From an uncultured Pseudomonadota bacterium (GTDB taxonomy: Bacteria > SAR324 > NAC60-12): 55,678 bases of DNA. Made by a program: the position numbers and the translations under genes. Of this stretch, positions 1 through 55,678 are shown one piece after another (within the stretch, counting starts at the first letter, position 1; each line of letters begins with the position of its first letter). The stretch is from positions 1 through 55,678 of the forward strand of contig CAJWCD010000005.1 in assembly GCA_913020725.1 (NCBI GenBank), read 5' to 3'. The notes beneath the pieces are model-generated. The model worked only from the letters and a program-made list of their open reading frames with translations. It searched no databases and had not been told where the DNA came from.

Positions 1-84
1 AATCAGCTATTCTCAGGAATCAACCCACCGGTTGCACTTACGAGTTGAATCCGCGGGGTTTATTTTATAGATTCAAAAAAGGAT

Positions 85-1248
85 ATGAAGTTGGAACATG
101 ATTTGATTTTGAAGGGGGGTCGAGTGATTGATCCCATGCAAGGTCTGGATGCGGTTCGGGACATTGCTTTCAACGGTGGCCGGGTTTCAGCGATCGCTGA
201 ATCACTAGACGAAATCTCAGCAAAACGAGTGGAGGATATTTCTAGAAAGATCCTCAGTCCCGGACTGCTTGACCTGCACACCCACGTATACTGGGGCGGG
301 ACAGGGCTTGGGGTAAAGGCAGAGCCTGTAGCCCGCCGGAGCGGCACCACGACCTTTATTGACGCTGGAAGTGCTGGTGCTGGAAATTATGCTGGTTTCC
401 AGAGTTTTATTGCCGATCCAACCCCTCTAAACATATACGGATTTCTTAATATCTCATTTGCTGGAATCTGCGGATTCAGCTGCACGACTCCAAATCTCTT
501 TCCTGAATGTGAGGATATTCGTCTGTTGGATACTGCAGAATGTGTCCGGACAGCACGAGAATATGCCCACAGCGTGGTTGGTATCAAGGTGCGCATCGGA
601 CGCTATGCAAGCGGAAACGCCGGGTTGATTCCGCTTCAGATCGCGCGGGAAGTCGCGGAGGAACTGAAGTTGCCACTGATGACTCATGTAGATTTTCCAC
701 CCCCCGATCGGGATGATGTGCTAAATATTTTGCGTCCTGGTGACATCTTGACTCACTGCTTCCGGCCCTTTCCAAATGCACCGGTCGATGGCCAAGGAAG
801 TATACGTGAGTCGGTTAGGAAAGCGCGTGAGCGAGGAGTTTACTTCGACCTCGGACATGGTGCAGGGTCACTGTCCTTTAAAGTTAGCAGACAAATGCTT
901 GAGCAGAATTTCCTGCCGGATACTATAAGCAGCGACGTTCATCAAGCTAGCATCAATGGACCTGCCTTCGACAACTTGGTGACCATGTCCAAATTCCTCT
1001 GTCTGGGCATGCCCCTCGATCAAGTGATTTGTGCCTCGACTGCTACTCCAGCCAAAGCGATCGGTCGAACTGACCTGGGCACACTTGAGGTTGGGGCCCA
1101 AGGGGATGCGGTTGTTCTAAACATTGAAGACGGAGAGTTTGAGTACCACGATGTTACTGGAGACACATTTACAGGAAAACAAAGGCTCGTTGCAGAAAAG
1201 GTGATACTTCAAGGTGAAATCTGGCACGAGCAAGGGTCTGGTCAGTAA
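85..1248 (+). CDS. Amidohydrolase/deacetylase family metallohydrolase (dihydroorotase-like superfamily)
   Basis: N-terminal 'LILKGGRVIDP', HxH motif 'DLHTH', 'GTTTFIDAGSAG', Lys in 'GIKVR', 'MTH', 'LTHCF', Asp in 'ISSD', 'GTLEVGAQGD'. Confidence 0.85.
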   Translation: MKLEHDLILKGGRVIDPMQGLDAVRDIAFNGGRVSAIAESLDEISAKRVEDISRKILSPGLLDLHTHVYWGGTGLGVKAEPVARRSGTTTFIDAGSAGAGNYAGFQSFIADPTPLNIYGFLNISFAGICGFSCTTPNLFPECEDIRLLDTAECVRTAREYAHSVVGIKVRIGRYASGNAGLIPLQIAREVAEELKLPLMTHVDFPPPDRDDVLNILRPGDILTHCFRPFPNAPVDGQGSIRESVRKARERGVYFDLGHGAGSLSFKVSRQMLEQNFLPDTISSDVHQASINGPAFDNLVTMSKFLCLGMPLDQVICASTATPAKAIGRTDLGTLEVGAQGDAVVLNIEDGEFEYHDVTGDTFTGKQRLVAEKVILQGEIWHEQGSGQ

Positions 1249-1466
1249 AGGAACCCCTTAAAGATCAGGGCCGGCAAGGCACTTCGCTGGTTGGCAATCT
1301 GCGTCTGCAAAAAACCAACAAATTCTTTGGAATGGGTTGCTGGCTTTTTGTCGGACATGGACTAGAATGGGATTTGACCGACAATTCTCAGGTGTTGCGG
1401 TTACTGGAAAGGCAAGACTTGAATCCTGATGTTCAACTATATAATTTTTAATTTTTATAAAAAACA

Positions 1467-2690
1467 ATGACTTGGAATGTAAATGCAGACCGTCTTTGGG
1501 ATTCCCTGATGGAAATGGCGAAAGTCGGACCAGGAACTCAGGGAGGGAGCCGTAGACTCGCCCTTACTGACGAGGATGTTGCAGGCCGCAACCTCTTCCG
1601 GCATTGGGCCGGGGATGCCGGCTGCGCCTTGCGGCTGGATACGATGGGGAATCTCTTCGCCCGAAGGGAAGGCAAGCACCCAAACGCAGCGCCGGTGCTG
1701 TCCGGAAGCCATCTGGACACGCAGCCCTCCGGAGGTCGCTTTGACGGCATCCTTGGTGTACTGGGGGCACTGGAAGTAGTGCGTTCCCTCAACGATCATG
1801 GAGTGGAAACCGAAGCCCCATTTGAGGTAGTGGTCTGGACCAACGAGGAAGGTGCGCGCTTTCCACCTTCAATGATGGGATCTGGGGTGTTTGCAGGCAT
1901 CCTCGACCAAACCGAGATTTACTCGCACACCGACCCAGACGGTATCACGGTTGAGTCCGAACTACACCGGACTGGAGAATTGGGCAAAACCCCGTGTAAG
2001 GCATTTCCTATCAAAGCCTACTATGAACTGCACATTGAGCAGGGCCCGGTGCTGGAGGTGGAGAACACAATGATTGGAGTGGTCACGGGGGGACAGGGCT
2101 TATACTGGAAGCATATCACTTTGTGTGGACAGGACTCCCACGCGGGCACAACGCCGATGGCCTACCGCAAGGATGCACTGATGGGTGCTTCACGCATAAT
2201 TACTGGACTCCGTGAAATCATCCACAAACACTCAGGTTCAGTCTGTACAGTCGGTCGTTTGGAAACGATACCCGCATCCATCAACACAGTTCCTGGAGAA
2301 GTGTTCTTTACCGTGGACATCCGGCATCCTGATGATGCTACCCTTGAAGGCATCCACAATCAATTACTAGGCCTAGTGGATTCAGTCTGTAGGCAAGAGG
2401 GACTGTCAGTGAACTTCGACAACACCTGGAAAACACCCGCTGTAAATTTCCACGAGGATTGTATAGCCAAGGTACAAAGAGCTGCTCAGGATTTAGGTTT
2501 CAGCCATCGTGACATCGTATCCGGGGCCGGCCATGACGCTTGCCACGTCACCCACATCGCACCGACCGGGATGATCTTCATCCCCTGCGAAAATGGACTG
2601 AGCCACAACGAGGCCGAAAACACGACTCCGGAACAGGTTGCCGCCGGAGCTGATGTGCTGCTAAAAGCTGTTATGGCAAGTTCTGGCTGA
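1467..2690 (+). CDS. Zn-dependent M20-family hydrolase (N-carbamoyl-L-amino acid amidohydrolase / beta-ureidopropionase)
   Basis: 'GSHLDTQPSGGRFDG', 'WTNEEGARF', 'ELHIEQGPVLE', 'HAGTTPM', 'SGAGHDA', 'SHNEAE'. Confidence 0.9.
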   Translation: MTWNVNADRLWDSLMEMAKVGPGTQGGSRRLALTDEDVAGRNLFRHWAGDAGCALRLDTMGNLFARREGKHPNAAPVLSGSHLDTQPSGGRFDGILGVLGALEVVRSLNDHGVETEAPFEVVVWTNEEGARFPPSMMGSGVFAGILDQTEIYSHTDPDGITVESELHRTGELGKTPCKAFPIKAYYELHIEQGPVLEVENTMIGVVTGGQGLYWKHITLCGQDSHAGTTPMAYRKDALMGASRIITGLREIIHKHSGSVCTVGRLETIPASINTVPGEVFFTVDIRHPDDATLEGIHNQLLGLVDSVCRQEGLSVNFDNTWKTPAVNFHEDCIAKVQRAAQDLGFSHRDIVSGAGHDACHVTHIAPTGMIFIPCENGLSHNEAENTTPEQVAAGADVLLKAVMASSG

Positions 2691-2696
2691 CTTACC

Positions 2697-3725
2697 TCAT
2701 GTTGGAGTGTTGACCGGACGCCCAGTGATGGGATACTTGGGATCATTGTAGCCTGGAGTAGAGGGATGTCCCGCGGGCACAAGCGAGTTGAGGAGATCTT
2801 CATCCTCCTTGGTGAAGTCTGCGTCAAAAGCGGCGATGTAGGATTCCCATTGCTCAAAGGTACGAGGTCCAGCAATCACGCTTGTAACATTTCGGTTATT
2901 CAGCAGCCAAAGCAAGGCATAGGCAACCATGCTAGTGCCACGCTCACAGGTGTGTTTCATTAGGCGTTCGGTAATACGCAGTGATTCCTCGCGGAACTCA
3001 GTGGACATAATGCGGGCATCATTGCGTCCAGCTCGACTTCCCGGCTCCGGTGCCTGATCTACCCGGTATTTCCCCGTCAACACTCCGCGGGCCAATGGGG
3101 AGTAAGGAACAACACCAATTCCGTAGTATTCACATGCGGGCAGAATTTCCACCTCGGGCATGCGGTTGAGGGCGTTGTAGTAGGGCTGACAAACGATGGG
3201 TCGAGGGACGCTGAGCAAATCGCACTGCCGAGCCAGTTCAGCTATTTGCCATGCCTGAAAATTGGAGATGCCCCAGTAACGAATTTTTCCAGATTGGATG
3301 GCTTGTCCAATAGTCAGCACAGTTTCCTCTAGTGGCGTTTCGTGATCTGCCAGATGGAGGTACCAAATGTCAATCCATTCGGTTCCCAAACGCATTAGGC
3401 TGTCCTCCAGAGCCTGCATCATCCATCTTCGGCTTAGGCCTTGCTTCAAACCTGTGCCGCTCATTGGATTTCCCGCCTTGCTTGCAAGGATCCAGTCCTG
3501 ACGACGTTCTTGGATGGCTTGCCCCACGATCTCTTCTGAAAGTCCTTTGTGGTAAACATCGGCGGTGTCCACAAAATTCACGCTGTGGTCAAACGCATGA
3601 TCCAATATGCGGCGGGCGTCAGTTGCAGGGGTTTCAACACCAAACATCATGGTGCCCACACAAAGGGGAGGCACTTTCAATCCGGAGTAGCCAAGGCTGC
3701 ATCGTTTGTTGAGATCAATTTGCAT
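2697..3725 (-). CDS. Aldo/keto reductase
   Basis: 'GTMMFG', 'DTADVY', 'LASK', 'SLMRLGTEWIDIWYLH', 'GKIRYWGISN', 'YSPLARGVLTGKY'. Confidence 0.92.
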   Translation of the reverse strand: MQIDLNKRCSLGYSGLKVPPLCVGTMMFGVETPATDARRILDHAFDHSVNFVDTADVYHKGLSEEIVGQAIQERRQDWILASKAGNPMSGTGLKQGLSRRWMMQALEDSLMRLGTEWIDIWYLHLADHETPLEETVLTIGQAIQSGKIRYWGISNFQAWQIAELARQCDLLSVPRPIVCQPYYNALNRMPEVEILPACEYYGIGVVPYSPLARGVLTGKYRVDQAPEPGSRAGRNDARIMSTEFREESLRITERLMKHTCERGTSMVAYALLWLLNNRNVTSVIAGPRTFEQWESYIAAFDADFTKEDEDLLNSLVPAGHPSTPGYNDPKYPITGRPVNTPT

Positions 3726-3732
3726 GAGCGTT

Positions 3733-4626
3733 TTATACTGGTGAGTTGGTTGTCAAAGACGATTTTTCGGAAGAAGAAGGTTTTCGCAATGAAAGGATTG
3801 CGTTAAAAATCAGGGCTACAAGTACAAGTCCACCTCCGACGAAGGTCACGCGCGAGGGCACCTCGTTGAGAAACACCCAAACCCACAGCGGCCCTAGCAC
3901 CGTTTCGAGCAGCATGATGAGTCCGACTTCCGGAGCCGGAAGGTAGCGTGGAGCAAGGTTGATCGCGGCAAAAGCAATCGGCTGCACCACAAACCCCATC
4001 AACGCCAGCAGCCAATAGTCTGAAACTGGAACCTCGAAGGGGTCGGTGACGAAGAGCATCACCACCGCCGCGAGTACCCCACCAATACCGATGGTCGGCA
4101 CAAAGTTGAGCGTCTTCGCCTTGCGGATCAGCACGAACTGCACCGCCAGCGTCAGTGCGGTCAGAAACGCGAAGAACTCTCCGAACCAACTGCCTCCGGC
4201 AATGCCTTCCGCGAAAATCACAGCGATTCCGGCTCCTGCAATGGCGATGGAGACCCAAGTCCGTAGCGGCACCGCCTCTCGCAACACGAGCAGGCTCAAC
4301 AGAGCACTAAGCAGCGGTAATGAACTGAGGATGAGCAGGGCATTGGCGACGGCGGTTGCCTTGATCGCAAGGTTGAAACTCAACGAGCCGAAGGCGTAAA
4401 GCAGGGTCATTCCAACCCCGTACCAGCCCAGCCCCCGGAGCATGCGTCCAAAATTTCCGCGTTCTCTGATTGCGAAAAAGCCGAGCAGGACGATTCCCAC
4501 CAAAATTCCACGCCAAAAAGTCACCATCCAAGCGTCGCCATGGATCATGCGGATGATCAAGGCGTCCGGAGTCAGCACCAGAATGCCGCCGACTCCAATC
4601 AGTAGCCCCTTGGCGTGGTCCGTCAC
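3733..4626 (-). CDS. DMT/EamA family transporter
   Basis: About 10 hydrophobic segments in two repeats; 'APEVGLIMLLETVLGPLWVW...EVP'. Confidence 0.88.
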   Translation of the reverse strand: MTDHAKGLLIGVGGILVLTPDALIIRMIHGDAWMVTFWRGILVGIVLLGFFAIRERGNFGRMLRGLGWYGVGMTLLYAFGSLSFNLAIKATAVANALLILSSLPLLSALLSLLVLREAVPLRTWVSIAIAGAGIAVIFAEGIAGGSWFGEFFAFLTALTLAVQFVLIRKAKTLNFVPTIGIGGVLAAVVMLFVTDPFEVPVSDYWLLALMGFVVQPIAFAAINLAPRYLPAPEVGLIMLLETVLGPLWVWVFLNEVPSRVTFVGGGLVLVALIFNAILSLRKPSSSEKSSLTTNSPV

Positions 4627-4725
4627 AAGTTGTTCAAAAAATGGGTTTTTCGTGGTTTGTTTAAGCCGACATGGTAGGCTGAATTCCTACGAGACGCAAT
4701 CCATTCCACTGACTATTTCCTTGCA

Positions 4726-5862
4726 ATGCTAGTCATCCTGCACCCCGACACCGACGAATCCTCCGAGGACTTCAAACAAACCCTGAGTCATCTCAAACAC
4801 CTGCCCAACATGCGGCTCCGGACCCATCATGTCCAAGGGCGCGGGCAGCGCCTCACGGAAATCTACCTACTCGGCAACACCACTGCGGTCAGTTTGGAGG
4901 AAGTTGAAGCCTTGCCCTCGGTCGAAAAGGTCATCCGCATTTCCCACGAATTCCGGGTGTTGGGGCGACATGCTGAGGATACACCCTCGCTCGATTTCGA
5001 GTACAACGGGGTGCGCTTTAACCAGAGCGAGTTTCATTTGTTTGCGGGGCTTTGTGCAGTGGACAGCCCCAAGAATGTCGAACGTATGATGCAAGTGTTG
5101 CAGGAACACGGACAGGTTTGCACACGCATGGGAGCCTACAAGCCGCGCACGAGTCCCTATGCGTTTCAGGGGCACGGTCAGGACTGCCTGTCCTATGTTT
5201 TTGAGTTGGCGGGCAAGTACGGAATCAAGGTTGTGGCGATGGAGGTCACGCACGACAGCCACATTGAGGAAATTGACTCGGTGCTGGAAAAGCTGGGGCG
5301 CCCTACTGGAGTGATGCTTCAGATCGGTACGCGCAACACGCAGAATTTCGAGTTGCTCAAAGCCATCGGACGGCAGCGCACTTATCCGGCATTGCTGAAA
5401 CGCGGCTTCGGAATTTCGCTGATCGAATCCCTCAATGCAGCGGAGTACCTCGCCAGCGAGGGCAACTCGAACATCATCTTCTGCTTGCGAGGTATGAAAA
5501 CCGGATTCGGCGCACCACACCGCAACATGGTGGATTTTCCGCATGTTCCAGTGGTCAAACGCCTCACGCGTATGCCTGTCTGCATTGACCCCTCCCACTC
5601 GGTCGGCACACGAGAAACTTCTCCGGACGGCATCCCCGATATCTTTCACGCGACCGCCCAAGGCATCGTCTCTGGTGCAAACATGGTGCTGGTGGACTTC
5701 CACCCCAAACCTGACGAAGCGCTGGTGGACGGTCCCCAAGCCCTGCGCATGGAAGAACTTCCGTACTTTCTTGAAGATGTACAGGTCGCCCGTGACGCTT
5801 ATGCCCAACGGGCAGACATCGCCCGTCGTATGCAGTCTGCTTCCGGGTCTGCTGAGAGCTAG
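4726..5862 (+). CDS. 3-deoxy-7-phosphoheptulonate (DAHP) synthase, class I-beta, with N-terminal regulatory domain
   Basis: 'AGLCAVD', 'GAYKPRTSPYAFQG', 'QIGTRNTQNF', 'LLKRG', 'DPSHS', 'DFHPKPDEALVDGPQAL'. Confidence 0.88.
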   Translation: MLVILHPDTDESSEDFKQTLSHLKHLPNMRLRTHHVQGRGQRLTEIYLLGNTTAVSLEEVEALPSVEKVIRISHEFRVLGRHAEDTPSLDFEYNGVRFNQSEFHLFAGLCAVDSPKNVERMMQVLQEHGQVCTRMGAYKPRTSPYAFQGHGQDCLSYVFELAGKYGIKVVAMEVTHDSHIEEIDSVLEKLGRPTGVMLQIGTRNTQNFELLKAIGRQRTYPALLKRGFGISLIESLNAAEYLASEGNSNIIFCLRGMKTGFGAPHRNMVDFPHVPVVKRLTRMPVCIDPSHSVGTRETSPDGIPDIFHATAQGIVSGANMVLVDFHPKPDEALVDGPQALRMEELPYFLEDVQVARDAYAQRADIARRMQSASGSAES

Positions 5863-5959
5863 GATTTAAAGCAACGCTGCTCCACTGGAAAAGGCGAAGA
5901 TCGTTTTACCGCCACTGGGCATGGATTTGAATTCCCAGAAAATGCTTGAGTGACGCCGT

Positions 5960-7639
5960 TCATGCTTGCACCTCCTGAATGAGCATCTGCACACTCCGCC
6001 GCCCCCGGTATTCATTGAAACCGAGGGTCACGGCAAGTTGCGAGGGGGGTTGCTGCTCAAACGCCTCCGCGAGGTTCCACCCGATAATATCCACCGAACC
6101 ATTGAGTTTCCACTTCACATGCCGCTCCTTCATGGTCTGGAACTCATGATCAGGAGCCTGCACCACAAAGAACGGTTCCGGATTGCCCTCGCCAAAAGGT
6201 TGTAGCCACTCAAGTTGTTCGACCAACTGATCCGAAATCGCGGAATCATCCAATGCCCCTTCAATTTCCAGTTTTGGCGTGGGGAGTTCCGGAAGTGTCG
6301 CCCGGCAAAAAGCTTCAAATCGTGCGGAAAATTCATCGAGCCGAGCAAGGGAAAGGGAACACCCTGCCGCCGCCGCATGTCCTCCGAAGCGGTCCAGCAG
6401 GTCCGCACAACTTTCCAACGCCTGCTTGACATGAAGTTCCGGGATTGAACGCGCCGAGCCTTTGAGGGAATCTCCGTTCTGGCTGAGAATGATCGTCGGC
6501 TTGTGGTAGCGGTCCACGAGCCGCGCTGCGACAATGCCGTTCACGCCCTCGTGGAACTCCGGATGTGTGATCACGAAGCTGTGCCGATCCCTTTGCGTGG
6601 CAGCAATCCGGAACGCGGCTTCGCGCATTTCAGCCTCGACGCTACGGCGCTCCTCGTTGGTGCGGTTGAGTTCCGCGACAATGATCCGGGCGCTTTCGTC
6701 ATCTTGACAGCGCAAAAGCTCAACTCCGAGCGAGGCATCCTTGAGTCGCCCCGAAGCATTGAGCAACGGGGCAAACTGAAAGCCCACCGTGCGTGCCACC
6801 ACCTTGTCGGTTTTGCGGAGGCTGCGCATTGCCGTGACCCCTGGGCGCGGCTTGCTGTTCATCACCTGTAAACCGAACTGGACCATGATCCGGTTCTCGT
6901 CCACGAGCGGAACCACATCTGCGATGGTGCCCAACGCGGCAAGGTCCATGCTGTCGAGCAGGTTGGGTTCAGGACGATCCGTCGTCCACCAGCCCTGCTC
7001 GCGCAAGACCTTCCGGACTCCAAGGGCAAGCTTGAGTGCAACACCGCAGCCGGAAAGTTTCTTGAAAGGATAGGGGCACTCCGGATGGTTGGGGTTCACC
7101 ACGATCCCGCCCGACAGTTCAGCTCCGGGCAGGTGATGGTCTGTGATCACAGTGGTGATCCCGGACGCCTGCAATTGCTCCACTTCCGCTGCTGCCGTGA
7201 TGCCATTATCGACCGTGATCACCACCTCCGGGTTCATCGAAAGCAGCACCTCGGCACTTTTAGCGGTCAGGCCATAGCCGTGCTCCAAGCGGTTCGGAAT
7301 GAAGAAATCGAGGTTTTTGCAGCCACACGCCTCGAAAAACTCCAACAGCAGCGTGGTGCCTGTGATGCCGTCCACATCGTAGTCTCCCAAAATGACGATG
7401 CGTCGTGCGGATTTGAGGGCGTCAATGACGATCTGCACGGCTTCTGCCATGTGCCGCAACTCGAAGGGATTGCGAAGCCCTGCGAGCTTAACTTGAAGAA
7501 ATCTATGCACATCCTCTGGAGTTTCGTAACCCCTGCGGTGCAGGATGCCCGCGACCAGAGGGTGCAGCCCACACTCCCGAACCAGCGGCTCCAGCACCCA
7601 AGCAGGCGGCGGCGTAGCCTGCACCCACTCCTTGAACAT
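5960..7639 (-). CDS. recJ: Single-stranded DNA-specific exonuclease RecJ
   Basis: DHH motifs 'GDYDVDG', 'TVDNG', 'TDHH', 'LSGCGVA', 'GTIADVVPL', 'GSARS', 'FGGHAAAAG', 'PFGEGNPEP'. Confidence 0.96.
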   Translation of the reverse strand: MFKEWVQATPPPAWVLEPLVRECGLHPLVAGILHRRGYETPEDVHRFLQVKLAGLRNPFELRHMAEAVQIVIDALKSARRIVILGDYDVDGITGTTLLLEFFEACGCKNLDFFIPNRLEHGYGLTAKSAEVLLSMNPEVVITVDNGITAAAEVEQLQASGITTVITDHHLPGAELSGGIVVNPNHPECPYPFKKLSGCGVALKLALGVRKVLREQGWWTTDRPEPNLLDSMDLAALGTIADVVPLVDENRIMVQFGLQVMNSKPRPGVTAMRSLRKTDKVVARTVGFQFAPLLNASGRLKDASLGVELLRCQDDESARIIVAELNRTNEERRSVEAEMREAAFRIAATQRDRHSFVITHPEFHEGVNGIVAARLVDRYHKPTIILSQNGDSLKGSARSIPELHVKQALESCADLLDRFGGHAAAAGCSLSLARLDEFSARFEAFCRATLPELPTPKLEIEGALDDSAISDQLVEQLEWLQPFGEGNPEPFFVVQAPDHEFQTMKERHVKWKLNGSVDIIGWNLAEAFEQQPPSQLAVTLGFNEYRGRRSVQMLIQEVQA

Positions 7640-8385
7640 TATGAGGCCAAACTCTGTGGGGCCGAAGCAGATTTTATGGCTGGCGACTCATCTGATCTTT
7701 TGCCTTTTGCCTTCTGCCTTCTGCCTTCGTTTGCCACATCCCGTCCAATTTCTAGGGCAGACAAGTCTTTGGCAAACCCTTCCTGTTGGAGGTAGTGCAG
7801 CATTTCCACACAAATCCACGCATCGGTGGCCGCATAGGTGCGTTGAGCGGTGTCTAACTCGGAGCGTTCCCAGTTGGAGAGCTGCGCCTTTTTTGAGATG
7901 CGGACCTTGAGCAAAATAGCAGCGAGGTTCCGGAGTCCCACCGTGACAATGCCAAGCTGCCGCCCCACTTCTGAGAGGTCCACGAAGCCCTGCGGATTGA
8001 ACTCGTTGAGACGCCGCAACGCACGAATGTCATCCCGGAGGGCGACTCCGATTTTGATCGAGTGTGGGGAGGCGAGCAGCCTTTGCAGATAATCCGGAAG
8101 GCTAAGATGATTCAGTCGGAAGAGGAAGCACTCATCTCGAGTGGCCAGTTGCAAGAGTGCCACTTCGTACTCCTCGCCCTTGCGGAACGAGGGGCGAGTT
8201 TCCGTGTCAAACCCAAGCACGGGTTCACGCAGCAGCCGCCGCGCCACCCGCCGGGCTTCCTTGGAATCGGTCAGGACTTGGATCGGTCCCTCAAAGGCCA
8301 AGAGGGGCAAATCGTGGATCACCTCCTTTGAGATGCGCTCGGGAAACTTGCTCGGAAGAGGGGATGGGTGTGAATTGGGTTGCAA
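7639..8385 (-). CDS. 3'-5' exonuclease (RNase D/WRN-type DEDDy domain)
   Basis: 'LGFDTET', 'ALLQLAT', 'QLSNWE...YAATDAW'; its stop overlaps the recJ start. Confidence 0.9.
   Translation of the reverse strand: MQPNSHPSPLPSKFPERISKEVIHDLPLLAFEGPIQVLTDSKEARRVARRLLREPVLGFDTETRPSFRKGEEYEVALLQLATRDECFLFRLNHLSLPDYLQRLLASPHSIKIGVALRDDIRALRRLNEFNPQGFVDLSEVGRQLGIVTVGLRNLAAILLKVRISKKAQLSNWERSELDTAQRTYAATDAWICVEMLHYLQQEGFAKDLSALEIGRDVANEGRRQKAKGKRSDESPAIKSASAPQSLAS
7698..7728. repeat. Tandem heptamer repeat TT(T/C)TGCC x4
   Basis: TTTTGCC TTTTGCC TTCTGCC TTCTGCC read directly; encodes 'GRRQKAKGKR' in the exonuclease tail. Confidence 0.8.
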
Positions 8386-8426
8386 CGTGAGGATGGCAGA
8401 CTATGGTGCAGTGAGTTAAAGATCGG

Positions 8427-9068
8427 TCACAATTCGGGCTGTGGCAGGTCGCGGAGTGCTGCGCTAATGGTCGCTCCAGAAAAGCCCTGCTGGTGCAACT
8501 TGCTCCAGAGGCTTTGCGGGTTGACCGTTTTGCTACGACGCAGAATCCGCTCCTTGGCTCGTTCAGCTTTTTCGAGCCACAAGTGTGGACTATCGTACTC
8601 GTGTAGCAACGATTCTGCAAGTTCCCGGCTAATTCCGCGTTGCTGAAGCTCTGCGAGTAGCCGGTAAGGACCATGATCCCGGTTGGCAATTCTGGATTCC
8701 AGAAAGCGCTGGGCAAAGCGTTCATCGCTCAGGTAGCCGCGCTCTTCCAGCAGGACGAGACACTCGTCAATGGCCTTGGGATCCTGAAAACGCTGGCGCA
8801 GTTTCTGGCGCAACTCCCATGACGAATGTTCCCGATTTGCCAACAGTTCCAGTGCTTTGCTGCGTACACGAAACCTGCCCTCTGCCACAGCAAGTGCTTT
8901 CGCTTGCTCTGCATCCAGAGCAACCGCTGTGGGCAGGTCCAATGCGCTCCACGCCTCCCAGTCGAGACGAACGGTCGCACCCGAACGGAGTTCGAGTGCA
9001 ATCTCGCCCGAGGGCAGCATGCGGATTTGCTCAACGATCACTCCTGCTTCAATTGTCGTCACTGCCAT
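8427..9068 (-). CDS. recX: Regulatory protein RecX
   Basis: 'KALELLANREHSSWELRQKL', 'GYLSDERFA', 'GPYRLLAELQQRGI', 'QQGFS'; start codon uncertain. Confidence 0.88.
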   Translation of the reverse strand: MAVTTIEAGVIVEQIRMLPSGEIALELRSGATVRLDWEAWSALDLPTAVALDAEQAKALAVAEGRFRVRSKALELLANREHSSWELRQKLRQRFQDPKAIDECLVLLEERGYLSDERFAQRFLESRIANRDHGPYRLLAELQQRGISRELAESLLHEYDSPHLWLEKAERAKERILRRSKTVNPQSLWSKLHQQGFSGATISAALRDLPQPEL

Positions 9069-9780
9069 GCGCTTCCGTCCTCAAAATCTACGAGAAACCG
9101 ATCCTGTAACTTTTGACCGCTTGGTCCAGAATAACCCCTATCTGGCTAAAGTTCACGACTATCCCGAACTGCTGCTGCCCTATCCAACTCCGGAGCAGTT
9201 CCAAGCACTCTGGAAGCCAAAAGCGAAAGCGGTTCAACGTGTCCACCTCGAAATCGGCTGCGGGTCCGGACGCTACCTCAGCCAATGGGCGGCCCATTTT
9301 CCTGAAGATGCCTTTCTCGGATTTGAACTGCGTTTCAAGCGCATCACTCTTGCCGCCAAAAAGCTCCAACGAAATGAGCAATCGAACGCGCTTCTGCTCC
9401 GGGAGCGTGGGGAGTTTTTTGACGACTACCTCCAGCCGGGCACACTCGATGTCCTGCACGTCAACTTTCCGGACCCCTGGCCCAAGCAAGGCCATGCCAA
9501 GCATCGTTTGTTGAGTCAGGAATTTCTCACACGCCTGCACCCCTACTTTCATCCCAAGGGAGAGGTGCGTTTCAAAACGGATCACCTCGACTACTTCGAC
9601 TGGGTTTCTGAAACCTTCGCGTCCCTTCCGAGGTACCACGTCACTGCTCACACCCGTCACCTCCAAGCCAGTCCTCATGCCGAGGGCAACACTGCCACCG
9701 AATTCGAACTGCTGTTCCGCTCCAAAGGGGACCCGCCAATTGGGTTTCTGATTGCGGAGGTGGAACCTGAGCAAGGCTGA
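9067..9780 (+). CDS. trmB: tRNA (guanine-N7)-methyltransferase
   Basis: 'HLEIGCGSG', 'LGFE', 'NFPDPWPK', 'FKTD', 'TEFE'; ATG 9067 chosen within track ORF 8857-9780. Confidence 0.92.
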   Translation: MRFRPQNLRETDPVTFDRLVQNNPYLAKVHDYPELLLPYPTPEQFQALWKPKAKAVQRVHLEIGCGSGRYLSQWAAHFPEDAFLGFELRFKRITLAAKKLQRNEQSNALLLRERGEFFDDYLQPGTLDVLHVNFPDPWPKQGHAKHRLLSQEFLTRLHPYFHPKGEVRFKTDHLDYFDWVSETFASLPRYHVTAHTRHLQASPHAEGNTATEFELLFRSKGDPPIGFLIAEVEPEQG

Positions 9781-9793
9781 GTTTTTCAAACTC

Positions 9794-11431
9794 TTATGGG
9801 TCTGATTCTCCTAAATTGTCAATCATCGTATTGAAAATATCAAGCTGGTCATTATACACTTCACTGTGCATATTAATTGCACCCAGAACGCTGTGAAAAA
9901 TATTTTGATGTGAATGGCTTTTGCTCTGTTTAATTCGATTGATGTCAATTCCTTTTTTTTCAATGAATTCAGGCGACATCCATACAATGAATGGAATATG
10001 TGTTTGCACATCAGGAGCAACTGCATAAGGAACACCATGCAGGTACAATCCAAACTCTCCTAAAGATTCTCCATGATCAGAAATATAGATCATAACTGCT
10101 GGAGTTTTCAAATCTTGCAACAGGTTGATTGTTTGCGTAAGAAAATAATCCGTGTACAAGATTGAATTGTCATAAGCATTGACTAACTCATGATTAGTAC
10201 ATTGATTTAGTTCCACTGACTTACATACCGGTTTAAATATTTCATACTGTTTCGAGTATCTCTTGTAATACGATGGACCATGGCTACCCCAGCGATGTAT
10301 AACTATAAATATATTTTGCTGCATGGATGATCGAACCCGCTCTCCAAGCCCACTCAGCAAGACCTCATCATATTGACATTGATCCCCCTTGCATTCCCGC
10401 TCGAGTTCATCACTTCTTTGATAAGTATTAACCTTCATTGGCGGTTCGCCCCAATTGTTTGTTCGCCACACAACATCGACCCCGTGCCTTTGCAGGTAAC
10501 TCGGTAATGGCTCGTATTGTTTAGAAAACGGTGTGCTAACATCTTTGTGAGACAGAATACAACGTAGTGATAAAGTGGTATACGTGGCGCACGAAACCGT
10601 GTTATTTAATGCAATAACTCCTTGTTTTTCCAGTAGAGAGTTCGTTGGCCTGTTATATCCATATAGAGAAAAATTTTCTGCTCGTGCGGCCTCTCCTATC
10701 ACTAAAATAATTATTTTTTTTTCATCGCTTTCTTCAAGTTGTGCCGGTGGTAAAAGTTCCTGATTTGATGAGTATTTATGTTTCAATTGTTGCAGTCTAA
10801 TCGTATTTCCAATATACGACCAAGGCATAATTCTGGCACCTAATCTAGAAGAGTATTTGTCAATCCAAAGCAATTTATTCGCATTCAAATAAGTCCATGA
10901 AATTAAGACTACAATAAGCACAAATGATTGCAGAAATAGATTTATTCTCTTTACTTTCTTTATGCGAAATTTATATATAAATATACTCGGAATTACACCT
11001 AGAATGATTAGGTATAATATCATTTTATAATGCCAATAACTGGTTGCCTCAGTCAGATTCGTATTAAATACATTACTCATCATAGTTGTATCTAACACAA
11101 CTCGATAAGTAATCACAAAATAAAGTGCAATTGAGTTACATAACGCAACCAGTAGGCAAAATAACTTTGCTAAATTAAAAGATAGTATGCAGAGTACTAG
11201 CAGAAATAAAGAGGTAACAATAAAGATGACTATTACCACTGTTGCTATAATCAATACTCCGTTTAAGGACAGGTAATCGAGATTATTTGCAGTAAATAAA
11301 ATAACCGGGAAGTTATAGATGATAACATTGCAACATGACATCAATAAACTGAATTTCGTGGCATTAATACACCACTCTAAATTGCGAATATAATTCCAGG
11401 TACTGATCAAGTGTATGTACCGTTTAAACAT
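9794..11431 (-). CDS. eptA: Lipid A phosphoethanolamine transferase (EptA/MCR family)
   Basis: N-terminal TM region; 'VIGEAARA', catalytic Thr in 'SCATYT', 'GSHGPSY', 'NAYDNSILYTD', 'SDHGESLGE..LYLHG'; strongly AT-rich. Confidence 0.92.
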   Translation of the reverse strand: MFKRYIHLISTWNYIRNLEWCINATKFSLLMSCCNVIIYNFPVILFTANNLDYLSLNGVLIIATVVIVIFIVTSLFLLVLCILSFNLAKLFCLLVALCNSIALYFVITYRVVLDTTMMSNVFNTNLTEATSYWHYKMILYLIILGVIPSIFIYKFRIKKVKRINLFLQSFVLIVVLISWTYLNANKLLWIDKYSSRLGARIMPWSYIGNTIRLQQLKHKYSSNQELLPPAQLEESDEKKIIILVIGEAARAENFSLYGYNRPTNSLLEKQGVIALNNTVSCATYTTLSLRCILSHKDVSTPFSKQYEPLPSYLQRHGVDVVWRTNNWGEPPMKVNTYQRSDELERECKGDQCQYDEVLLSGLGERVRSSMQQNIFIVIHRWGSHGPSYYKRYSKQYEIFKPVCKSVELNQCTNHELVNAYDNSILYTDYFLTQTINLLQDLKTPAVMIYISDHGESLGEFGLYLHGVPYAVAPDVQTHIPFIVWMSPEFIEKKGIDINRIKQSKSHSHQNIFHSVLGAINMHSEVYNDQLDIFNTMIDNLGESDP

Positions 11432-11466
11432 CTAATTTAAATCAAAACAATACCTAGGAGGGGTTG

Positions 11467-12726
11467 TCAGCGGAGTTCAGAAATTTCCGAAACACTAAAC
11501 ACTCCAATTCGTTGCACCGCTTCAGCCATTTTGGGAAACATGGCGTCAAAATCCGTCCCTGCTTGGAGTGCGTTTCCGTTGTAGTCCACGGGAGAGAGCC
11601 GCACGCTCAAGTGTCCCGGAAGCATGTAGAAGGCGGCGCCGGGCAGCACGGCGACTTTGGCGTCTTCCAACAGCCGGGTGGCGAGGTCGTTGCTGGTGCG
11701 GATGTTTCGTGAAGCGAGTTGTTCCCGGAAAGGCTCAAAGTCTGGAAACAGGTAGAAGGCTCCCTCCGGTTCGGGGCAGTTGAGTCCGATGCCGAGCAGA
11801 GTTTGCCACATGCCTTTTGTGGCAGCACGGTGAATCGCCACGCAATGTTCCACTTCCTGACGGAGCTTTTCGTACTCGGCAAAGGCTGGAATCGCTGCGT
11901 ATTGAATGGGAGCGCTGGTGCAACTGAAGGTCTCGCTCACCAAGGCTCCCCACGGTTGCAGCAATTCCGACATGGCTTCCGGAAGCAGGGCCACTCCCAG
12001 CCGCCACCCTCCGGCGGAAAACGCCTTGGACAACCCGCTGGTGACCACTGTGCCCTCCGGGTACAGCGTCGCCATGCCCACAAAAGGCCGCTCGCTGAAA
12101 TTGACGAGCGCGTAGATCTCGTCTGCAATCACGACGACCTGATGGCGACGGCAGACCTCGGCCAACTCCTGCAACTCCTGCGCGTGGTGAACGCTTCCGG
12201 TGGGATTGCTCGGATTGGTGAGGATCAGCAGCTTTTGTCCGCTTCCGGACTCTTGACAGGCACGCTCCAGCTCTTCGGCCTGAAGGCGGTAGCGGTTTTC
12301 CCGCAGAGTGGGGATAGGCTGCACGGGCTTGCCAAGCATCCGAGCTTGTGGCCCATAGCTGACCCAGCTTGGCGCAGGAACCAGCAGCGGCCCTTCCAGC
12401 AAGTAGAGCAAGTCGAAGAGCAACTCCTTGCTTCCAGGACCGACAAACACCCGCTCCATGGCCGCGTCATACCCAAACTCCTTGCGGAAGAATCCCGCCA
12501 CCGCCTCCCGTAATTCTGGCAGTCCCGGTCCCGGCAGGTAACTCTTGTGGTGCGTGTTCTCGCGCAATGCCTGCTGGAGCAGTTCCGGAACTGGAAACGG
12601 AGACTCCCCGAAGCCGAGATGGCAAAGGTCTTCTCCGGCTTCCCGCATTCGCTTTGCGGTTTGGTTGATTTTCAGCGTTGCCGATTCTTCAAGTTCGGCA
12701 ACCCTCGGATTCAGAGCAAGTTTCAT
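11467..12726 (-). CDS. PLP-dependent class I/II aminotransferase (aspartate aminotransferase-like)
   Basis: 'GFGESPF', 'GPGSKE', 'NPSNPTG', 'DEIY', PLP lysine in 'GLSKAFSAGGWRLG', 'GAFYLFP'; ATG 12726 avoids overlap with glnS. Confidence 0.9.
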   Translation of the reverse strand: MKLALNPRVAELEESATLKINQTAKRMREAGEDLCHLGFGESPFPVPELLQQALRENTHHKSYLPGPGLPELREAVAGFFRKEFGYDAAMERVFVGPGSKELLFDLLYLLEGPLLVPAPSWVSYGPQARMLGKPVQPIPTLRENRYRLQAEELERACQESGSGQKLLILTNPSNPTGSVHHAQELQELAEVCRRHQVVVIADEIYALVNFSERPFVGMATLYPEGTVVTSGLSKAFSAGGWRLGVALLPEAMSELLQPWGALVSETFSCTSAPIQYAAIPAFAEYEKLRQEVEHCVAIHRAATKGMWQTLLGIGLNCPEPEGAFYLFPDFEPFREQLASRNIRTSNDLATRLLEDAKVAVLPGAAFYMLPGHLSVRLSPVDYNGNALQAGTDFDAMFPKMAEAVQRIGVFSVSEISELR

Positions 12727-12755
12727 CGGAAAGTCCTTCGGTGCGTTTACGGTTC

Positions 12756-14438
12756 TTAGCGGTTTTTTCCACTCCAAGAATCCCGGAGCGTAACGATGCG
12801 GTTGAAGACCAGACGTTCCGGACACGAGTCCACGGGGTCGGCCATGAAATAACCCAGTCTTTCAAACTGGAAGCGTTCTTCCGCTGCTGTGCCGGCAAGC
12901 CCGGCTTCGGCCCATGCTTGTGGCAGGATTTGGCGGGAGCCCGGGTTGAGGTCATTCAGAAAATTCCCATCGGGTTGATCGGATCCCGGATTCGGAGTGG
13001 TGAACAGTCGGTCGTAGAGGCGCACTTCAACCGGAAGCGCGTGGCTGACCGAAACCCAATGGATGATACCCTTGACCTTGCGTCCCTCCGGTTTTTTGCC
13101 CTTTGCGGTGCCCGGATCGTAAGTGCAACGCAGTTCAACGAGGTTTCCGGAACCATCCCTCACCACTTCGTCACAACGGACGACATAGGCATTGCGCAGA
13201 CGCACCTCGCCTCCGGGAACAAGCCGCTGAAAACCCTGCGGCGGTTCCTCCGAGAAATCCTCCTGTTCGATGTACACCGTTTGTGAAAGCGGCACCACGC
13301 GCCGTCCCAGTTCCGGAAGCTTGGGGTGTCTCGGTGCGTCGAGTGCTTCGGTGTGGTCGTCCGGCCAGTTGGTGATCGTCAATTTGAGAGGACGCAACAC
13401 CACCATCGCACGCGGCACCTTTGGATCCAAATCCTCCCGAATACAATCCTCCAGAACTCCCATGTCAATGTTGTTGGACGCTTTGGAAATGCCGATACGC
13501 TCGCAGAACAACCGGAGCGATTTCGGAGTGTAACCGCGCCGCCGCAATCCAGAGAGCGTGGGCATGCGGGGATCATCCCAGCCCTCGACGCGTTTTTCCT
13601 CAACGAGTTGGATGAGCTTGCGCTTGCTGAGGACGGTGTATTGGAGATTGAGACGCGAAAACTCGTACTGCCGAGGGCGGCAGGGTGTTTCCAGCTGGTC
13701 GAGAATCCAGTCGTAAAGGGGGCGGTGATCTTCGAACTCCAAGGTGCAGAGCGAGTGTGTCACGCCCTCCAGCGCGTCTGAGAGACCGTGGGTGAAATCG
13801 TAGAGCGGATAGAGGCACCACGCAGTTCCGGTACGCTGGTGCGACACCTTGCGGATGCGGTAAAGCACGGGGTCGCGCAGATTGAGATTAGGGGAGGCCA
13901 TCTCGATTTTGGCCCGCAAGACATGCTCGCCCTCAGCGAACTCTCCGGCCCGCATGCTCCGGAAGAGCGCGAGGTTTTGCTCCAGACTCCGATTGCGGTG
14001 AGGGCTGTCCTCTCCGGGTTCGGTGAGGGTGCCCCGCTGCGCCCGGATTTCGTCGGCGGACAAGCTATCCACATACGCCTTGCCCTGCTGGATCAAATCC
14101 TCGGCGTAACCGTAAAGCTGCTCAAAGTAATCCGAGGCATGGGTCAGCCGTTCCTCCCAAGCGAAGCCCAGCCAGCGCACGTCCTGCAAAATAGACTGCT
14201 CGTACTCCTCGTCCTCCTTGAGCGGATTGGTGTCGTCAAAGCGCAGGAAGCACTTACCGCCGAATTCTTGGACGATCCCGAAATTCAAGCAGATCGACTT
14301 GGCGTGGCCGATGTGTAGGTAGCCGTTCGGTTCCGGAGGAAAGCGGGTGACGACCGTTTCAGCCCGACCGGCCTTGAGGTCGTCAAGAATGATGTTGCGG
14401 ATGAAGTGTGTGGAAATCGGAGGTTCCGGAGTGGACAT
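12756..14438 (-). CDS. glnS: Glutamine--tRNA ligase
   Basis: '[18 protein letters not shown]', 'LRFDDTNP', 'HSLCTLEF', 'LSKRK', 'GWDDPRMPT', 'FQFERLGYF'. Confidence 0.97.
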
Positions 14439-14544
14439 TCAGTTACGGGGAAAAACAGGAAAAAGGCAAAATGGAACAGAGCAAAAACTACCACAAAAAC
14501 ACGGTTTTGCCAAGAGGAAGCCGAACGGCAGTTTGTTTCCGGAC

Positions 14545-15060
14545 TTAGCGACTCAAGGCTTCCCGCACCCAGACTTCGGGTTCGGCGCGCATGAAGCGCT
14601 GGAACTGCTCCGGAGCCGTGCCCTTGAGTGCACGCCCTGCGGAGAGTCGCACTTGCGGGCTGGGGTGCCGGGAGAGGGCTTCGGCGGTGCGCTGCACATG
14701 TCGAGGATGCGATTGTCCGAATCCACGGGAAAGTGCCTCCACGCCGCGACGCGCCAAGGCGGGTTCCGTGCGTTGCGAGAAGGCTTCCAGAAAGGCGGCC
14801 GTTTCATCTTCCGGGAAGGCGGACAACGCCTCCAGCGCCCGGAAGCGCAGGTAGTTGGTGAGCGATTCGTTGTCCGCGAGTTCCTGAAGCACGGTCTCGG
14901 TGCCGGGCCCCAACTTGCGAAACGCTGCCGCGTTGAGTTGCCAGTGCCGCCCCTCCAGCAGCCCCAGCACATGGTTGCGAGGCGGAACGGCCCAGCCTGT
15001 TGTGGCCAAGAGCATCAGTATTCCGAGCAGTCCGGTTTTTGCGAGTTTTCTGTGTGTCAT
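14545..15060 (-). CDS. Secreted HEAT-repeat-like hypothetical protein
   Basis: Signal-peptide-like N-terminus; 'LRFRALEAL', 'QVRLSAGRAL', 'WVREAL' helical repeats; GAGG upstream of ATG 15060. Confidence 0.6.
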   Translation of the reverse strand: MTHRKLAKTGLLGILMLLATTGWAVPPRNHVLGLLEGRHWQLNAAAFRKLGPGTETVLQELADNESLTNYLRFRALEALSAFPEDETAAFLEAFSQRTEPALARRGVEALSRGFGQSHPRHVQRTAEALSRHPSPQVRLSAGRALKGTAPEQFQRFMRAEPEVWVREALSR

Positions 15061-15067
15061 GCGAACC

Positions 15068-16279
15068 TCATTTCGCAAGGGGAGAGTATTGGATCACCTC
15101 CACCTGATTTGGGCAGAGCCGCTCCTGTTTCTTCCCGGAATTTCGGGAGGACGTGCTGTAGGCCGTCCAAAACATCACGTTGCCGCCGCCGTAGCTTTCG
15201 CACTCCTCGGCAGAGACCTTGCCGCTGCCGTCGCTGTCGTTGCTGCTGGAACACTGCGGGGTGTCGGAAATCGGGTCATAGACGGTGCCCGCGCTTTCGG
15301 TGGGGTGGTAGAGTCCCAAGAAGTGCCCCATCTCGTGTGCAGCAGTTTCCGCCAGCAGTTGCGATTGTAGGCTCCCTCCGGAAGCGTGACCTGTCAGTCC
15401 AATCAGCACCCCGTTGTGGTTTCCGGCCACCCCAAGCGAACCAGGTATTCCTGCCGAAATTCCGAGCAATCCGGAGTTGCTGCCACTGAAATCTTCCACA
15501 AAAAACAGCGAAATGTTGTCGGTTTGCCCTTGATTGAGGAGCGCCGAGGTGGTGCTGTCCGTGAAGGAAGAACTCACCGAGGTGTACTGGCTCCCGGAAA
15601 TGGTCTGCACGGAATTCACCGTCAGCGTGACCCCGTTGTTGCTGTAGATGGTCTGCATCGTCGTCAGTGCGGTCGAAAGGTCGGATGCGGAGTAGGTGGT
15701 TCCGGTGAGGTAGGGCTGCACCGTGAGGCTGGGCGTGTCGGAGGTGGTTCCGGAGCGCACCACCACCTTGGCCCCGGTGGCCGCGCTGTTGGTGGTCACA
15801 GTCCAGCTTCCGGAGGTGGCGGTGAGCGAGCTGTCGAGCGGCACGAGGAAGTTCACATAGTCGGACTGGCCATACGCAAAAACCGAATACGTGTCCGATT
15901 GGTTTTGAGAGGTCAATCCCAGCACGTTGGTCCCGTCCGCACGGGTGAGGGTGGAGAGCCGTGGTTTCGAAGTTCCGGTGGCGGAGACCACAAACGACAG
16001 CACGTTGGACGGCAGGGTGAAGCTGGCGGAGCTGCTGCTCAGCGTGAGCGTGCTGACCTCGTAGCTGCTCGTTCCGGTGGAGTTCCCGGCCGTGGCGACC
16101 GTGCAGTTGGTGTTGCTTGTGGTCGTGGTTATGGTTGTGCCTCCATCGCCACCGTCACTGCTGGCGGTGCATCCGGCAAGCAACACGGAACCGAGCATCA
16201 GCAAGCCCCACAGCCCTCCGGAAACTGCTGAAGGCGGATTCCTGAGCGGCTGGATTATTCCCTTGAGTGAACGGATCAT
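15068..16279 (-). CDS. Ser/Thr-rich lipoprotein, metzincin-type zinc metalloprotease (M43-like)
   Basis: Lipobox 'LLAGC'; zinc motif HExxHxxGxxH 'HEMGHFLGLYH'; Met-turn 'NVMF'. Confidence 0.8.
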   Translation of the reverse strand: MIRSLKGIIQPLRNPPSAVSGGLWGLLMLGSVLLAGCTASSDGGDGGTTITTTTSNTNCTVATAGNSTGTSSYEVSTLTLSSSSASFTLPSNVLSFVVSATGTSKPRLSTLTRADGTNVLGLTSQNQSDTYSVFAYGQSDYVNFLVPLDSSLTATSGSWTVTTNSAATGAKVVVRSGTTSDTPSLTVQPYLTGTTYSASDLSTALTTMQTIYSNNGVTLTVNSVQTISGSQYTSVSSSFTDSTTSALLNQGQTDNISLFFVEDFSGSNSGLLGISAGIPGSLGVAGNHNGVLIGLTGHASGGSLQSQLLAETAAHEMGHFLGLYHPTESAGTVYDPISDTPQCSSSNDSDGSGKVSAEECESYGGGNVMFWTAYSTSSRNSGKKQERLCPNQVEVIQYSPLAK

Positions 16280-16382
16280 GGCAAGGGGGACGGTTCAGAT
16301 TTGACTTGCGCGAAAATGTGAACGGGTCATACTGAAATGTTATTGCTTTTCTGTTCCCGGCACAAGCCAAGGAGATGCCTAC

Positions 16383-16700
16383 ATGACCTACATCGTCATC
16401 GAGAACTGCAACGCCTGCAAGTACACCGACTGCGTGGAAGTCTGCCCAGTTGAGGCGTTTCACGAAGGTCCGGAGATGCTCTACATCAACCCCGAGACCT
16501 GCATCGACTGCAACGCCTGTGTTGAAGAATGCCCGGTCGAGGCGATCTACGCCGACGTGGACGTTCCCGACAAATGGGAGAGCTACCTCAAACTCAACGA
16601 AGACGCTTGCGAGCAGTATCCGGTCATCATCGAGAAAACCGATCCGCTGCCGACCGCCCGCACACTGGAAGAAATCCGCGCTGCTGAGGGAGACGCTTAG
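16383..16700 (+). CDS. fdxA: Ferredoxin (FdxA-like dicluster)
   Basis: 'CNACKYTDCVEVCPV' and 'CIDCNACVEECPVEAI'; AGGAG RBS. Confidence 0.9.
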   Translation: MTYIVIENCNACKYTDCVEVCPVEAFHEGPEMLYINPETCIDCNACVEECPVEAIYADVDVPDKWESYLKLNEDACEQYPVIIEKTDPLPTARTLEEIRAAEGDA

Positions 16701-16705
16701 CCGCC

Positions 16706-17245
16706 ATGACTCTGCGGCTTGCCGTCGCGGAGATCCCGGAGACGCACCTGCTCGAATTGCAGGGCCAGCTTGCTCCGGACGAAACCCCGCGACTCGTGGA
16801 ATTCGCTGCCGAGCCACACTCAGCGCTGGCCTACGAAACCAGATGCTGCCGACAAGGCACGGCGGTCAACACACAAGGGCGGGTGCAGGTGCAGTTGAAA
16901 ATTCTCTGCGACCGCTGCTTGGAGCCGGTGGCGCACGAGGTGGATGAAACCTTTAACCTGCTCCTGCTTCCGGAAACAGAGCTCGATCACTTGGAGCCGG
17001 AGGCCATTTTATCGACTCAGGACCTGGACACCCTCTATTACGACGAAGGGTGGCTTGAACTGGGCGAGTTGCTGGAAGAGCAGGCCATGCTCACCCTACC
17101 GCCCAAGGTCTTGTGCTCGGAAACTTGTCAGGGGCTGTGCGGCAACTGCGGAGCAAATTTGAACCACGCGGAATGCCGCTGTCCTGAAGCGGATTTCTCG
17201 GACAGCCCGTTTGCCGGATTGCAAAAACCAAACAACGACTCTTGA
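16706..17245 (+). CDS. yceD: YceD/DUF177 family protein
   Basis: 'CDRCL', 'P.KVLCSETCQGLCGNCGANLN...C.C', 'SPFAGL'; upstream of rpmF. Confidence 0.9.
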   Translation: MTLRLAVAEIPETHLLELQGQLAPDETPRLVEFAAEPHSALAYETRCCRQGTAVNTQGRVQVQLKILCDRCLEPVAHEVDETFNLLLLPETELDHLEPEAILSTQDLDTLYYDEGWLELGELLEEQAMLTLPPKVLCSETCQGLCGNCGANLNHAECRCPEADFSDSPFAGLQKPNNDS

Positions 17246-17397
17246 ACCAGAATCCCGTAGATTCCAAATTTCAACGACCCAGTGCACACAGGCGCCCAGC
17301 GCAAACCTATCGTGACCTTAGCGGACTAAGCCGCTAACAAACCAATTCTGGATTTGAAACACCAGCCATCAAATAACCAGCCACCCACAAGACCATC

Positions 17398-17583
17398 ATG
17401 CCCGTACCTCAGAGCCGAACCTCAAAAAGCAGGCGCGACAAGCGTCGCGGCCACATCAAACTTGCACAACCTGCGCTTTCTGAATGCACGAACTGCCATG
17501 CCCTCGCCCGGCCCCACCGCGTTTGCCCAGAGTGCGGGTACTTCAAGGGGGTGCAGATCGTTGAAGTCGATTCCCTCACCTGA
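17398..17583 (+). CDS. rpmF: 50S ribosomal protein L32 (zinc-binding type)
   Basis: 'MPVPQSRTSKSRRDKRR', CxxC...'HRVCPECGYF'. Confidence 0.95.
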   Translation: MPVPQSRTSKSRRDKRRGHIKLAQPALSECTNCHALARPHRVCPECGYFKGVQIVEVDSLT

Positions 17584-17606
17584 TCCCGAACGCACGGGAT
17601 TGGAAC

Positions 17607-18644
17607 ATGCGCATCGGGGTTGACGCGATGGGCGGGGATTCCCCGCTCACCAGACCAATTGCTGGAGCCGTTCAGGCGGTCAACGATTTCGGCATCGACA
17701 TCGTGTTGTATGGCGATGAACCCCGGATTCGCGAGGAACTGAAGCAGCACCACTGCAATCCGGACAAGGTGGACGTGGTCCACTGCGCCGAGGTCGTGGA
17801 GATGCACGAATCCCCAGCGCTTGCCCTCCGTCAGAAAAAAAAATCCTCCATCCGCATCGCGCTCAACGACCTCAAAGCCGGAGACGTGAGCGCGATGATC
17901 AGCGCGGGCAACACTGGGGCCGTGATGGCCACCGCGAAGTTTGTCCTTAAGATGGTCGCGGACATCGAGCGTCCTGCGATTGCCACCCTTATGCCCTCCA
18001 TCCTCCGGAGCCAGCCTTTTGTTCTGCTCGACATTGGAGCCAACACCGATTGCAAGCCGCTCTACCTCGTGCAGTTCGCCGTGATGGGCGACGCCTATTC
18101 TCGGCTGCTGTTGCACTTGGACGAACCCCGGATTGGCCTCCTCAACATTGGCGAGGAAGCCGGCAAGGGGGATTCCGTGGTTCGGGACACCTACCCACTG
18201 CTGGAGCAAAGCACCCTGAAGTTTGTCGGCAATGTCGAGGGCAAGGCAATGTACAAGGGCGCAGCGGATGTGATTGTCTGCGACGGCTTTGTGGGGAACA
18301 TGGCACTCAAGGTTGCCGAAGGCACCTTTGACCTCGTCAAGAACGTGATCCAGCAGGAGGTCAGCGGATCGTGGTTCTCCAAGCTCTGCTACTTGGGAAT
18401 GCGCGGGGCGTTTCAGGCGCTCAAGGATCGTGTGGACTACACGGAAGTTGGCGGGGCGCCACTCTTGGGGGTGAACGGAACGGTCATCATCTGCCACGGC
18501 AGTTCGAACCCCCGGACGCTCCGCAACGCCATTCGGCACGCTCACGAATGCGCCGAACTCAAGCTCAATGACCTCATTGCCCGTGAGGTGAGCGACAACC
18601 TTGCCGTGATGCGCTCAGCACGGGAGCTTGAGGAAACCTCCTAA
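17607..18644 (+). CDS. plsX: Phosphate acyltransferase PlsX
   Basis: 'IGVDAMGGD', 'SAGNTGA', 'LDIGAN', 'LLNIGEE', 'CDGFVGN', 'GGAPLLG', 'HGSS'. Confidence 0.97.
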   Translation: MRIGVDAMGGDSPLTRPIAGAVQAVNDFGIDIVLYGDEPRIREELKQHHCNPDKVDVVHCAEVVEMHESPALALRQKKKSSIRIALNDLKAGDVSAMISAGNTGAVMATAKFVLKMVADIERPAIATLMPSILRSQPFVLLDIGANTDCKPLYLVQFAVMGDAYSRLLLHLDEPRIGLLNIGEEAGKGDSVVRDTYPLLEQSTLKFVGNVEGKAMYKGAADVIVCDGFVGNMALKVAEGTFDLVKNVIQQEVSGSWFSKLCYLGMRGAFQALKDRVDYTEVGGAPLLGVNGTVIICHGSSNPRTLRNAIRHAHECAELKLNDLIAREVSDNLAVMRSARELEETS

Positions 18645-18650
18645 ATTCGG

Positions 18651-19565
18651 CTACTTCGACGAAGGCTGGTAGTACGGATTCTGGCCTTCCGCGTGATCCG
18701 TCACGTCAAAGACCCCCACGAGGTCCGGGATGTGGTCCTTCAGCATCACCTCGACCCCCTGCTTGAGGGTGACATCAATCATCCCACAGCCCTGACAGCC
18801 TCCGCCGAACTCCAGATAAACCTTGCCCTCCTCAATTCCCCGCAATGACACCATCCCGCCGTGCCCGGCCACCATCGGGTTGATCTGGTCGTCCAGCAGC
18901 GTCTGCACCTGCTCTTCGATCGAGCCGCTGAGTTCCTTGGCCGAAAGGTTCGGGTTCTGGATTTCCAGTTCGTCTTCGCCATTGATGAAAATCTCAGTTC
19001 CTTCCAAAAACGGAACGGCCTCCCGCACGGCCACAAACGGGGTTTCCTGCACCTCAAAGCCGATCAGATCATCCACGCTTTCCCCATCCGGAACGTAGGC
19101 GACTGCGTAACTGCCCTTGAGGGGACTGCCGGATTCGACCTCAATCCGCACCGCCTTGGCTTCTTCTTCTGTCAAACGATCCCGGAGGACTTTTAAGGCC
19201 TCGTCAGTTACAACAAGCCAGCTTCCTTCCGGACGGTAAAGCGTCTCGAAGCCCTCGGTGAACCAGAAGGTGTCAAAGCCGTTGTCGTAGAGGATTTCTC
19301 CCGCCGTCAAGGCCTCGCCATTCTCACTCCCGTAAATCAGGATGTCGCCGGAGAAAGGCATTTGGTAGATGGAATTCTCGAACTGCTCCACGGGCAGGTT
19401 CTGGGCACCGGGAAGGTGTCCGGCTTCGTAATCCTCGGGGCTGCGCAGATCAAACACATAGGGCTTGCTGGCCGTCCGGCGTTTCTCCCAAAATGCCCGT
19501 GCGTCTAGGCGGAAGGTTTCCGGTTTGAAAACATCATCGTCACTGAGGTCGGTGAACTTGAACAT
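18651..19565 (-). CDS. Rhodanese-like domain fused to NfuA-type Fe-S carrier (degenerate A-type domain + NifU-C)
   Basis: 'FDLRSPEDYEAGHLPGAQNLP' (rhodanese); 'INPMVAGHGG...FGGGCQGCGMIDVTLKQGVE...DVTDH..G.NPYY' (NfuA); AGGAG RBS before ATG 19565. Confidence 0.85.
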   Translation of the reverse strand: MFKFTDLSDDDVFKPETFRLDARAFWEKRRTASKPYVFDLRSPEDYEAGHLPGAQNLPVEQFENSIYQMPFSGDILIYGSENGEALTAGEILYDNGFDTFWFTEGFETLYRPEGSWLVVTDEALKVLRDRLTEEEAKAVRIEVESGSPLKGSYAVAYVPDGESVDDLIGFEVQETPFVAVREAVPFLEGTEIFINGEDELEIQNPNLSAKELSGSIEEQVQTLLDDQINPMVAGHGGMVSLRGIEEGKVYLEFGGGCQGCGMIDVTLKQGVEVMLKDHIPDLVGVFDVTDHAEGQNPYYQPSSK

Positions 19566-19665
19566 AGAGAACTCCTGAATTGCCGATTTTGCAAATGCCG
19601 CTACTGTTTTGGAAACAGCATCCATTAGATACGATTCATTCTAAACGCTGAACCCGTGAGTGTCA

Positions 19666-20448
19666 ATGAGTCATTGTGCAAAGTCCATCGCCGCCCTCCA
19701 ATCCCTGAAATCCCCGTGGGTGATCGCCCACCGTGGATTCAGCGGGCAGTTTCCGGAAAACACCTTGGTCGCGTTTGAGGCGGCGGTCGGGGGCAGAGCC
19801 GACATGATCGAACTGGATGTCTCACTAAGCCGTGAGCGCGTTCCGCTCGTCATTCACGATGATACGCTCGAGCGCACCACCAGCGGTTCCGGACGAGTGC
19901 AGGATTTGACTCTGCCGGAATTGCAACGACTTGATGCCGGAAACTGGTTTGGAGAACCGTTCCGGGGTGCCCGGATTCCGACATTGGAAGAGGTGTTTCG
20001 ACGAGTCGGGCCGCAAATCGCCATCAACGTAGAACTCAAACCGAAAGGCTTCGAGGAAGACAACCCGGAGGATGCTCTGGAACGGCAAGTGCTGGACCTC
20101 ATCCGTAAGCATGGACTCCATGAATCAACCCTCATTTCCAGCTTCGAATGGCGTTTCTTTCCAAGAATCCGGCAGCTCAATTCCGAAATTCCACTAGCGG
20201 TCTTGTGGGGTGCAGGCCCGCTGGAGTCAGCACTGGAAACCGCACAAACTCATCGCGCTGTCACCCTCAATCCGGACGAGGGACAACTGACGCCTCGATT
20301 GGTCGAACAAGCCCATGCGGTGGGTTTGCGTGTGTTGTCCTACACGGTCAACACACGGGAGCGGATGCAGGAGGTGCTATCGTGGGGAGTGGACGGGTTG
20401 TTCACAAACGAACCCGTCCTGATGCGAGAGGTGCTGGCAGCAGGATGA
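19666..20448 (+). CDS. Glycerophosphodiester phosphodiesterase
   Basis: 'IAHRG', 'PENTL', 'IELDV', 'IHDDTLERTT', 'NVELK', 'YTVN', 'GVDGLFTN'. Confidence 0.92.
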   Translation: MSHCAKSIAALQSLKSPWVIAHRGFSGQFPENTLVAFEAAVGGRADMIELDVSLSRERVPLVIHDDTLERTTSGSGRVQDLTLPELQRLDAGNWFGEPFRGARIPTLEEVFRRVGPQIAINVELKPKGFEEDNPEDALERQVLDLIRKHGLHESTLISSFEWRFFPRIRQLNSEIPLAVLWGAGPLESALETAQTHRAVTLNPDEGQLTPRLVEQAHAVGLRVLSYTVNTRERMQEVLSWGVDGLFTNEPVLMREVLAAG

Positions 20449-21462
20449 TCAGGCCGCCTGTTGTGTGAATTCGACCAGCGCGTCCAATATTGTTTGGGCG
20501 TTGCCGGAATCGATGGCTTCAGTAGCGAGCGTGACCCCGGTTTTGAGGTCGTCCACGACTCCGGAGACCACCAAGGCTCCGGCGGTGTTCATCAACGCGA
20601 TGGTGCGAGCAGGGCCTTGTTCGGTTCCAGCAAGGATGCCCCGGATCGTGGCTGCACTTTCCTCGGCCTCTGTGATGCGGATGGCATCCAAATCCCCGCG
20701 CTCCAGCCCCAGTTCTTCAGGTGTAACCGTGTATTCCCGGATTTCTCCATCCCGGAGTTCTGCGACAAAGGTGGTTCCGGACATCGTGAGTTCGCAGAGT
20801 CCGTCTTCCCCGTGGACGACCAGCACCTGCTTAGACCCAAGGCGTTTCAGCACCTCGGCAATGGTACGGGTCAATGCTTGGTTCGGCACCCCGATCAATT
20901 GCCGCTTGGCTCCGGCAGGATTGGTGAGTGGTCCCAGCAGGTTGAAAACCGTCGGCACACCCAATTCCCTGCGGATTGGCCCCGCAAAACGCATCGCGGG
21001 GTGATGGTTGACCGCGTAGCAGAAACACAGCCCAAGCTCATCAAGGCACTGCTGCACCCCTTCGACGCCCATGCCGATGTTGACCCCCAGCATCTCCAGC
21101 ACCTCGGCGCTGCCACTTTTGCGCGTGTTCGAGCGGTTGCCGTGTTTGGCGACCACCGCCCCTGCCGCCGCCGCGATGATCGCCGCACAGGTCGAGATGT
21201 TGAAGGTACTGATGCCGTTGCCGCCCGTGCTACAGGTGTCAATGACGTTTTCCGGTGCCCGAATCTTCATCGCCCGCTCGCGCATCGCCGAGGCCGCCCC
21301 AGCCATCTCGTCCGGAATCGTGCCCTTCGCCTGCAAGAGCGCCAGCAGCGCCGCCGCCTTCACCGGAACCGCCTCCTCGCTCATGATCCACAGGATCATC
21401 TCACGGGCTTCGTCAAAACTCAGGTTTTCGCCACGCAGCAGTTTTTGCAGCAGTTCAGTCAT
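20449..21462 (-). CDS. trpD: Anthranilate phosphoribosyltransferase
   Basis: 'DTCSTGG', 'TFNIST', 'KHGNRS', 'HHPAM', 'TVFNLLGPLTNP'. Confidence 0.92.
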   Translation of the reverse strand: MTELLQKLLRGENLSFDEAREMILWIMSEEAVPVKAAALLALLQAKGTIPDEMAGAASAMRERAMKIRAPENVIDTCSTGGNGISTFNISTCAAIIAAAAGAVVAKHGNRSNTRKSGSAEVLEMLGVNIGMGVEGVQQCLDELGLCFCYAVNHHPAMRFAGPIRRELGVPTVFNLLGPLTNPAGAKRQLIGVPNQALTRTIAEVLKRLGSKQVLVVHGEDGLCELTMSGTTFVAELRDGEIREYTVTPEELGLERGDLDAIRITEAEESAATIRGILAGTEQGPARTIALMNTAGALVVSGVVDDLKTGVTLATEAIDSGNAQTILDALVEFTQQAA

Positions 21463-21524
21463 GGTGGATTTTGGGTGAGGAGTCAGGACGATTCAGGGGT
21501 GGATTTTTCGGAGGCGTCTGCCCG

Positions 21525-24500
21525 CTACATGTTGCGCCGATATTGTCCGCCAAGTTGGTAAAGTTCCTGAGTGACTTGGCCCAGCGAACAGACTTTAGCA
21601 CAATCCATCAACGCCGCAAAGGTGTTTCCTCCGTGCAGGGCCGCCTTCCGGAGTTGATCGAGCGCTTTTTCGCGGGTTTCGGCGTGGAAGCTCTGGAAAT
21701 GTTCGAGGTCACGGATTTGCCACTGCTTCTCGTCCTCAGTGGAGCGGGCGAGTTCGATCTCCTCGTCTTCGGTCTGTGGTGCGGGGTTGAGGAAGGTGTT
21801 GATGCCGACCAGCGGGAGTTCTCCGGAATGCTTGAGGGTTTCGTAGAGCAGCGATTCCTCCTGAATCTTGTTGCGCTGGTACATCGTTTCCATCGCACCA
21901 AACACACCACCCCGCTCGGAGAGGCGCACGAACTCGCTGAGGATCGCCTCTTCCACGAGGTCCGTGAGTTCCTCAATGAGGAAACTGCCCTGAAGCGGAT
22001 TCTGGTTGAAGGCCTGTCCAAGTTCGCGGCTGATGATGAGTTGAATCGCCAACGCCCGCCGCACACTTTCCTGCGTCGGGGTGGTAATCGCCTCGTCGTA
22101 GGCGTTGGTGTGCAGAGAGTTGCAGTTGTCGTAGATTGCGTAGAGGGCCTGAAGCGTGGTGCGGATGTCGTTGAAGTCCATCTCCATCGCGTGCAGCGAG
22201 CGTCCGGAAGTCTGGATGTGGTACTTGAGCTTTTGCGAACGCTCATCTGCCCCGTAGAAGTCGCGTAAGGCCACCGCGAAAATGCGCCGCGCCACGCGGC
22301 CAATCACGGCATATTCCGGGTCCATCCCATTGCTGAAAAAATAGCTCAGGTTTTGCGCGAAACCATTGATGGATAGTCCGCGAGCAAGGTAGTATTCGAT
22401 GATCGTGAAACCGTTTGCCAGCGTGAAGGCGACCTGCGAAATCGGGTTCGCCCCGGCTTCGGCGATGTGGTAGCCGGAGATGCTGACGGAGTAGAAATTG
22501 CGGACGCGATAGTTCGTGAAAAATTCTTGGATGTCGCCCATCATGCGCATAGCGAATCCGGTGGAGAAGATGCAGGTGTTCTGCGCTTGGTCCTCCTTGA
22601 GGATGTCGGCTTGCACGGTGCCGCGTACATTTTGCAGCACCTCATCCCGGATACGTCCATACGTTTCTGCGTCAACCAATTCCGCTCCAGATAACCCCAG
22701 CAGCCCCAGCCCCAGCCCATTGTTGCCGTCGGGAACTTCCATGCGATATTCCGGGGCCGGAATCCCCTGCGACTGCCAGCGTGCGGCGATGGTTTTTTTC
22801 GCGGACTCCAGCCTTCCGGACTCGCGCAGGTGCCGCTCGACCTGCTGATCGGTGGCGGCGTTCATGAAGAAGGCAAGGATTGTCGGTGCAGGACCGTTGA
22901 TCGTCATTGACACCGAGGTGTTCGGTGTGATCAGATCGAATCCGGAGTAGAGCCGCTTGGCATCATCCAGCGTACAAACGGAAACCCCGGCGTTGCCAAC
23001 TTTCCCGTAGATATCCGGGCGGCGATGCGGGTCTGAACCGTAAAGCGTCACGGAATCGAATGCCGTGCTGAGGCGCGTTGCGGGTTGGTCTTTGGCGACA
23101 TAATGAAAACGCCGGTTGGTACGTTCGGACGTGCCCTCACCCGCGAACATCCGGGTGGGGTCTTCGTTTTCGCGTTTGAAGGGGAAGACGCCGGAAGTGT
23201 AGGGGAATTCGCCCGGAAAGTTCTCCAGCCCAAGCCAGCGCACGATCTCGCTCCAACTCTCGAAGCGAGGCACCGCGACCTTTGGGATGTTGAGACCAGA
23301 TAAGCTAAGCTTGCGGTTCTGCACCTCCAGCGTCTTGTCCCGGACTTGATAACAAAACACTTCACCGAGGTAGTTCTGCCGTCGCTCCTGAAACTCCACA
23401 AGTTGCTGCCACAACGATTCCGGAAACGCCTTCAGTTTCTCGTTGTAGAGCGTCGCCACCGGGCGCATCGCTTCCGTAAGCTGCTCGACATCTGCAAGTT
23501 GGAGCAGGTTTCCCGTTTGCGCAGGTGCGCCACCCCGCGCTACCTTCTGGGACTTTCCCCCTTTGGAACTTTGCTCCTCGACTCCGAATTGTCGCAGCGT
23601 CCCTTGCAACTGATCCAACTCACGAGCCTGCTCAGTGTGTTGCTGCACTTGCGCCTTGTAATCCCTGACGGTCGCGGCGATGCGGCGCAGGTAATCCTTG
23701 CGCTCCGCTGGGATCAATTCCGTTGCTGTGGAAGTAGCAGATTCCGCCGTGTAGCGGCGCTCCCATTCCAGAGGTTTCTGCTCCAAGAGCAGGTCGATCA
23801 TGCGCGTGTAGAACCAGTTGGTTCCGGGATCGTTGAATCCGCTGGCGACCACTCCGAAGACCGGGAAATTTTTCGGGTTCGCGTCAAACAAACCGTGGCT
23901 GCGGCGGTACTGCTTGCGGACCGCGTTGAGAGCATCTTCGGCTCCAGGTTTATCGAACTTGTTGACGACAATGACATCCGCGAAGTCGAGCATGTCAATC
24001 TTCTCAAGCTGCGTCGCCGCGCCGAACTCCGGGGTCATCACATAGATGCTGAAGTCCACGAGGTCAGTGATCTCGGAATCGCTCTGGCCGATCCCGGCGG
24101 TTTCGACAAGCACGAGGTCGTAGCGGGCCGCACGGAGCAGGCGGATGGTGTGCTGGAGGGCTTCAGAGGTGGCGAGGTGCGAGCGTCGCGTCGCCAGTGA
24201 ACGCATGAACACCCGTGGTGAATTCACGGCATTCATACGCAAACGGTCTCCAAGCAACGCCCCTCCGCTCTTACGCTTGGAGGGATCAACCGAGACCACA
24301 GCGATGTGCTTCTCCGGAAACTCCAACAGGAAGCGCCGCACGATTTCGTCCGTGAGGCACGATTTGCCCGCACCGCCCGTTCCAGTCAGGCCGACCACTG
24401 GCACCTCCGGGTTCTCCGGAAGGTCGCTCAGCGCTTTGCGGATGAGTTTGGGGCGCTCCAGATTTTCCTCGATCCAGGTGATGCTTTGGGCAACGTGGCC

Positions 24501-25001
24501 GACGTTTTCCGGAACAAGCCGCGCCGCATCCGGAGCGAAATCTTCCGGGATGGTGGAGAAATCCGAACGCTCCAACATGTCCGCGATCATACCCTCCAGT
24601 CCAAGTTGCCGCCCGTCCTCCGGAGAGTAGATGCGGCTCACGCCGTAATCCATCAATCCTTGAATCTCACGGGGGATGATGACTCCACCGCCGCCGCCAA
24701 AAACTTGGATGTGCTCTGCCCCCTTTTCACATAGCAGGTCCACCATGTAGCGGAAGAACTCGTTGTGGCCGCCCTGATAGGAACTGACGGCGATGCCCTG
24801 CGCGTCCTCCTGAATAGCGACATCCACAATTTCCTCGACGCCTCGGTCGTGTCCCAAGTGGATCACCTCGGCCCCCTGTACTTGCATGATGCGGCGCATG
24901 ATGTTGATCGAAGCATCGTGCCCGTCGAAAAGACTGGTGGCCGTGACCATCCGCACGGGATGCTGAAGCGTGGGACGCTTGCTAGGGAGAGGCCGGTTCA
25001 T
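21525..25001 (-). CDS. icmF: Fused isobutyryl-CoA mutase / MeaB-type GTPase
   Basis: B12-binding '[13 protein letters not shown]', GTPase 'GTGGAGKS' and 'LLGDRLRMN', mutase 'TRMFAGEG', 'RLSTAFD', '[12 protein letters not shown]', ends 'GGQYRRNM'. Confidence 0.95.
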
Positions 25002-25012
25002 GGAAAATCAAA

Positions 25013-26110
25013 TCAGGAAATTCCTGCAATGGACAGCATTTCAACGCGATTCATGCCGTACATTTCACCGCAGTTCATGATCTGCTCCCAAGTATTCTCG
25101 TCAATGGGAATACCCTGCGCTCCACGCTGTTCGCGCATGGTGCGTTCCGGCTCTCCTGCAATCTGAACGGGTTGGCTCGGGTCCGCTGGAGGGGAAGCCT
25201 TGAAGTAGTCCACCAATGCTTCTATCTCTTGGTGCATCCAAGATTGTTCGACGAGTCGAGAAGGATCAAATAGAATGGAAAGCATATTGTTGACGATGCT
25301 GCCCTCACGGGGGTTTCCGGGCTGGATTGTGCCGTTGCCCGTAAGAACGCCTGCGAGCAGTTCACAGAAGAGCGCAAGGCCAAAGCCCTTGTAGGCGCCC
25401 AGCGGCATGAGCGCCCCCAGCGGCGGGCTGTCCTCCTTCGGGAACAGGTAACCTTCCATCACCCTTGGGTTGCGGGTGGGTTGTCCGTTGTGGTCAATGA
25501 GCCAGTTTTCTGGAACCTCCTCCTCCTTGTTGATCGCCACCCGCACCTTACCGAGCGCGACTTGGCTCGTGGCCATGTCCAAGATGATGGGCGGCTGCTT
25601 GTCGGTGCCCGGAATTGCGAAGCAGAGGGGGTTTGTGGAAAAACGCGCATCGGAGCCACCGTAGGGCGCCACCAGCGGATGGTGATCCGTGACGTTAACG
25701 AAACTCAGTGACACCAACCCAGCGGCCACCGCCTGTTCTCCATAGGTTCCAACCCGGCTGACGTGCTGCGAATTTCTTAGTGCCATCAGCACCAATCCGG
25801 ACTCCTTACAGCGCTCGATCGCTCGTGCTGTCGCCTCCCGTGCCACCACATGGCCATAACCACTCTGACCGTCGAACACAAGAATGCTGCCGTCCTCCCG
25901 GACGAGTTGAACATGCTGGTTCGGGTGCAGCAGCCCTTTTTGCAAACGCTCGAAGTACATCGGAAGCATCCCGACGCCGTGGCTGTCGTGCCCGGAGAGG
26001 TTCGCCAGTACAAGATGATCCGAGATGATTTCGGCTTCGGTTTCGAAACTGCCTCCGCTTTGAAGGATGGCAACGACCAGTTGTTTGAGGGATGCTGACT
26101 GGATGAGCAT
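25013..26110 (-). CDS. Ldh_2 family (malate/L-lactate/ureidoglycolate-type) dehydrogenase, YbiC/HcxB-like
   Basis: 'ANLSGHDSHG', 'STNP', 'LDMATS', 'YKGFGL', 'GEPE'. Confidence 0.88.
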   Translation of the reverse strand: MLIQSASLKQLVVAILQSGGSFETEAEIISDHLVLANLSGHDSHGVGMLPMYFERLQKGLLHPNQHVQLVREDGSILVFDGQSGYGHVVAREATARAIERCKESGLVLMALRNSQHVSRVGTYGEQAVAAGLVSLSFVNVTDHHPLVAPYGGSDARFSTNPLCFAIPGTDKQPPIILDMATSQVALGKVRVAINKEEEVPENWLIDHNGQPTRNPRVMEGYLFPKEDSPPLGALMPLGAYKGFGLALFCELLAGVLTGNGTIQPGNPREGSIVNNMLSILFDPSRLVEQSWMHQEIEALVDYFKASPPADPSQPVQIAGEPERTMREQRGAQGIPIDENTWEQIMNCGEMYGMNRVEMLSIAGIS

Positions 26111-26164
26111 GGAGAGTTTGAGTTTCGAGAAGTGGGTTGAGGTTCAGAAGTACATTCGGATCAC

Positions 26165-26388
26165 TCACGCGGCATAGCGCAACATCTCCAGATCTACCCC
26201 GCGTTCCGCGGCCTGTTCCGCCTGCTTGAGTAATTTCCGGTTGATTTCAACCGACAGGTACTCTTCCCCGCAGTTGTCGCAAACTTCTGCGGGGACATTC
26301 TTGTAAACCAGTGTGGTCTGACCTCGTTCCAGCACAATGGTTGTTCGTCCGGCTTGGGTTTCCCCCCTCGGCAGATTGCACATTTCAT
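26165..26388 (-). pseudogene. YgiT-type zinc-finger (MqsA-like antitoxin), frameshifted
   Basis: 'MKCAICRGG' from ATG 26388 joins 'ETQAGRTTIVLERG...KNVPAEVCDNCGEEY' only if one G is added to the G6 run (26362-26367), restoring both CxxC motifs. Confidence 0.8.
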
Positions 26389-26676
26389 AGCATCTTCCTT
26401 TCTCTGAAATCATTGCTCCATTTCAGAGGGTCAGGTTCATACACTGTAATCAGATAAAGTCTGTGTTGCCCTTGATCAACTCCAACCACTGCGTGGAGCG
26501 GTCGCCCTGCTTTGGACTCTCCATTCACAAAGACACTTGGGAACGGAAGATCATCCGGATAGTGTTCGGGTCATGCTCCCATTCTCCAAGACTGCTGTGA
26601 CATCGTTCTCCGCGATACGTCGCTCGAATATTCTGCGCGTTGCATGGGCACGATAGACAATTTTCCACTCAGCAAT
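26385..26676 (-). pseudogene. DUF4258-family toxin-like gene, frameshifted and without an in-frame start
   Basis: 'IVYRAHATRRIFERRIAENDVTAVLENG', then one extra base near 26568-26570, then 'EHYPDDLPFPS...GRPLHAVVG...ITVYEPDPLKWSNDFRERK'; its stop overlaps the YgiT ATG (ATGA). Confidence 0.8.
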
Positions 26677-26717
26677 TGTTGCACCTAAGTGCTCACAAAA
26701 CTACACCCGCCTTCAAC

Positions 26718-27902
26718 TCAAGCCGTGAACGCCTGAATGCCCGTCTGAGCGCGTCCGAGGATGAGTGCATGGATGTCGTGGGTGCCCTCGTAAGTGTTCA
26801 CCGTTTCCAAATTGAGCACATGGCGCATGACGTGGAACTCGTCCGAGATGCCGTTGCCACCGTGCATATCGCGGGACATCCGAGCGATGTCCAGTGCCTT
26901 GCCCGCATTGTTGCGTTTCATCAACGAGATCAGTTCCGGGGCACATTTCCCTTCGTCCATCATGCGTCCCATACGCAAACATCCCTGAAGTCCGAGGGTG
27001 ATTTCGGTCTGCATATCCGCAAGTTTCTTCTGAATGAGTTGGTTCGCGGCAAGCGGACGCCCGAACTGGATGCGGTCTAGGGTGTACTGCCGTGCGGCCT
27101 GCCAGCAGAATTCCGCTGCACCCATCGCCCCCCACGCGATGCCATAGCGTGCTTTGTTGAGACAGCCGAACGGCCCCTTGAGTCCTTCAACATTCGGAAG
27201 TAGGTTCTCGTCTGGAACAAAAACATTGTCCATCACGATCTCACCCGTAATCGAAGCCTTGAGTGAGAGCTTCCCCACGATCTTCGGGGCGCTCAAGCCC
27301 TGCATGCCCTGCTCCAGAATGAACCCCCGGATGCGTCCCTCATCGTTTTTCGCCCAGACCACGAAGACATTGGCGATCGGCGAGTTAGTGATCCACATCT
27401 TGTTGCCGGACAACTGGAAGCCGCCTGCGACTTTGCGGGCGCGGGTTTCCATGCTTCCTGGGTCCGAACCGTGGTTGGGTTCGGTGAGTCCGAAGCACCC
27501 CACCCACTCGCCTGTGGCCAACTTGGGCAGGTATTTTCGGCGCTGCTCCTCGGAACCGTAAGCGTAGATCGGGTGCATCACGAGGCTGGACTGTACGCTC
27601 ATCACCGAGCGGTATCCGGAATCAACCCGCTCCATCTCGCGGGCAATCAGGCCATACGCCACATGGTTCGCTCCAACACCACCGTACTCCTCCGGAATCG
27701 TCGAGCCGAGAAAGCCCAACTGGCCCAGTTCGTTGAGGATTTCGTGGTCAAAGGTCTCCGTGCGGGTGGCCTCCAGGATGCGGGGCATCAGCTTGGACTG
27801 GCAGTAGTCGTGCGCGGTTTCGCAGATGAGCTGTTCTTCTTCGGTGAGCTGCTCGGTGAGCAGCATGGGGTCGGGCCAATTGAAGGTGGGGTTGGCAGTC
27901 AT
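26718..27902 (-). CDS. gcdH: Glutaryl-CoA dehydrogenase
   Basis: 'ERVDSGYRS', '[14 protein letters not shown]', 'KMWITNSP', '[16 protein letters not shown]', '[24 protein letters not shown]'. Confidence 0.95.
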
Positions 27903-28054
27903 TTCAGTTTATCGGGGTTGGCATTCATAACTCTATAGAATATCTGGAACCTGCTCCACTCGCAAATGCTAACTCGGAAGAGCGGGGTTCGTGTTGCAAG
28001 GCGATGGGGCATTGAGTATGATTGATACTTTTCACCTTCCGCAAGGACACCTGC

Positions 28055-28543
28055 ATGGATCGATTGCTTTCACGTCTCCTGTTTGTCATCTGGATCAGCC
28101 TGACCTTACCTTTCACACTGATTTCTGCAGAAGGCGACCCTGCATTTGAGCAACGTTTCCGCGACCTGTCCGACTCACTGCGCTGCCCCACCTGTCAGGG
28201 CATTTCCGTCAAGGATTCGGCGGCAGGGTTCTCGACGAGCATGAAGCTTAAGATCCGAGAGTTAATGAACTCCGGGTATTCAGATGAAGAGGTCCGGGCG
28301 TACTTTGTGGAGCGTTACGGGGTGTGGATTCTGCGTGCGCCACCCAAGCAGGGCTTCAATCTGCTGCTCTGGGGGCTTCCCGGAATTGGCTTAGTGGTCG
28401 TGCTTGGCGTGGTGCTGCTACGCTCTAAGCGCTGGGTCCGGAAAGAGCAAGAGCTTGGACTCCCTCCCTTGAGCGTCGAGGAGGAGGCGTTGATTGCGCA
28501 GGACTTGCGGCGCTTTGAGCGCAGTCAGGAAATTAGGGCTTGA
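28055..28543 (+). CDS. ccmH: Cytochrome c-type biogenesis protein CcmH (CcmL-like N-terminal domain)
   Basis: 'LRCPTCQG', 'YFVERYG..ILRAPP', TM segment 'LLLWGLP'. Confidence 0.88.
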   Translation: MDRLLSRLLFVIWISLTLPFTLISAEGDPAFEQRFRDLSDSLRCPTCQGISVKDSAAGFSTSMKLKIRELMNSGYSDEEVRAYFVERYGVWILRAPPKQGFNLLLWGLPGIGLVVVLGVVLLRSKRWVRKEQELGLPPLSVEEEALIAQDLRRFERSQEIRA

Positions 28544-29582
28544 GCCGAAAGGCGTTCAGGTTCTCGAAGTCGATGCGGTAGTCGAGTTGGCTTTCCACGT
28601 CGAACTCAGCAAGGTAGTTTTGGTACAAGCGCCCCTCACGCTGTTGGTAGGTTTCAATGAAAGACTGGTCAAACTCCTCGCGTTCATCAATCTCAAACAG
28701 CCGGGCCGTGGCGGTTCGAGGAGAAAGATCCAAGTGAACTCGGAGGTCGATCAGTTGCTCAAAGTCCGGCAGAAACAAAGGACCGCCCCACGCCAGCAGA
28801 ATCCCTTCCGGGGGAGCGAAAAACGGGAATATCGTCACCTCCAACGACTCCAGCAACCCCGGTTCGGACTCAATCACAACCTGTTTCCCAGCGCTGTAAG
28901 GCCGCAGCACTTCCTCCAGCACCCAACTCCGGATTTGCAGACTTTTCCAGTAGCGGGCCTCGCTCTGCGCCTCAAACTCCATTCCCAGCAATTCGGTCAA
29001 ATCCAAGCCCGAAACAAGTTGCCCAAGCTCTTCGAATGCTTCCATGAGCTCGGCAATCACAAAGGCATGCCCGCAATCGTCGGGTCCGCCGACTCCAATG
29101 GTCAGCGGCAGTTGTGGGGAATGGCGCTTGACCTCCACCAGCAGGTGAGCCAAATCATGCGCCGAAGCACGGCTGGGGTGGAGAATTTCCAGCAGGTCGG
29201 CAAAGTGCTGAAAGTGCAGTCCGTCTGCCACTTCGGATTCAGAGTTGTCGCCCGCAAACCAACAGTTTTGCTCTGCCAACTGTGCTTGAGTTTCCGGATG
29301 ACTTGTCACCCAAAACACTCCCTCGTTACTCAGGGCGGGATTGGCTTGTATCAACTCCTGCGGGGGGCCGCTCAAATACGCCACCTGCGGGCTTCCCGAC
29401 CAGCGACCTTCCGGAACGTCCGATTCCACAGCGTACAAGCGGAATCCGCGCTGTTCGAAAATCGTCAGGATTTCACGGAATCCGCCCCAGTCCTCCTTCC
29501 GGAAATCCCGAACGAAACTTGGCAAATCGAAGACAATGGTGTGGACGCGGTTTGGATGAAAAGCGGGCATGGTCGTGTTCAA
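28533..29582 (-). CDS. Hypothetical protein; C-terminal degenerate uridine-kinase-like fold
   Basis: Acidic 349-aa ORF filling the gap; 'TIGVGGPDDCGHA' pseudo-Walker A, 'FLP...IDLRVHLD'. Confidence 0.6.
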   Translation of the reverse strand: MNTTMPAFHPNRVHTIVFDLPSFVRDFRKEDWGGFREILTIFEQRGFRLYAVESDVPEGRWSGSPQVAYLSGPPQELIQANPALSNEGVFWVTSHPETQAQLAEQNCWFAGDNSESEVADGLHFQHFADLLEILHPSRASAHDLAHLLVEVKRHSPQLPLTIGVGGPDDCGHAFVIAELMEAFEELGQLVSGLDLTELLGMEFEAQSEARYWKSLQIRSWVLEEVLRPYSAGKQVVIESEPGLLESLEVTIFPFFAPPEGILLAWGGPLFLPDFEQLIDLRVHLDLSPRTATARLFEIDEREEFDQSFIETYQQREGRLYQNYLAEFDVESQLDYRIDFENLNAFRLKP

Positions 29583-29605
29583 AACAGTGAGTTAAGGGTT
29601 GAGGA

Positions 29606-31000
29606 ATGCTGAGCCGACACACTCAGGTTTACTTTTCGCTGCTGAGGCTGCTGGACCTCGCCTTGGCGTTCGGAGCGTGGGAACTTGCGTATCAGTTGCG
29701 TTTCTTCTGGTTGAATTGGCCACTTGCCCACGATGTTCCGAGTCAGCAAGAATACTTGCTTGCGGCGACACTCGTTTCCGTCCTCACCGGATTTTCTTTC
29801 TCTTACACCAAAGCTTATCACGTCCAACCTCTGCAAAGAGAGCTGTTTCGAGTGGCAAAAGGAATAGCTGGAGTCATCGTGTTGACACTGGTTGCGGCCT
29901 TCTTCTACCGGGATTTCTCTTTTTCGCGGCTGCATTTTGTTTACTTTGTGGCCATCTTCGCAACAATGGAGCTTACCTCCCGGCTGCTCGCTTACCAAGG
30001 GATGCGCTGGCTCCATGCCCAAGGGTATCACCTTGAGCGCATCCTGCTGATTGGCTCCGGAGAGAGTGCGGCAGGTCTGGCCGAAAAGCTCTCAAGGTTG
30101 CAAGCTGCGGGAATCGTGCTTGAGGGGGTGATCACCCCCACTTCTGGAGAGCAAGCCCCGTTTGCCAAGCACATCCCCCACCTTGGCCCTCTTGAGTCGT
30201 TGGCTCACATTATTGTCCAGCGCCGGATTGATCAAGTTTTTCTGGCCTTGGCTCCTGGTGAGCAACGGCTCTTGCCCGAACTGCAATCCCAGCTTTCAAA
30301 GCACTGGGTCGATGTCCGGATCGCCCCGAACTTGGGGGACTTCCGGACTCTCCACACGGAGGTTGAGACTGTGGAAGGCATTCCCATTGTCACCGTCGTG
30401 CAAAGCCCGCTGGAGGGCTGGAACCGTGTTTTGAAACGAAGCTTGGACTTGCTCGGAGCACTCGCTGCACTGTTGATTTTTGGACCGCTCATGCTGCTCG
30501 TGGCTTTGCTTGTATGCTTGACCTCTCCGGGGCCAATCCTCTACCGACAGGAGCGTATGGGCTTGGACGGCCACTTGTTTTATGCCCTCAAGTTTCGTTC
30601 CATGAGAGTCGATGCCGAACAAAGCTCCGGAGCAATCTGGACCAAGCAGGACGATGACCGAGTCACCCCTTTGGGGCGTTGGTTGCGCCGCTTGAGTTTC
30701 GATGAATTGCCCCAGTTCTTCAACGTGCTCTGGGGAGAGATGAGCTTGGTGGGACCACGCCCGGAGCGTCCGGTTTTCATTGATCAATTCAAAACGAAAA
30801 TCCCAGGCTACATGCTGCGTCAAAAGGTCAAATCCGGGATCACGGGCTGGGCGCAAATCAACGGCTGGCGCGGCAATACCTCTCTTGAAAAACGCATCGA
30901 GTGCGATCTCTACTACATCGAAAACTGGTCCATCTGGTTGGATCTCAAAATTCTTGCCCTCACCCCTTTCAAGGGTTTCATCCATCAAAACGCCTACTGA
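29606..31000 (+). CDS. wcaJ: Undecaprenyl-phosphate glucose phosphotransferase
   Basis: N-terminal TMs; 'KRSLD', 'KFRSM', 'DELPQFFNVL.GEMSLVGPRPERP', 'GITGWAQING'. Confidence 0.9.
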   Translation: MLSRHTQVYFSLLRLLDLALAFGAWELAYQLRFFWLNWPLAHDVPSQQEYLLAATLVSVLTGFSFSYTKAYHVQPLQRELFRVAKGIAGVIVLTLVAAFFYRDFSFSRLHFVYFVAIFATMELTSRLLAYQGMRWLHAQGYHLERILLIGSGESAAGLAEKLSRLQAAGIVLEGVITPTSGEQAPFAKHIPHLGPLESLAHIIVQRRIDQVFLALAPGEQRLLPELQSQLSKHWVDVRIAPNLGDFRTLHTEVETVEGIPIVTVVQSPLEGWNRVLKRSLDLLGALAALLIFGPLMLLVALLVCLTSPGPILYRQERMGLDGHLFYALKFRSMRVDAEQSSGAIWTKQDDDRVTPLGRWLRRLSFDELPQFFNVLWGEMSLVGPRPERPVFIDQFKTKIPGYMLRQKVKSGITGWAQINGWRGNTSLEKRIECDLYYIENWSIWLDLKILALTPFKGFIHQNAY

Positions 31001-31427
31001 TCTCCAAGGTTACACCTTGTTGGAAGTCGTGATCACGCTTGGAATCATCAGCCTCCTCTTGGGGCTGGCGTGGCCGTCCTTCCAACCGTGGAATGAGCGT
31101 GTACAGTTGGAAACGGAACTTGCGACGATCCGGGGCTTTGCCGAAGAAGCACAATGGTTGGCGCTCAGCACCCGCACCCGCCATTGGCTTGCAGGAAATG
31201 CGGACTCCGTTGAACTCCAACGCTCCGGAAACTCCGGATCCGAAACGCTCGACGCGCAACCACTGCCTCCGGATCTACAAGTCTCGGCCACCCGCTGGCC
31301 CAGTTTCAGTGCGTTTGGATTCGCCCAGGGCGGCACAATCACCCTGCGTTCTGGAACCCACGAGGGCAAGGTTGTGGTCAGCCCGCTTGGCCGCATCCGG
31401 ATCACGGGGCCGAATCGCCTCAACTGA
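30954..31427 (+). CDS. Type II secretion pseudopilin / type IV minor pilin (GspH/FimT-like)
   Basis: Prepilin cleavage motif G|YTLLEV with E5 and hydrophobic helix; C-terminal 'GGTITL...VVVSPLGRIRI'; start uncertain (TTG 30954). Confidence 0.75.
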   Translation: MPSPLSRVSSIKTPTDLQGYTLLEVVITLGIISLLLGLAWPSFQPWNERVQLETELATIRGFAEEAQWLALSTRTRHWLAGNADSVELQRSGNSGSETLDAQPLPPDLQVSATRWPSFSAFGFAQGGTITLRSGTHEGKVVVSPLGRIRITGPNRLN

Positions 31428-31452
31428 ACGCCGAAACCTGATCGTTTCCAAC

Positions 31453-32244
31453 GTGCCACTTTCCCTGAACGCACAAATTCTGGGCGAACCCGGGCCTGCT
31501 CTTGTCGTGCTGCACGGTTTGTTCGGTTTCCACACCAACTGGCGGAGCTTTGGCCGCAAGCTCTCCGGCCAGTGCCAAGTCCACTTGCTCGACCTGCGGA
31601 ACCACGGGGATTCGCCCCACAGCGACACAATGGACTATCCGGGCATGGCAGCAGATGTTTTGGCCTACCTCGACCACCATGCCCTCGCCAACCCGATTCT
31701 GCTGGGACACAGCATGGGCGGCAAGGTGGCGATGACCCTTGCCCTCCAAAATCCAGAACGCCTGCGGGTGTTGCTTGTGGCGGACATCGCTCCGGTGCGC
31801 TACGATCAAGGGGGCGAACACCGCACGATGATCGAAGCGCTCTTGGCGGTGGCACTTGAAAACCAGACACGCGCTCAGATTGACGAACAGGTCAGAGCAG
31901 CTATTCCGGATGCCTCGATTCGCAATTTTCTGCTCCAGAATCTTATCCGTAGCAAAACCGGATGGCACTGGCGTTTGAACCTTGCGGGTTTGCAGAACGC
32001 GCTTCCGGACTTGAGGGGTTTTCCTGAGTCGGATTCTACATATCCAAAATCAACGCTTTTCATCCGGGGCGAACGTTCGGCCTATGTGCTGCCCGGACAC
32101 CGGGCAGAAATCCGCCTGCGGTTTCCGAAACACCAACTCGTCACCCTGAAAAATGCCGGACACTGGCTCCACGTAGAACAACCGGAAGCCTTCCAAAGCA
32201 CTGTCCGGAGCTTCTTGAATCACCTCTCCACGCCCAACCCTTGA
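31453..32244 (+). CDS. Alpha/beta hydrolase (YbfF/ABHD11-like esterase)
   Basis: 'LHGLFG', 'DLRNHG.S', 'GHSMGGK', 'DIAP', 'AGHWLHVEQP'; GTG 31453. Confidence 0.9.
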   Translation: MPLSLNAQILGEPGPALVVLHGLFGFHTNWRSFGRKLSGQCQVHLLDLRNHGDSPHSDTMDYPGMAADVLAYLDHHALANPILLGHSMGGKVAMTLALQNPERLRVLLVADIAPVRYDQGGEHRTMIEALLAVALENQTRAQIDEQVRAAIPDASIRNFLLQNLIRSKTGWHWRLNLAGLQNALPDLRGFPESDSTYPKSTLFIRGERSAYVLPGHRAEIRLRFPKHQLVTLKNAGHWLHVEQPEAFQSTVRSFLNHLSTPNP

Positions 32245-33122
32245 ACACGCCAACCGAACTCACCATTCCCCTCCAGCATCTCAAGCTCACAGCACGAGTC
32301 TGGGGTCCGGAGGATGCCCCTCCAGTGATCGCTTGCCACGGCTGGCTTGACAACGCAGCTTCCTTTGATCACCTCGCTCCGTTACTGCCGGATTGCCGAT
32401 TGGTGGCACTTGACCTCCCCGGACACGCTCATTCCGACCATCGTCCTCCGGGCGCGGTGTACCATTTTCTCGACATGGTTTCCGAACTCTTTGAGGTTGC
32501 GGATTATTTCGGTTGGGAAAAATTCGCACTGCTGGGGCATTCGATGGGCGCGGGCCTCAGCACGATCACAGCGGGAACGTTTCCGGAACGCATCACACGG
32601 CTTCTGCTCATCGAAGGACTGGGACCGCTTGCCAAACCGGCGGAGGAAGCCCCGGACATCCTGAGGGAGTCCGTCGAGTTGTGGCAGGCTTTTCCCAAAA
32701 AACGGATGCCGCAGTACGTTTCGGAACAGGTGGCGGTGGTGGCACGACACGCAGTGAGCGACATGGCGGAATCATCAGTGCACGCCCTCGTGCAGCGCAA
32801 TCTTCGCCCGGAAGGCGAGCGCTTCACTTGGCGCACCGATCCCCGGCTCAAAGTGCGCTCCCGTGTTTACCTCACTGAAGCACAAGTGTGTGCATTTCTA
32901 GCAAATCTGCGGATGCCCACATTGCTCATCACGGGCAAGCAAAGCGTGTTGGCCGAGTGGCTTGACCTGATTCACTCCCGCATCGCGCTGGTGTCCGCGC
33001 TGGAGCATGTCGAACTGAACGGGGGGCATCATCTGCACCTCGACAATCCGGAGTCGGTTGCCGAAGCGATTCGGCAGTTTCTCTTCCGGAATCCCTGCAT
33101 TTCCGAGCATTCACCCACTTGA
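32241..33122 (+). CDS. Alpha/beta hydrolase
   Basis: 'HGWLDNAASF', 'DLPGH', 'GHSMGA', 'WRTDPRL', 'GGHHLHL'. Confidence 0.9.
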   Translation: MNTPTELTIPLQHLKLTARVWGPEDAPPVIACHGWLDNAASFDHLAPLLPDCRLVALDLPGHAHSDHRPPGAVYHFLDMVSELFEVADYFGWEKFALLGHSMGAGLSTITAGTFPERITRLLLIEGLGPLAKPAEEAPDILRESVELWQAFPKKRMPQYVSEQVAVVARHAVSDMAESSVHALVQRNLRPEGERFTWRTDPRLKVRSRVYLTEAQVCAFLANLRMPTLLITGKQSVLAEWLDLIHSRIALVSALEHVELNGGHHLHLDNPESVAEAIRQFLFRNPCISEHSPT

Positions 33123-33129
33123 GTTGAGC

Positions 33130-33951
33130 ATGCCCCAATCCACAAAGGGAACGGAGCAGGAACTTCCCAAACTCCAAGTGGCCTCGCCCGGCAAGCGGCT
33201 ATTTGCACTGATCTTCGATTTCATCATCGCCCTGCTGATCAGCAACACTCTGGAACAAATCTTCCGGGAGGAACACTGGGATCTCGTGCGCCGTGAGCAA
33301 ACGTGGATCGAACTGCTGCCCTTTTACGCAGGACTGTTCGGGATGCTAGTGCTGCGAGATGCGGTGCGTGGGGTCAGTCCTGGAAAGCTGCTGCTCGGCT
33401 TGTCCGCACGAAGTCGGGACGCGATTCTGACGCCGCTCGACACGGGACGCGGGCTGTTGCGTGGAGTGCCGTTCGCGGTGTTTCCGCTGGAGGGAATGAT
33501 AATGCTGTGGGATTTGCAGCGGGGTAGTGGCTTAGGGCAGCGGCTTGGAGATCGCTGGGCGAACACGGTGGTCATCGAAAACCCGCAGGCGCTACGCCCC
33601 ATGCTGCGCATCCTGCTGGCGAACACGATCCTCTTCGGATTCTTCGGGGCTGCGCTGCTGTTGCAGGACTTCACCCTCCGCAAAACCGCTGCCTACCAAA
33701 CCACCGCCCAACACCTCCGCACCCACCCGGACACCGAGGCTTTGCTGGCCCACTATCCCGAACTCAACGAACCGGAACTCAGCCTCGACCTCCGCTCAGC
33801 AAGCGGCCTCTCCGAGGTGCGGCTGCGCATTGGTCCTCCGAACGAAGATTCCGGACACACTGCGACGTTGAAGCTGCAATTTCTTGAAGGCCCGACTCCC
33901 CGCTGGGAGGTCGTGGAGACGCGGCTGGAGGCCATCCGGGAAGAGGACTAG
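33130..33951 (+). CDS. RDD family membrane protein
   Basis: 'KRLFALIFD', 'SPGKLLLGL', 'QRLGDRWANTVV'. Confidence 0.8.
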   Translation: MPQSTKGTEQELPKLQVASPGKRLFALIFDFIIALLISNTLEQIFREEHWDLVRREQTWIELLPFYAGLFGMLVLRDAVRGVSPGKLLLGLSARSRDAILTPLDTGRGLLRGVPFAVFPLEGMIMLWDLQRGSGLGQRLGDRWANTVVIENPQALRPMLRILLANTILFGFFGAALLLQDFTLRKTAAYQTTAQHLRTHPDTEALLAHYPELNEPELSLDLRSASGLSEVRLRIGPPNEDSGHTATLKLQFLEGPTPRWEVVETRLEAIREED

Positions 33952-34910
33952 CTGGCGAGCGGCAGGGAATCCGGAAGCGGCTCCGCGTACTTGCGCAAAG
34001 TTGTCATTTCGGCAAGGAATGCCGTTTCCGTTTTGCACTGCATGAGTCGCATCCGCCATTCCTTCGCACGGCGGAATCCGGAAAGGTAACTACCGAGGTA
34101 CTTACGAAATTCCGGCACGGCTGCCCGTTCGGGACGAAGTTTGCGCAGGAGATGGTAGTGATCCAGCGCGACATCAATGCGCTCGAACAGTGCGGGTGGT
34201 GAAGTTTTAGCGAAATGCCGGAACACCCAGGGATCGCCAATTGCCGCTCGTCCAATCATAAACCCATCCAGATTCCGGAGTTTTCGCAGGCCGTCGGCAT
34301 GATTGGCTACATCGCCATTGCCAAGCAACAGAATGGCAATATGCTTTTTCAACTCGTAGATTGGGTCCCAGCCAGCCTCGCCCTTGAAGGCTTGGCGGTA
34401 AGTGCGCCCGTGAATCGTTAGCAGAGACGCTCCGGCAGATTCCAACCGCTTGGCGAAGGGGATCAGTTCAGATGCGTCTGACCACCCGAGTCGTGTTTTC
34501 ACCGACACCTCCAGCCCGCTGGCTTCACGCACCGACTCGATGATCCGGCAGGCAAGGTCCGGTTCGCGCATGAGGGCACTGCCATGCTGCGAGTGGACGA
34601 TTTTCTTTGCGGGGCAACCCATGTTGATATCCACCCCCAGCATACCGTGATCCACCACCATGCGTGAGGCCTCGGCAAAGGTTTCCGGATCGTTACCGAA
34701 AAGTTGCATGAAGAGCGGGTGCTCGCAGGGTTCGTGGTCGAGCCGCTGCCGGACGTGTGCGCTGCGGACAAGACCATCAACGCTGGTGAACTCGCTGAAC
34801 AACACCACCTCTGGATTGAGGCGGCGTACCACCTGACGGTAGGCGGAGTTCGTCACCCCATCCATCGGGGCGAGACAGACAATCGGACGGGGAAATTCGG
34901 ACCAGCGCAT
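33948..34910 (-). CDS. tRNA-dihydrouridine synthase (DusB-like)
   Basis: 'LAPMDG', 'QLFG', 'DINMGCP', 'SVKTRLGW', 'HGRT', 'GNGD', 'MIGR'. Confidence 0.93.
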   Translation of the reverse strand: MRWSEFPRPIVCLAPMDGVTNSAYRQVVRRLNPEVVLFSEFTSVDGLVRSAHVRQRLDHEPCEHPLFMQLFGNDPETFAEASRMVVDHGMLGVDINMGCPAKKIVHSQHGSALMREPDLACRIIESVREASGLEVSVKTRLGWSDASELIPFAKRLESAGASLLTIHGRTYRQAFKGEAGWDPIYELKKHIAILLLGNGDVANHADGLRKLRNLDGFMIGRAAIGDPWVFRHFAKTSPPALFERIDVALDHYHLLRKLRPERAAVPEFRKYLGSYLSGFRRAKEWRMRLMQCKTETAFLAEMTTLRKYAEPLPDSLPLAS

Positions 34911-34973
34911 GAAAATTCCGACGGTTTACAATCCCTTCAAGTTACGGGATTTTGCCGTTGAAGTCCAGCAGGG

Positions 34974-34989
34974 AGGCATGGCTCGTGCT
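34974..34989 (+). promoter_or_regulatory. Possible sigma54 (-24/-12) promoter for fliG
   Basis: AGGCAT-GGCTC-GTGCT, GG-N10-GC spacing, about 140 nt before fliG; imperfect match. Confidence 0.35.
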
Positions 34990-35131
34990 TTGTTTTCCAA
35001 GAGGAAAGCAATTGTCCTTGCTCTTTGGAGAACACACCATTATGCTTTGACCATCCCTGTGGGATGAGGAGATCATAAGGCACACGGAGGCTCGTTTCCA
35101 AATACCCCCGGAATTTTTTGCAGGTTAGCTC

Positions 35132-36145
35132 ATGAGTGTTGGCAAACTGACTGGCCCGAAGAAGGCCGCCATTCTGCTGCTCGCCCTTGGCGAGGACGGT
35201 GCTGCCGAGGTGATGAAGAACCTCGAAGAATCGGAAATCCAGCAGGTTGGCTACTACATGACCCGCTTCACCGATGTCGCGCCGGAAGAGCTCGACATCG
35301 TGCTGGAAGAGTTCTACCGCAACTCTGTGATGCAGGAGGAAGGCGTCAACATTAACGCCTCTCCGGATTTCGTCAAGAACGCCCTCAGCAAGGCGCTGGG
35401 TGCGGACAAGGCGAAGGAACTGGAAGGCAACCTGCGTTCCGGACAGGAGGAAGGCGGACTCGATGCCCTGCGCTATGTGGATCCGGTGATGATCTCCAAC
35501 TACATTCGGGGCGAGCATCCGCAGACAATTGCGCTGGTGCTTGCCTACCTCAACAACATCGAACAGTCCTCGACCGTCCTCCGCAGCCTTCCGGAAAACC
35601 TGCAAGCAGATGTCATGTATCGCATGGCGGTGATTGACAGCATCCCACCCGGAGTGGTGTCGGAGATGAACGACGTACTGTTCGAAGAAATGAAGAGTGC
35701 AAGCAGCATGGTCACAAAAGTTGGCGGGGTCACGCCCGTTGCCGAAATCCTCAACGCCGTGGACAAGGCCACCGAGACGCGCATCCTCTCCACCATCGAG
35801 GAACAGAACCCGGACTTGGCAGAGCAAATCCGCGAACTCATGTTCACCTTCGAGGACCTCTCAGCCATCGACGCCAAGCAGATGCAGACGGTTCTCAAGG
35901 ACGTCGATATTCCGGACCTCACGCTAGCGCTCAAGACCGCCAGCGACGCCGTCAAGGAACTCATCTTCACCTCAATGTCCTCCAAGCAGGGGGAGATGGT
36001 GCGGGACGATTTGGAGAACTTGGGGCCGGTGCGGGTTGCGGACGTGGAAGCTGCGCAGCAGAAGATCATCAAGGTGGTTAAGAAGCTCGAAGAGGAAGGC
36101 ACGATCGTCATCGCCGGCGGCGGTGGCGGCAGCGACGTGGTCTGA
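35132..36145 (+). CDS. fliG: Flagellar motor switch protein FliG
   Basis: 'KAAILLLALG', 'EHPQTIAL', 'GG...AEILN', 'MFTFEDL', 'GPVRVADVEAAQ'. Confidence 0.95.
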   Translation: MSVGKLTGPKKAAILLLALGEDGAAEVMKNLEESEIQQVGYYMTRFTDVAPEELDIVLEEFYRNSVMQEEGVNINASPDFVKNALSKALGADKAKELEGNLRSGQEEGGLDALRYVDPVMISNYIRGEHPQTIALVLAYLNNIEQSSTVLRSLPENLQADVMYRMAVIDSIPPGVVSEMNDVLFEEMKSASSMVTKVGGVTPVAEILNAVDKATETRILSTIEEQNPDLAEQIRELMFTFEDLSAIDAKQMQTVLKDVDIPDLTLALKTASDAVKELIFTSMSSKQGEMVRDDLENLGPVRVADVEAAQQKIIKVVKKLEEEGTIVIAGGGGGSDVV

Positions 36146-36153
36146 CACGCCCC

Positions 36154-36996
36154 TCAGAGCTTCAGCAACACGACCCCTGCTGTCACGCAAGCTACGGCCA
36201 GCAGACGGAAGAGGTCGAAGCGTTCCTTCAGCACCACCACCGCCAGCAGCGAGGCCATCACCACGCTGGTTTCTCGCAAGGCTGAGACCAACATGATGGG
36301 GGCTTCGTTCATGGCCCACATCACGGCCCCGTAAGCATACCCCGAGAAAATCCCAGCCCAAAGCCCTTTGCTGCCCGTTCCGATCAGCACACGGGCCGTT
36401 TCTCTCCGGAATCGATACGTTGTGGCAACCAGCATCAGGAGCATTTCCAGAGTGAAGAGCCAACTCATGTAGGCCCAGACGTTTCCGGAAAGCCGCACGC
36501 CCATGCCATCCACCACCGTATACGAACCAATGAACACCCCGGTTCCCAGCGCATAGAGCAAGGCTTGAGGATGTTTACGGAGTGAGGTGGGATTCCGCAA
36601 TCCCAGCGTGAGGATCCCCACAGCGGTCAAGCCAAAGGCCAGCAGTTGGAGTTGGGTAACCGGGTCGTCCAAGAGCAAGATCGAGGCGCCCCCCACCAGT
36701 AGCGGGGCTATTCCCCGGGCAATGGGGTAGGTGAATCCCAGATCTCCGTGGGTGTAGGAACGAATGAGAAAGAGGTAATAACCGCCGTGGATGACAACGG
36801 ACGTCAGCAGTAGCGGCCATGATTCGGGGGCGATGATGCCTCCAATCCACGGCATCGCCGCCAAGGCGAGCATTCCGGTGACGGTGTGCATCACGCACAT
36901 CATCGCCATGCGGTCGCCTGTCTGTTTCAAGAAAAGATTCCACGTCGCATGCGTGAGGGCAGCCCCCAACACAATGCAGAGTACAAGGATAGGCAT
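36154..36996 (-). CDS. DMT/EamA family transporter
   Basis: 'AALTHATWN', 'GDLGFTYPIARG', 'YTVVDG', 'SALRETSV'. Confidence 0.88.
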   Translation of the reverse strand: MPILVLCIVLGAALTHATWNLFLKQTGDRMAMMCVMHTVTGMLALAAMPWIGGIIAPESWPLLLTSVVIHGGYYLFLIRSYTHGDLGFTYPIARGIAPLLVGGASILLLDDPVTQLQLLAFGLTAVGILTLGLRNPTSLRKHPQALLYALGTGVFIGSYTVVDGMGVRLSGNVWAYMSWLFTLEMLLMLVATTYRFRRETARVLIGTGSKGLWAGIFSGYAYGAVMWAMNEAPIMLVSALRETSVVMASLLAVVVLKERFDLFRLLAVACVTAGVVLLKL

Positions 36997-37058
36997 GTTG
37001 CGAATTTTCTCTAAATCCCCTAGGTTGATCCCTTGGCTTTTTTAGAACATTTCAGGAT

Positions 37059-37913
37059 ATGAAAACCTTCCTCGACAAGATGAAAGACCTCAAGGCAGAA
37101 GAGTGTGCCCGACGAGGTTTGCAGATTTCCGAGGAAGAACTTCGTGAAAAAATCTCCGGACTGCCCATTCCGAATTCGCTTTCCACGGCACTGACCCGTA
37201 ACTCCGGAAATTCACCTGCGATCATCGCCGAGATCAAGGCCCGTGCTCCCGGACGTGAGAACGTCTCGGAACTCAAGCTTGAATCCGTCATCCGCGACTA
37301 CGAATCCGGAGGGGCCGCTGCGATCTCTGTGCTGACTGACGAGCAGTATTTTGGCGGCTCGCTGGAATCGCTGGCAACTGCATCCACACTCACGGACTTG
37401 CCCTTGCTACACAAGGAGTTCATCTTCTCGCCTTATCAGTTGTTGGAGGGCCGCATCCGGGGTGCGAGTGCTGCGCTGATCCTCGCCTATTACTTCACGG
37501 AGGAGGAATTGCGTTCCATCCTTGAGGAGGCACGCAACATCGGTCTGGAGTGCGTGGTTGAGGTTTCGTTGGAATCAGAAGTGCCCAGAGTGCTTGCGGT
37601 GAATCCGGATCTTCTCATGGTCAACAACCGCGCTATCGCCGCCCTCCCGGAAAATCCCACAAAGACTTACATGCAAGGCTCCCCGCAGGTCACGGTGGAC
37701 TACTGGAACCACCACGCTGACCTCCGAAAGTGGAAACAGCAACCTGGCAAGCTGCTGATCAGCGCCAGCAGTGTCAGCACACCTGCGGACACTGCCGTGC
37801 TTGCTTCGGTGCCTTGCGATGCCGTCCTTGTTGGCAACGCAGCCATGACCGCCACAGATCGAGTGAGCTTTCTCCATTCACTGAACACTCCAGTCCAATC
37901 TCACGCCGCCTGA
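37059..37913 (+). CDS. trpC: Indole-3-glycerol-phosphate synthase family protein (divergent)
   Basis: 'IIAEIK', 'GAAAISVLTDEQYFGGS', 'YQL...GASA', 'NNR', 'AVLVG'; several motifs altered. Confidence 0.72.
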   Translation: MKTFLDKMKDLKAEECARRGLQISEEELREKISGLPIPNSLSTALTRNSGNSPAIIAEIKARAPGRENVSELKLESVIRDYESGGAAAISVLTDEQYFGGSLESLATASTLTDLPLLHKEFIFSPYQLLEGRIRGASAALILAYYFTEEELRSILEEARNIGLECVVEVSLESEVPRVLAVNPDLLMVNNRAIAALPENPTKTYMQGSPQVTVDYWNHHADLRKWKQQPGKLLISASSVSTPADTAVLASVPCDAVLVGNAAMTATDRVSFLHSLNTPVQSHAA

Positions 37914-37920
37914 TCGAAAT

Positions 37921-38376
37921 ATGCTTAAATCTCCCTCTCCTTCGGCCCTCAGTGTCCTTGTTGTGGACGACGACGAGAACATCCGCATGGTGCTGCAACG
38001 CACCCTGAGCAAGCTTGGCTATCACGTCAGCACCGCCCGCAGTGCTGAAGAAGCCCTCAGTACGCTGGAGCGTAGTTTTTTCCAAGTTGTGATCTCGGAC
38101 ATCATGATGGAAGAGATGACCGGAATCGAGCTGCTCCAGCAAATCAAGGAAATGAACTCACTAATGCAGATTTACATCATGACCGCGCACAGCAACCTTC
38201 CGAACGTGATCCAGTGCATGAAGGGAGGTGCCTACGATTATTTCGAGAAACCACTCAAGGTGGAGGAAGTCGTGACTTCGCTCCGGGAGGCGCAACGTCG
38301 GGCCGAGCGCTGGAACGAGTTGTTCAAACGTCACTCCACCGCTGCAAGTCAGGGAGCCAGCAGCGAGGGCTTGTGA
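37921..38376 (+). CDS. Single-domain response regulator (receiver)
   Basis: 'VLVVDDD', phosphoacceptor Asp in 'ISDIMM', 'MTA', 'GAYDYFEKP'. Confidence 0.9.
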   Translation: MLKSPSPSALSVLVVDDDENIRMVLQRTLSKLGYHVSTARSAEEALSTLERSFFQVVISDIMMEEMTGIELLQQIKEMNSLMQIYIMTAHSNLPNVIQCMKGGAYDYFEKPLKVEEVVTSLREAQRRAERWNELFKRHSTAASQGASSEGL

Positions 38377-38382
38377 AACGGA

Positions 38383-39360
38383 TCAGGTGGTACGGTTGAC
38401 CACGAACTCGGTCAGTTCTGAGAGCAGTTTCCTAGTTGGTGAATCCGGCAGGGAGACGAGGCTAGTTTGCGCTTCATCGGCAAAACGCTGCGCGGCTCCA
38501 AGCGTGTAGGGAATCGAGCCGCAGTCCTGCATCAATCCGATCACTTGGGTCACATGACGATCCGAAATGACGTGTCCGTTGAGGATGGACTGCACTGCGG
38601 TTTGTGCTGCTGAGGAGCCTTGGTGAAGCAGATGGCTGAGGGGCAGCGTGATCTTACGCTCTTGCAGGTCCGTACCCGTCGGTTTGCCGGTTTGCTGCGT
38701 GTCGCCGTAATCCAGTGCGTCGTCCACGACTTGGAACGCCATGCCGAGCGCAGCCCCGTAATCGTAAAGATTTTGGGCTGCTTCCGGAGATGCCCCAGAC
38801 AGTAGTGCTCCCATCTTGATGGCCGCTCCGAACAGACAGGCGGTTTTGCGGTCGATGATCGCGTAGTACGCGGCTTCGCTCGTGTCCAGAAAGTTCCGAG
38901 TGAGTTGCTGCAATTCGCCACACGCCATCTTGGTGGTTGTGTTTGACATCAATTCCAACACATCGGATCGCCGCATCTGCGTGAGCGTGTGAAACGCCAA
39001 CGAGAAGAGGTAGTCTCCGGACAGCACACTGGCCTCGTCACCCCAGAGCATCCGGGGTGCTTTGCGGCCCCGACGCGTTTCTCCGCCATCGACCACATCG
39101 TCGTGCAGTAATGTTGCGGTGTGCAGATACTCGACCACAAGCGCGGCCTGCATCACTCGCTCGTCCGGAGGGCGGAACAGCGAGGCCCCCAGGAGGACCA
39201 TCGCCGGACGCAAACGCTTGCCTCCGGCTTCAAGGAGGTGGGACGAGACCGAGTTAAGCAGCGGGATTTCTGTCTGGGCGTGCTCCCGGATCAGCCCCTC
39301 CAACGCGGCCATCTCTGCAGAGATTAAATCCAAAAACTGCGTCGGTTTGGCCCAAGTCAA
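38383..39360 (-). CDS. ispB: Polyprenyl (octaprenyl) diphosphate synthase
   Basis: 'GGKRLRP', 'HTATLLHDDVVD', 'RRG', 'KTA', 'AFQVVDDALD'; start uncertain (TTG 39360 chosen). Confidence 0.88.
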   Translation of the reverse strand: MTWAKPTQFLDLISAEMAALEGLIREHAQTEIPLLNSVSSHLLEAGGKRLRPAMVLLGASLFRPPDERVMQAALVVEYLHTATLLHDDVVDGGETRRGRKAPRMLWGDEASVLSGDYLFSLAFHTLTQMRRSDVLELMSNTTTKMACGELQQLTRNFLDTSEAAYYAIIDRKTACLFGAAIKMGALLSGASPEAAQNLYDYGAALGMAFQVVDDALDYGDTQQTGKPTGTDLQERKITLPLSHLLHQGSSAAQTAVQSILNGHVISDRHVTQVIGLMQDCGSIPYTLGAAQRFADEAQTSLVSLPDSPTRKLLSELTEFVVNRTT

Positions 39361-39593
39361 GGAATTTGCACTGCTGTTGACCTTGCTTGGCGCTTGTGGA
39401 AACAGCGGCGTGGATGCTTGGGCAGGGGCTTCCTGCAAGGGCAAATTCAAAGGAAGGACTCGGGTGGAATGGTTCTTGGTTGCAGGAAATGGATGAGGTG
39501 TCGAATGCAAATGCAAATGGGAGCATACCAGATGACCACGAGTGTGCCAAGGGCTAACGCCGCTTGTGTGCCTTTCTGTTGTAACATCACCTG

Positions 39594-41324
39594 ATGTCCG
39601 ACTACCACCCTGTCGTTGAGATGCTTCAGTCCCGGAAGGCGATTGCCCCGGAACAGCTTGAGGCACTGCACGAGCAACTGCTCGCCGCCCGCGACGACAT
39701 GGCTCAACTCAAGGAACTGCTGTTGCGGCATAAGGTCGCCACGGAATCCGAATACCTCCACGCCCTCGCCGAGCATCTCGATCTTGACTTTCGGAAGAAC
39801 TTCGAGGACGTTCCGGTCAACCCGGAGTTCACACAACACATCCCGATCCGCTACGCCAAGCGCCTGAATTTCTTCCCCATCCAGCAAGTCGGCCAAACGC
39901 TTGAAGTCGCGCTGGATGATCCCTCCAACACCCAACCGCTCAACGACCTTGGGCGGCAGTATCAATGCCACGTCCAGCCTGTATTGGCCAGCCGTCAGGC
40001 GGTGCTGGACCTCATCAATCGCTCCTACGACCAGAGCAGTTCGTTCGCGGACAACACCGTTGAGCAGTTGGAAGGTGAGGAGGGCTTTGAGAACATCCTT
40101 GGTGTGGAGGAACCACAGGATTTGCTGGAAAATACTGATGAAGAACCGGTGAAACGGCTGGTCAACAACCTGCTTTGGCAGGCGACCAAGGAGGAGGCAA
40201 GTGATGTTCACATTGACCCCTCGCCATCCGCAACCCTCGTCCGCTATCGACTTGACGGCATACTGCATCCCGTCACGAGTTTTCCTAAGCAGGTCCATGT
40301 CACGGTGGTCAACCGGATCAAGGTCATGTCCCGGCTCGACATTGCCCAGAAGGCGTTGCCGCAAGACGGGCGCACGATGGTGCTAATCGCAGGGAAGCGA
40401 ATCGACATCCGGGTATCCACCATCCCGACGGTCCACGGCGAGAAGGTGGTGATGCGCTTGCTCTACCAAAGCGAGCAGTTTCTCTCCCTAGGTCAACTTG
40501 GATTAGTCGCTCCCGTTCTCAAACCCTTCCGGAAAATGCTCAAAAAGCCCGGCGGGATCATTCTCGTCACGGGTCCGACGGGAAGCGGCAAGACCACCAC
40601 GCTCTATGCCGCTCTCGCCGAAATTGACCACCAGATCCGGAATGTGGTGACGATCGAGGATCCGGTCGAGTACAAGATCACCGGTTACAGCCAAATCGAG
40701 ATCAATCAGCGTATCGGCCTCAGCTTTGCCAACGCCCTGCGTTCCGTGTTACGGCAGGATCCGGACGTGATCATGGTTGGGGAAATGCGGGACACCGAAA
40801 CCGCGCAGATTGCCATGCAGGCCGCACTCACGGGTCACCTTGTCTTCAGCACGATCCACACGAACAGCGCCGCCGCGACCATCACGCGGCTGATTGACAT
40901 GGGCATCGAGCCCTTTCTGATTTCTTCAACCATTCTTGGAGTGCTCGCTCAGCGACTGATCCGCCGGGTCTGCCCGCAGTGCCGCAAAAGCTACTCCCCA
41001 CATCCGGAACAAATCCGGGAATTGGGAGTCAGTGAGGATCGAGTCCGGAAAACTGGAGGGAGTTTCTTCACGGGTCAGGGTTGCGAGCATTGCCGGGAAA
41101 CGGGTTATCGCGGCAGGCTGGGGGTTCACGAACTGCTCGTCATGACCGACAAGGTGAAAGCCGCCGTCATGGAGTCAAGCGACGCAAATTTCATTCAGCG
41201 CTGCGCACTGAAAGATGGTATGATAACTTTGCGCAGGGATGGCACGAGCAAGGTCTTGCGGGGACTGACAACTCCAGAGGAGTTGCTGTCAATCACCGCA
41301 GATAACGAGCCAGGGGTTAACTGA
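39594..41324 (+). CDS. gspE: Type II secretion system ATPase GspE/PulE
   Basis: 'ASDVHI', 'LPQDGR', Walker A 'GPTGSGKTTT', 'LRQDPD', 'TGHLVFSTIH', CxxC...CxxC 'GYRGR'. Confidence 0.9.
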   Translation: MSDYHPVVEMLQSRKAIAPEQLEALHEQLLAARDDMAQLKELLLRHKVATESEYLHALAEHLDLDFRKNFEDVPVNPEFTQHIPIRYAKRLNFFPIQQVGQTLEVALDDPSNTQPLNDLGRQYQCHVQPVLASRQAVLDLINRSYDQSSSFADNTVEQLEGEEGFENILGVEEPQDLLENTDEEPVKRLVNNLLWQATKEEASDVHIDPSPSATLVRYRLDGILHPVTSFPKQVHVTVVNRIKVMSRLDIAQKALPQDGRTMVLIAGKRIDIRVSTIPTVHGEKVVMRLLYQSEQFLSLGQLGLVAPVLKPFRKMLKKPGGIILVTGPTGSGKTTTLYAALAEIDHQIRNVVTIEDPVEYKITGYSQIEINQRIGLSFANALRSVLRQDPDVIMVGEMRDTETAQIAMQAALTGHLVFSTIHTNSAAATITRLIDMGIEPFLISSTILGVLAQRLIRRVCPQCRKSYSPHPEQIRELGVSEDRVRKTGGSFFTGQGCEHCRETGYRGRLGVHELLVMTDKVKAAVMESSDANFIQRCALKDGMITLRRDGTSKVLRGLTTPEELLSITADNEPGVN

Positions 41325-41358
41325 GTTTTTTCTCAACCTCACTTCTCAACACAGGATT

Positions 41359-42948
41359 ATGTCTCAAGCAGCATTCACCCTTGACGCCTATGGCATCACC
41401 CCCCAAATCCTCATCCGTAACGCCGTTCCCGCAAAGCTCTACGCCGAGGCGCTGCGCTACGAACCCGATGCCGCTATTTCGGACCAAGGCGCACTGATCG
41501 TCAAGTCCTACGCGAAGACGGGACGCAGCCCCAAAGACAAGCGTATCGTCGAGGGTGAGGCCAGCAAATCGGACATCTGGTGGGGCGACATCAACATCCC
41601 GCTGGATGATCATACCTTCCTGATCAACCGCACCCGCGCCATCGACTACCTCAACTTGCAGGAGCGGGTTTATGTGGTGGACGGTTTTGCAGGCTGGGAC
41701 CCGCGCTACCGCCTCAAGGTCCGGGTGATCACCACGCGGCCCTACCACGCGCTTTTCATGCACAACATGCTGATGCGCCCCAGTCCTGCGGAACTGTCTG
41801 ATTTCAGTGATCCAGATTATGTGATCTTCAACGCAGGACGCTTCCCGGCGAACCGCATGACCTCCCGCATGACTTCCTCCACTAGTGTTGATCTCAGCTT
41901 CGAGCGCCGCGAGTTTGTTATCCTCGGCACTGAATACGCGGGTGAGATGAAGAAGGGGGTCTTCTCGATCATGAACTACATCATGCCCAAGCAGGGCATC
42001 CTTTCGATGCACAGTTCCGCGAATTTGGGAGACGAGGGTGATGTCGCGCTTTTCTTTGGACTCTCCGGAACCGGCAAGACCACGCTTTCCGCTGATCCCA
42101 AGCGCAAACTTATCGGCGACGACGAACACTGCTGGACGGACGAAGGGGTTTTCAACATCGAAGGCGGCTGCTACGCGAAGTGCATCAACCTCTCCGAGGA
42201 AAAGGAGCCGGACATCTTCCGGGCGATTCGCTTTGGGACAGTGCTGGAAAATGTCGTCTATGACGAGGACACCCACGTGGTTGATTACGATGACACCTCT
42301 CTCACGGAAAACACCCGCGCCTCCTACCCCATTGATTTCATCCCGAATGCAGAAATCCCCTGTGTCGGCGGGCATCCGCAGAACATCCTTTTTCTGACCT
42401 GTGACGCTTTTGGAGTTTTGCCGCCAGTGAGCAGACTCTCTCCCTCACAGGCGATGTACCACTTCATCAGCGGCTACACTGCCAAGGTCGCCGGAACCGA
42501 GATGGGCGTGACCGAGCCGCAGGCGACCTTCTCCGCGTGCTTTGGCGCAGCGTTTATGGTCTGGCACCCCAGCAAATACGCGGAACTGCTCGCCGAGCGC
42601 ATCCGCCAGCACGGCTCCACCGTCTGGCTGGTCAACACCGGCTGGAGCGGCGGGGGTTACGGCACGGGAAAGCGTATGTCACTCAAGCACACTCGCGCCA
42701 TCGTTGATGCCATCTTGGATGGCTCGCTCAAGGACACGAATACCACCCGTGATCCCCTCTTTGGGTTTGAGGTGCCTACCGCGTGTCCCGGAGTGCCAAG
42801 CAAAATTCTTCAGCCGCGCGCAGTCTGGGCCGATTCCGCTGCCTACGACAAGTCTGCACGGAAACTAGCAGGCATGTTCCAGAAGAACTTCCGGAAATTC
42901 GAGGAGGGTTCGAGCCGGGAGACCATTGACGCCGGACCCGCTCTTTAA
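41359..42948 (+). CDS. pckA: Phosphoenolpyruvate carboxykinase (ATP)
   Basis: 'TGRSPKDK', 'YAGEMKK', 'FFGLSGTGKTT', 'LIGDDEHCW', 'FNIEGGCYAK'. Confidence 0.97.
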   Translation: MSQAAFTLDAYGITPQILIRNAVPAKLYAEALRYEPDAAISDQGALIVKSYAKTGRSPKDKRIVEGEASKSDIWWGDINIPLDDHTFLINRTRAIDYLNLQERVYVVDGFAGWDPRYRLKVRVITTRPYHALFMHNMLMRPSPAELSDFSDPDYVIFNAGRFPANRMTSRMTSSTSVDLSFERREFVILGTEYAGEMKKGVFSIMNYIMPKQGILSMHSSANLGDEGDVALFFGLSGTGKTTLSADPKRKLIGDDEHCWTDEGVFNIEGGCYAKCINLSEEKEPDIFRAIRFGTVLENVVYDEDTHVVDYDDTSLTENTRASYPIDFIPNAEIPCVGGHPQNILFLTCDAFGVLPPVSRLSPSQAMYHFISGYTAKVAGTEMGVTEPQATFSACFGAAFMVWHPSKYAELLAERIRQHGSTVWLVNTGWSGGGYGTGKRMSLKHTRAIVDAILDGSLKDTNTTRDPLFGFEVPTACPGVPSKILQPRAVWADSAAYDKSARKLAGMFQKNFRKFEEGSSRETIDAGPAL

Positions 42949-42974
42949 CTCCGCCTGACGAAATCCTCTCCACC

Positions 42975-45716
42975 ATGGCCATCCCGCAGGTGGACACCCC
43001 AATGATGCAGCAGTTCAACGCCGTCAAGCGGGAGCATCCGGACAAACTCGTCTTCTTCCGCATGGGGGATTTCTACGAGATGTTCGGCGAGGATGCCGTG
43101 GTGGGAGCGCGGGTGCTACAAATCGCACTCACCTCGCGGGACAAGCGCAGCGAACATGCAGTGCCCATGTGCGGGGTGCCCTACAAGGCTTACGAGCAGT
43201 ACCTCAACAAGCTCACCGCTGCTGGCTACAAGGTCGCGCTCTGCGACCAGACCGAGGATGCGGCGGAGGCCAAGGGGCTGGTGACACGGGAGGTGGTGCG
43301 CATCGTCACCCCTGGAACCACCGTCTCCCCGCAGCTCATTGACCCCGACCGCAACCACTACCTGCTCGCGCTCACGATCGACCTGCGGGCGCGGCGGCTC
43401 GGAGCCGCGTTTGCAGACCTCTCGACCGGAGAGTTCGAGATCGCCGAGTTCGCGCAGGACGAACTCCCGAAGCTCTACGACTTCCTCGCTCAACTCGACC
43501 CGCAGGAAATCCTGCTCGCGCAAAGCCGTTCCGCAGCGGAAACCGCGTTTCTCGAACCCCTCACCCAGCGGGTTTCGCAACTGCTTGCCCCCCATGACCT
43601 TTCCCTGCTCAACGGTCACGAAACCGAACACCCCCCCTCGCAACGCTTCCAATTCGTCGATCCCTACCTCTTTGATCAGGACGCCGCCCGGAAGTGCTTG
43701 CAAACGCATTTTCAGACGCACAACCTCGCAGGTTTCGGGATCGAGCCTCTTACACTCGGAACCGCCGCCGCTGGTGGTTTGCTTGCTTATCTGAAAGAAA
43801 CTCAGAAGTGCAGCCTTGCCCACTTCACCTCGGTCAAGCCGTATGTCTTTGAGCAGACGATGCTGCTCGACGAGGCGACCGTCCGGAACTTGGAACTCTT
43901 TGAAACGCAGTCCGGCAACAAGCGCCACACGCTCTTTGCGGTACTGAACCACACCTGCACCCCGATGGGAGCCAGATTGCTGCGGCAGTGGATCCGGACT
44001 CCCCTGCTGGGTGTGGAGGCACTGAACGCCCGGCTGGGTGCGGTGGAGGAATTCGCATCGCAGCTCCTGCTCTGCGGAGAACTGCAAACCCGGCTCAAGG
44101 GGGTGCAGGATTTGCCGCGCATCCTTGGGCGCATCAACCTGTCCGTGGTGGAGGTTCCGGACCTCGTAGGGTTGCGGGAATCGCTGACACACCTACAAAC
44201 CCTGCCGGACTTGCTGGCCAAATTGCAGTGTGCCAAGCTGCGCTCGTTGGCCGAGGACTTCGATCCGCTGCCAGACCTGCTTGCGCTCCTGCAAACCAAG
44301 CTGCTGGAAACCCCCTCTGCAAAGCTCCGGGAGGGCGGCTACATTGGCGAAGGTGTTTCTACAGAACTGGACGAACTGCGCGACCTCGCCCACAACTCAA
44401 AGCAGGTGCTCAACGAAGTGCTGCTGCGCGAGCGCGAGCGCACAGGTATCCCTTCCCTCAAAATTAGCTACAACAAGATCTTCGGCTACTACCTCGAAGC
44501 CAGCAACGCCCACAAGGCTTCGGTTCCGGAGGACTACATCCGCAAGCAAACGCTGGTCAATGCCGAGCGCTACATCACCCCGGAACTCAAAGAGTTCGAG
44601 GAGAAAATCCTCACGGCAGAAGAACGTATCGGAGAACTGGAATACAAGCTTTTCCTGACGCTCAAATCCGAGGTCATTGCCGAAACCCCCCGGATTCAGG
44701 CCAGCGCTCGACTCGTCGCTGAGCTAGACGTGCTTTCCGGACTCGCCACTGCCGCTGAGCACCAAGGCTATGTCCGTCCCACGCTCCACACACTCGACGC
44801 CCCCCGCATTTTGCAACTCAAGGGGAGCCGCCATCCGGTGATCGAGCGCATTGACCTCGGCGAACCGTTTGTTCCCAACGATTTGGAATTGGACGAGAAT
44901 TCCCGTCGGATCATGCTCATCACCGGACCCAACATGGCTGGGAAATCAACGTACATGCGTCAGGTTGCGCTCAACGTACTGATGGCACAGATCGGCAGTT
45001 TTGTGCCTGCGGACTCGGCGGAGTTGTCGCTGTCGGATCGCATTTTCACACGGGTGGGGGCCTCGGATAATCTGAGTTTGGGGCAAAGCACCTTCATGCT
45101 GGAGATGAACGAGGCGGCGGCGATCCTTCACAACGCCACTGAGCGTAGTCTCGTGATCCTTGACGAAATTGGGCGTGGCACCAGCACCTTTGACGGCATC
45201 AGCATCGCGTGGGCGATTGTGGAACACCTCCACCAGCTTGGGGCGCTCACGCTCTGCGCAACGCACTATCACGAATTGACCGCACTGGCCAAGGAACTCA
45301 ACAGCGTCGAAAATTTCAGCGTCAGCATCCACGAGGAGAGCGAGCAGTTAGTGTTCATGCGCAAGGTTGTGCCGGGTGAAGCCGACCGCAGCTACGGCGT
45401 GCAAGTTGCAAAGTTAGCGGGGTTGCCGCGTTCTGTGGTTGAACGGGCACGGGCAGTGATGACCGAACTGGAGGCGTCCTCGGTCGCGCATCGGGTTCCG
45501 GAATTGGCCGCTACACTAGCGAAAACGGCAAGTTCTCCACTAGTTTCGGAAGCCGTGGTGCGCGATCCTGGAATTGTCCCTGTGAGTCCACAGTTGTCGC
45601 TGTTTCCAGAGGAACATCCACTGCTGTCAGCACTGCGCAGACTCGACCCCAATCAACTGACTCCCATGCAGGCGTTGACGCTGTTGCATGATTTTATCAC
45701 TCAAGCCAAGGGATAA
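42975..45716 (+). CDS. mutS: DNA mismatch repair protein MutS
   Basis: 'TPMMQQ', 'RMGDFYEMF', 'TGPNMAGKST', 'STFM.EM', 'DEIGRGTST', 'THYHEL'. Confidence 0.97.
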   Translation: MAIPQVDTPMMQQFNAVKREHPDKLVFFRMGDFYEMFGEDAVVGARVLQIALTSRDKRSEHAVPMCGVPYKAYEQYLNKLTAAGYKVALCDQTEDAAEAKGLVTREVVRIVTPGTTVSPQLIDPDRNHYLLALTIDLRARRLGAAFADLSTGEFEIAEFAQDELPKLYDFLAQLDPQEILLAQSRSAAETAFLEPLTQRVSQLLAPHDLSLLNGHETEHPPSQRFQFVDPYLFDQDAARKCLQTHFQTHNLAGFGIEPLTLGTAAAGGLLAYLKETQKCSLAHFTSVKPYVFEQTMLLDEATVRNLELFETQSGNKRHTLFAVLNHTCTPMGARLLRQWIRTPLLGVEALNARLGAVEEFASQLLLCGELQTRLKGVQDLPRILGRINLSVVEVPDLVGLRESLTHLQTLPDLLAKLQCAKLRSLAEDFDPLPDLLALLQTKLLETPSAKLREGGYIGEGVSTELDELRDLAHNSKQVLNEVLLRERERTGIPSLKISYNKIFGYYLEASNAHKASVPEDYIRKQTLVNAERYITPELKEFEEKILTAEERIGELEYKLFLTLKSEVIAETPRIQASARLVAELDVLSGLATAAEHQGYVRPTLHTLDAPRILQLKGSRHPVIERIDLGEPFVPNDLELDENSRRIMLITGPNMAGKSTYMRQVALNVLMAQIGSFVPADSAELSLSDRIFTRVGASDNLSLGQSTFMLEMNEAAAILHNATERSLVILDEIGRGTSTFDGISIAWAIVEHLHQLGALTLCATHYHELTALAKELNSVENFSVSIHEESEQLVFMRKVVPGEADRSYGVQVAKLAGLPRSVVERARAVMTELEASSVAHRVPELAATLAKTASSPLVSEAVVRDPGIVPVSPQLSLFPEEHPLLSALRRLDPNQLTPMQALTLLHDFITQAKG

Positions 45717-45719
45717 CCC

Positions 45720-46223
45720 ATGTCCCAATCCCGCATTGCCGTTTACCCCACCAGTGCCAACCCGCCAACCCTTGGACACGCGGACATTGTTTGCCGCGTG
45801 AGCCGTCAGTTTGACCATGTTTTTTGGGCGGCGGCGGTTAACCCGAAGAAGCAGTACCTCTTCACACAGGAGGAGCGCTTGGCGATGATGATGGAGTATA
45901 TCCGGCACCACGGACTGGAGAATGTCACTGTGGAAACCTTTTCTGGAGCAACGGTGCGCTACGCCCAAAAGTGTGAGGCCACTGCACTCGTCAAGGGCTT
46001 GCGCAATCCCGATGATTTTCAGGCCGAGTACCAGCAGGCACTCGGCAATCTTGGTATTGATGCCACCATTGAGACCTTTTGCCTCTTTGGACGCCCGGAG
46101 TACTATGGAGTCAGTTCCTCGTTGGCGCGGGAATTGGCCTTGCTCGGTGAGAACATTGGGGGGTTTGTGCTGCCGTCCGTGGCCGAGATGGTGGTCAACC
46201 TGCTGCGCGAACGAGGAGCCTGA
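45720..46223 (+). CDS. coaD: Phosphopantetheine adenylyltransferase
   Basis: 'YP....PPTLGHADI', 'NPKK', 'KGLR..DDFQAE', 'VSSS'. Confidence 0.9.
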   Translation: MSQSRIAVYPTSANPPTLGHADIVCRVSRQFDHVFWAAAVNPKKQYLFTQEERLAMMMEYIRHHGLENVTVETFSGATVRYAQKCEATALVKGLRNPDDFQAEYQQALGNLGIDATIETFCLFGRPEYYGVSSSLARELALLGENIGGFVLPSVAEMVVNLLRERGA

Positions 46224-46225
46224 CC

Positions 46226-46993
46226 ATGCCCCTAGTGGATGCCGTCAACGAAATTGACTGGCACAACGGGCCACGCTCGATTCCCCTGCTGGAACCAACG
46301 GCTTGGGGCTACACAACCCTCGGCGTTCTGCTTGCGGTTTCGGTCTTGACCTCGCACCTCCACGATCCCACTCTTTTCAACCAACTCTCACCCTCCGGAG
46401 GCGTCCACAACGCCCTCGGTGTGGGCGGAGCTTTGATCGGCGGAACCCTTGTCGAACTGTTTGGAAGCAGTGCGGTGTTGCTTGCGTGGCTTGTGGCACG
46501 TCTGCCTTTTTTAAATAGAATGGCCGCCGGAAACCTCAAGGCCGGAGTGATCCGGAAAGTCTACTATGCCATACTGTTGACATGGATGGTGGCGGTGCTG
46601 GCGGAACTCGTGCAAGCTCGACACGCACCCGAGTTCGACAGCGACTGGCTGTGGTACCACCACGGCTATTTGGGCGAGATCACCGCCTATTGGCTGGGAC
46701 ATGCCACCGGCCCCATTGTCGGCATCGGTCTGTGCCTCGCAGTCGCCATGTTCGCGGCCTTCCGGATCATCACAGCCCTCACCCCTTGGCCCCTCATCCT
46801 GATCCTGTTCCAAATCATCAAGTTGCTGCTGCACCTGCTGCTGGCCCCCTTGGGCGCTGCTAGCTTCTTCCTGCACGCCCCGCGAACCTCAACTCGCACC
46901 CTGCCCGCCCTGCACCTCCCGCCTGACCCCTCTCGCTCCACGCTGGAAACCAAATTCACACCGTCGTCCATTCCGACTCCGTTTGAGAAATAA
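46226..46993 (+). CDS. Membrane protein resembling a stand-alone FtsK 4TM region
   Basis: 'S..HDPT.......VHNALGVGGALIGGTLVELFG', 'GYLG'; several TMs; no ATPase domain. Confidence 0.55.
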   Translation: MPLVDAVNEIDWHNGPRSIPLLEPTAWGYTTLGVLLAVSVLTSHLHDPTLFNQLSPSGGVHNALGVGGALIGGTLVELFGSSAVLLAWLVARLPFLNRMAAGNLKAGVIRKVYYAILLTWMVAVLAELVQARHAPEFDSDWLWYHHGYLGEITAYWLGHATGPIVGIGLCLAVAMFAAFRIITALTPWPLILILFQIIKLLLHLLLAPLGAASFFLHAPRTSTRTLPALHLPPDPSRSTLETKFTPSSIPTPFEK

Positions 46994-47226
46994 TTTCTCT
47001 TGAAGATATTGCCATAAGCAATATGAATGGGAGCGCTTTTTCTTGGGATGATCGGAAAGCCTGAGAAAACCAGTATTTCAAAGCCCTAGCCCAAGAGACG
47101 GGGATTCCTTACCAGAACCTGATCAACCTCTACCTCATCGAGTGTGCCTATTCCGGCAAGAAGCTCACCCTGCAATGGGCTTCTTGAAGTTCGGATACAC
47201 AACTCATCCATTCCGACTCCGCTTGA
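46967..47226. repeat. 20-bp direct repeats flanking a 220-bp insert
   Basis: TCCATTCCGACTCCG(T/C)TTGA at 46967-46986 and 47207-47226, one mismatch, 240 bp apart. Confidence 0.85.
47023..47187 (+). pseudogene. BrnT toxin N-terminus fused by deletion to BrnA/CopG-like antitoxin C-terminus
   Basis: One frame reads MNGSAFSWDDRKA*EN-QYFKALAQETGIPYQNLINLYLIECAYSGKKLTLQWAS*. Confidence 0.7.
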
Positions 47227-47293
47227 TTCTGGACGGCATTCCGCTTAGGTTGGTTTCCGAAGTCTCATCACCAACCCAAAATAGGAGTGTGCA

Positions 47294-47515
47294 ATGCAGG
47301 TGAAGATTGAATACTGCGTGGTTTGAAACTACGAGCCACGCGCAGCCGGTCTGGCTGCGGAACTCAAGCAGGCGTTCGGGGCAGACACCGAACTCATCCC
47401 CGGAGGGCGTGGGGATTTTGACGTGACCGTGGATGGAAGCGTGATTTTCTCAAAGAAGCAATTGGATCGCTTCCCGGAGGAGGGGGAGGTGCAAGCGTCG
47501 ATTCGTAACGCCTGA
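47294..47515 (+). CDS. SelW/SelT/SelH (Rdx family) selenoprotein, 73 aa, CxxU
   Basis: AGGAG RBS; MQVKIEYCVV-U(TGA 47324)-NYEPRAAGLAAELKQAFG...LIPGGRGDFDVTVDG..IFSKKQLDRFP; SECIS hairpin downstream. Confidence 0.93.
47341..47359 (+). promoter_or_regulatory. Bacterial SECIS element (apical hairpin)
   Basis: CGCAGCC-GGTCT-GGCTGCG: 7-bp stem with G-first loop starting 22 nt after the in-frame UGA. Confidence 0.88.
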
Positions 47516-47545
47516 CAGAGAACCCTCCGGACGGTCAGGAGTGCT

Positions 47546-47764
47546 TCAATAGTCGGCTTTGATGGCCGCTCGCACTTCGCGCTTGATGTCCTTGTTGCGC
47601 TGCTTGGCAGCGTTCTCCCGCTTGAGGCGCAAGGCGCGCGAGGGCTTCAGGTAGAATTTGCGCTTCTTGAGCTCCTTGAAGATACCTTCGCGGATGAGGG
47701 TACGCTTGAGTTGCATCATGGACTTGCCAATGTTGCTGTCTCGGACTTCGATCGTAATGGGCAT
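47546..47764 (-). CDS. rpsU: 30S ribosomal protein S21
   Basis: 'IEVRD...LKR...EGIFKELKKRKFYLKPS', basic, 72 aa. Confidence 0.9.
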   Translation of the reverse strand: MPITIEVRDSNIGKSMMQLKRTLIREGIFKELKKRKFYLKPSRALRLKRENAAKQRNKDIKREVRAAIKADY

Positions 47765-47838
47765 ATGATTCGTGGTTCCGGGTCTGAGGTTAAAACTAAA
47801 ACTATTCATTTTTAAACCACTGTCCGCAAAAAATCAAC

Positions 47839-48555
47839 CTATTTCTTTCCCTCACCCTCAGAATCTCCCTCCGGGCTGGGCAAGGCGGCTCGTTTTTTCA
47901 GTTCCAATAGTTCGGTGTCCAAATCCGGATCCGAGTCTTCAAGTTCGGCAAAACTGCGCTCCAGCGCGTCCTTGTCCGTGTCCATGCTGATTTCCTGATA
48001 TGCCTCAGCGCGGGACTGCTGATCCTCAATCTTGTCCTCCATGCGTTCGATGGTCTCCAGTGCCCCCGTCGAATCCCCAAAGCCTTCGATCGTCTGATAA
48101 ATCTTTTCCTGCGCTGCCGCCTGCTTCTGTTTGGCAAGCAGGAGTCCCTTCTTGCGCTTGATCTCGTCGATCTTGTCTTCAAGCTTCTGGTAGCCGTCGC
48201 GCAACACATCCGCGTTCTGCTTGTGGTGGGCCAACTGCTTTTCAAACTCCAGTGCCCGCCGTTCGAACTCCTTCTTGCGGACCAGAGCTTCTTTGGCGAG
48301 ATCGTCCTTACCGTTTTGCACGGCGAGAATGGCTTTCTGCTCCCACTTCCCGGCTTCGGCTTGTTCCTTCTCGGTGTCGCGCTCTAGGCGTTTTTGCAGC
48401 GCGAGCGCTTCGGTCATTTGCTGCTTGGCCTGACGTTTTTGCTCATCTAAATCGGTGATCATCTGCTGGAGCATTTTTGCAGGATCCTCCGCTTTGTCCA
48501 GAAAGGAACTGCTGTAAGCCCGGATGACGTTGATGAAACGGCCAACGATGCCCAT
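47839..48555 (-). CDS. pspA: PspA/IM30 family protein
   Basis: 'MGIVGRF..VI', 'DKAEDP.KML.Q', 'DLAKEAL', coiled coil. Confidence 0.9.
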   Translation of the reverse strand: MGIVGRFINVIRAYSSSFLDKAEDPAKMLQQMITDLDEQKRQAKQQMTEALALQKRLERDTEKEQAEAGKWEQKAILAVQNGKDDLAKEALVRKKEFERRALEFEKQLAHHKQNADVLRDGYQKLEDKIDEIKRKKGLLLAKQKQAAAQEKIYQTIEGFGDSTGALETIERMEDKIEDQQSRAEAYQEISMDTDKDALERSFAELEDSDPDLDTELLELKKRAALPSPEGDSEGEGKK

Positions 48556-48586
48556 TTGATTTGCTGTGGTGAGGGTGGAAGAGAGT

Positions 48587-50263
48587 TCAGAACAACTGCT
48601 TGCGCTTGTTGGAGGGCAAAATATTCAATGCTTCACGATACTTCGCAACGGTGCGCCGTGCAACCTTGATGTTGCTGCGATGGTAGAGGATTTCGGCAAT
48701 CTGGAGGTCGGTGAAGGGTGTTTTCACGTCCTCGCCCTGCACCAAATGCTGGATCATATCCTTGATGCGCTTGGACGAAACCGCCTCGCCGCTGACTTGT
48801 TCGATACCGCTGGTGAAGAAGTACTTGAGTTCGAAGATACCCTGCGGGGTGTGGACATACTTGTTGGTGGTGATACGGCTGACCGTGGATTCGTGGACGT
48901 CGATGTTCTCTGCCACATCCTTGAGGACGAGCGGTTTAAGGAAGTGGATGCCCCGGTCGAAGAACTCCTCCTGAAAGCGGAGGATGCTCTTGGTGACGCG
49001 GTAGATCGTCTTCTGGCGCTGTTCGATACTCTTCATCAGCCACTGCCCCGCTTTGATTTTCTCCTGAATGTACTCCTTGGTGAGCTGGCCGTCTTCGGCC
49101 ATCGAGTCACACAACTCCCGGTAGTACTGGTTGATCCGCAGACGCGGGATGCCGTTGGCGTTGAGGGCGACCTTGTACTCCCCGGCGTTCTGGTAGATGT
49201 ACACGTCTGGGATGATGTAGTTGTGCGCGGAGGTGGGGACGAAGGAGCGTCCGGGCTTGGGTTCGAGGGACATGATGTGCTTGTACGCTTCGATCACGTC
49301 ATCAAGCTCCTGCTTCTGACGGCGGGCGATGCGGCGCAGGTCCTTGGACTCCAAGAGGTCCATGTCGTCTTCGATGATGCGGTAGCTGAGGCTGTCCACC
49401 TGTTCGGCGTGGCGAAGCTGGATGAGCAGACACTCCTGCAAGCTACGCGCACCAACACCACTGGGTTCGAAAGTCTGGATGCACTCCAGCACATGTTCCA
49501 CAAAGCAGCCAACCTCATGCCGCACCTCTAGCACTTCAGGTTCCGGTTCTTCGGGATCGTTTTCTTCTTCAAACACGGGTGGTTCGGGCTTGCGGCTGCG
49601 TCGTACCTGCGTCGCCCGTTCTGGCAGGAACTTCCAGCCAAAGCGTTCGGGAGCAACCTCGACCTCCCACGGAATCGTGCTCCAACGCTGCATGATGCGC
49701 TCGTGGAGGTCTGGCTGCGCCTGTAGAAGTTCCCGGATGGCCGTGACCAGATAACCGTCGTCCTCGATGTTGCCAATCAGATGGACCCCAACCTCGTACT
49801 CCAATTGGTCCAGCACTTCAAAATCCAACTGCCAACGCAAATTGTCTGCGAGCGATTCACCCTGCGCGAGCGTGGCCTCCAGTGACGGCAGTTCGTCATC
49901 GCCCCCTCCGCCACTGCTGCGGTAGGAGTAACCTCCGAACTGGTCGATTTGCTCGACATACTGTTGCCAGTCGATTTCGTCCTGATCTTTTTCTTCCTTC
50001 TTCTCCTCGCGTGCCGTTTCAAAGGCTTCGGTGTCGGTCGTGGTTTCCGGAGCGTCGGTGGAGTCTTGGGCGTTGTCTTCTTCGGAAGGATAGGTGTCGA
50101 TGTCCATGCCTTCCTCCAAGACCGGGTTTTCCTGGAGAGTTTGGTCGATCAGTTCCTCCAGTTCGGTGCGGGAGAGCTGGAGTAGTTTGATCGCCTGTTG
50201 AAGTTGCGGGGTCATGATGAGCTGCTGGGACAGCTTCATCTGCAACTTCATGTGCATGGCCAT
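48587..50263 (-). CDS. rpoN: RNA polymerase sigma-54 factor
   Basis: 'TPQLQQAIKLLQL', 'GVGARSLQECL', 'HESTVSR', RpoN box 'ARRTVAKYRE'. Confidence 0.97.
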   Translation of the reverse strand: MAMHMKLQMKLSQQLIMTPQLQQAIKLLQLSRTELEELIDQTLQENPVLEEGMDIDTYPSEEDNAQDSTDAPETTTDTEAFETAREEKKEEKDQDEIDWQQYVEQIDQFGGYSYRSSGGGGDDELPSLEATLAQGESLADNLRWQLDFEVLDQLEYEVGVHLIGNIEDDGYLVTAIRELLQAQPDLHERIMQRWSTIPWEVEVAPERFGWKFLPERATQVRRSRKPEPPVFEEENDPEEPEPEVLEVRHEVGCFVEHVLECIQTFEPSGVGARSLQECLLIQLRHAEQVDSLSYRIIEDDMDLLESKDLRRIARRQKQELDDVIEAYKHIMSLEPKPGRSFVPTSAHNYIIPDVYIYQNAGEYKVALNANGIPRLRINQYYRELCDSMAEDGQLTKEYIQEKIKAGQWLMKSIEQRQKTIYRVTKSILRFQEEFFDRGIHFLKPLVLKDVAENIDVHESTVSRITTNKYVHTPQGIFELKYFFTSGIEQVSGEAVSSKRIKDMIQHLVQGEDVKTPFTDLQIAEILYHRSNIKVARRTVAKYREALNILPSNKRKQLF

Positions 50264-50338
50264 GGGGACTCGCGGATTGGGGTGACTTCAAGGGCCTCTC
50301 GGCGGTATCCTGCACTTGTGCAAGGAGCTTGCCGAGGA

Positions 50339-50354
50339 TGGCACTCTACTTGCT
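50339..50354 (+). promoter_or_regulatory. Perfect sigma54 consensus site, opposite strand to rpoN
   Basis: TGGCAC-TCTAC-TTGCT matches TGGCAC-N5-TTGCW. Confidence 0.8.
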
Positions 50355-50371
50355 ATTTATAATGTCGCCAA
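50343..50371 (-). promoter_or_regulatory. Putative sigma70 promoter of rpoN
   Basis: TTGGCG-17 nt-TAGAGT on the minus strand. Confidence 0.4.
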
Positions 50372-50407
50372 AAAAGTCAACATCGAAGCGAACATTTGGT
50401 TGGTGGC

Positions 50408-52294
50408 TCAAGCGCGACGGCGTCCGGGAATACGCCGTTGGTAAGAGATGATGCCGAACACGCCAACCAAGAACGGAATCGCCACAAGGTTGAGGACAAA
50501 CAGCGTGTGGCCCAGCGATTCGATGTCCTGCCGCAGAATCTTGCGCACCTCGCGGAGCTTGCGACGGGTCTGACGTTCCTCATCCCGGAACTTGTGGATC
50601 TCCTCCTGCACCTCCGGAGGCAGAATCACCTCCTTGCGTCCGGACTTGCCAATGCGCTGCTGAAGGCTGCTGAGGCGCTTCTGCACCTCCTCCAGCTTGG
50701 CGAGTAGCAGTTGTTCCTCAGCCTGATACTTGATTTGGGCGTCACGCTGCATCGCTAACAGGCGGGTGAAGGGGCGGCTGAACTGCCCCCGCGAGCGAAT
50801 GCTCATCAGCGCCTCGCTTCCGGAGAGGTACTCGACTGCGTTGAGCATGAGGTTGAGGTTGTCGTTGGTGGGCTGGACAATGGTTTTTCCGAGGAAACTT
50901 AGCTTCTGCACCGAGAATGAATCCGAAAGGAAATCGGTATCCGTGATCACGAGGATGGAGTTGCGTTGCTTGGCTTCAGCAAGGTGTTCGCGCTTCATCG
51001 GCGTGTCCGGAGCCGTGTCCTCGCCTTCCGTTGGCTCTTTGGGTGGTCGCCCTTCCGGAAACGCTGTTTTGAAAGTATCGGTGAAAAGCGCCATCAGAAT
51101 GTGCTCCTGCTCGTCCGGTTTGAGATCGCGGATGAGTTGCTGAGGCTGCATGGAACGCAGGAACGTGGCATTGAGGGTGCCGCTGTCTTTGGTCGTGGTC
51201 AGCAGAGGCGTGACTTCCGCGCTACTGCCCTCGGCTTTTGTCACACTGCCCCCCTCGACAAACAGCAGGCTTTCAAGCTGTGTGGTGAGGGGGTGATCCT
51301 GCACCAGCGCAGCACTGGTGAGCGAAAGCCAGATCGGAAAGCGCAGCACCCCCGCTTGCGTGTTGACTTCCGTGGCGTACTGGAAATCGCCGACCACCTC
51401 TTCCGGTTCGTAGCCGATGCTCCACGCATCGAGCAATCCGGGTAGGCGGCTTTGCAGGATGGGTGGTCGCCCCATGCGGTTCATCGGACTCATCGCATCC
51501 GCACGGGAATTCGAGTCTAGCAACAGGATGATTCGCCCCCCGTGCAAAACATACTGATCCAACGCGTAACGAGTGCGGTCGGCAAAGCCCTTGGGATGGA
51601 TCACGAGCAGCACACTGATGTCTTCCGCAATTTCCTCGACTCCAACATCCAGTATTTCGACATTGACGATCTTTTCCAATTCGGTGAGAAACGCCCATTT
51701 CTCCGAGGGCGGTTGCCCTTGCATAAGCGGAGGTCCACCCTGCAAGTTGAGGGTGGAGAGGATGCCAACTTTTTCGGCCTGCGTCAGCGAAGCCTTGTGG
51801 ATCGCCAGCGTGAGGTCGTATTCGAGGAAACGCTCCCGCCGAGGGTCGAAGAAGGGCAAGGCAACTTCCTGATCCAACACCATGACCACGGCTCCGAAAT
51901 ACACCGGAGTGCCACTAGGAAGCGTTATGGGACTGATGCCGTATTTCTGTGCCCAGTCCTCCTCGTCCGAATCCGGCTTGGGGTCAAACACTTCCAAAGT
52001 TACCTTGCCGCCGGAAACCACCTCGATCTCTCCCAACAATTCCTGCACACGCTGAGCGTAGATCTTAAGGTTCGGGGTCAGTTCCGCGCTGCTTCGAGAG
52101 AAATAGAACTTGATGCGCACGGGGTCTTGCAAGCCCTCCAGCACCGAGCGGGTACCCTTGGCGATGGTGTAGAGCCGATCCTCGGTGATGTCAAGCCGCA
52201 CCGGGAGAAAGAAGGCGATCACGTTGACCGCGATCAGGCAGACCAAGAGCAGAAGGAGGGTGAGGCCGGTTTTGGACCAGTGTCCAGAAGTCAT
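50408..52294 (-). CDS. GldG-like ABC transporter auxiliary component
   Basis: 'RLDITEDRLYTI', 'LEYDLT', 'ALDQYVLHGG', 'DTDFLSD', 'NAVEYL', C-terminal coiled coil and TM. Confidence 0.85.
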   Translation of the reverse strand: MTSGHWSKTGLTLLLLLVCLIAVNVIAFFLPVRLDITEDRLYTIAKGTRSVLEGLQDPVRIKFYFSRSSAELTPNLKIYAQRVQELLGEIEVVSGGKVTLEVFDPKPDSDEEDWAQKYGISPITLPSGTPVYFGAVVMVLDQEVALPFFDPRRERFLEYDLTLAIHKASLTQAEKVGILSTLNLQGGPPLMQGQPPSEKWAFLTELEKIVNVEILDVGVEEIAEDISVLLVIHPKGFADRTRYALDQYVLHGGRIILLLDSNSRADAMSPMNRMGRPPILQSRLPGLLDAWSIGYEPEEVVGDFQYATEVNTQAGVLRFPIWLSLTSAALVQDHPLTTQLESLLFVEGGSVTKAEGSSAEVTPLLTTTKDSGTLNATFLRSMQPQQLIRDLKPDEQEHILMALFTDTFKTAFPEGRPPKEPTEGEDTAPDTPMKREHLAEAKQRNSILVITDTDFLSDSFSVQKLSFLGKTIVQPTNDNLNLMLNAVEYLSGSEALMSIRSRGQFSRPFTRLLAMQRDAQIKYQAEEQLLLAKLEEVQKRLSSLQQRIGKSGRKEVILPPEVQEEIHKFRDEERQTRRKLREVRKILRQDIESLGHTLFVLNLVAIPFLVGVFGIISYQRRIPGRRRA

Positions 52295-52364
52295 TGCTGG
52301 TTGTCGGTTAGTTGGTTGTCGGTTATTGGTTTTCAGTTTTCGGTGATTTGGTACTGGCTATCGG
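52294..52364. repeat. Degenerate tandem heptamer repeat (TTrTyGG / TTTTCrG)
   Basis: TTGCTGG TTGTCGG TTAGTTGG TTGTCGG TTATTGG TTTTCAG TTTTCGG ... CTATCGG. Confidence 0.7.
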
Positions 52365-52413
52365 TTGTTACTTGCTGACCACTGAGTGCTGCAAACTGAC
52401 CACCTAATTCAAA

Positions 52414-53148
52414 TCAAGAGGCTTTGCGGGATTCAAGCACGACCACATTGACGAGCAGCATGAAACCGATGACGGAGAGGAAGTACACTAAATCTCGCAG
52501 GTCAATCACACCACGGCGCAGGGCTTCAAAATGGGTGGTGAAACTGAACTGCGCAATCAAATCGGTGAGCCAGACGGGTAGAATCGTGTTGAGTGCTTCG
52601 GACATCACCCCCCAACCGAGCAACACCAAAACAAGGCAGATAACGACACTGAGGATAAAGCTGATCACCTGATTCTTTGTGAGGGCCGAGGTGCAACTGG
52701 CCACCGCCAGATAAGCACCCGCCATCAGCAGACTGCCGAGGTAACCCGCCACAATGGGGCCGTTGTCCGGCTCGCCCAAGTAGTGCACGGTGAAGATCAT
52801 CGGAAACGTGAGAACCAGTGCGACCGCGATAAACGCCCACGCCGCCAGGAATTTGGCCAGCACCGCTGTGATCAGCCGCACCGGCAGGGTGAGCAACAGT
52901 TCCACAGTTCCGGAATGACGTTCCTCTGCCCAGAGCCGCATCCCCACCGCCGGGATCAAGAAGAGGTAGAGCCACGGATGGAAGAGGAAGAACAACTCTA
53001 GGCTCGCCTGCTGAGAGTCGTAGTAGTTTCCGAGCAGAAAGGTGCAGCCCGCGTTGGCCACCAAGAAGATGACGATGAACACATACGCAACGGGCGAGCG
53101 GAAGTACGCCAGCAGTTCGCGCTTGAGAATCGGAATGAGGCCGTTCAT
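52414..53148 (-). CDS. ABC transporter permease (GldF-like)
   Basis: 'KREL..YF.SPVAY', 'MRLWAEERHSGTVELLLT', 'TKNQ', 'RGVIDLRD'. Confidence 0.9.
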   Translation of the reverse strand: MNGLIPILKRELLAYFRSPVAYVFIVIFLVANAGCTFLLGNYYDSQQASLELFFLFHPWLYLFLIPAVGMRLWAEERHSGTVELLLTLPVRLITAVLAKFLAAWAFIAVALVLTFPMIFTVHYLGEPDNGPIVAGYLGSLLMAGAYLAVASCTSALTKNQVISFILSVVICLVLVLLGWGVMSEALNTILPVWLTDLIAQFSFTTHFEALRRGVIDLRDLVYFLSVIGFMLLVNVVVLESRKAS

Positions 53149-53256
53149 GGGTTTTCTAGTTTTCAGTGGTCAGTGGTCAGCGGACGGTTTTGCTGTTCGT
53201 GAACGGGGGCGCCACCACATCAGGATTTCGGATGATTGGTTTCCAGGAATTCGGAA

Positions 53257-54201
53257 TCAGGCGGCAGCTTGGGTGAGCTTGCGGAACACCTCGTCCAGCC
53301 GTCCGCGTTCGACATAAAACTGCTCCGGAATCAGCTTGCGGGAGGAGACGTACTCCTGAACTTCGGAGGTGATCGTGCGTCCGGACTGCGGGAAAATCCG
53401 TACACTTGCAAGCCCAGCAGAGGATTCCGAAAGAATTTTCTCGACACGAGAAACCGAGTCGATCCGTTCCAGTTCCTCTTGCATCTGATCCGGATTGGCG
53501 TCGCGGACGCTGAGGGTCACGGCGTTATGGTACTCCGATTTTTCCAGCAACTCGTCCGGAGTGCCGTAGCCCACCAACTTTCCGGAGGCGATGATCAACG
53601 CCCGTGTGCAGACCGCCTCCACCTCCTCAAGGATGTGGGTGGAAACGAGAATGGTACGGTCAGCACTCATGCGTTGGATGAGGTTGCGCACCTCGTGCTT
53701 CTGGTTGGGATCAAGGCCATCGGTCGGTTCGTCCAAAACAAGCACGGGCGGGTCGTGTAGCAACGCCTGTGCAAGGCAAGTGCGCTGGCGGTAGCCCTTG
53801 GAGAGCGTGTCAATCAGTTGCGTCTGCACCTCGGTGAGTCCGGTGGTGGCGAGGACGTACGCTATACGCTTCGCCAAATCCTTGCCGGAAAATCCCCGGA
53901 CTTCGCCGATGAACTGCAAAAATTCCTCGACAAGCATCTCGCTGTACGAAGGAGCGCTCTCCGGCAGGTAGCCGATGTTGAGTTGCGCCTTCAGCGGTTC
54001 GTTGAGGATGCTGTGTCCGCACACGGTCGCATCCCCGGAGCTGGGGGTGAGGAAGCCCGTGAGCATCTTCATCGTGGTGGATTTTCCAGCACCGTTTGGT
54101 CCCAGAAATCCCAACACCTCTCCGCGCTCGACGCTGAAGGAGATTTCGTGGACGGCCTGTATGGCACCAAATTGCTTGCTCAGTTTCTGGACATGAATCA
54201 T
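53257..54201 (-). CDS. ABC transporter ATP-binding protein (GldA-like)
   Basis: 'GPNGAGKST', 'LSKGYRQR', 'LDEPTDGLDP', 'STH'. Confidence 0.93.
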   Translation of the reverse strand: MIHVQKLSKQFGAIQAVHEISFSVERGEVLGFLGPNGAGKSTTMKMLTGFLTPSSGDATVCGHSILNEPLKAQLNIGYLPESAPSYSEMLVEEFLQFIGEVRGFSGKDLAKRIAYVLATTGLTEVQTQLIDTLSKGYRQRTCLAQALLHDPPVLVLDEPTDGLDPNQKHEVRNLIQRMSADRTILVSTHILEEVEAVCTRALIIASGKLVGYGTPDELLEKSEYHNAVTLSVRDANPDQMQEELERIDSVSRVEKILSESSAGLASVRIFPQSGRTITSEVQEYVSSRKLIPEQFYVERGRLDEVFRKLTQAAA

Positions 54202-54316
54202 CGTTTCGGGTCCGTGACAAATTCTGGAGTCAAAGTCTCAAATGTTATCTGACATTACTACAATTTTTCGCTCATATTGCAAGCATTCTATCAGGAGCAA
54301 GCAGACACAGCAGCGG

Positions 54317-54883
54317 TCAACCCGTTGGAATGCGGTTTCCGCCCTGAGCGAGGTAGGCGCTTCTGGCCTCAGCCAGTCCGGACGTTGAGCCTTTTGCGCT
54401 GAGTTGGTTTTGCAGATCGTCTTCCAAGAGCAGGCCAAACTGTGTGGTGCGCTCCAGTTGTTGCAGCAACACTTCCGGAACGAAAAAGACTGTCGAGATT
54501 GATTGGAGAATGCCGTCAAGATCGTTGCGACCATTGATTGCCACAAGTGCAACGGATTCGCCACTGTCGGTCCGGAAGGTGATTTTAGCTTGAGCGGCCA
54601 GTGGGAGTAGCGTGTTCCAGTGCAGTTCCGCTACCCAACCGTAACGTGCCTGCCGGGAGAACATCAGGAAAACAGGGTGCTCCGGAAGCGCCTCCGAACG
54701 GAGGGTTCCCAGCACCCCGCCGTTGCCATGCCCGCAAGCCCGGAAGAAAAGAGTGCGGGCGTCCTGCACACAGTTGCGGAACCCGCTGATCGCTTCCCAC
54801 TCAGCCCAAGCTGAAGTTCCCCAGCAGAGCAGCAGAGCGGCGCCACACACACTCAGTCGGCGTCGGTTTTGAGTCCGCAGCAT
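54317..54883 (-). CDS. Hypothetical exported protein
   Basis: Signal peptide ending 'AWA'; fills the gap in operon orientation. Confidence 0.55.
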   Translation of the reverse strand: MLRTQNRRRLSVCGAALLLCWGTSAWAEWEAISGFRNCVQDARTLFFRACGHGNGGVLGTLRSEALPEHPVFLMFSRQARYGWVAELHWNTLLPLAAQAKITFRTDSGESVALVAINGRNDLDGILQSISTVFFVPEVLLQQLERTTQFGLLLEDDLQNQLSAKGSTSGLAEARSAYLAQGGNRIPTG

Positions 54884-54890
54884 TCAGGAG

Positions 54891-55199
54891 TCATCTTTGG
54901 AGCAGAGAGGGGTGAGTGCGAGCCTTGGCGATGAAACTTGGATTCACCTGCCCCTTGGACATGGCATCGGAAGAACGAATCCGCTTGCCCGCCGGAGTTG
55001 TGGCAGGGGTGTATTTCCCGCCAGATCGGCCAATGCGAGTGGATGCGGCTTGCATGAAAGCGAGCCGCTTCGCCCACAGGCTCAGGTAGGCTTCGTCGTA
55101 GATCGAGGGAGAGGCCGTGGCGGATTGGGGAGGTTCTTGAGCCAACACCAAGGTGCTGCCGAACAGTAGTGCGGCGAGCAGAATCAGATAGATGCGCAT
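54891..55199 (-). CDS. Hypothetical small exported protein
   Basis: AAAGGAGG RBS; 'MRIYLILLAALLFGSTLVLA' signal peptide. Confidence 0.6.
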   Translation of the reverse strand: MRIYLILLAALLFGSTLVLAQEPPQSATASPSIYDEAYLSLWAKRLAFMQAASTRIGRSGGKYTPATTPAGKRIRSSDAMSKGQVNPSFIAKARTHPSLLQR

Positions 55200-55218
55200 G
55201 TGCCCTCCTTTGGGAAGC

Positions 55219-55287
55219 GGGTCGTGTCCGGAACACCGCCCAATCAGGGCTGGACGAAACACCAGCCCACGGTCTCCGGAATGACCC
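55219..55287. other. Long interrupted stem-loop in the leader of the 55199 gene
   Basis: Nested pairs GGGTC/GACCC, TCCGGA/TCCGGA, ACCG/CGGT, GGGCTGG/CCAGCCC. Confidence 0.6.
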
Positions 55288-55537
55288 ATTTCTTTCAAAC
55301 TAGCGGAAATTTCGGCTGGGGTCAACTCCGAAACGGGGAAATCCCGACGCTTTTTGCCAATGGATAGTCCCCGAATATTTCAGCAACTTGGGCATCAGTT
55401 CCCATGGATGAAGGGGGGTGCTGCAAAAAAAATGCTGTTTAAGTCTTGAAATTTTCGGGAGGGAGGGTAAAAAAATTCGTGATTTCTTCCACTCCGGGAA
55501 GGATTTGCGAACCTGACCTTTTTCCCAAGAGGTTCCC

Positions 55538-55678
55538 ATGCGCAAGTCATTCGTCCTCGCCCTCATCACCCTGATTCCCCTCTCCACAAGTGCCGATCAG
55601 TTTTCGATACTTTCGGACTCATATATCGCAACTTCAAGGCGGGCTTTGAGGACACCCTCATCGAAACCGCCTGCGGAC
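55538..55678 (+). CDS. Partial exported protein (runs off the window)
   Basis: GAGG RBS; 'MRKSFVLALITLIPLSTSA' signal-peptide-like; open to the end of the window. Confidence 0.5.
   Translation, partial: MRKSFVLALITLIPLSTSADQFSILSDSYIATSRRALRTPSSKPPAD

Follow-up and report, generated by a model that had tools for sequence, protein, structure and literature searches.

The hexamer TCCGGA is hyper-abundant in the SAR324 genome G000 (3.45 Mb, GC 56.8%), and the distances between its neighbouring copies oscillate with the helical repeat of DNA. The enrichment acts at the DNA level, its half-sites contribute multiplicatively, near-cognate words share the effect in a graded manner, and both the abundance and the 10.5-bp coupling follow lineage. 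We tentatively propose, at a little under an even chance, that a dyad-centred sequence reader makes TCCGGA accumulate and links neighbouring sites by way of the helix geometry.

TCCGGA abundance is graded by its two half-sites

The window, that is, the whole stretch of 55,678 nucleotides that was analysed (GC 56.3%), carries 139 TCCGGA sites over positions 1..55678, about one in every 400 bp, both within genes, where they occupy each codon phase, and in the DNA between them; sites, gaps and pairs are given here without strand. Zero-order composition predicts 16.7 sites, and 100 dinucleotide-preserving shuffles gave a mean of 18.97 (sd 4.39, maximum 30), which bears out the estimate of an earlier note on this DNA of some 130 or more sites against about 17 expected. 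Within the window we also counted 445 copies of CCGG, 247 of TCCGG, 246 of CCGGA and 21 of TTCCGGAA. The sites had been described as often TTCCGGAA; this holds for 21 of the 139, but genome-wide the octamer adds nothing to what its heptamers predict (order-6 observed/expected ratio, O/E, 1.01).

Across G000, TCCGGA (n=7,675) is the top-ranking hexamer, as it also is in samples of G002, G003 and G013. Most 6-bp palindromes are avoided in G000 (median O/E 0.26; GGGCCC 0.05), and TCCGGA is the sole strongly enriched one. Like a highly iterated palindrome (HIP), it is short, GC-rich, far above composition and the top word of its length. Its O/E was 7.35 at zero order, 6.51, 3.37 and 2.43 at Markov orders 1-3, and 1.00 at order 4, the maximal order (1.01 in G002, 1.14 in G003 and 1.10 in G013), so that in G000 the full palindrome lacks the enrichment beyond its sub-words that marks a HIP. 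The earlier note had taken an O/E near 1 after correction for TCCGG as grounds to abandon its reading; this value was indeed obtained, yet the bias at synonymous sites is strong.

We read the order-4 value as reflecting additive half-site recognition, with the signal still present. Arithmetic on the flank matrix gave CCGG an O/E of 0.50, 1.92 and 7.35 with 0, 1 and 2 cognate flanks: the TCCGGA excess is a graded, multiplicative preference for T/A flanks on CCGG, of about 3.8x per flank. For flanks T, C, G, A and none, O/E was 7.35, 2.48, 1.65, 1.55 and 0.50, respectively. Since the flanks act independently and the order-4 O/E is 1.00, the pattern is the one that additive binding energy would give.

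The enrichment extends to all reading frames and to non-coding DNA

The 2,650 called ORFs contain 6,637 TCCGGA sites, against 1,972 +/- 39 in 20 synonymous-codon shuffles (3.4x), and the occurrence in different codon phases pointed out earlier was confirmed as an enrichment in all three frames (3.7x, 2.0x and 4.1x the codon shuffle). Intergenic stretches of at most 300 bp held 209 sites against 37.7 expected (5.5x); with an intergenic O/E of 5.5-6.1, TCCGGA is raised in all frames and in non-coding DNA, as HIPs are. The synonymous shuffle, the three frames and the intergenic DNA together rule out an explanation by codon or dipeptide usage. A repeat family was ruled out by spacing that is near-exponential overall (CV 1.06) and by palindromy that does not extend past the hexamer, and is further disfavoured by the unrelated flanks of the listed pairs, both those 9-10 bp apart and those with the spacings tested. 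The intergenic hairpins in which some sites had been placed are no general feature: palindromy beyond the hexamer falls off equally within and outside coding DNA (no extension at 0.73 and 0.72 of sites, respectively, and fewer sites at each further step).

The largest TCCGGA-free gap in the window (9474..11977, 2,510 bp) encloses an AT-rich ORF for an EptA-type phosphoethanolamine transferase (9794-11431, minus strand; GC 35.6%; Pfam PF00884 and PF08019). TCCGGA is absent from this eptA insert, as had been observed, but at such a GC content composition predicts 0.17 sites, and the absence is therefore not significant.

Positional conservation of TCCGGA is raised just slightly. Whole sites were conserved in 65% of cases against a median of 62% for other frequent hexamers in G002, and in 20% against 15% in G003. 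Inside the motif CCG codons were kept at 0.845 versus 0.688 outside (p = 7e-6) and GGA codons at 0.791 versus 0.631 (p = 2e-4), so that their loss inside TCCGGA is about half that outside; TCC and CGG codons were retained no better inside the motif than outside it.

Neighbouring sites are arranged by helical phase

In G000, a damped-cosine fit to the inter-site distances gave a period of 10.51 +/- 0.04 bp, an amplitude of 0.60, a phase of 2.96 rad and a decay of about 109 bp. Same-face windows held 153 pairs and opposite-face windows 485, each against an expectation of 359 (p = 4e-41). Ratios to expectation were 0.11-0.19 for same-face pairs (21, 32 and 42 bp) and 1.0-1.4 for opposite-face pairs; at 20-22 bp there were six pairs genome-wide against 51 expected. 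Spacings of 9 and 10 bp occurred in excess, with 37 and 22 pairs where 17 were expected at each distance, and flanks were unrelated among the 45 examples listed. At 14-100 bp the window itself has 14 opposite-face pairs versus 5 same-face ones. Opposite-face pairs lie, for example, at 1701..1733 (27 bp, 2.5 helical turns) and 37155..37208 (48 bp, 4.5 turns), a rare same-face pair at 24508..24534 (21 bp, 2 turns), and a pair of the over-represented 9-bp class at 31224..31238.

Codon-shuffled coding sequences gave a flat control (0.95 vs 1.03), pairs with at least one non-coding site comprised 14 same-face and 58 opposite-face pairs, and distances that are not a multiple of three showed the same phase behaviour as the rest. 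The measured period and these results rule out protein alpha-helix periodicity (10.8 nt). Nucleosome-like compositional phasing was ruled out as well, no A+T periodicity being present around 5,242 isolated sites, and an assembly artefact is unlikely because the coupling recurs in separate assemblies of other species.

The coupling is specific to the motif family. Among 1,281 hexamer classes TCCGGA scored z = 10.7 (background sd 1.15) and CCGGAA ranked next (z 6.4); CCGGAA and four of the next seven words overlap TCCGGA, and none of the classes tested that are unrelated to it oscillated. The ratio of same-face to opposite-face pairs was 0.21, 0.43, 0.82, 0.81 and 0.97 for CCGG flanks T, C, G, A and none. 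Abundance and phase coupling thus follow one shared rank order across flanks, with the full hexamer as the optimum of coupling, and the centre of coupling is the CCGG dyad irrespective of which half-site is cognate. A literature search returned no reports of helical-phase coupling for over-represented palindromes and nothing relevant on TCCGGA as a genomic palindrome or a methyltransferase or methylome motif, or on methylated motifs of SAR324.

The sign of the coupling differs between lineages

Same-face depletion as in G000 was also seen in G001, G002, G014 and G012, and same-face enrichment in G006, G013, G043, G045, G046 and G038; in this comparison, whose related genomes are not independent, the negative set consists of genus g1, G014 and G012 and the positive set of five genomes of genus g12 and the one g5 genome tested (G006). 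In g12, a sister genus, same-face pairs are 2-6x enriched, the expected counts for relatives resting on rounded genome sizes. None of the nine g3 genomes showed TCCGGA enrichment, yet by GlnRS identity g3 is as near to g1 as the enriched g2. In the family, the non-enriched G004 included, words with TCC or GGA are frequent in general, and TCC, GGA, CCG and CGG are all common codons in G000.

A dyad-centred reader as the favoured explanation

Coupling at the helix period can be produced only by a molecule that reads DNA geometry. In one SAR324 family, a sequence-specific reader centred on the dyad may have TCCGGA as its optimal site, and we infer that this reader is a protein, most likely a dimer that binds, bends or modifies DNA, and that its occupancy of sites drives their fixation. 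A weak fixation bias proportional to recognition, amounting to about 1.3 (ln 3.8) for each T/A flank of a half-site, would accumulate sites, and could arise from selection for binding or from reader-coupled biased repair. Readers at neighbouring sites would interact via DNA geometry. In the genus of G000 a second same-face site within about 50-100 bp would gain no advantage, so that the frequency of such sites would drop to roughly the compositional baseline; in g12 and the tested g5 genome, same-face pairs would be favoured instead.

A more far-reaching form of this proposal, which we hold possible but rather doubtful, is that a 'helical-phase code' runs through the genomes of SAR324 family f1, set up by an abundant TCCGGA-recognising architectural or modifying protein. 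Such a protein would raise TCCGGA to 1-3 sites per kb and arrange neighbours by DNA face, anticooperatively (opposite faces) in the genus of G000 and cooperatively (same face, 2-4 turns) in g12. The phase coupling gives indirect support to the chromosome-organising option, which was among those listed in the earlier note. To our knowledge, sequence-encoded nucleoid organisation of this kind has not been described for any bacterium and, if true, it would be a direct clue to the purpose of HIP-like palindromes.

Methyltransferase candidates and the HIP-analogue explanation

Searches for C5 methyltransferases (PF00145) gave no match in G000 (93.3% complete), G001, G002 or G014, and searches for Vsr (PF03852) gave none in G000, G002, G003 or G014 and one match in G001; the cognate CCGG/TCCGGA methyltransferase with Vsr-type biased repair that had been suspected was thus not found in G000 with these two families. 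C5-methyltransferase fragments in G003 and G013 proved to be truncated remnants at unrelated places. Searches of G000 for methyltransferase families and Vsr turned up neither a DNA methyltransferase nor a restriction gene that is both complete and unambiguous; one PF02384 gene is truncated where its contig ends. The neighbours that T:G mismatches at TCCGGA would yield were raised, not depleted (TCTGGA/TCCAGA O/E 2.39; TTCGGA/TCCGAA 1.62), which goes against a methylation-linked repair reading; of the two marks of very-short-patch (VSP) repair of the Dcm/Vsr type, enzyme pair and neighbour depletion, neither was found in G000.

The sole PF01555/PF02086 match in G000, P0001, is a conserved orphan methyltransferase-like gene with motif I DPFMGGGT and motif IV NPPY (family consensus SPPY); a protein 99% identical to it is named 'DNA adenine methylase' in a public source. 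Its fold (AlphaFold model, Foldseek) matches tRNA m2G methyltransferases as well as Dam, and its DNA substrate is therefore putative. All eight genomes examined with an altered motif IV have at least 517 TCCGGA sites per Mb, a density found in three of the 11 aligned genomes that keep SPPY (G003, G014 and G013). P0001 is intact in the non-enriched g3, g6, g10 and g13, and a phylum-wide profile search did not find it in the enriched G012. Judged by orthologues, profile search and motif IV states, it tracks neither enrichment nor phase sign, and is probably not the cognate enzyme. Apparent in-frame stops in the g12 orthologues are natural gene ends.

These results bear on the strongest alternative to the reader proposed above, a true HIP analogue, which we consider unlikely. 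Here an orphan methyltransferase would methylate TCCGGA or CCGG, and biased mismatch repair, methyl-directed or very-short-patch-like, would make and maintain the sites, the reader being the methyltransferase or a partner nuclease. Elhai's model for cyanobacterial HIP1 reportedly has methylation-coupled biased mismatch repair create and maintain sites in this way. TCCGGA shares the phenomenology of HIPs (a GC-rich palindrome in all frames and non-coding DNA, lineage-specific), and both the conservation of P0001 and the skew of its motif IV states would suit such a mechanism. The lack of PF00145 and PF03852 matches in G000, G002 and G014, the undepleted deamination neighbours, and the lineage distribution and equally tRNA m2G methyltransferase-like fold of P0001 weigh against it. 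In the available part of PMC4390886, alternate HIPs of cyanobacteria are accompanied by a cognate methyltransferase and rCCGGy is over-represented, in line with this alternative; in that of PMC5861425, HIP1 is raised 15-300x and clearly conserved, whereas TCCGGA is raised 7x and weakly conserved.

DNA mechanics, restriction and mutation bias

Less likely still is an effect of DNA mechanics with no specific protein, in which TCCGGA would be intrinsically bent or anisotropically flexible and curvature selection would set its spacing, bends cancelling in the genus of G000 and adding up in g12. Such an origin would agree with the dyad-centred coupling and with a period equal to the B-DNA repeat. 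A/T tracts in G000 also prefer opposite faces (amplitude 0.115; g 1.22 same-face vs 1.39 opposite-face), so part of the effect could be a general curvature constraint, and distances from TCCGGA to A/T tracts show a weak integer-turn preference (amplitude 0.026), as cancelling bends in opposite directions would give. However, the TCCGGA amplitude is about five times that of the A/T tracts, isolated sites lack a periodic A+T signal, and the 7-12x enrichment is left unexplained. Moreover, the A/T-tract phase is identical in G000 and G013, whereas the TCCGGA phase flips to same-face enrichment in G013, which shows that the coupling is motif-specific.

TCCGGA is more than 10-fold under-represented in other SAR324 lineages, with 25-31 copies in 3.4 Mb (G083/G084), 37-40 in 1.6-1.7 Mb (G021/G026) and 11 in 3.1 Mb (G068); the composition-matched control AGGCCT numbers hundreds to thousands in most of the TCCGGA-avoiding genomes. 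TCCGGA-specific restriction thus plausibly circulates in the phylum. Two-site restriction enzymes show helical-phase dependence, and a two-site TCCGGA nuclease that cuts or deletes between same-face neighbours would purge such pairs. We regard this hazard as a quite improbable cause: it leaves unexplained both the enrichment of TCCGGA and the same-face enrichment in g12, same-face density lies at about the compositional baseline and not at zero, and looping could still bring together sites separated by more than 150 bp.

Ordinary context-dependent mutation bias with codon or dipeptide preference, with neither reader nor function, would suit the order-4 O/E of 1.00, the common codons and the frequent TCC/GGA words of the family, G004 included, but is most improbable and already contradicted by the phase coupling, since local effects cannot sense a site 21-150 bp away with a 10.5-bp period, and it is at odds with the 3.4x excess over synonymous shuffles, the 5.5x intergenic excess and the lack of the trait in nine of nine g3 genomes despite their g2-like closeness to g1.

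Comparison with known systems

Dcm/Vsr very-short-patch repair shapes the frequencies of CCWGG-related words in E. coli, and illustrates how biased repair linked to a short methylated palindrome can make that motif more frequent and shift its neighbours genome-wide. G000 differs in that no C5 methyltransferase or Vsr was found in it and TCTGGA/TCCAGA is enriched (2.39), not depleted; VSP repair also predicts no helical-phase coupling. The DNA uptake sequences of Neisseriaceae (DUS) and Pasteurellaceae (USS) occur about once per kb, spread by molecular drive and mark 'self' DNA. TCCGGA is likewise a short word at about that density; uptake sequences, however, are asymmetric, 9-12 nt long and often form inverted pairs in terminators, whereas TCCGGA is palindromic and 6 bp long, shows a graded recognition of its half-sites and has no extension beyond the hexamer (order-6 O/E 1.01 for TTCCGGAA). 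Avoidance of restriction palindromes concerns the same class of words with the opposite sign, TCCGGA being enriched in G000 and avoided in other SAR324.

Cyanobacteria have been known for thirty years to carry hyper-abundant palindromes, on whose mechanism there is no agreement yet. The HIP-like reading of the window held for a dispersed, hyper-abundant, DNA-level palindrome in all frames and intergenic DNA that is lineage-specific and not due to codon usage, and gained no support in its methyltransferase part. A study of HIP1 periodicity is said to have reported periods of 10-90 kb. As described in the available parts of PMC4390886 and PMC5861425, HIP1 (GCGATCGC) and alternate HIPs resemble TCCGGA as short, GC-rich, dispersed, hyper-abundant palindromes in all frames and non-coding DNA, with lineage-specific gains and losses and raised near-cognate variants. 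HIP1 is an octamer at 15-300x (PMC5861425, same part), TCCGGA a hexamer at 7-12x. Unlike HIP1, TCCGGA is wholly accounted for by its two pentamers, is just slightly more conserved than controls, and has no cognate methyltransferase found in G000 (93.3% complete). It also shows 10.5-bp helical-phase coupling; the word 'helical' is absent from the main texts of PMC4390886 and PMC5861425, and the periodicity analysis in the available part of the latter uses spacing bins of about 5 kb.

SeqA comes closest as a precedent for a phase-dependent reading of two sites: according to the available part of PMC2691817, a SeqA dimer reads two copies of the short palindrome GATC only at certain spacings, on roughly the same DNA face; this fits the same-face enrichment in g12. 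TCCGGA pair statistics likewise depend on helical phase over one to several turns. Unlike in the SeqA case, which depends on Dam methylation, the sign in the genus of G000 is negative, same-face pairs being depleted.

TCCGGA is an independent case of a hyper-abundant palindrome in an abundant, uncultured ocean phylum. Its recognition profile is quantitative, with additive half-sites and a flank order of T > C >> G, A, and it offers natural contrasts in the form of trait-less sister genera, lineages that avoid the word and a spacing rule that switches sign. Together with the helix-period coupling, these properties make a puzzle of word abundance testable through a TCCGGA-binding protein, site methylation and dependence on 21 versus 26 bp spacing. 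The pair-distance test can be transferred directly to HIP1 and other over-represented words, and TCCGGA density together with the spacing rule provides practical markers for SAR324 binning and for recently acquired DNA.

TCCGGA is over-represented at the DNA level

The earlier note had put TCCGGA at roughly 130 or more copies in the window. Counting bore this out: the 55,678 bases hold 139 sites, far above the 18.97 ± 4.39 (maximum 30) of 100 dinucleotide-preserving shuffles. The window is all of contig C5 of the genome under study (G000), a 3.45-Mb assembly of 204 contigs that is 93.3% complete; the names that near-identical proteins bear in public sources assign it to the uncultured marine SAR324 cluster. 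Across this whole genome TCCGGA is the commonest hexamer, with 7,675 sites or one per 449 bp. Its observed/expected ratio (O/E) was 7.35 by base composition and 6.51, 3.37 and 2.43 at Markov orders 1–3. In 2,650 ORFs, which were called by our own simple codon-score heuristic and are not curated genes, we found 6,637 sites, compared to 1,972 ± 39 in 20 shuffles that left the protein sequences and the codon usage of every gene unchanged. All three reading frames exceeded the codon shuffle (3.7×, 2.0× and 4.1×), in agreement with the earlier claim that the word falls in different codon phases. Intergenic stretches of at most 300 bp contained 209 sites, with 37.7 expected. We conclude that the enrichment acts at the DNA level.

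In 5-kb windows of G000, TCCGGA density climbed only mildly with local GC; just 8 of 579 windows had two or fewer sites, and four of those eight had a GC content below 50%. The sites had also been proposed to lie in intergenic hairpins. As a general feature this did not hold, since palindromy stops at the hexamer within genes and between genes alike, and TCCGGA sites are therefore the cores neither of hairpins nor of a repeat family.

The two flanks of CCGG contribute independently

At Markov order 4 the O/E of TCCGGA in G000 was 1.00, which indicates that, given CCGG, the 5' T and the 3' A occur independently of each other. Indeed, 51.5% of CCGG sites have a T in front, and the share of CCGG sites that belong to TCCGGA, 26.4%, equals 0.515 squared. 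CCGG with zero, one or two cognate flanks (5' T or 3' A) had O/E values of 0.50, 1.92 and 7.35, or by our own arithmetic about 3.8-fold per flank, and the flank preference fell off stepwise from T (7.35) through C (2.48) to G (1.65) and A (1.55). Among pentamers of G000, TCCGG/CCGGA was the most over-represented under the maximal-order Markov model (order 3, O/E 1.56) and second by base composition (3.10), just after TTTTT/AAAAA (3.13).

TCCGGA sites are spaced by helical phase

Across every pair of TCCGGA sites in G000, the frequency of distances oscillates, with troughs near 21, 32, 42, 52, 63, 74 and 84 bp (integer helical turns, same face) and peaks near 27, 37, 48, 58, 69 and 79 bp (half-integer turns, opposite face). 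In coding DNA, the ratios to expectation were 0.11, 0.13 and 0.19 at 21, 32 and 42 bp, and 1.0–1.4 at the peaks. Over seven periods, trough windows held 153 pairs and peak windows 485, against an expectation of 359 for either kind (p = 4e-41). A damped-cosine fit (R2 0.58) gave a period of 10.51 ± 0.04 bp, a phase of 2.96 rad, which places the maxima at half-integer turns, and a decay length of 109 ± 24 bp. The phase contrast persisted at 150–200 bp (1.06 versus 1.24) and was gone past 300 bp. The window alone contributed 5 same-face and 14 opposite-face pairs.

The oscillation was not seen in 25 synonymous shuffles of all coding sequences (0.95 versus 1.03). It was present at in-frame and out-of-frame distances alike, and pairs including a non-coding site showed it as well (14 same-face versus 58 opposite-face, p = 2e-7). 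Other frequent hexamers of G000 did not oscillate, and of the 1,281 hexamer classes that have 1,200 or more sites, TCCGGA stood furthest out (z = 10.7, against a background mean of −0.22 and an sd of 1.15); CCGGAA ranked next (z 6.4), and it and four of the following seven words overlap TCCGGA. Among 400 pentamer classes, CCGGA reached z = 21.3 and the runner-up 4.7. No A+T periodicity was found around 5,242 isolated TCCGGA sites.

With TCCGGA as anchor, the same-face/opposite-face ratio was 0.21 for TCCGGA partners, 0.43 for CCCGGA/TCCGGG, 0.81–0.82 for G- or A-flanked half-cognates, 0.97 for CCGG without cognate flanks and 0.8–1.1 for inner-position variants and controls, so that abundance and coupling follow an identical rank order across flank variants. 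The phase was unchanged whether or not the cognate half-site faced the anchor (maxima at 5.1–5.5 + 10.5k bp), which places the center of the coupling on the CCGG dyad. Multiplied by 7.35, the trough ratios of G000 come to 0.8–1.4, that is, same-face TCCGGA stands at about the compositional baseline. We infer from these values that whatever enriches the word seems to stop acting where a neighboring site already occupies that face of the helix.

Abundance and phase rule differ among SAR324 lineages

TCCGGA was counted in the whole genomes of 88 SAR324 members, for which O/E is approximate because GC was taken from small samples (3–20 kb for many) or from 170–400-kb samples. Approximate O/E was 4–7 in g1 (the genus of G000), 6.6–8.7 in g2, 3–12.6 in g12 (GC about 41%), about 3.7 in g5, 3.5 in g11, 2.5–2.8 in g4 and g7, and about 1 or below in g3 (nine genomes), g6 and g10. 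Genera g3 and g2 are equally close to g1 (GlnRS identity 72–74%). No base composition gives a zero-order expectation above 343 TCCGGA per Mb, a ceiling that any higher density surpasses. Other relatives strongly avoid the word, with 25–31 sites in 3.4 Mb (G083, G084), 37–40 in 1.6–1.7 Mb (G021, G026) and 11 in 3.1 Mb (G068). In each of these genomes AGGCCT, a control of matched composition, occurs much more often (1,584–1,728 sites in G083 and G084, 143–182 in the other three). Enrichment in some lineages and avoidance in others indicate that strong pressure acts on TCCGGA, upward or downward depending on the lineage. Avoidance of 10-fold or more was noted in nine genomes (G083, G084, G086, G087, G021, G026, G023, G067 and G068), in which AGGCCT numbers 143 to about 1,730 sites.

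Whole-genome TCCGGA pairs were tallied at 20–22, 25–27, 31–33, 36–38, 41–43 and 46–48 bp, and the expectation per three-distance class (3n^2/L) was calculated by hand from rounded genome sizes. G000 gave 6, 54, 6, 75, 10 and 68 pairs (51 expected), G001 of the same genus 1, 18, 2, 26, 0 and 33 (23 expected), and G014 of g2 10, 49, 20, 63, 22 and 57 (57 expected). At 31–33 versus 36–38 bp, G002 (g1) had 6 versus 58 pairs (32 expected) and G012 (g11) 1 versus 13 (5 expected). The opposite-face rule is common to g1, G014 and G012. Another g2 genome, G003, showed exclusion at short range only (9, 26, 42, 44, 67 and 39; 51 expected), and a third, G055, had 96 versus 64 pairs at 31–33 versus 36–38 bp (83 expected). 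The reverse rule, a 2–6 fold enrichment of same-face pairs, was observed in G006 of g5 (16, 12, 42, 10, 36 and 7; 13 expected) and in all five g12 genomes tested: G013 (23, 12, 33, 20, 29 and 7; 14 expected) and, at 31–33 versus 36–38 bp, G043 (117 versus 27; 29 expected), G045 (110 versus 23; 32 expected), G046 (63 versus 10; 27 expected) and G038 (137 versus 14; 22 expected). The flanks of the listed pair sequences are unrelated, so the pairs did not arise as repeat copies. The genomes of relatives are not independent samples: the g1 species have many sites in common (65% between G000 and G002), whereas few sites of G000 recur in g2 and g12.

Conservation of individual sites

Between G000 and G002 (4-fold-site identity 0.745), TCCGGA was kept at 256 of 392 aligned sites (65%), compared to a median of 62% for the 15 hexamers that could be aligned 150 times or more. 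Against G003 (identity 0.383) it was kept at 104 of 521 sites (20%, versus 15% for controls; rank 10 of 52), and against the non-enriched G004 at 3 of 206. Codons CCG and GGA were better retained inside than outside the motif (0.845 versus 0.688, p = 7e-6; 0.791 versus 0.631, p = 2e-4), whereas TCC (0.763 versus 0.727) and CGG (0.682 versus 0.712) were not. This pattern fits a weak maintenance force. It falls far short of the clear conservation described for the cyanobacterial palindrome HIP1 (PMC5861425).

A dimeric protein may read TCCGGA

Neighbor-dependent mutation, codon-pair preference and peptide selection are local processes, blind to a site 2–15 helical turns away, and the agent must therefore read DNA geometry. 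Because half-site contributions are additive, near-cognate effects are graded with abundance and coupling in one rank order, the coupling is dyad-centered, and the period is the B-DNA repeat with a decay on the scale of DNA stiffness, we tentatively favor recognition of TCCGGA by a dimeric sequence-specific protein. Dimers bound at neighboring sites would interact, anticooperatively in g1 and cooperatively in g12, and the fixation bias toward TCCGGA may be selection or biased repair. The reader may methylate or repair DNA, as Elhai's model of highly iterated palindromes (HIPs) has it (PMC4390886), or it may be an architectural protein or something of a different kind. The closest precedent for phase-dependent reading of two sites is SeqA on GATC pairs (PMC2691817).

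Full-text searches of a literature collection with few subscription journals turned up no account of an over-represented TCCGGA, of methylation motifs in SAR324 or of a helix-period spacing between over-represented palindromes. The word 'helical' is absent from the available text of the two main HIP papers, supplements aside (PMC4390886, PMC5861425). We regard the helical-phase coupling as a new result; those supplements might hold a short-range analysis.

Methyltransferase candidates and the altered motif IV of P0001

That the reader works specifically by methylation plus repair seems unlikely. The earlier note had suggested a search for an orphan C5, N4 or N6 methyltransferase and a Vsr-like nuclease. 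For C5 methyltransferases (PF00145) and Vsr (PF03852), as for PF07669, there was no match in the 93.3% complete G000. Depletion of very-short-patch-repair transition neighbors was not seen in G000 (O/E 2.39 for TCTGGA/TCCAGA, 1.62 for TTCGGA/TCCGAA). PF02384 matched one G000 gene, cut at the end of contig C168, and PF01555 and PF02086 matched a single protein, P0001 (579 aa; contig C49, 18038–19774, minus strand, outside the window). A disordered, charged stretch makes up its N-terminal 160 residues; motif I (DPFMGGGT) and then motif IV (NPPY) lie beyond it. Its predicted fold has weak matches, of about equal quality, to tRNA m2G methyltransferases (5e71, 3tma) and to E. coli Dam (4rtj). P0001 is thus a methyltransferase-like protein whose substrate may or may not be DNA. 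Orthologues were detected in 50 of 88 genomes, the non-enriched g3, g6, g10 and g13 among them. Genera g8, g9 and g11 yielded no orthologue, though G012 (g11) is enriched; nearly all the genomes are incomplete metagenome bins, in which 'not found' does not equal 'absent'.

Comparison of orthologues in loci L151–L170 and L233–L261 showed that motif IV of the family is SPPY/SPPF, with Ser encoded by AGT or AGC. In g1 this AGT codon has become AAT (N) in G000, TGT (C) in G001 and CGT (R) in G002, three different one-base changes among identical neighboring residues. Motif IV is changed in g4 (APPA), g5 (RPPL/RPPF) and g7 (NPPM/HPPL) too. All eight genomes with an altered motif carry 517 or more TCCGGA per Mb, yet g2 and g12 are enriched with motif IV intact. 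These sequences suggest that P0001 catalysis was lost or changed repeatedly while the protein was otherwise retained.

In G013 (C43:1–2177, locus L119), a C5-methyltransferase gene breaks off after about 70 residues, where regular short repeats begin. These resemble a CRISPR-type array that has been translated as if it were coding.

A/T tracts and the remaining alternatives

Intrinsic DNA mechanics, in which selection on the local curvature of the double helix would set the spacing, is a more doubtful explanation. Tracts of four or more A/T in G000 favor half-integer turns (amplitude 0.115; 1.22 versus 1.39), a phase repeated in G002, G004 and all three orientation classes; many bacteria have the opposite, in-phase A-tract periodicity. 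TCCGGA shows a weak preference for integer turns relative to A/T tracts (amplitude 0.026), and together these phases would suit a bend-cancelling logic. The TCCGGA amplitude in G000, however, is about five times that of A/T tracts, and in G013 (400-kb sample) the tracts remain opposite-face (amplitude 0.059, noise about 0.018) whereas TCCGGA pairs are same-face enriched, which argues that the coupling is motif-specific and changes sign independently of the general pattern. A/T-tract amplitude was about 0.06–0.12 in G000 as a whole and in the G002, G004 and G013 samples.

TCCGGA-specific restriction probably circulates in the SAR324 phylum, and a two-site nuclease hazard could be imagined as the force behind the spacing; we consider it improbable. 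Ordinary compositional bias is hardly credible beside the shuffle counts.

Other palindromes and features of the window

Most 6-bp palindromes are strongly avoided in G000, window included (median O/E 0.26), among them GGGCCC (0.05), TACGTA (0.05), CGTACG (0.06), CCGCGG (0.09) and CCCGGG (0.18), the last lying 4-fold under even its pentamer-based expectation. Hardly any restriction-modification genes are seen in the assembly. TGATCA comes second in enrichment among the palindromic hexamers of G000 (O/E 2.61) and stands at 2.3–2.9 in all four genomes compared (G000 and, by samples, G002, G003 and G004), the last without TCCGGA enrichment; the P0001-type enzyme that occurs across the phylum might have this as its word. 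The G013 sample (L262–L281) has a further hyper-abundant palindrome, CTGCAG (O/E 6.7), which reaches 3.7 and 2.3 in samples of G003 and G004 and is avoided in G000 (0.34). Iterated palindromes seem to differ between lineages of the family.

An ORF for an EptA-type phosphoethanolamine transferase (window 9794–11431, minus strand; GC 35.6% versus 56% for the contig) lies between an unassigned ORF, itself adjoining recX, and an aminotransferase gene, and was probably acquired recently. It does contain zero TCCGGA sites, as first noticed, but its composition predicts only 0.17. An IcmF-like fusion of 1,158 aa (window 21525–25001, minus strand) joins B12-binding, MeaB-type GTPase and methylmalonyl-CoA-mutase domains; a Ldh_2-family (malate/L-lactate) dehydrogenase adjoins it, with an acyl-CoA dehydrogenase about 0.6 kb beyond.

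Follow-up and report, generated by a model that had tools for sequence, protein, structure and literature searches.

Within the window, by which we mean the whole stretch of 55,678 nt that was analysed, a short gene of the Rdx family lies on the forward strand at 47294–47515. Its translation gives a SelW-like selenoprotein of 73 residues, with selenocysteine (Sec) as residue 11. The ATG start codon (47294–47296) follows, at a distance of 6 nt, a ribosome-binding site on the same strand, AGGAG (47283–47287), that can be read directly from the sequence; GGAG-like motifs seem to recur at a similar distance upstream in many of the loci of 30 relatives. The frame ends at a TGA stop codon (47513–47515). 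A further in-frame TGA occupies codon 11 (47324–47326, forward strand), in the context E-Y-C-V-V-U-N-Y, and its reading as Sec is based on a column that is conserved in relatives. Together with Cys8 it forms the redox motif C8-V-V-U11 (TGC GTG GTT TGA, 47315–47326, forward strand). Past this codon the same frame continues through GGRGDFDVTVDG and FSKKQLDRFP, for 62 codons in total to the stop. Still within the coding region of the same strand, a hairpin spans 47341–47359 (CGCAGCC-GGUCU-GGCUGCG), with a 7-bp stem formed by 47341–47347 and 47353–47359 and an apical loop, GGUCU, at 47348–47352; bSECIS constraints and covariation identify it as a candidate SECIS element.

A preliminary description of this DNA had pointed to the AGGAG, the ATG, the TGA at codon 11, the Rdx-type frame downstream of it and a hairpin whose loop starts at the 22nd base after the UGA. 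All of these are present, with 21 bases between the UGA and the loop. It had also held that the gene would be invisible to an ORF track. This is borne out by a plain ORF listing of the locus, which contains only a 30-aa in-frame tail (47423–47515) and out-of-frame fragments, and by the protein database entry for the locus (P0005), a truncated form of 54 aa that starts after the UGA.

The surroundings of the gene are of a housekeeping kind. Upstream of it are mutS (42975–45716), a cytidylyltransferase-like gene of the coaD type (45720–46223) and, on the forward strand, a gene for a membrane protein of 255 aa (46226–46993), which matches only the 4TM region of FtsK (PF13491, E 5.3e-09) and is without the motor domain. 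Downstream, on the reverse strand, lie rpsU, encoding ribosomal protein S21 (47546–47809), pspA (47839–48555) and rpoN (48587–50263). Parts of this gene order are kept in related genera. Among the flanking ORFs of 30 loci, S21 is found in 5, PspA is the nearest ORF in 4 and an HD-domain protein is found in 6, while aldo/keto reductase and pentapeptide proteins each occur in 2–3 and many of the ORFs have no Pfam match. None of the 57 flanking ORFs of these loci is a conserved redox partner, and we therefore draw no operon-based function from the neighborhood.

Several smaller features of this region were recorded. In 5 of the 30 loci, the present genome counted (L021, L022, L025, L028 and L029), an FtsK_4TM-like gene immediately precedes selW. 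The spacer between the membrane-protein gene and selW (46994–47293) is 300 nt long and has no Rfam match; the matching gap in the closest relative, L022, is only 71 nt. A scan of 46900–47900 for promoters and terminators returned a promoter-like segment at 46983–47010 and a terminator-like segment at 47872–47892, neither of which exceeds shuffled sequences. As listed, the S21 ORF encodes 87 aa; the S21 domain covers residues 19–71, and the true start of the ORF may be further downstream; the S21 ORFs of relatives range from 87 to 103 aa, with one of 216 aa.

Protein family and predicted fold

For profile scoring, the read-through product was passed to the programs with Sec written as Cys. It covers the Pfam Rdx profile PF10262 from end to end (positions 1–74 of 74), with 75.6 bits against a cut-off of 22.6 (E 3.5e-21), and it exceeds the cut-offs of the NCBIfam equivalog NF041051, "SelT/SelW/SelH family (seleno)protein" (102 bits against 88), and of TIGR02174 (61.8 bits against 34.2). 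The assignment to the Rdx/SelW family made in the preliminary description is thus upheld. When the genome itself was searched with TGA read through, the NF041051 score was 93.2, also above the cut-off.

A sequence search of the PDB gave eight matches at E ≤ 0.01, the best being 2fa8 (Agrobacterium Atu0228, E 2.6e-10); mouse selenoprotein W (2npb, E 0.0019) and 2ljk (E 3.5e-08) are also among them. In the three alignments printed, the CxxC of the match aligns with the CxxU of the query, placing a Cys opposite position 11. Modelled with AlphaFold2 from 29 relatives, the protein reaches a mean pLDDT of 93.7 and a pTM of 0.80. The model consists of a strand (residues 2–8), the CxxU turn, a helix (residues 14–28), three more strands, a short helical turn (residues 54–57) and a final helix, so that the CxxU motif is predicted to lie directly after the first β-strand, between it and the first helix. 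Neither Cys8 nor position 11 varies among the 29 aligned relatives.

The top Foldseek matches of the model are bacterial SelW-related structures (TMq 0.87–0.93), among them 2fa8 (TMq 0.91, rmsd 1.1) and 2ojl (TMq 0.93). The solved Cys-type bacterial Rdx proteins (2fa8, 2obk, 2oka, 2ojl, 2p0g and 3dex) share the predicted fold, with an rmsd of 1.0–2.1 Å within that TMq range and sequence identity of 29–39%. They differ from the present protein in having Cys in place of Sec, and in their length, since the chains as deposited have 103–108 residues and are about 25–35 residues longer. Mouse SelW (2npb) is a lower match, with a TMq of 0.68, and thioredoxins and glutaredoxins follow at 0.40–0.61. 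Mammalian SelW and MIEN1/C17orf37 (2ljk, TMq 0.76) are members of the same Rdx family, with a thioredoxin-like fold and a CxxU or CxxC motif after strand 1. Eukaryotic SelW is decoded with a SECIS element in the 3′-UTR, together with SBP2 and eEFSec. In this respect mammalian SelW differs from the present gene, in which the candidate signal is inside the coding region; to our knowledge, the recoding signal has that location in all bacteria.

The hairpin downstream of the UGA codon

The bSECIS model (PMC13188914) allows an apical loop of 3–9 nt, a stem of 4–16 bp and a spacing of 16–37 nt, with a G in the first two loop positions and a minimum free energy (MFE) of -7.5 kcal/mol or lower. The hairpin of the present gene has a loop of 5 nt, an upper stem of 7 bp and a spacing of 21 nt, counted from the UGA to the loop. 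Each of the first two loop bases is a G, where at least one is needed, and a U follows them; the 19-nt core has an MFE of -12.5 kcal/mol. It lies within all four published constraints and, with the covariation described below, the earlier proposal that it is a SECIS element holds up well. Loop, stem, position of the G, spacing and energy are shared with the published model and with SECIS elements of the E. coli fdhF type, although the 7-bp stem of this copy has no evident bulged U. The loop of the E. coli fdhF SECIS reads GGUC, as does that of the candidate hairpin in selD described below.

The 19-nt cores of the relatives fit the model to differing degrees: 17 of 30 pass all four constraints, 12 fail on energy alone and 29 have the G. 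The core of L046, at -7.4 kcal/mol, likewise misses the energy limit, and its fold is in a different register that lacks the G. In an ungapped alignment of 48 columns from 30 sequences, the helix is paired in 89.0% of cells, and four of the seven stem pairs have changes on both sides (34 such cells). The covariation score is 0.423, compared to 0.147 in shuffled alignments, none of 500 of which reaches 0.423; control helices in which the partners were slid by 1–3 columns score 0.013 to 0.116. The two most variable pairs are 18:36, which occurs as CG in 7 sequences, GC in 6, AU in 5 and UA in 5, and 21:33, which occurs as GC in 14 and AU in 12. Both join third codon positions, which argues that selection acts on the pairing of the RNA and not on the peptide. 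Two loop bases, G26 and U29, are invariant in the 30 sequences. Pair 22:32 is an unpaired mismatch of the A-C type in 14 of the 30 and is read as an internal mismatch that may be tolerated in part of the family; RNAalifold returns the same helix without this pair.

The fold of the single sequence is less distinctive. The 52 nt after the UGA fold no better than shuffled sequences (z = -0.09, with 82 of 200 shuffles as good). For the 23-nt core, z is -2.50, and 4 of 200 shuffles are as good. An Rfam scan of 47000–47800 at E ≤ 10 found no SECIS family, its only output being three snoRNA-type chance matches, all below the gathering threshold. It is the comparative evidence that shows the predicted hairpin to be beyond chance, one sequence alone being weak evidence.

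Decoding of the UGA codon

Homologues were sought in the present genome and in others of its genus, family and order, 41 in total. Such a homologue is present in 32 of the 41, and each of the 33 matches has exactly one in-frame TGA. The loci of 30 of these matches were fetched; in all 30, the TGA corresponds to the U of C-x-x-U and one frame is kept on both sides of it. In an alignment of 29 sequences, which leaves out L042 with its diverging C-terminus, identity ranges from 43 to 90%, and conservation extends in a single frame over the ten codons that precede the UGA and the 62 that follow it. At the level of the phylum, 69 of 88 genomes match NF041051 and all 71 matches have one TGA, the cut-off of the model being exceeded, with TGA read through, in only 12 of the 88 genomes.

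In a scan limited to one genome per species, 272 of 600 pattern matches proved to be relatives, and TGA is at the CxxU column in all of the best 80. The query was a single protein and the patterns include the SECIS-encoded peptide YEPRAAGL, so that these best 80 loci lean towards close, Sec-type relatives. Their titles include Acidobacteriota, Gemmatimonadales, Krumholzibacteriia, Desulfobacula, Fibrobacteraceae and Methylomirabilota; the nearest named records are uncultured MAGs titled Deltaproteobacteria and Pseudomonadota, with 89% and 77% identity. The peptide N-Y-E-P-R-A-A-G-L-A, which is encoded over the hairpin, is near-invariant among the best 80 of the 272 loci across many phylum labels, while the surrounding residues vary, an observation that is partly selected by the YEPRAAGL pattern.

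More distant homologues came from a HMMER search of 1.84 billion representatives, which gave 690 matches at E ≤ 0.001. In the alignment of the best 150, the Sec column holds Cys in 70, Trp in 51, Ser in 4, Gly in 4 and Leu in 1, and is a gap in 20, which are N-terminally truncated calls. A word search gave 28 matches, 14 of which were aligned, the other 14, mostly short fragments, being left out; here the column holds Trp in 7, Cys in 1 and Gly in 1 (P0013, sourced from NCBI), and 5 are truncated. The alternation of Cys and Sec expected for this family is therefore found, in that homologues have Cys or TGA at the UGA column; the real residues there are overwhelmingly Cys, with a small minority of Ser, Gly and Leu. 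Neither outcome that the preliminary description had named as speaking against its reading, non-Cys homologues at this position or a complete genome lacking selABC, was obtained. Since these three residues do occur in a few distant homologues, the position is apparently not universally redox-active across the wider Rdx family. Two representatives of the family, P0044 and P0141, have Trp at both redox positions (E-Y-W-G-M-W-N-Y); they would be UxxU forms with two selenocysteines if each Trp is a TGA read with the Mycoplasma-type table.

The Trp entries are the point in favor of read-through without selenium, in which TGA would be a sense codon for Trp or Gly, or would be suppressed by a near-cognate tRNA, and residue 11 would not be Sec. 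They imply that some gene callers use TGA as Trp, and most simply they would be TGA codons translated with the Mycoplasma-type table, artefacts on short contigs. In the window, however, TGA ends 23 of the 38 non-overlapping ORFs of at least 200 aa, as it ends the present gene, and with table 11 these ORFs cover 86% of the window. TGA is thus the main stop codon, which excludes a code that uses it as a sense codon. A Trp in the redox site of a CxxC or CxxU protein would also be chemically senseless, and the hairpin fits a signal of the SelB type.

Read-through without selenium is also opposed by the presence of a dedicated machinery for Sec. The draft genome comprises 204 contigs and is 93.3% complete. 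It contains selA (531.1 bits), selB (388.5 bits), selD (363.4 bits) and tRNA-Sec, the product of selC (66.3 bits), all above their curated cut-offs, and ARAGORN identifies a tRNA-SeC with the anticodon tca. The selD gene (contig C93; about 456–1500 of locus L010) itself has one in-frame TGA, at 516–518 of that locus, in the context T-C-G-U-A-A-K, three residues before the Lys; we take this to be the active-site Cys/Sec position. It is followed by a candidate hairpin of 6 bp with a GGUC loop 17 nt downstream (-8.1 kcal/mol, z = -3.15). A SelD of the Sec type means that the organism has at least a second selenoprotein. The analysis confirms that this organism uses selenium and that its selenoproteins number at least two, SelD and the SelW-like protein. 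The preliminary description had taken the SelW-like gene to imply that the organism recodes UGA; the recoding is supported, but it was already evident from the machinery and the Sec-type SelD. The only correction to that description concerns the weight given to the gene, which is a member of a well-known family and no surprise. With all this in view, we consider read-through without selenium to be very unlikely.

Formate dehydrogenase was looked at separately. A formate dehydrogenase-N alpha query against the same genome gave eight partial matches (contigs C10, C6, C135 and C12), none of which is over the cut-off or has an in-frame TGA. As far as this query shows, FdhN would not be a selenoprotein in this genome. 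The Sec form of FdhA, the commonest bacterial selenoprotein, was not found with the formate dehydrogenase-N query among the molybdopterin oxidoreductases of the genome.

A less probable alternative still is a pseudogene, in which a CxxC gene of the Rdx family lost its function when a Cys codon mutated to a stop codon (TGY to TGA) and only a peptide of 10 residues is made. With table 11 the frame does stop at codon 11, and Cys forms do exist, as the 70 among the best 150 distant representatives attest. However, a decayed gene would hardly show the TGA in every close match (33/33), phylum match (71/71), fetched locus (30/30) and best locus of the wider scan (80/80), nor 62 downstream codons conserved in frame at 43–90% identity, and it would not keep a covarying hairpin; the probability that we leave to it is negligible. 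An assembly or sequencing error, with TGC or TGT as the true codon of an ordinary CxxC protein, is conceivable in a draft of many contigs, but it is just as implausible, because the same base is found in independent assemblies of 32 related genomes, 69 phylum genomes and the best 80 further public records, and a SECIS hairpin would have no reason to lie beside a Cys codon.

We conclude that the in-frame TGA almost certainly encodes selenocysteine, as judged from the sequence comparisons, and consider it highly probable that 47294–47515 (forward strand) functions as a gene encoding a SelW-like selenoprotein of 73 residues, in which UGA is recoded as Sec by means of the hairpin and SelB. By analogy with the established bacterial pathway, SelD would make selenophosphate and SelA would convert Ser-tRNA(Sec) to Sec-tRNA(Sec). 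When the ribosome meets the UGA at codon 11, SelB carrying Sec-tRNA(Sec) would bind the loop of the hairpin, Sec would be inserted instead of termination, and translation would continue to the UGA stop codon at 47513. The product is predicted to adopt a minimal thioredoxin-like fold (β1, the CxxU loop, α1, three strands, a short helical turn and a final helix). By analogy with the family, Cys8 and Sec11 may cycle between a reduced form and a reversible selenenylsulfide, and the protein may act as a small thiol/selenol oxidoreductase.

The gene among known SelW-like selenoproteins

The gene is already known in kind. SelW-like proteins are among the commonest bacterial selenoprotein families and those known for longest. 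Bacterial members with CxxU have been in print since 2005 (PMC1088965), and descriptions of the motif and of the SECIS element in the coding region date back to that year. Bacterial members (PF10262 Rdx, formerly PF05169; TIGR02174 CXXU_selWTH; NF041051) have in common with the present protein the CxxU motif, a length of about 70–80 residues and a SECIS element that follows shortly after the UGA and has a G in its small apical loop. There is no difference of substance between them and the present copy, which has only been missed by ordinary gene finders.

According to PMC1088965, no selenoprotein family of the Sargasso Sea is more abundant than the SelW-like proteins, with 48 genes, a CXXU motif and a function described as unclear. 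The paper lists 48 Sec forms and 7 Cys forms from the Sargasso Sea, compared to 4 Sec forms and 20 Cys forms in complete genomes. The CXXU motif suggests a redox function, and thiol-dependent redox activity or an interaction with glutathione is only suggested for the family (PMC1088965). In the GOS data, the family is among the most widespread, with 427 Sec forms and 56 Cys forms (PMC2398784). Cys homologues of SelW-like proteins are few or absent in organisms that use Sec (PMC1794560), which matches the 71 TGA forms among 71 matches in the present phylum.

A wider reading can be offered, to which we give only a small chance of being correct and which is drawn from the comparisons of sequence and gene order. 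This lineage could tolerate no Cys form of the SelW-like protein, which would make it an obligate selenoprotein, as the uniform TGA in the phylum might indicate. The near-invariant peptide N-Y-E-P-R-A-A-G-L-A-A-E, seen under the labels Acidobacteriota, Gemmatimonadota, Krumholzibacteriia, Desulfobacula and others in the best 80 of 272 loci and biased by the search pattern, could be held mainly by the SECIS RNA, or could reflect a self-contained cassette of UGA plus SECIS that is spreading between phyla. The proximity of the FtsK_4TM-like gene and pspA might, in turn, point to a redox role linked to membrane stress.

The identification of the SelW-like gene is correct, useful as an annotation fix and ordinary in kind, and it opens no new question. 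Its practical value lies in annotation, as the gene is missed or truncated by standard callers and Trp stands at the Sec position in many database copies. The annotation of this uncultured lineage should therefore have a Sec-aware correction.
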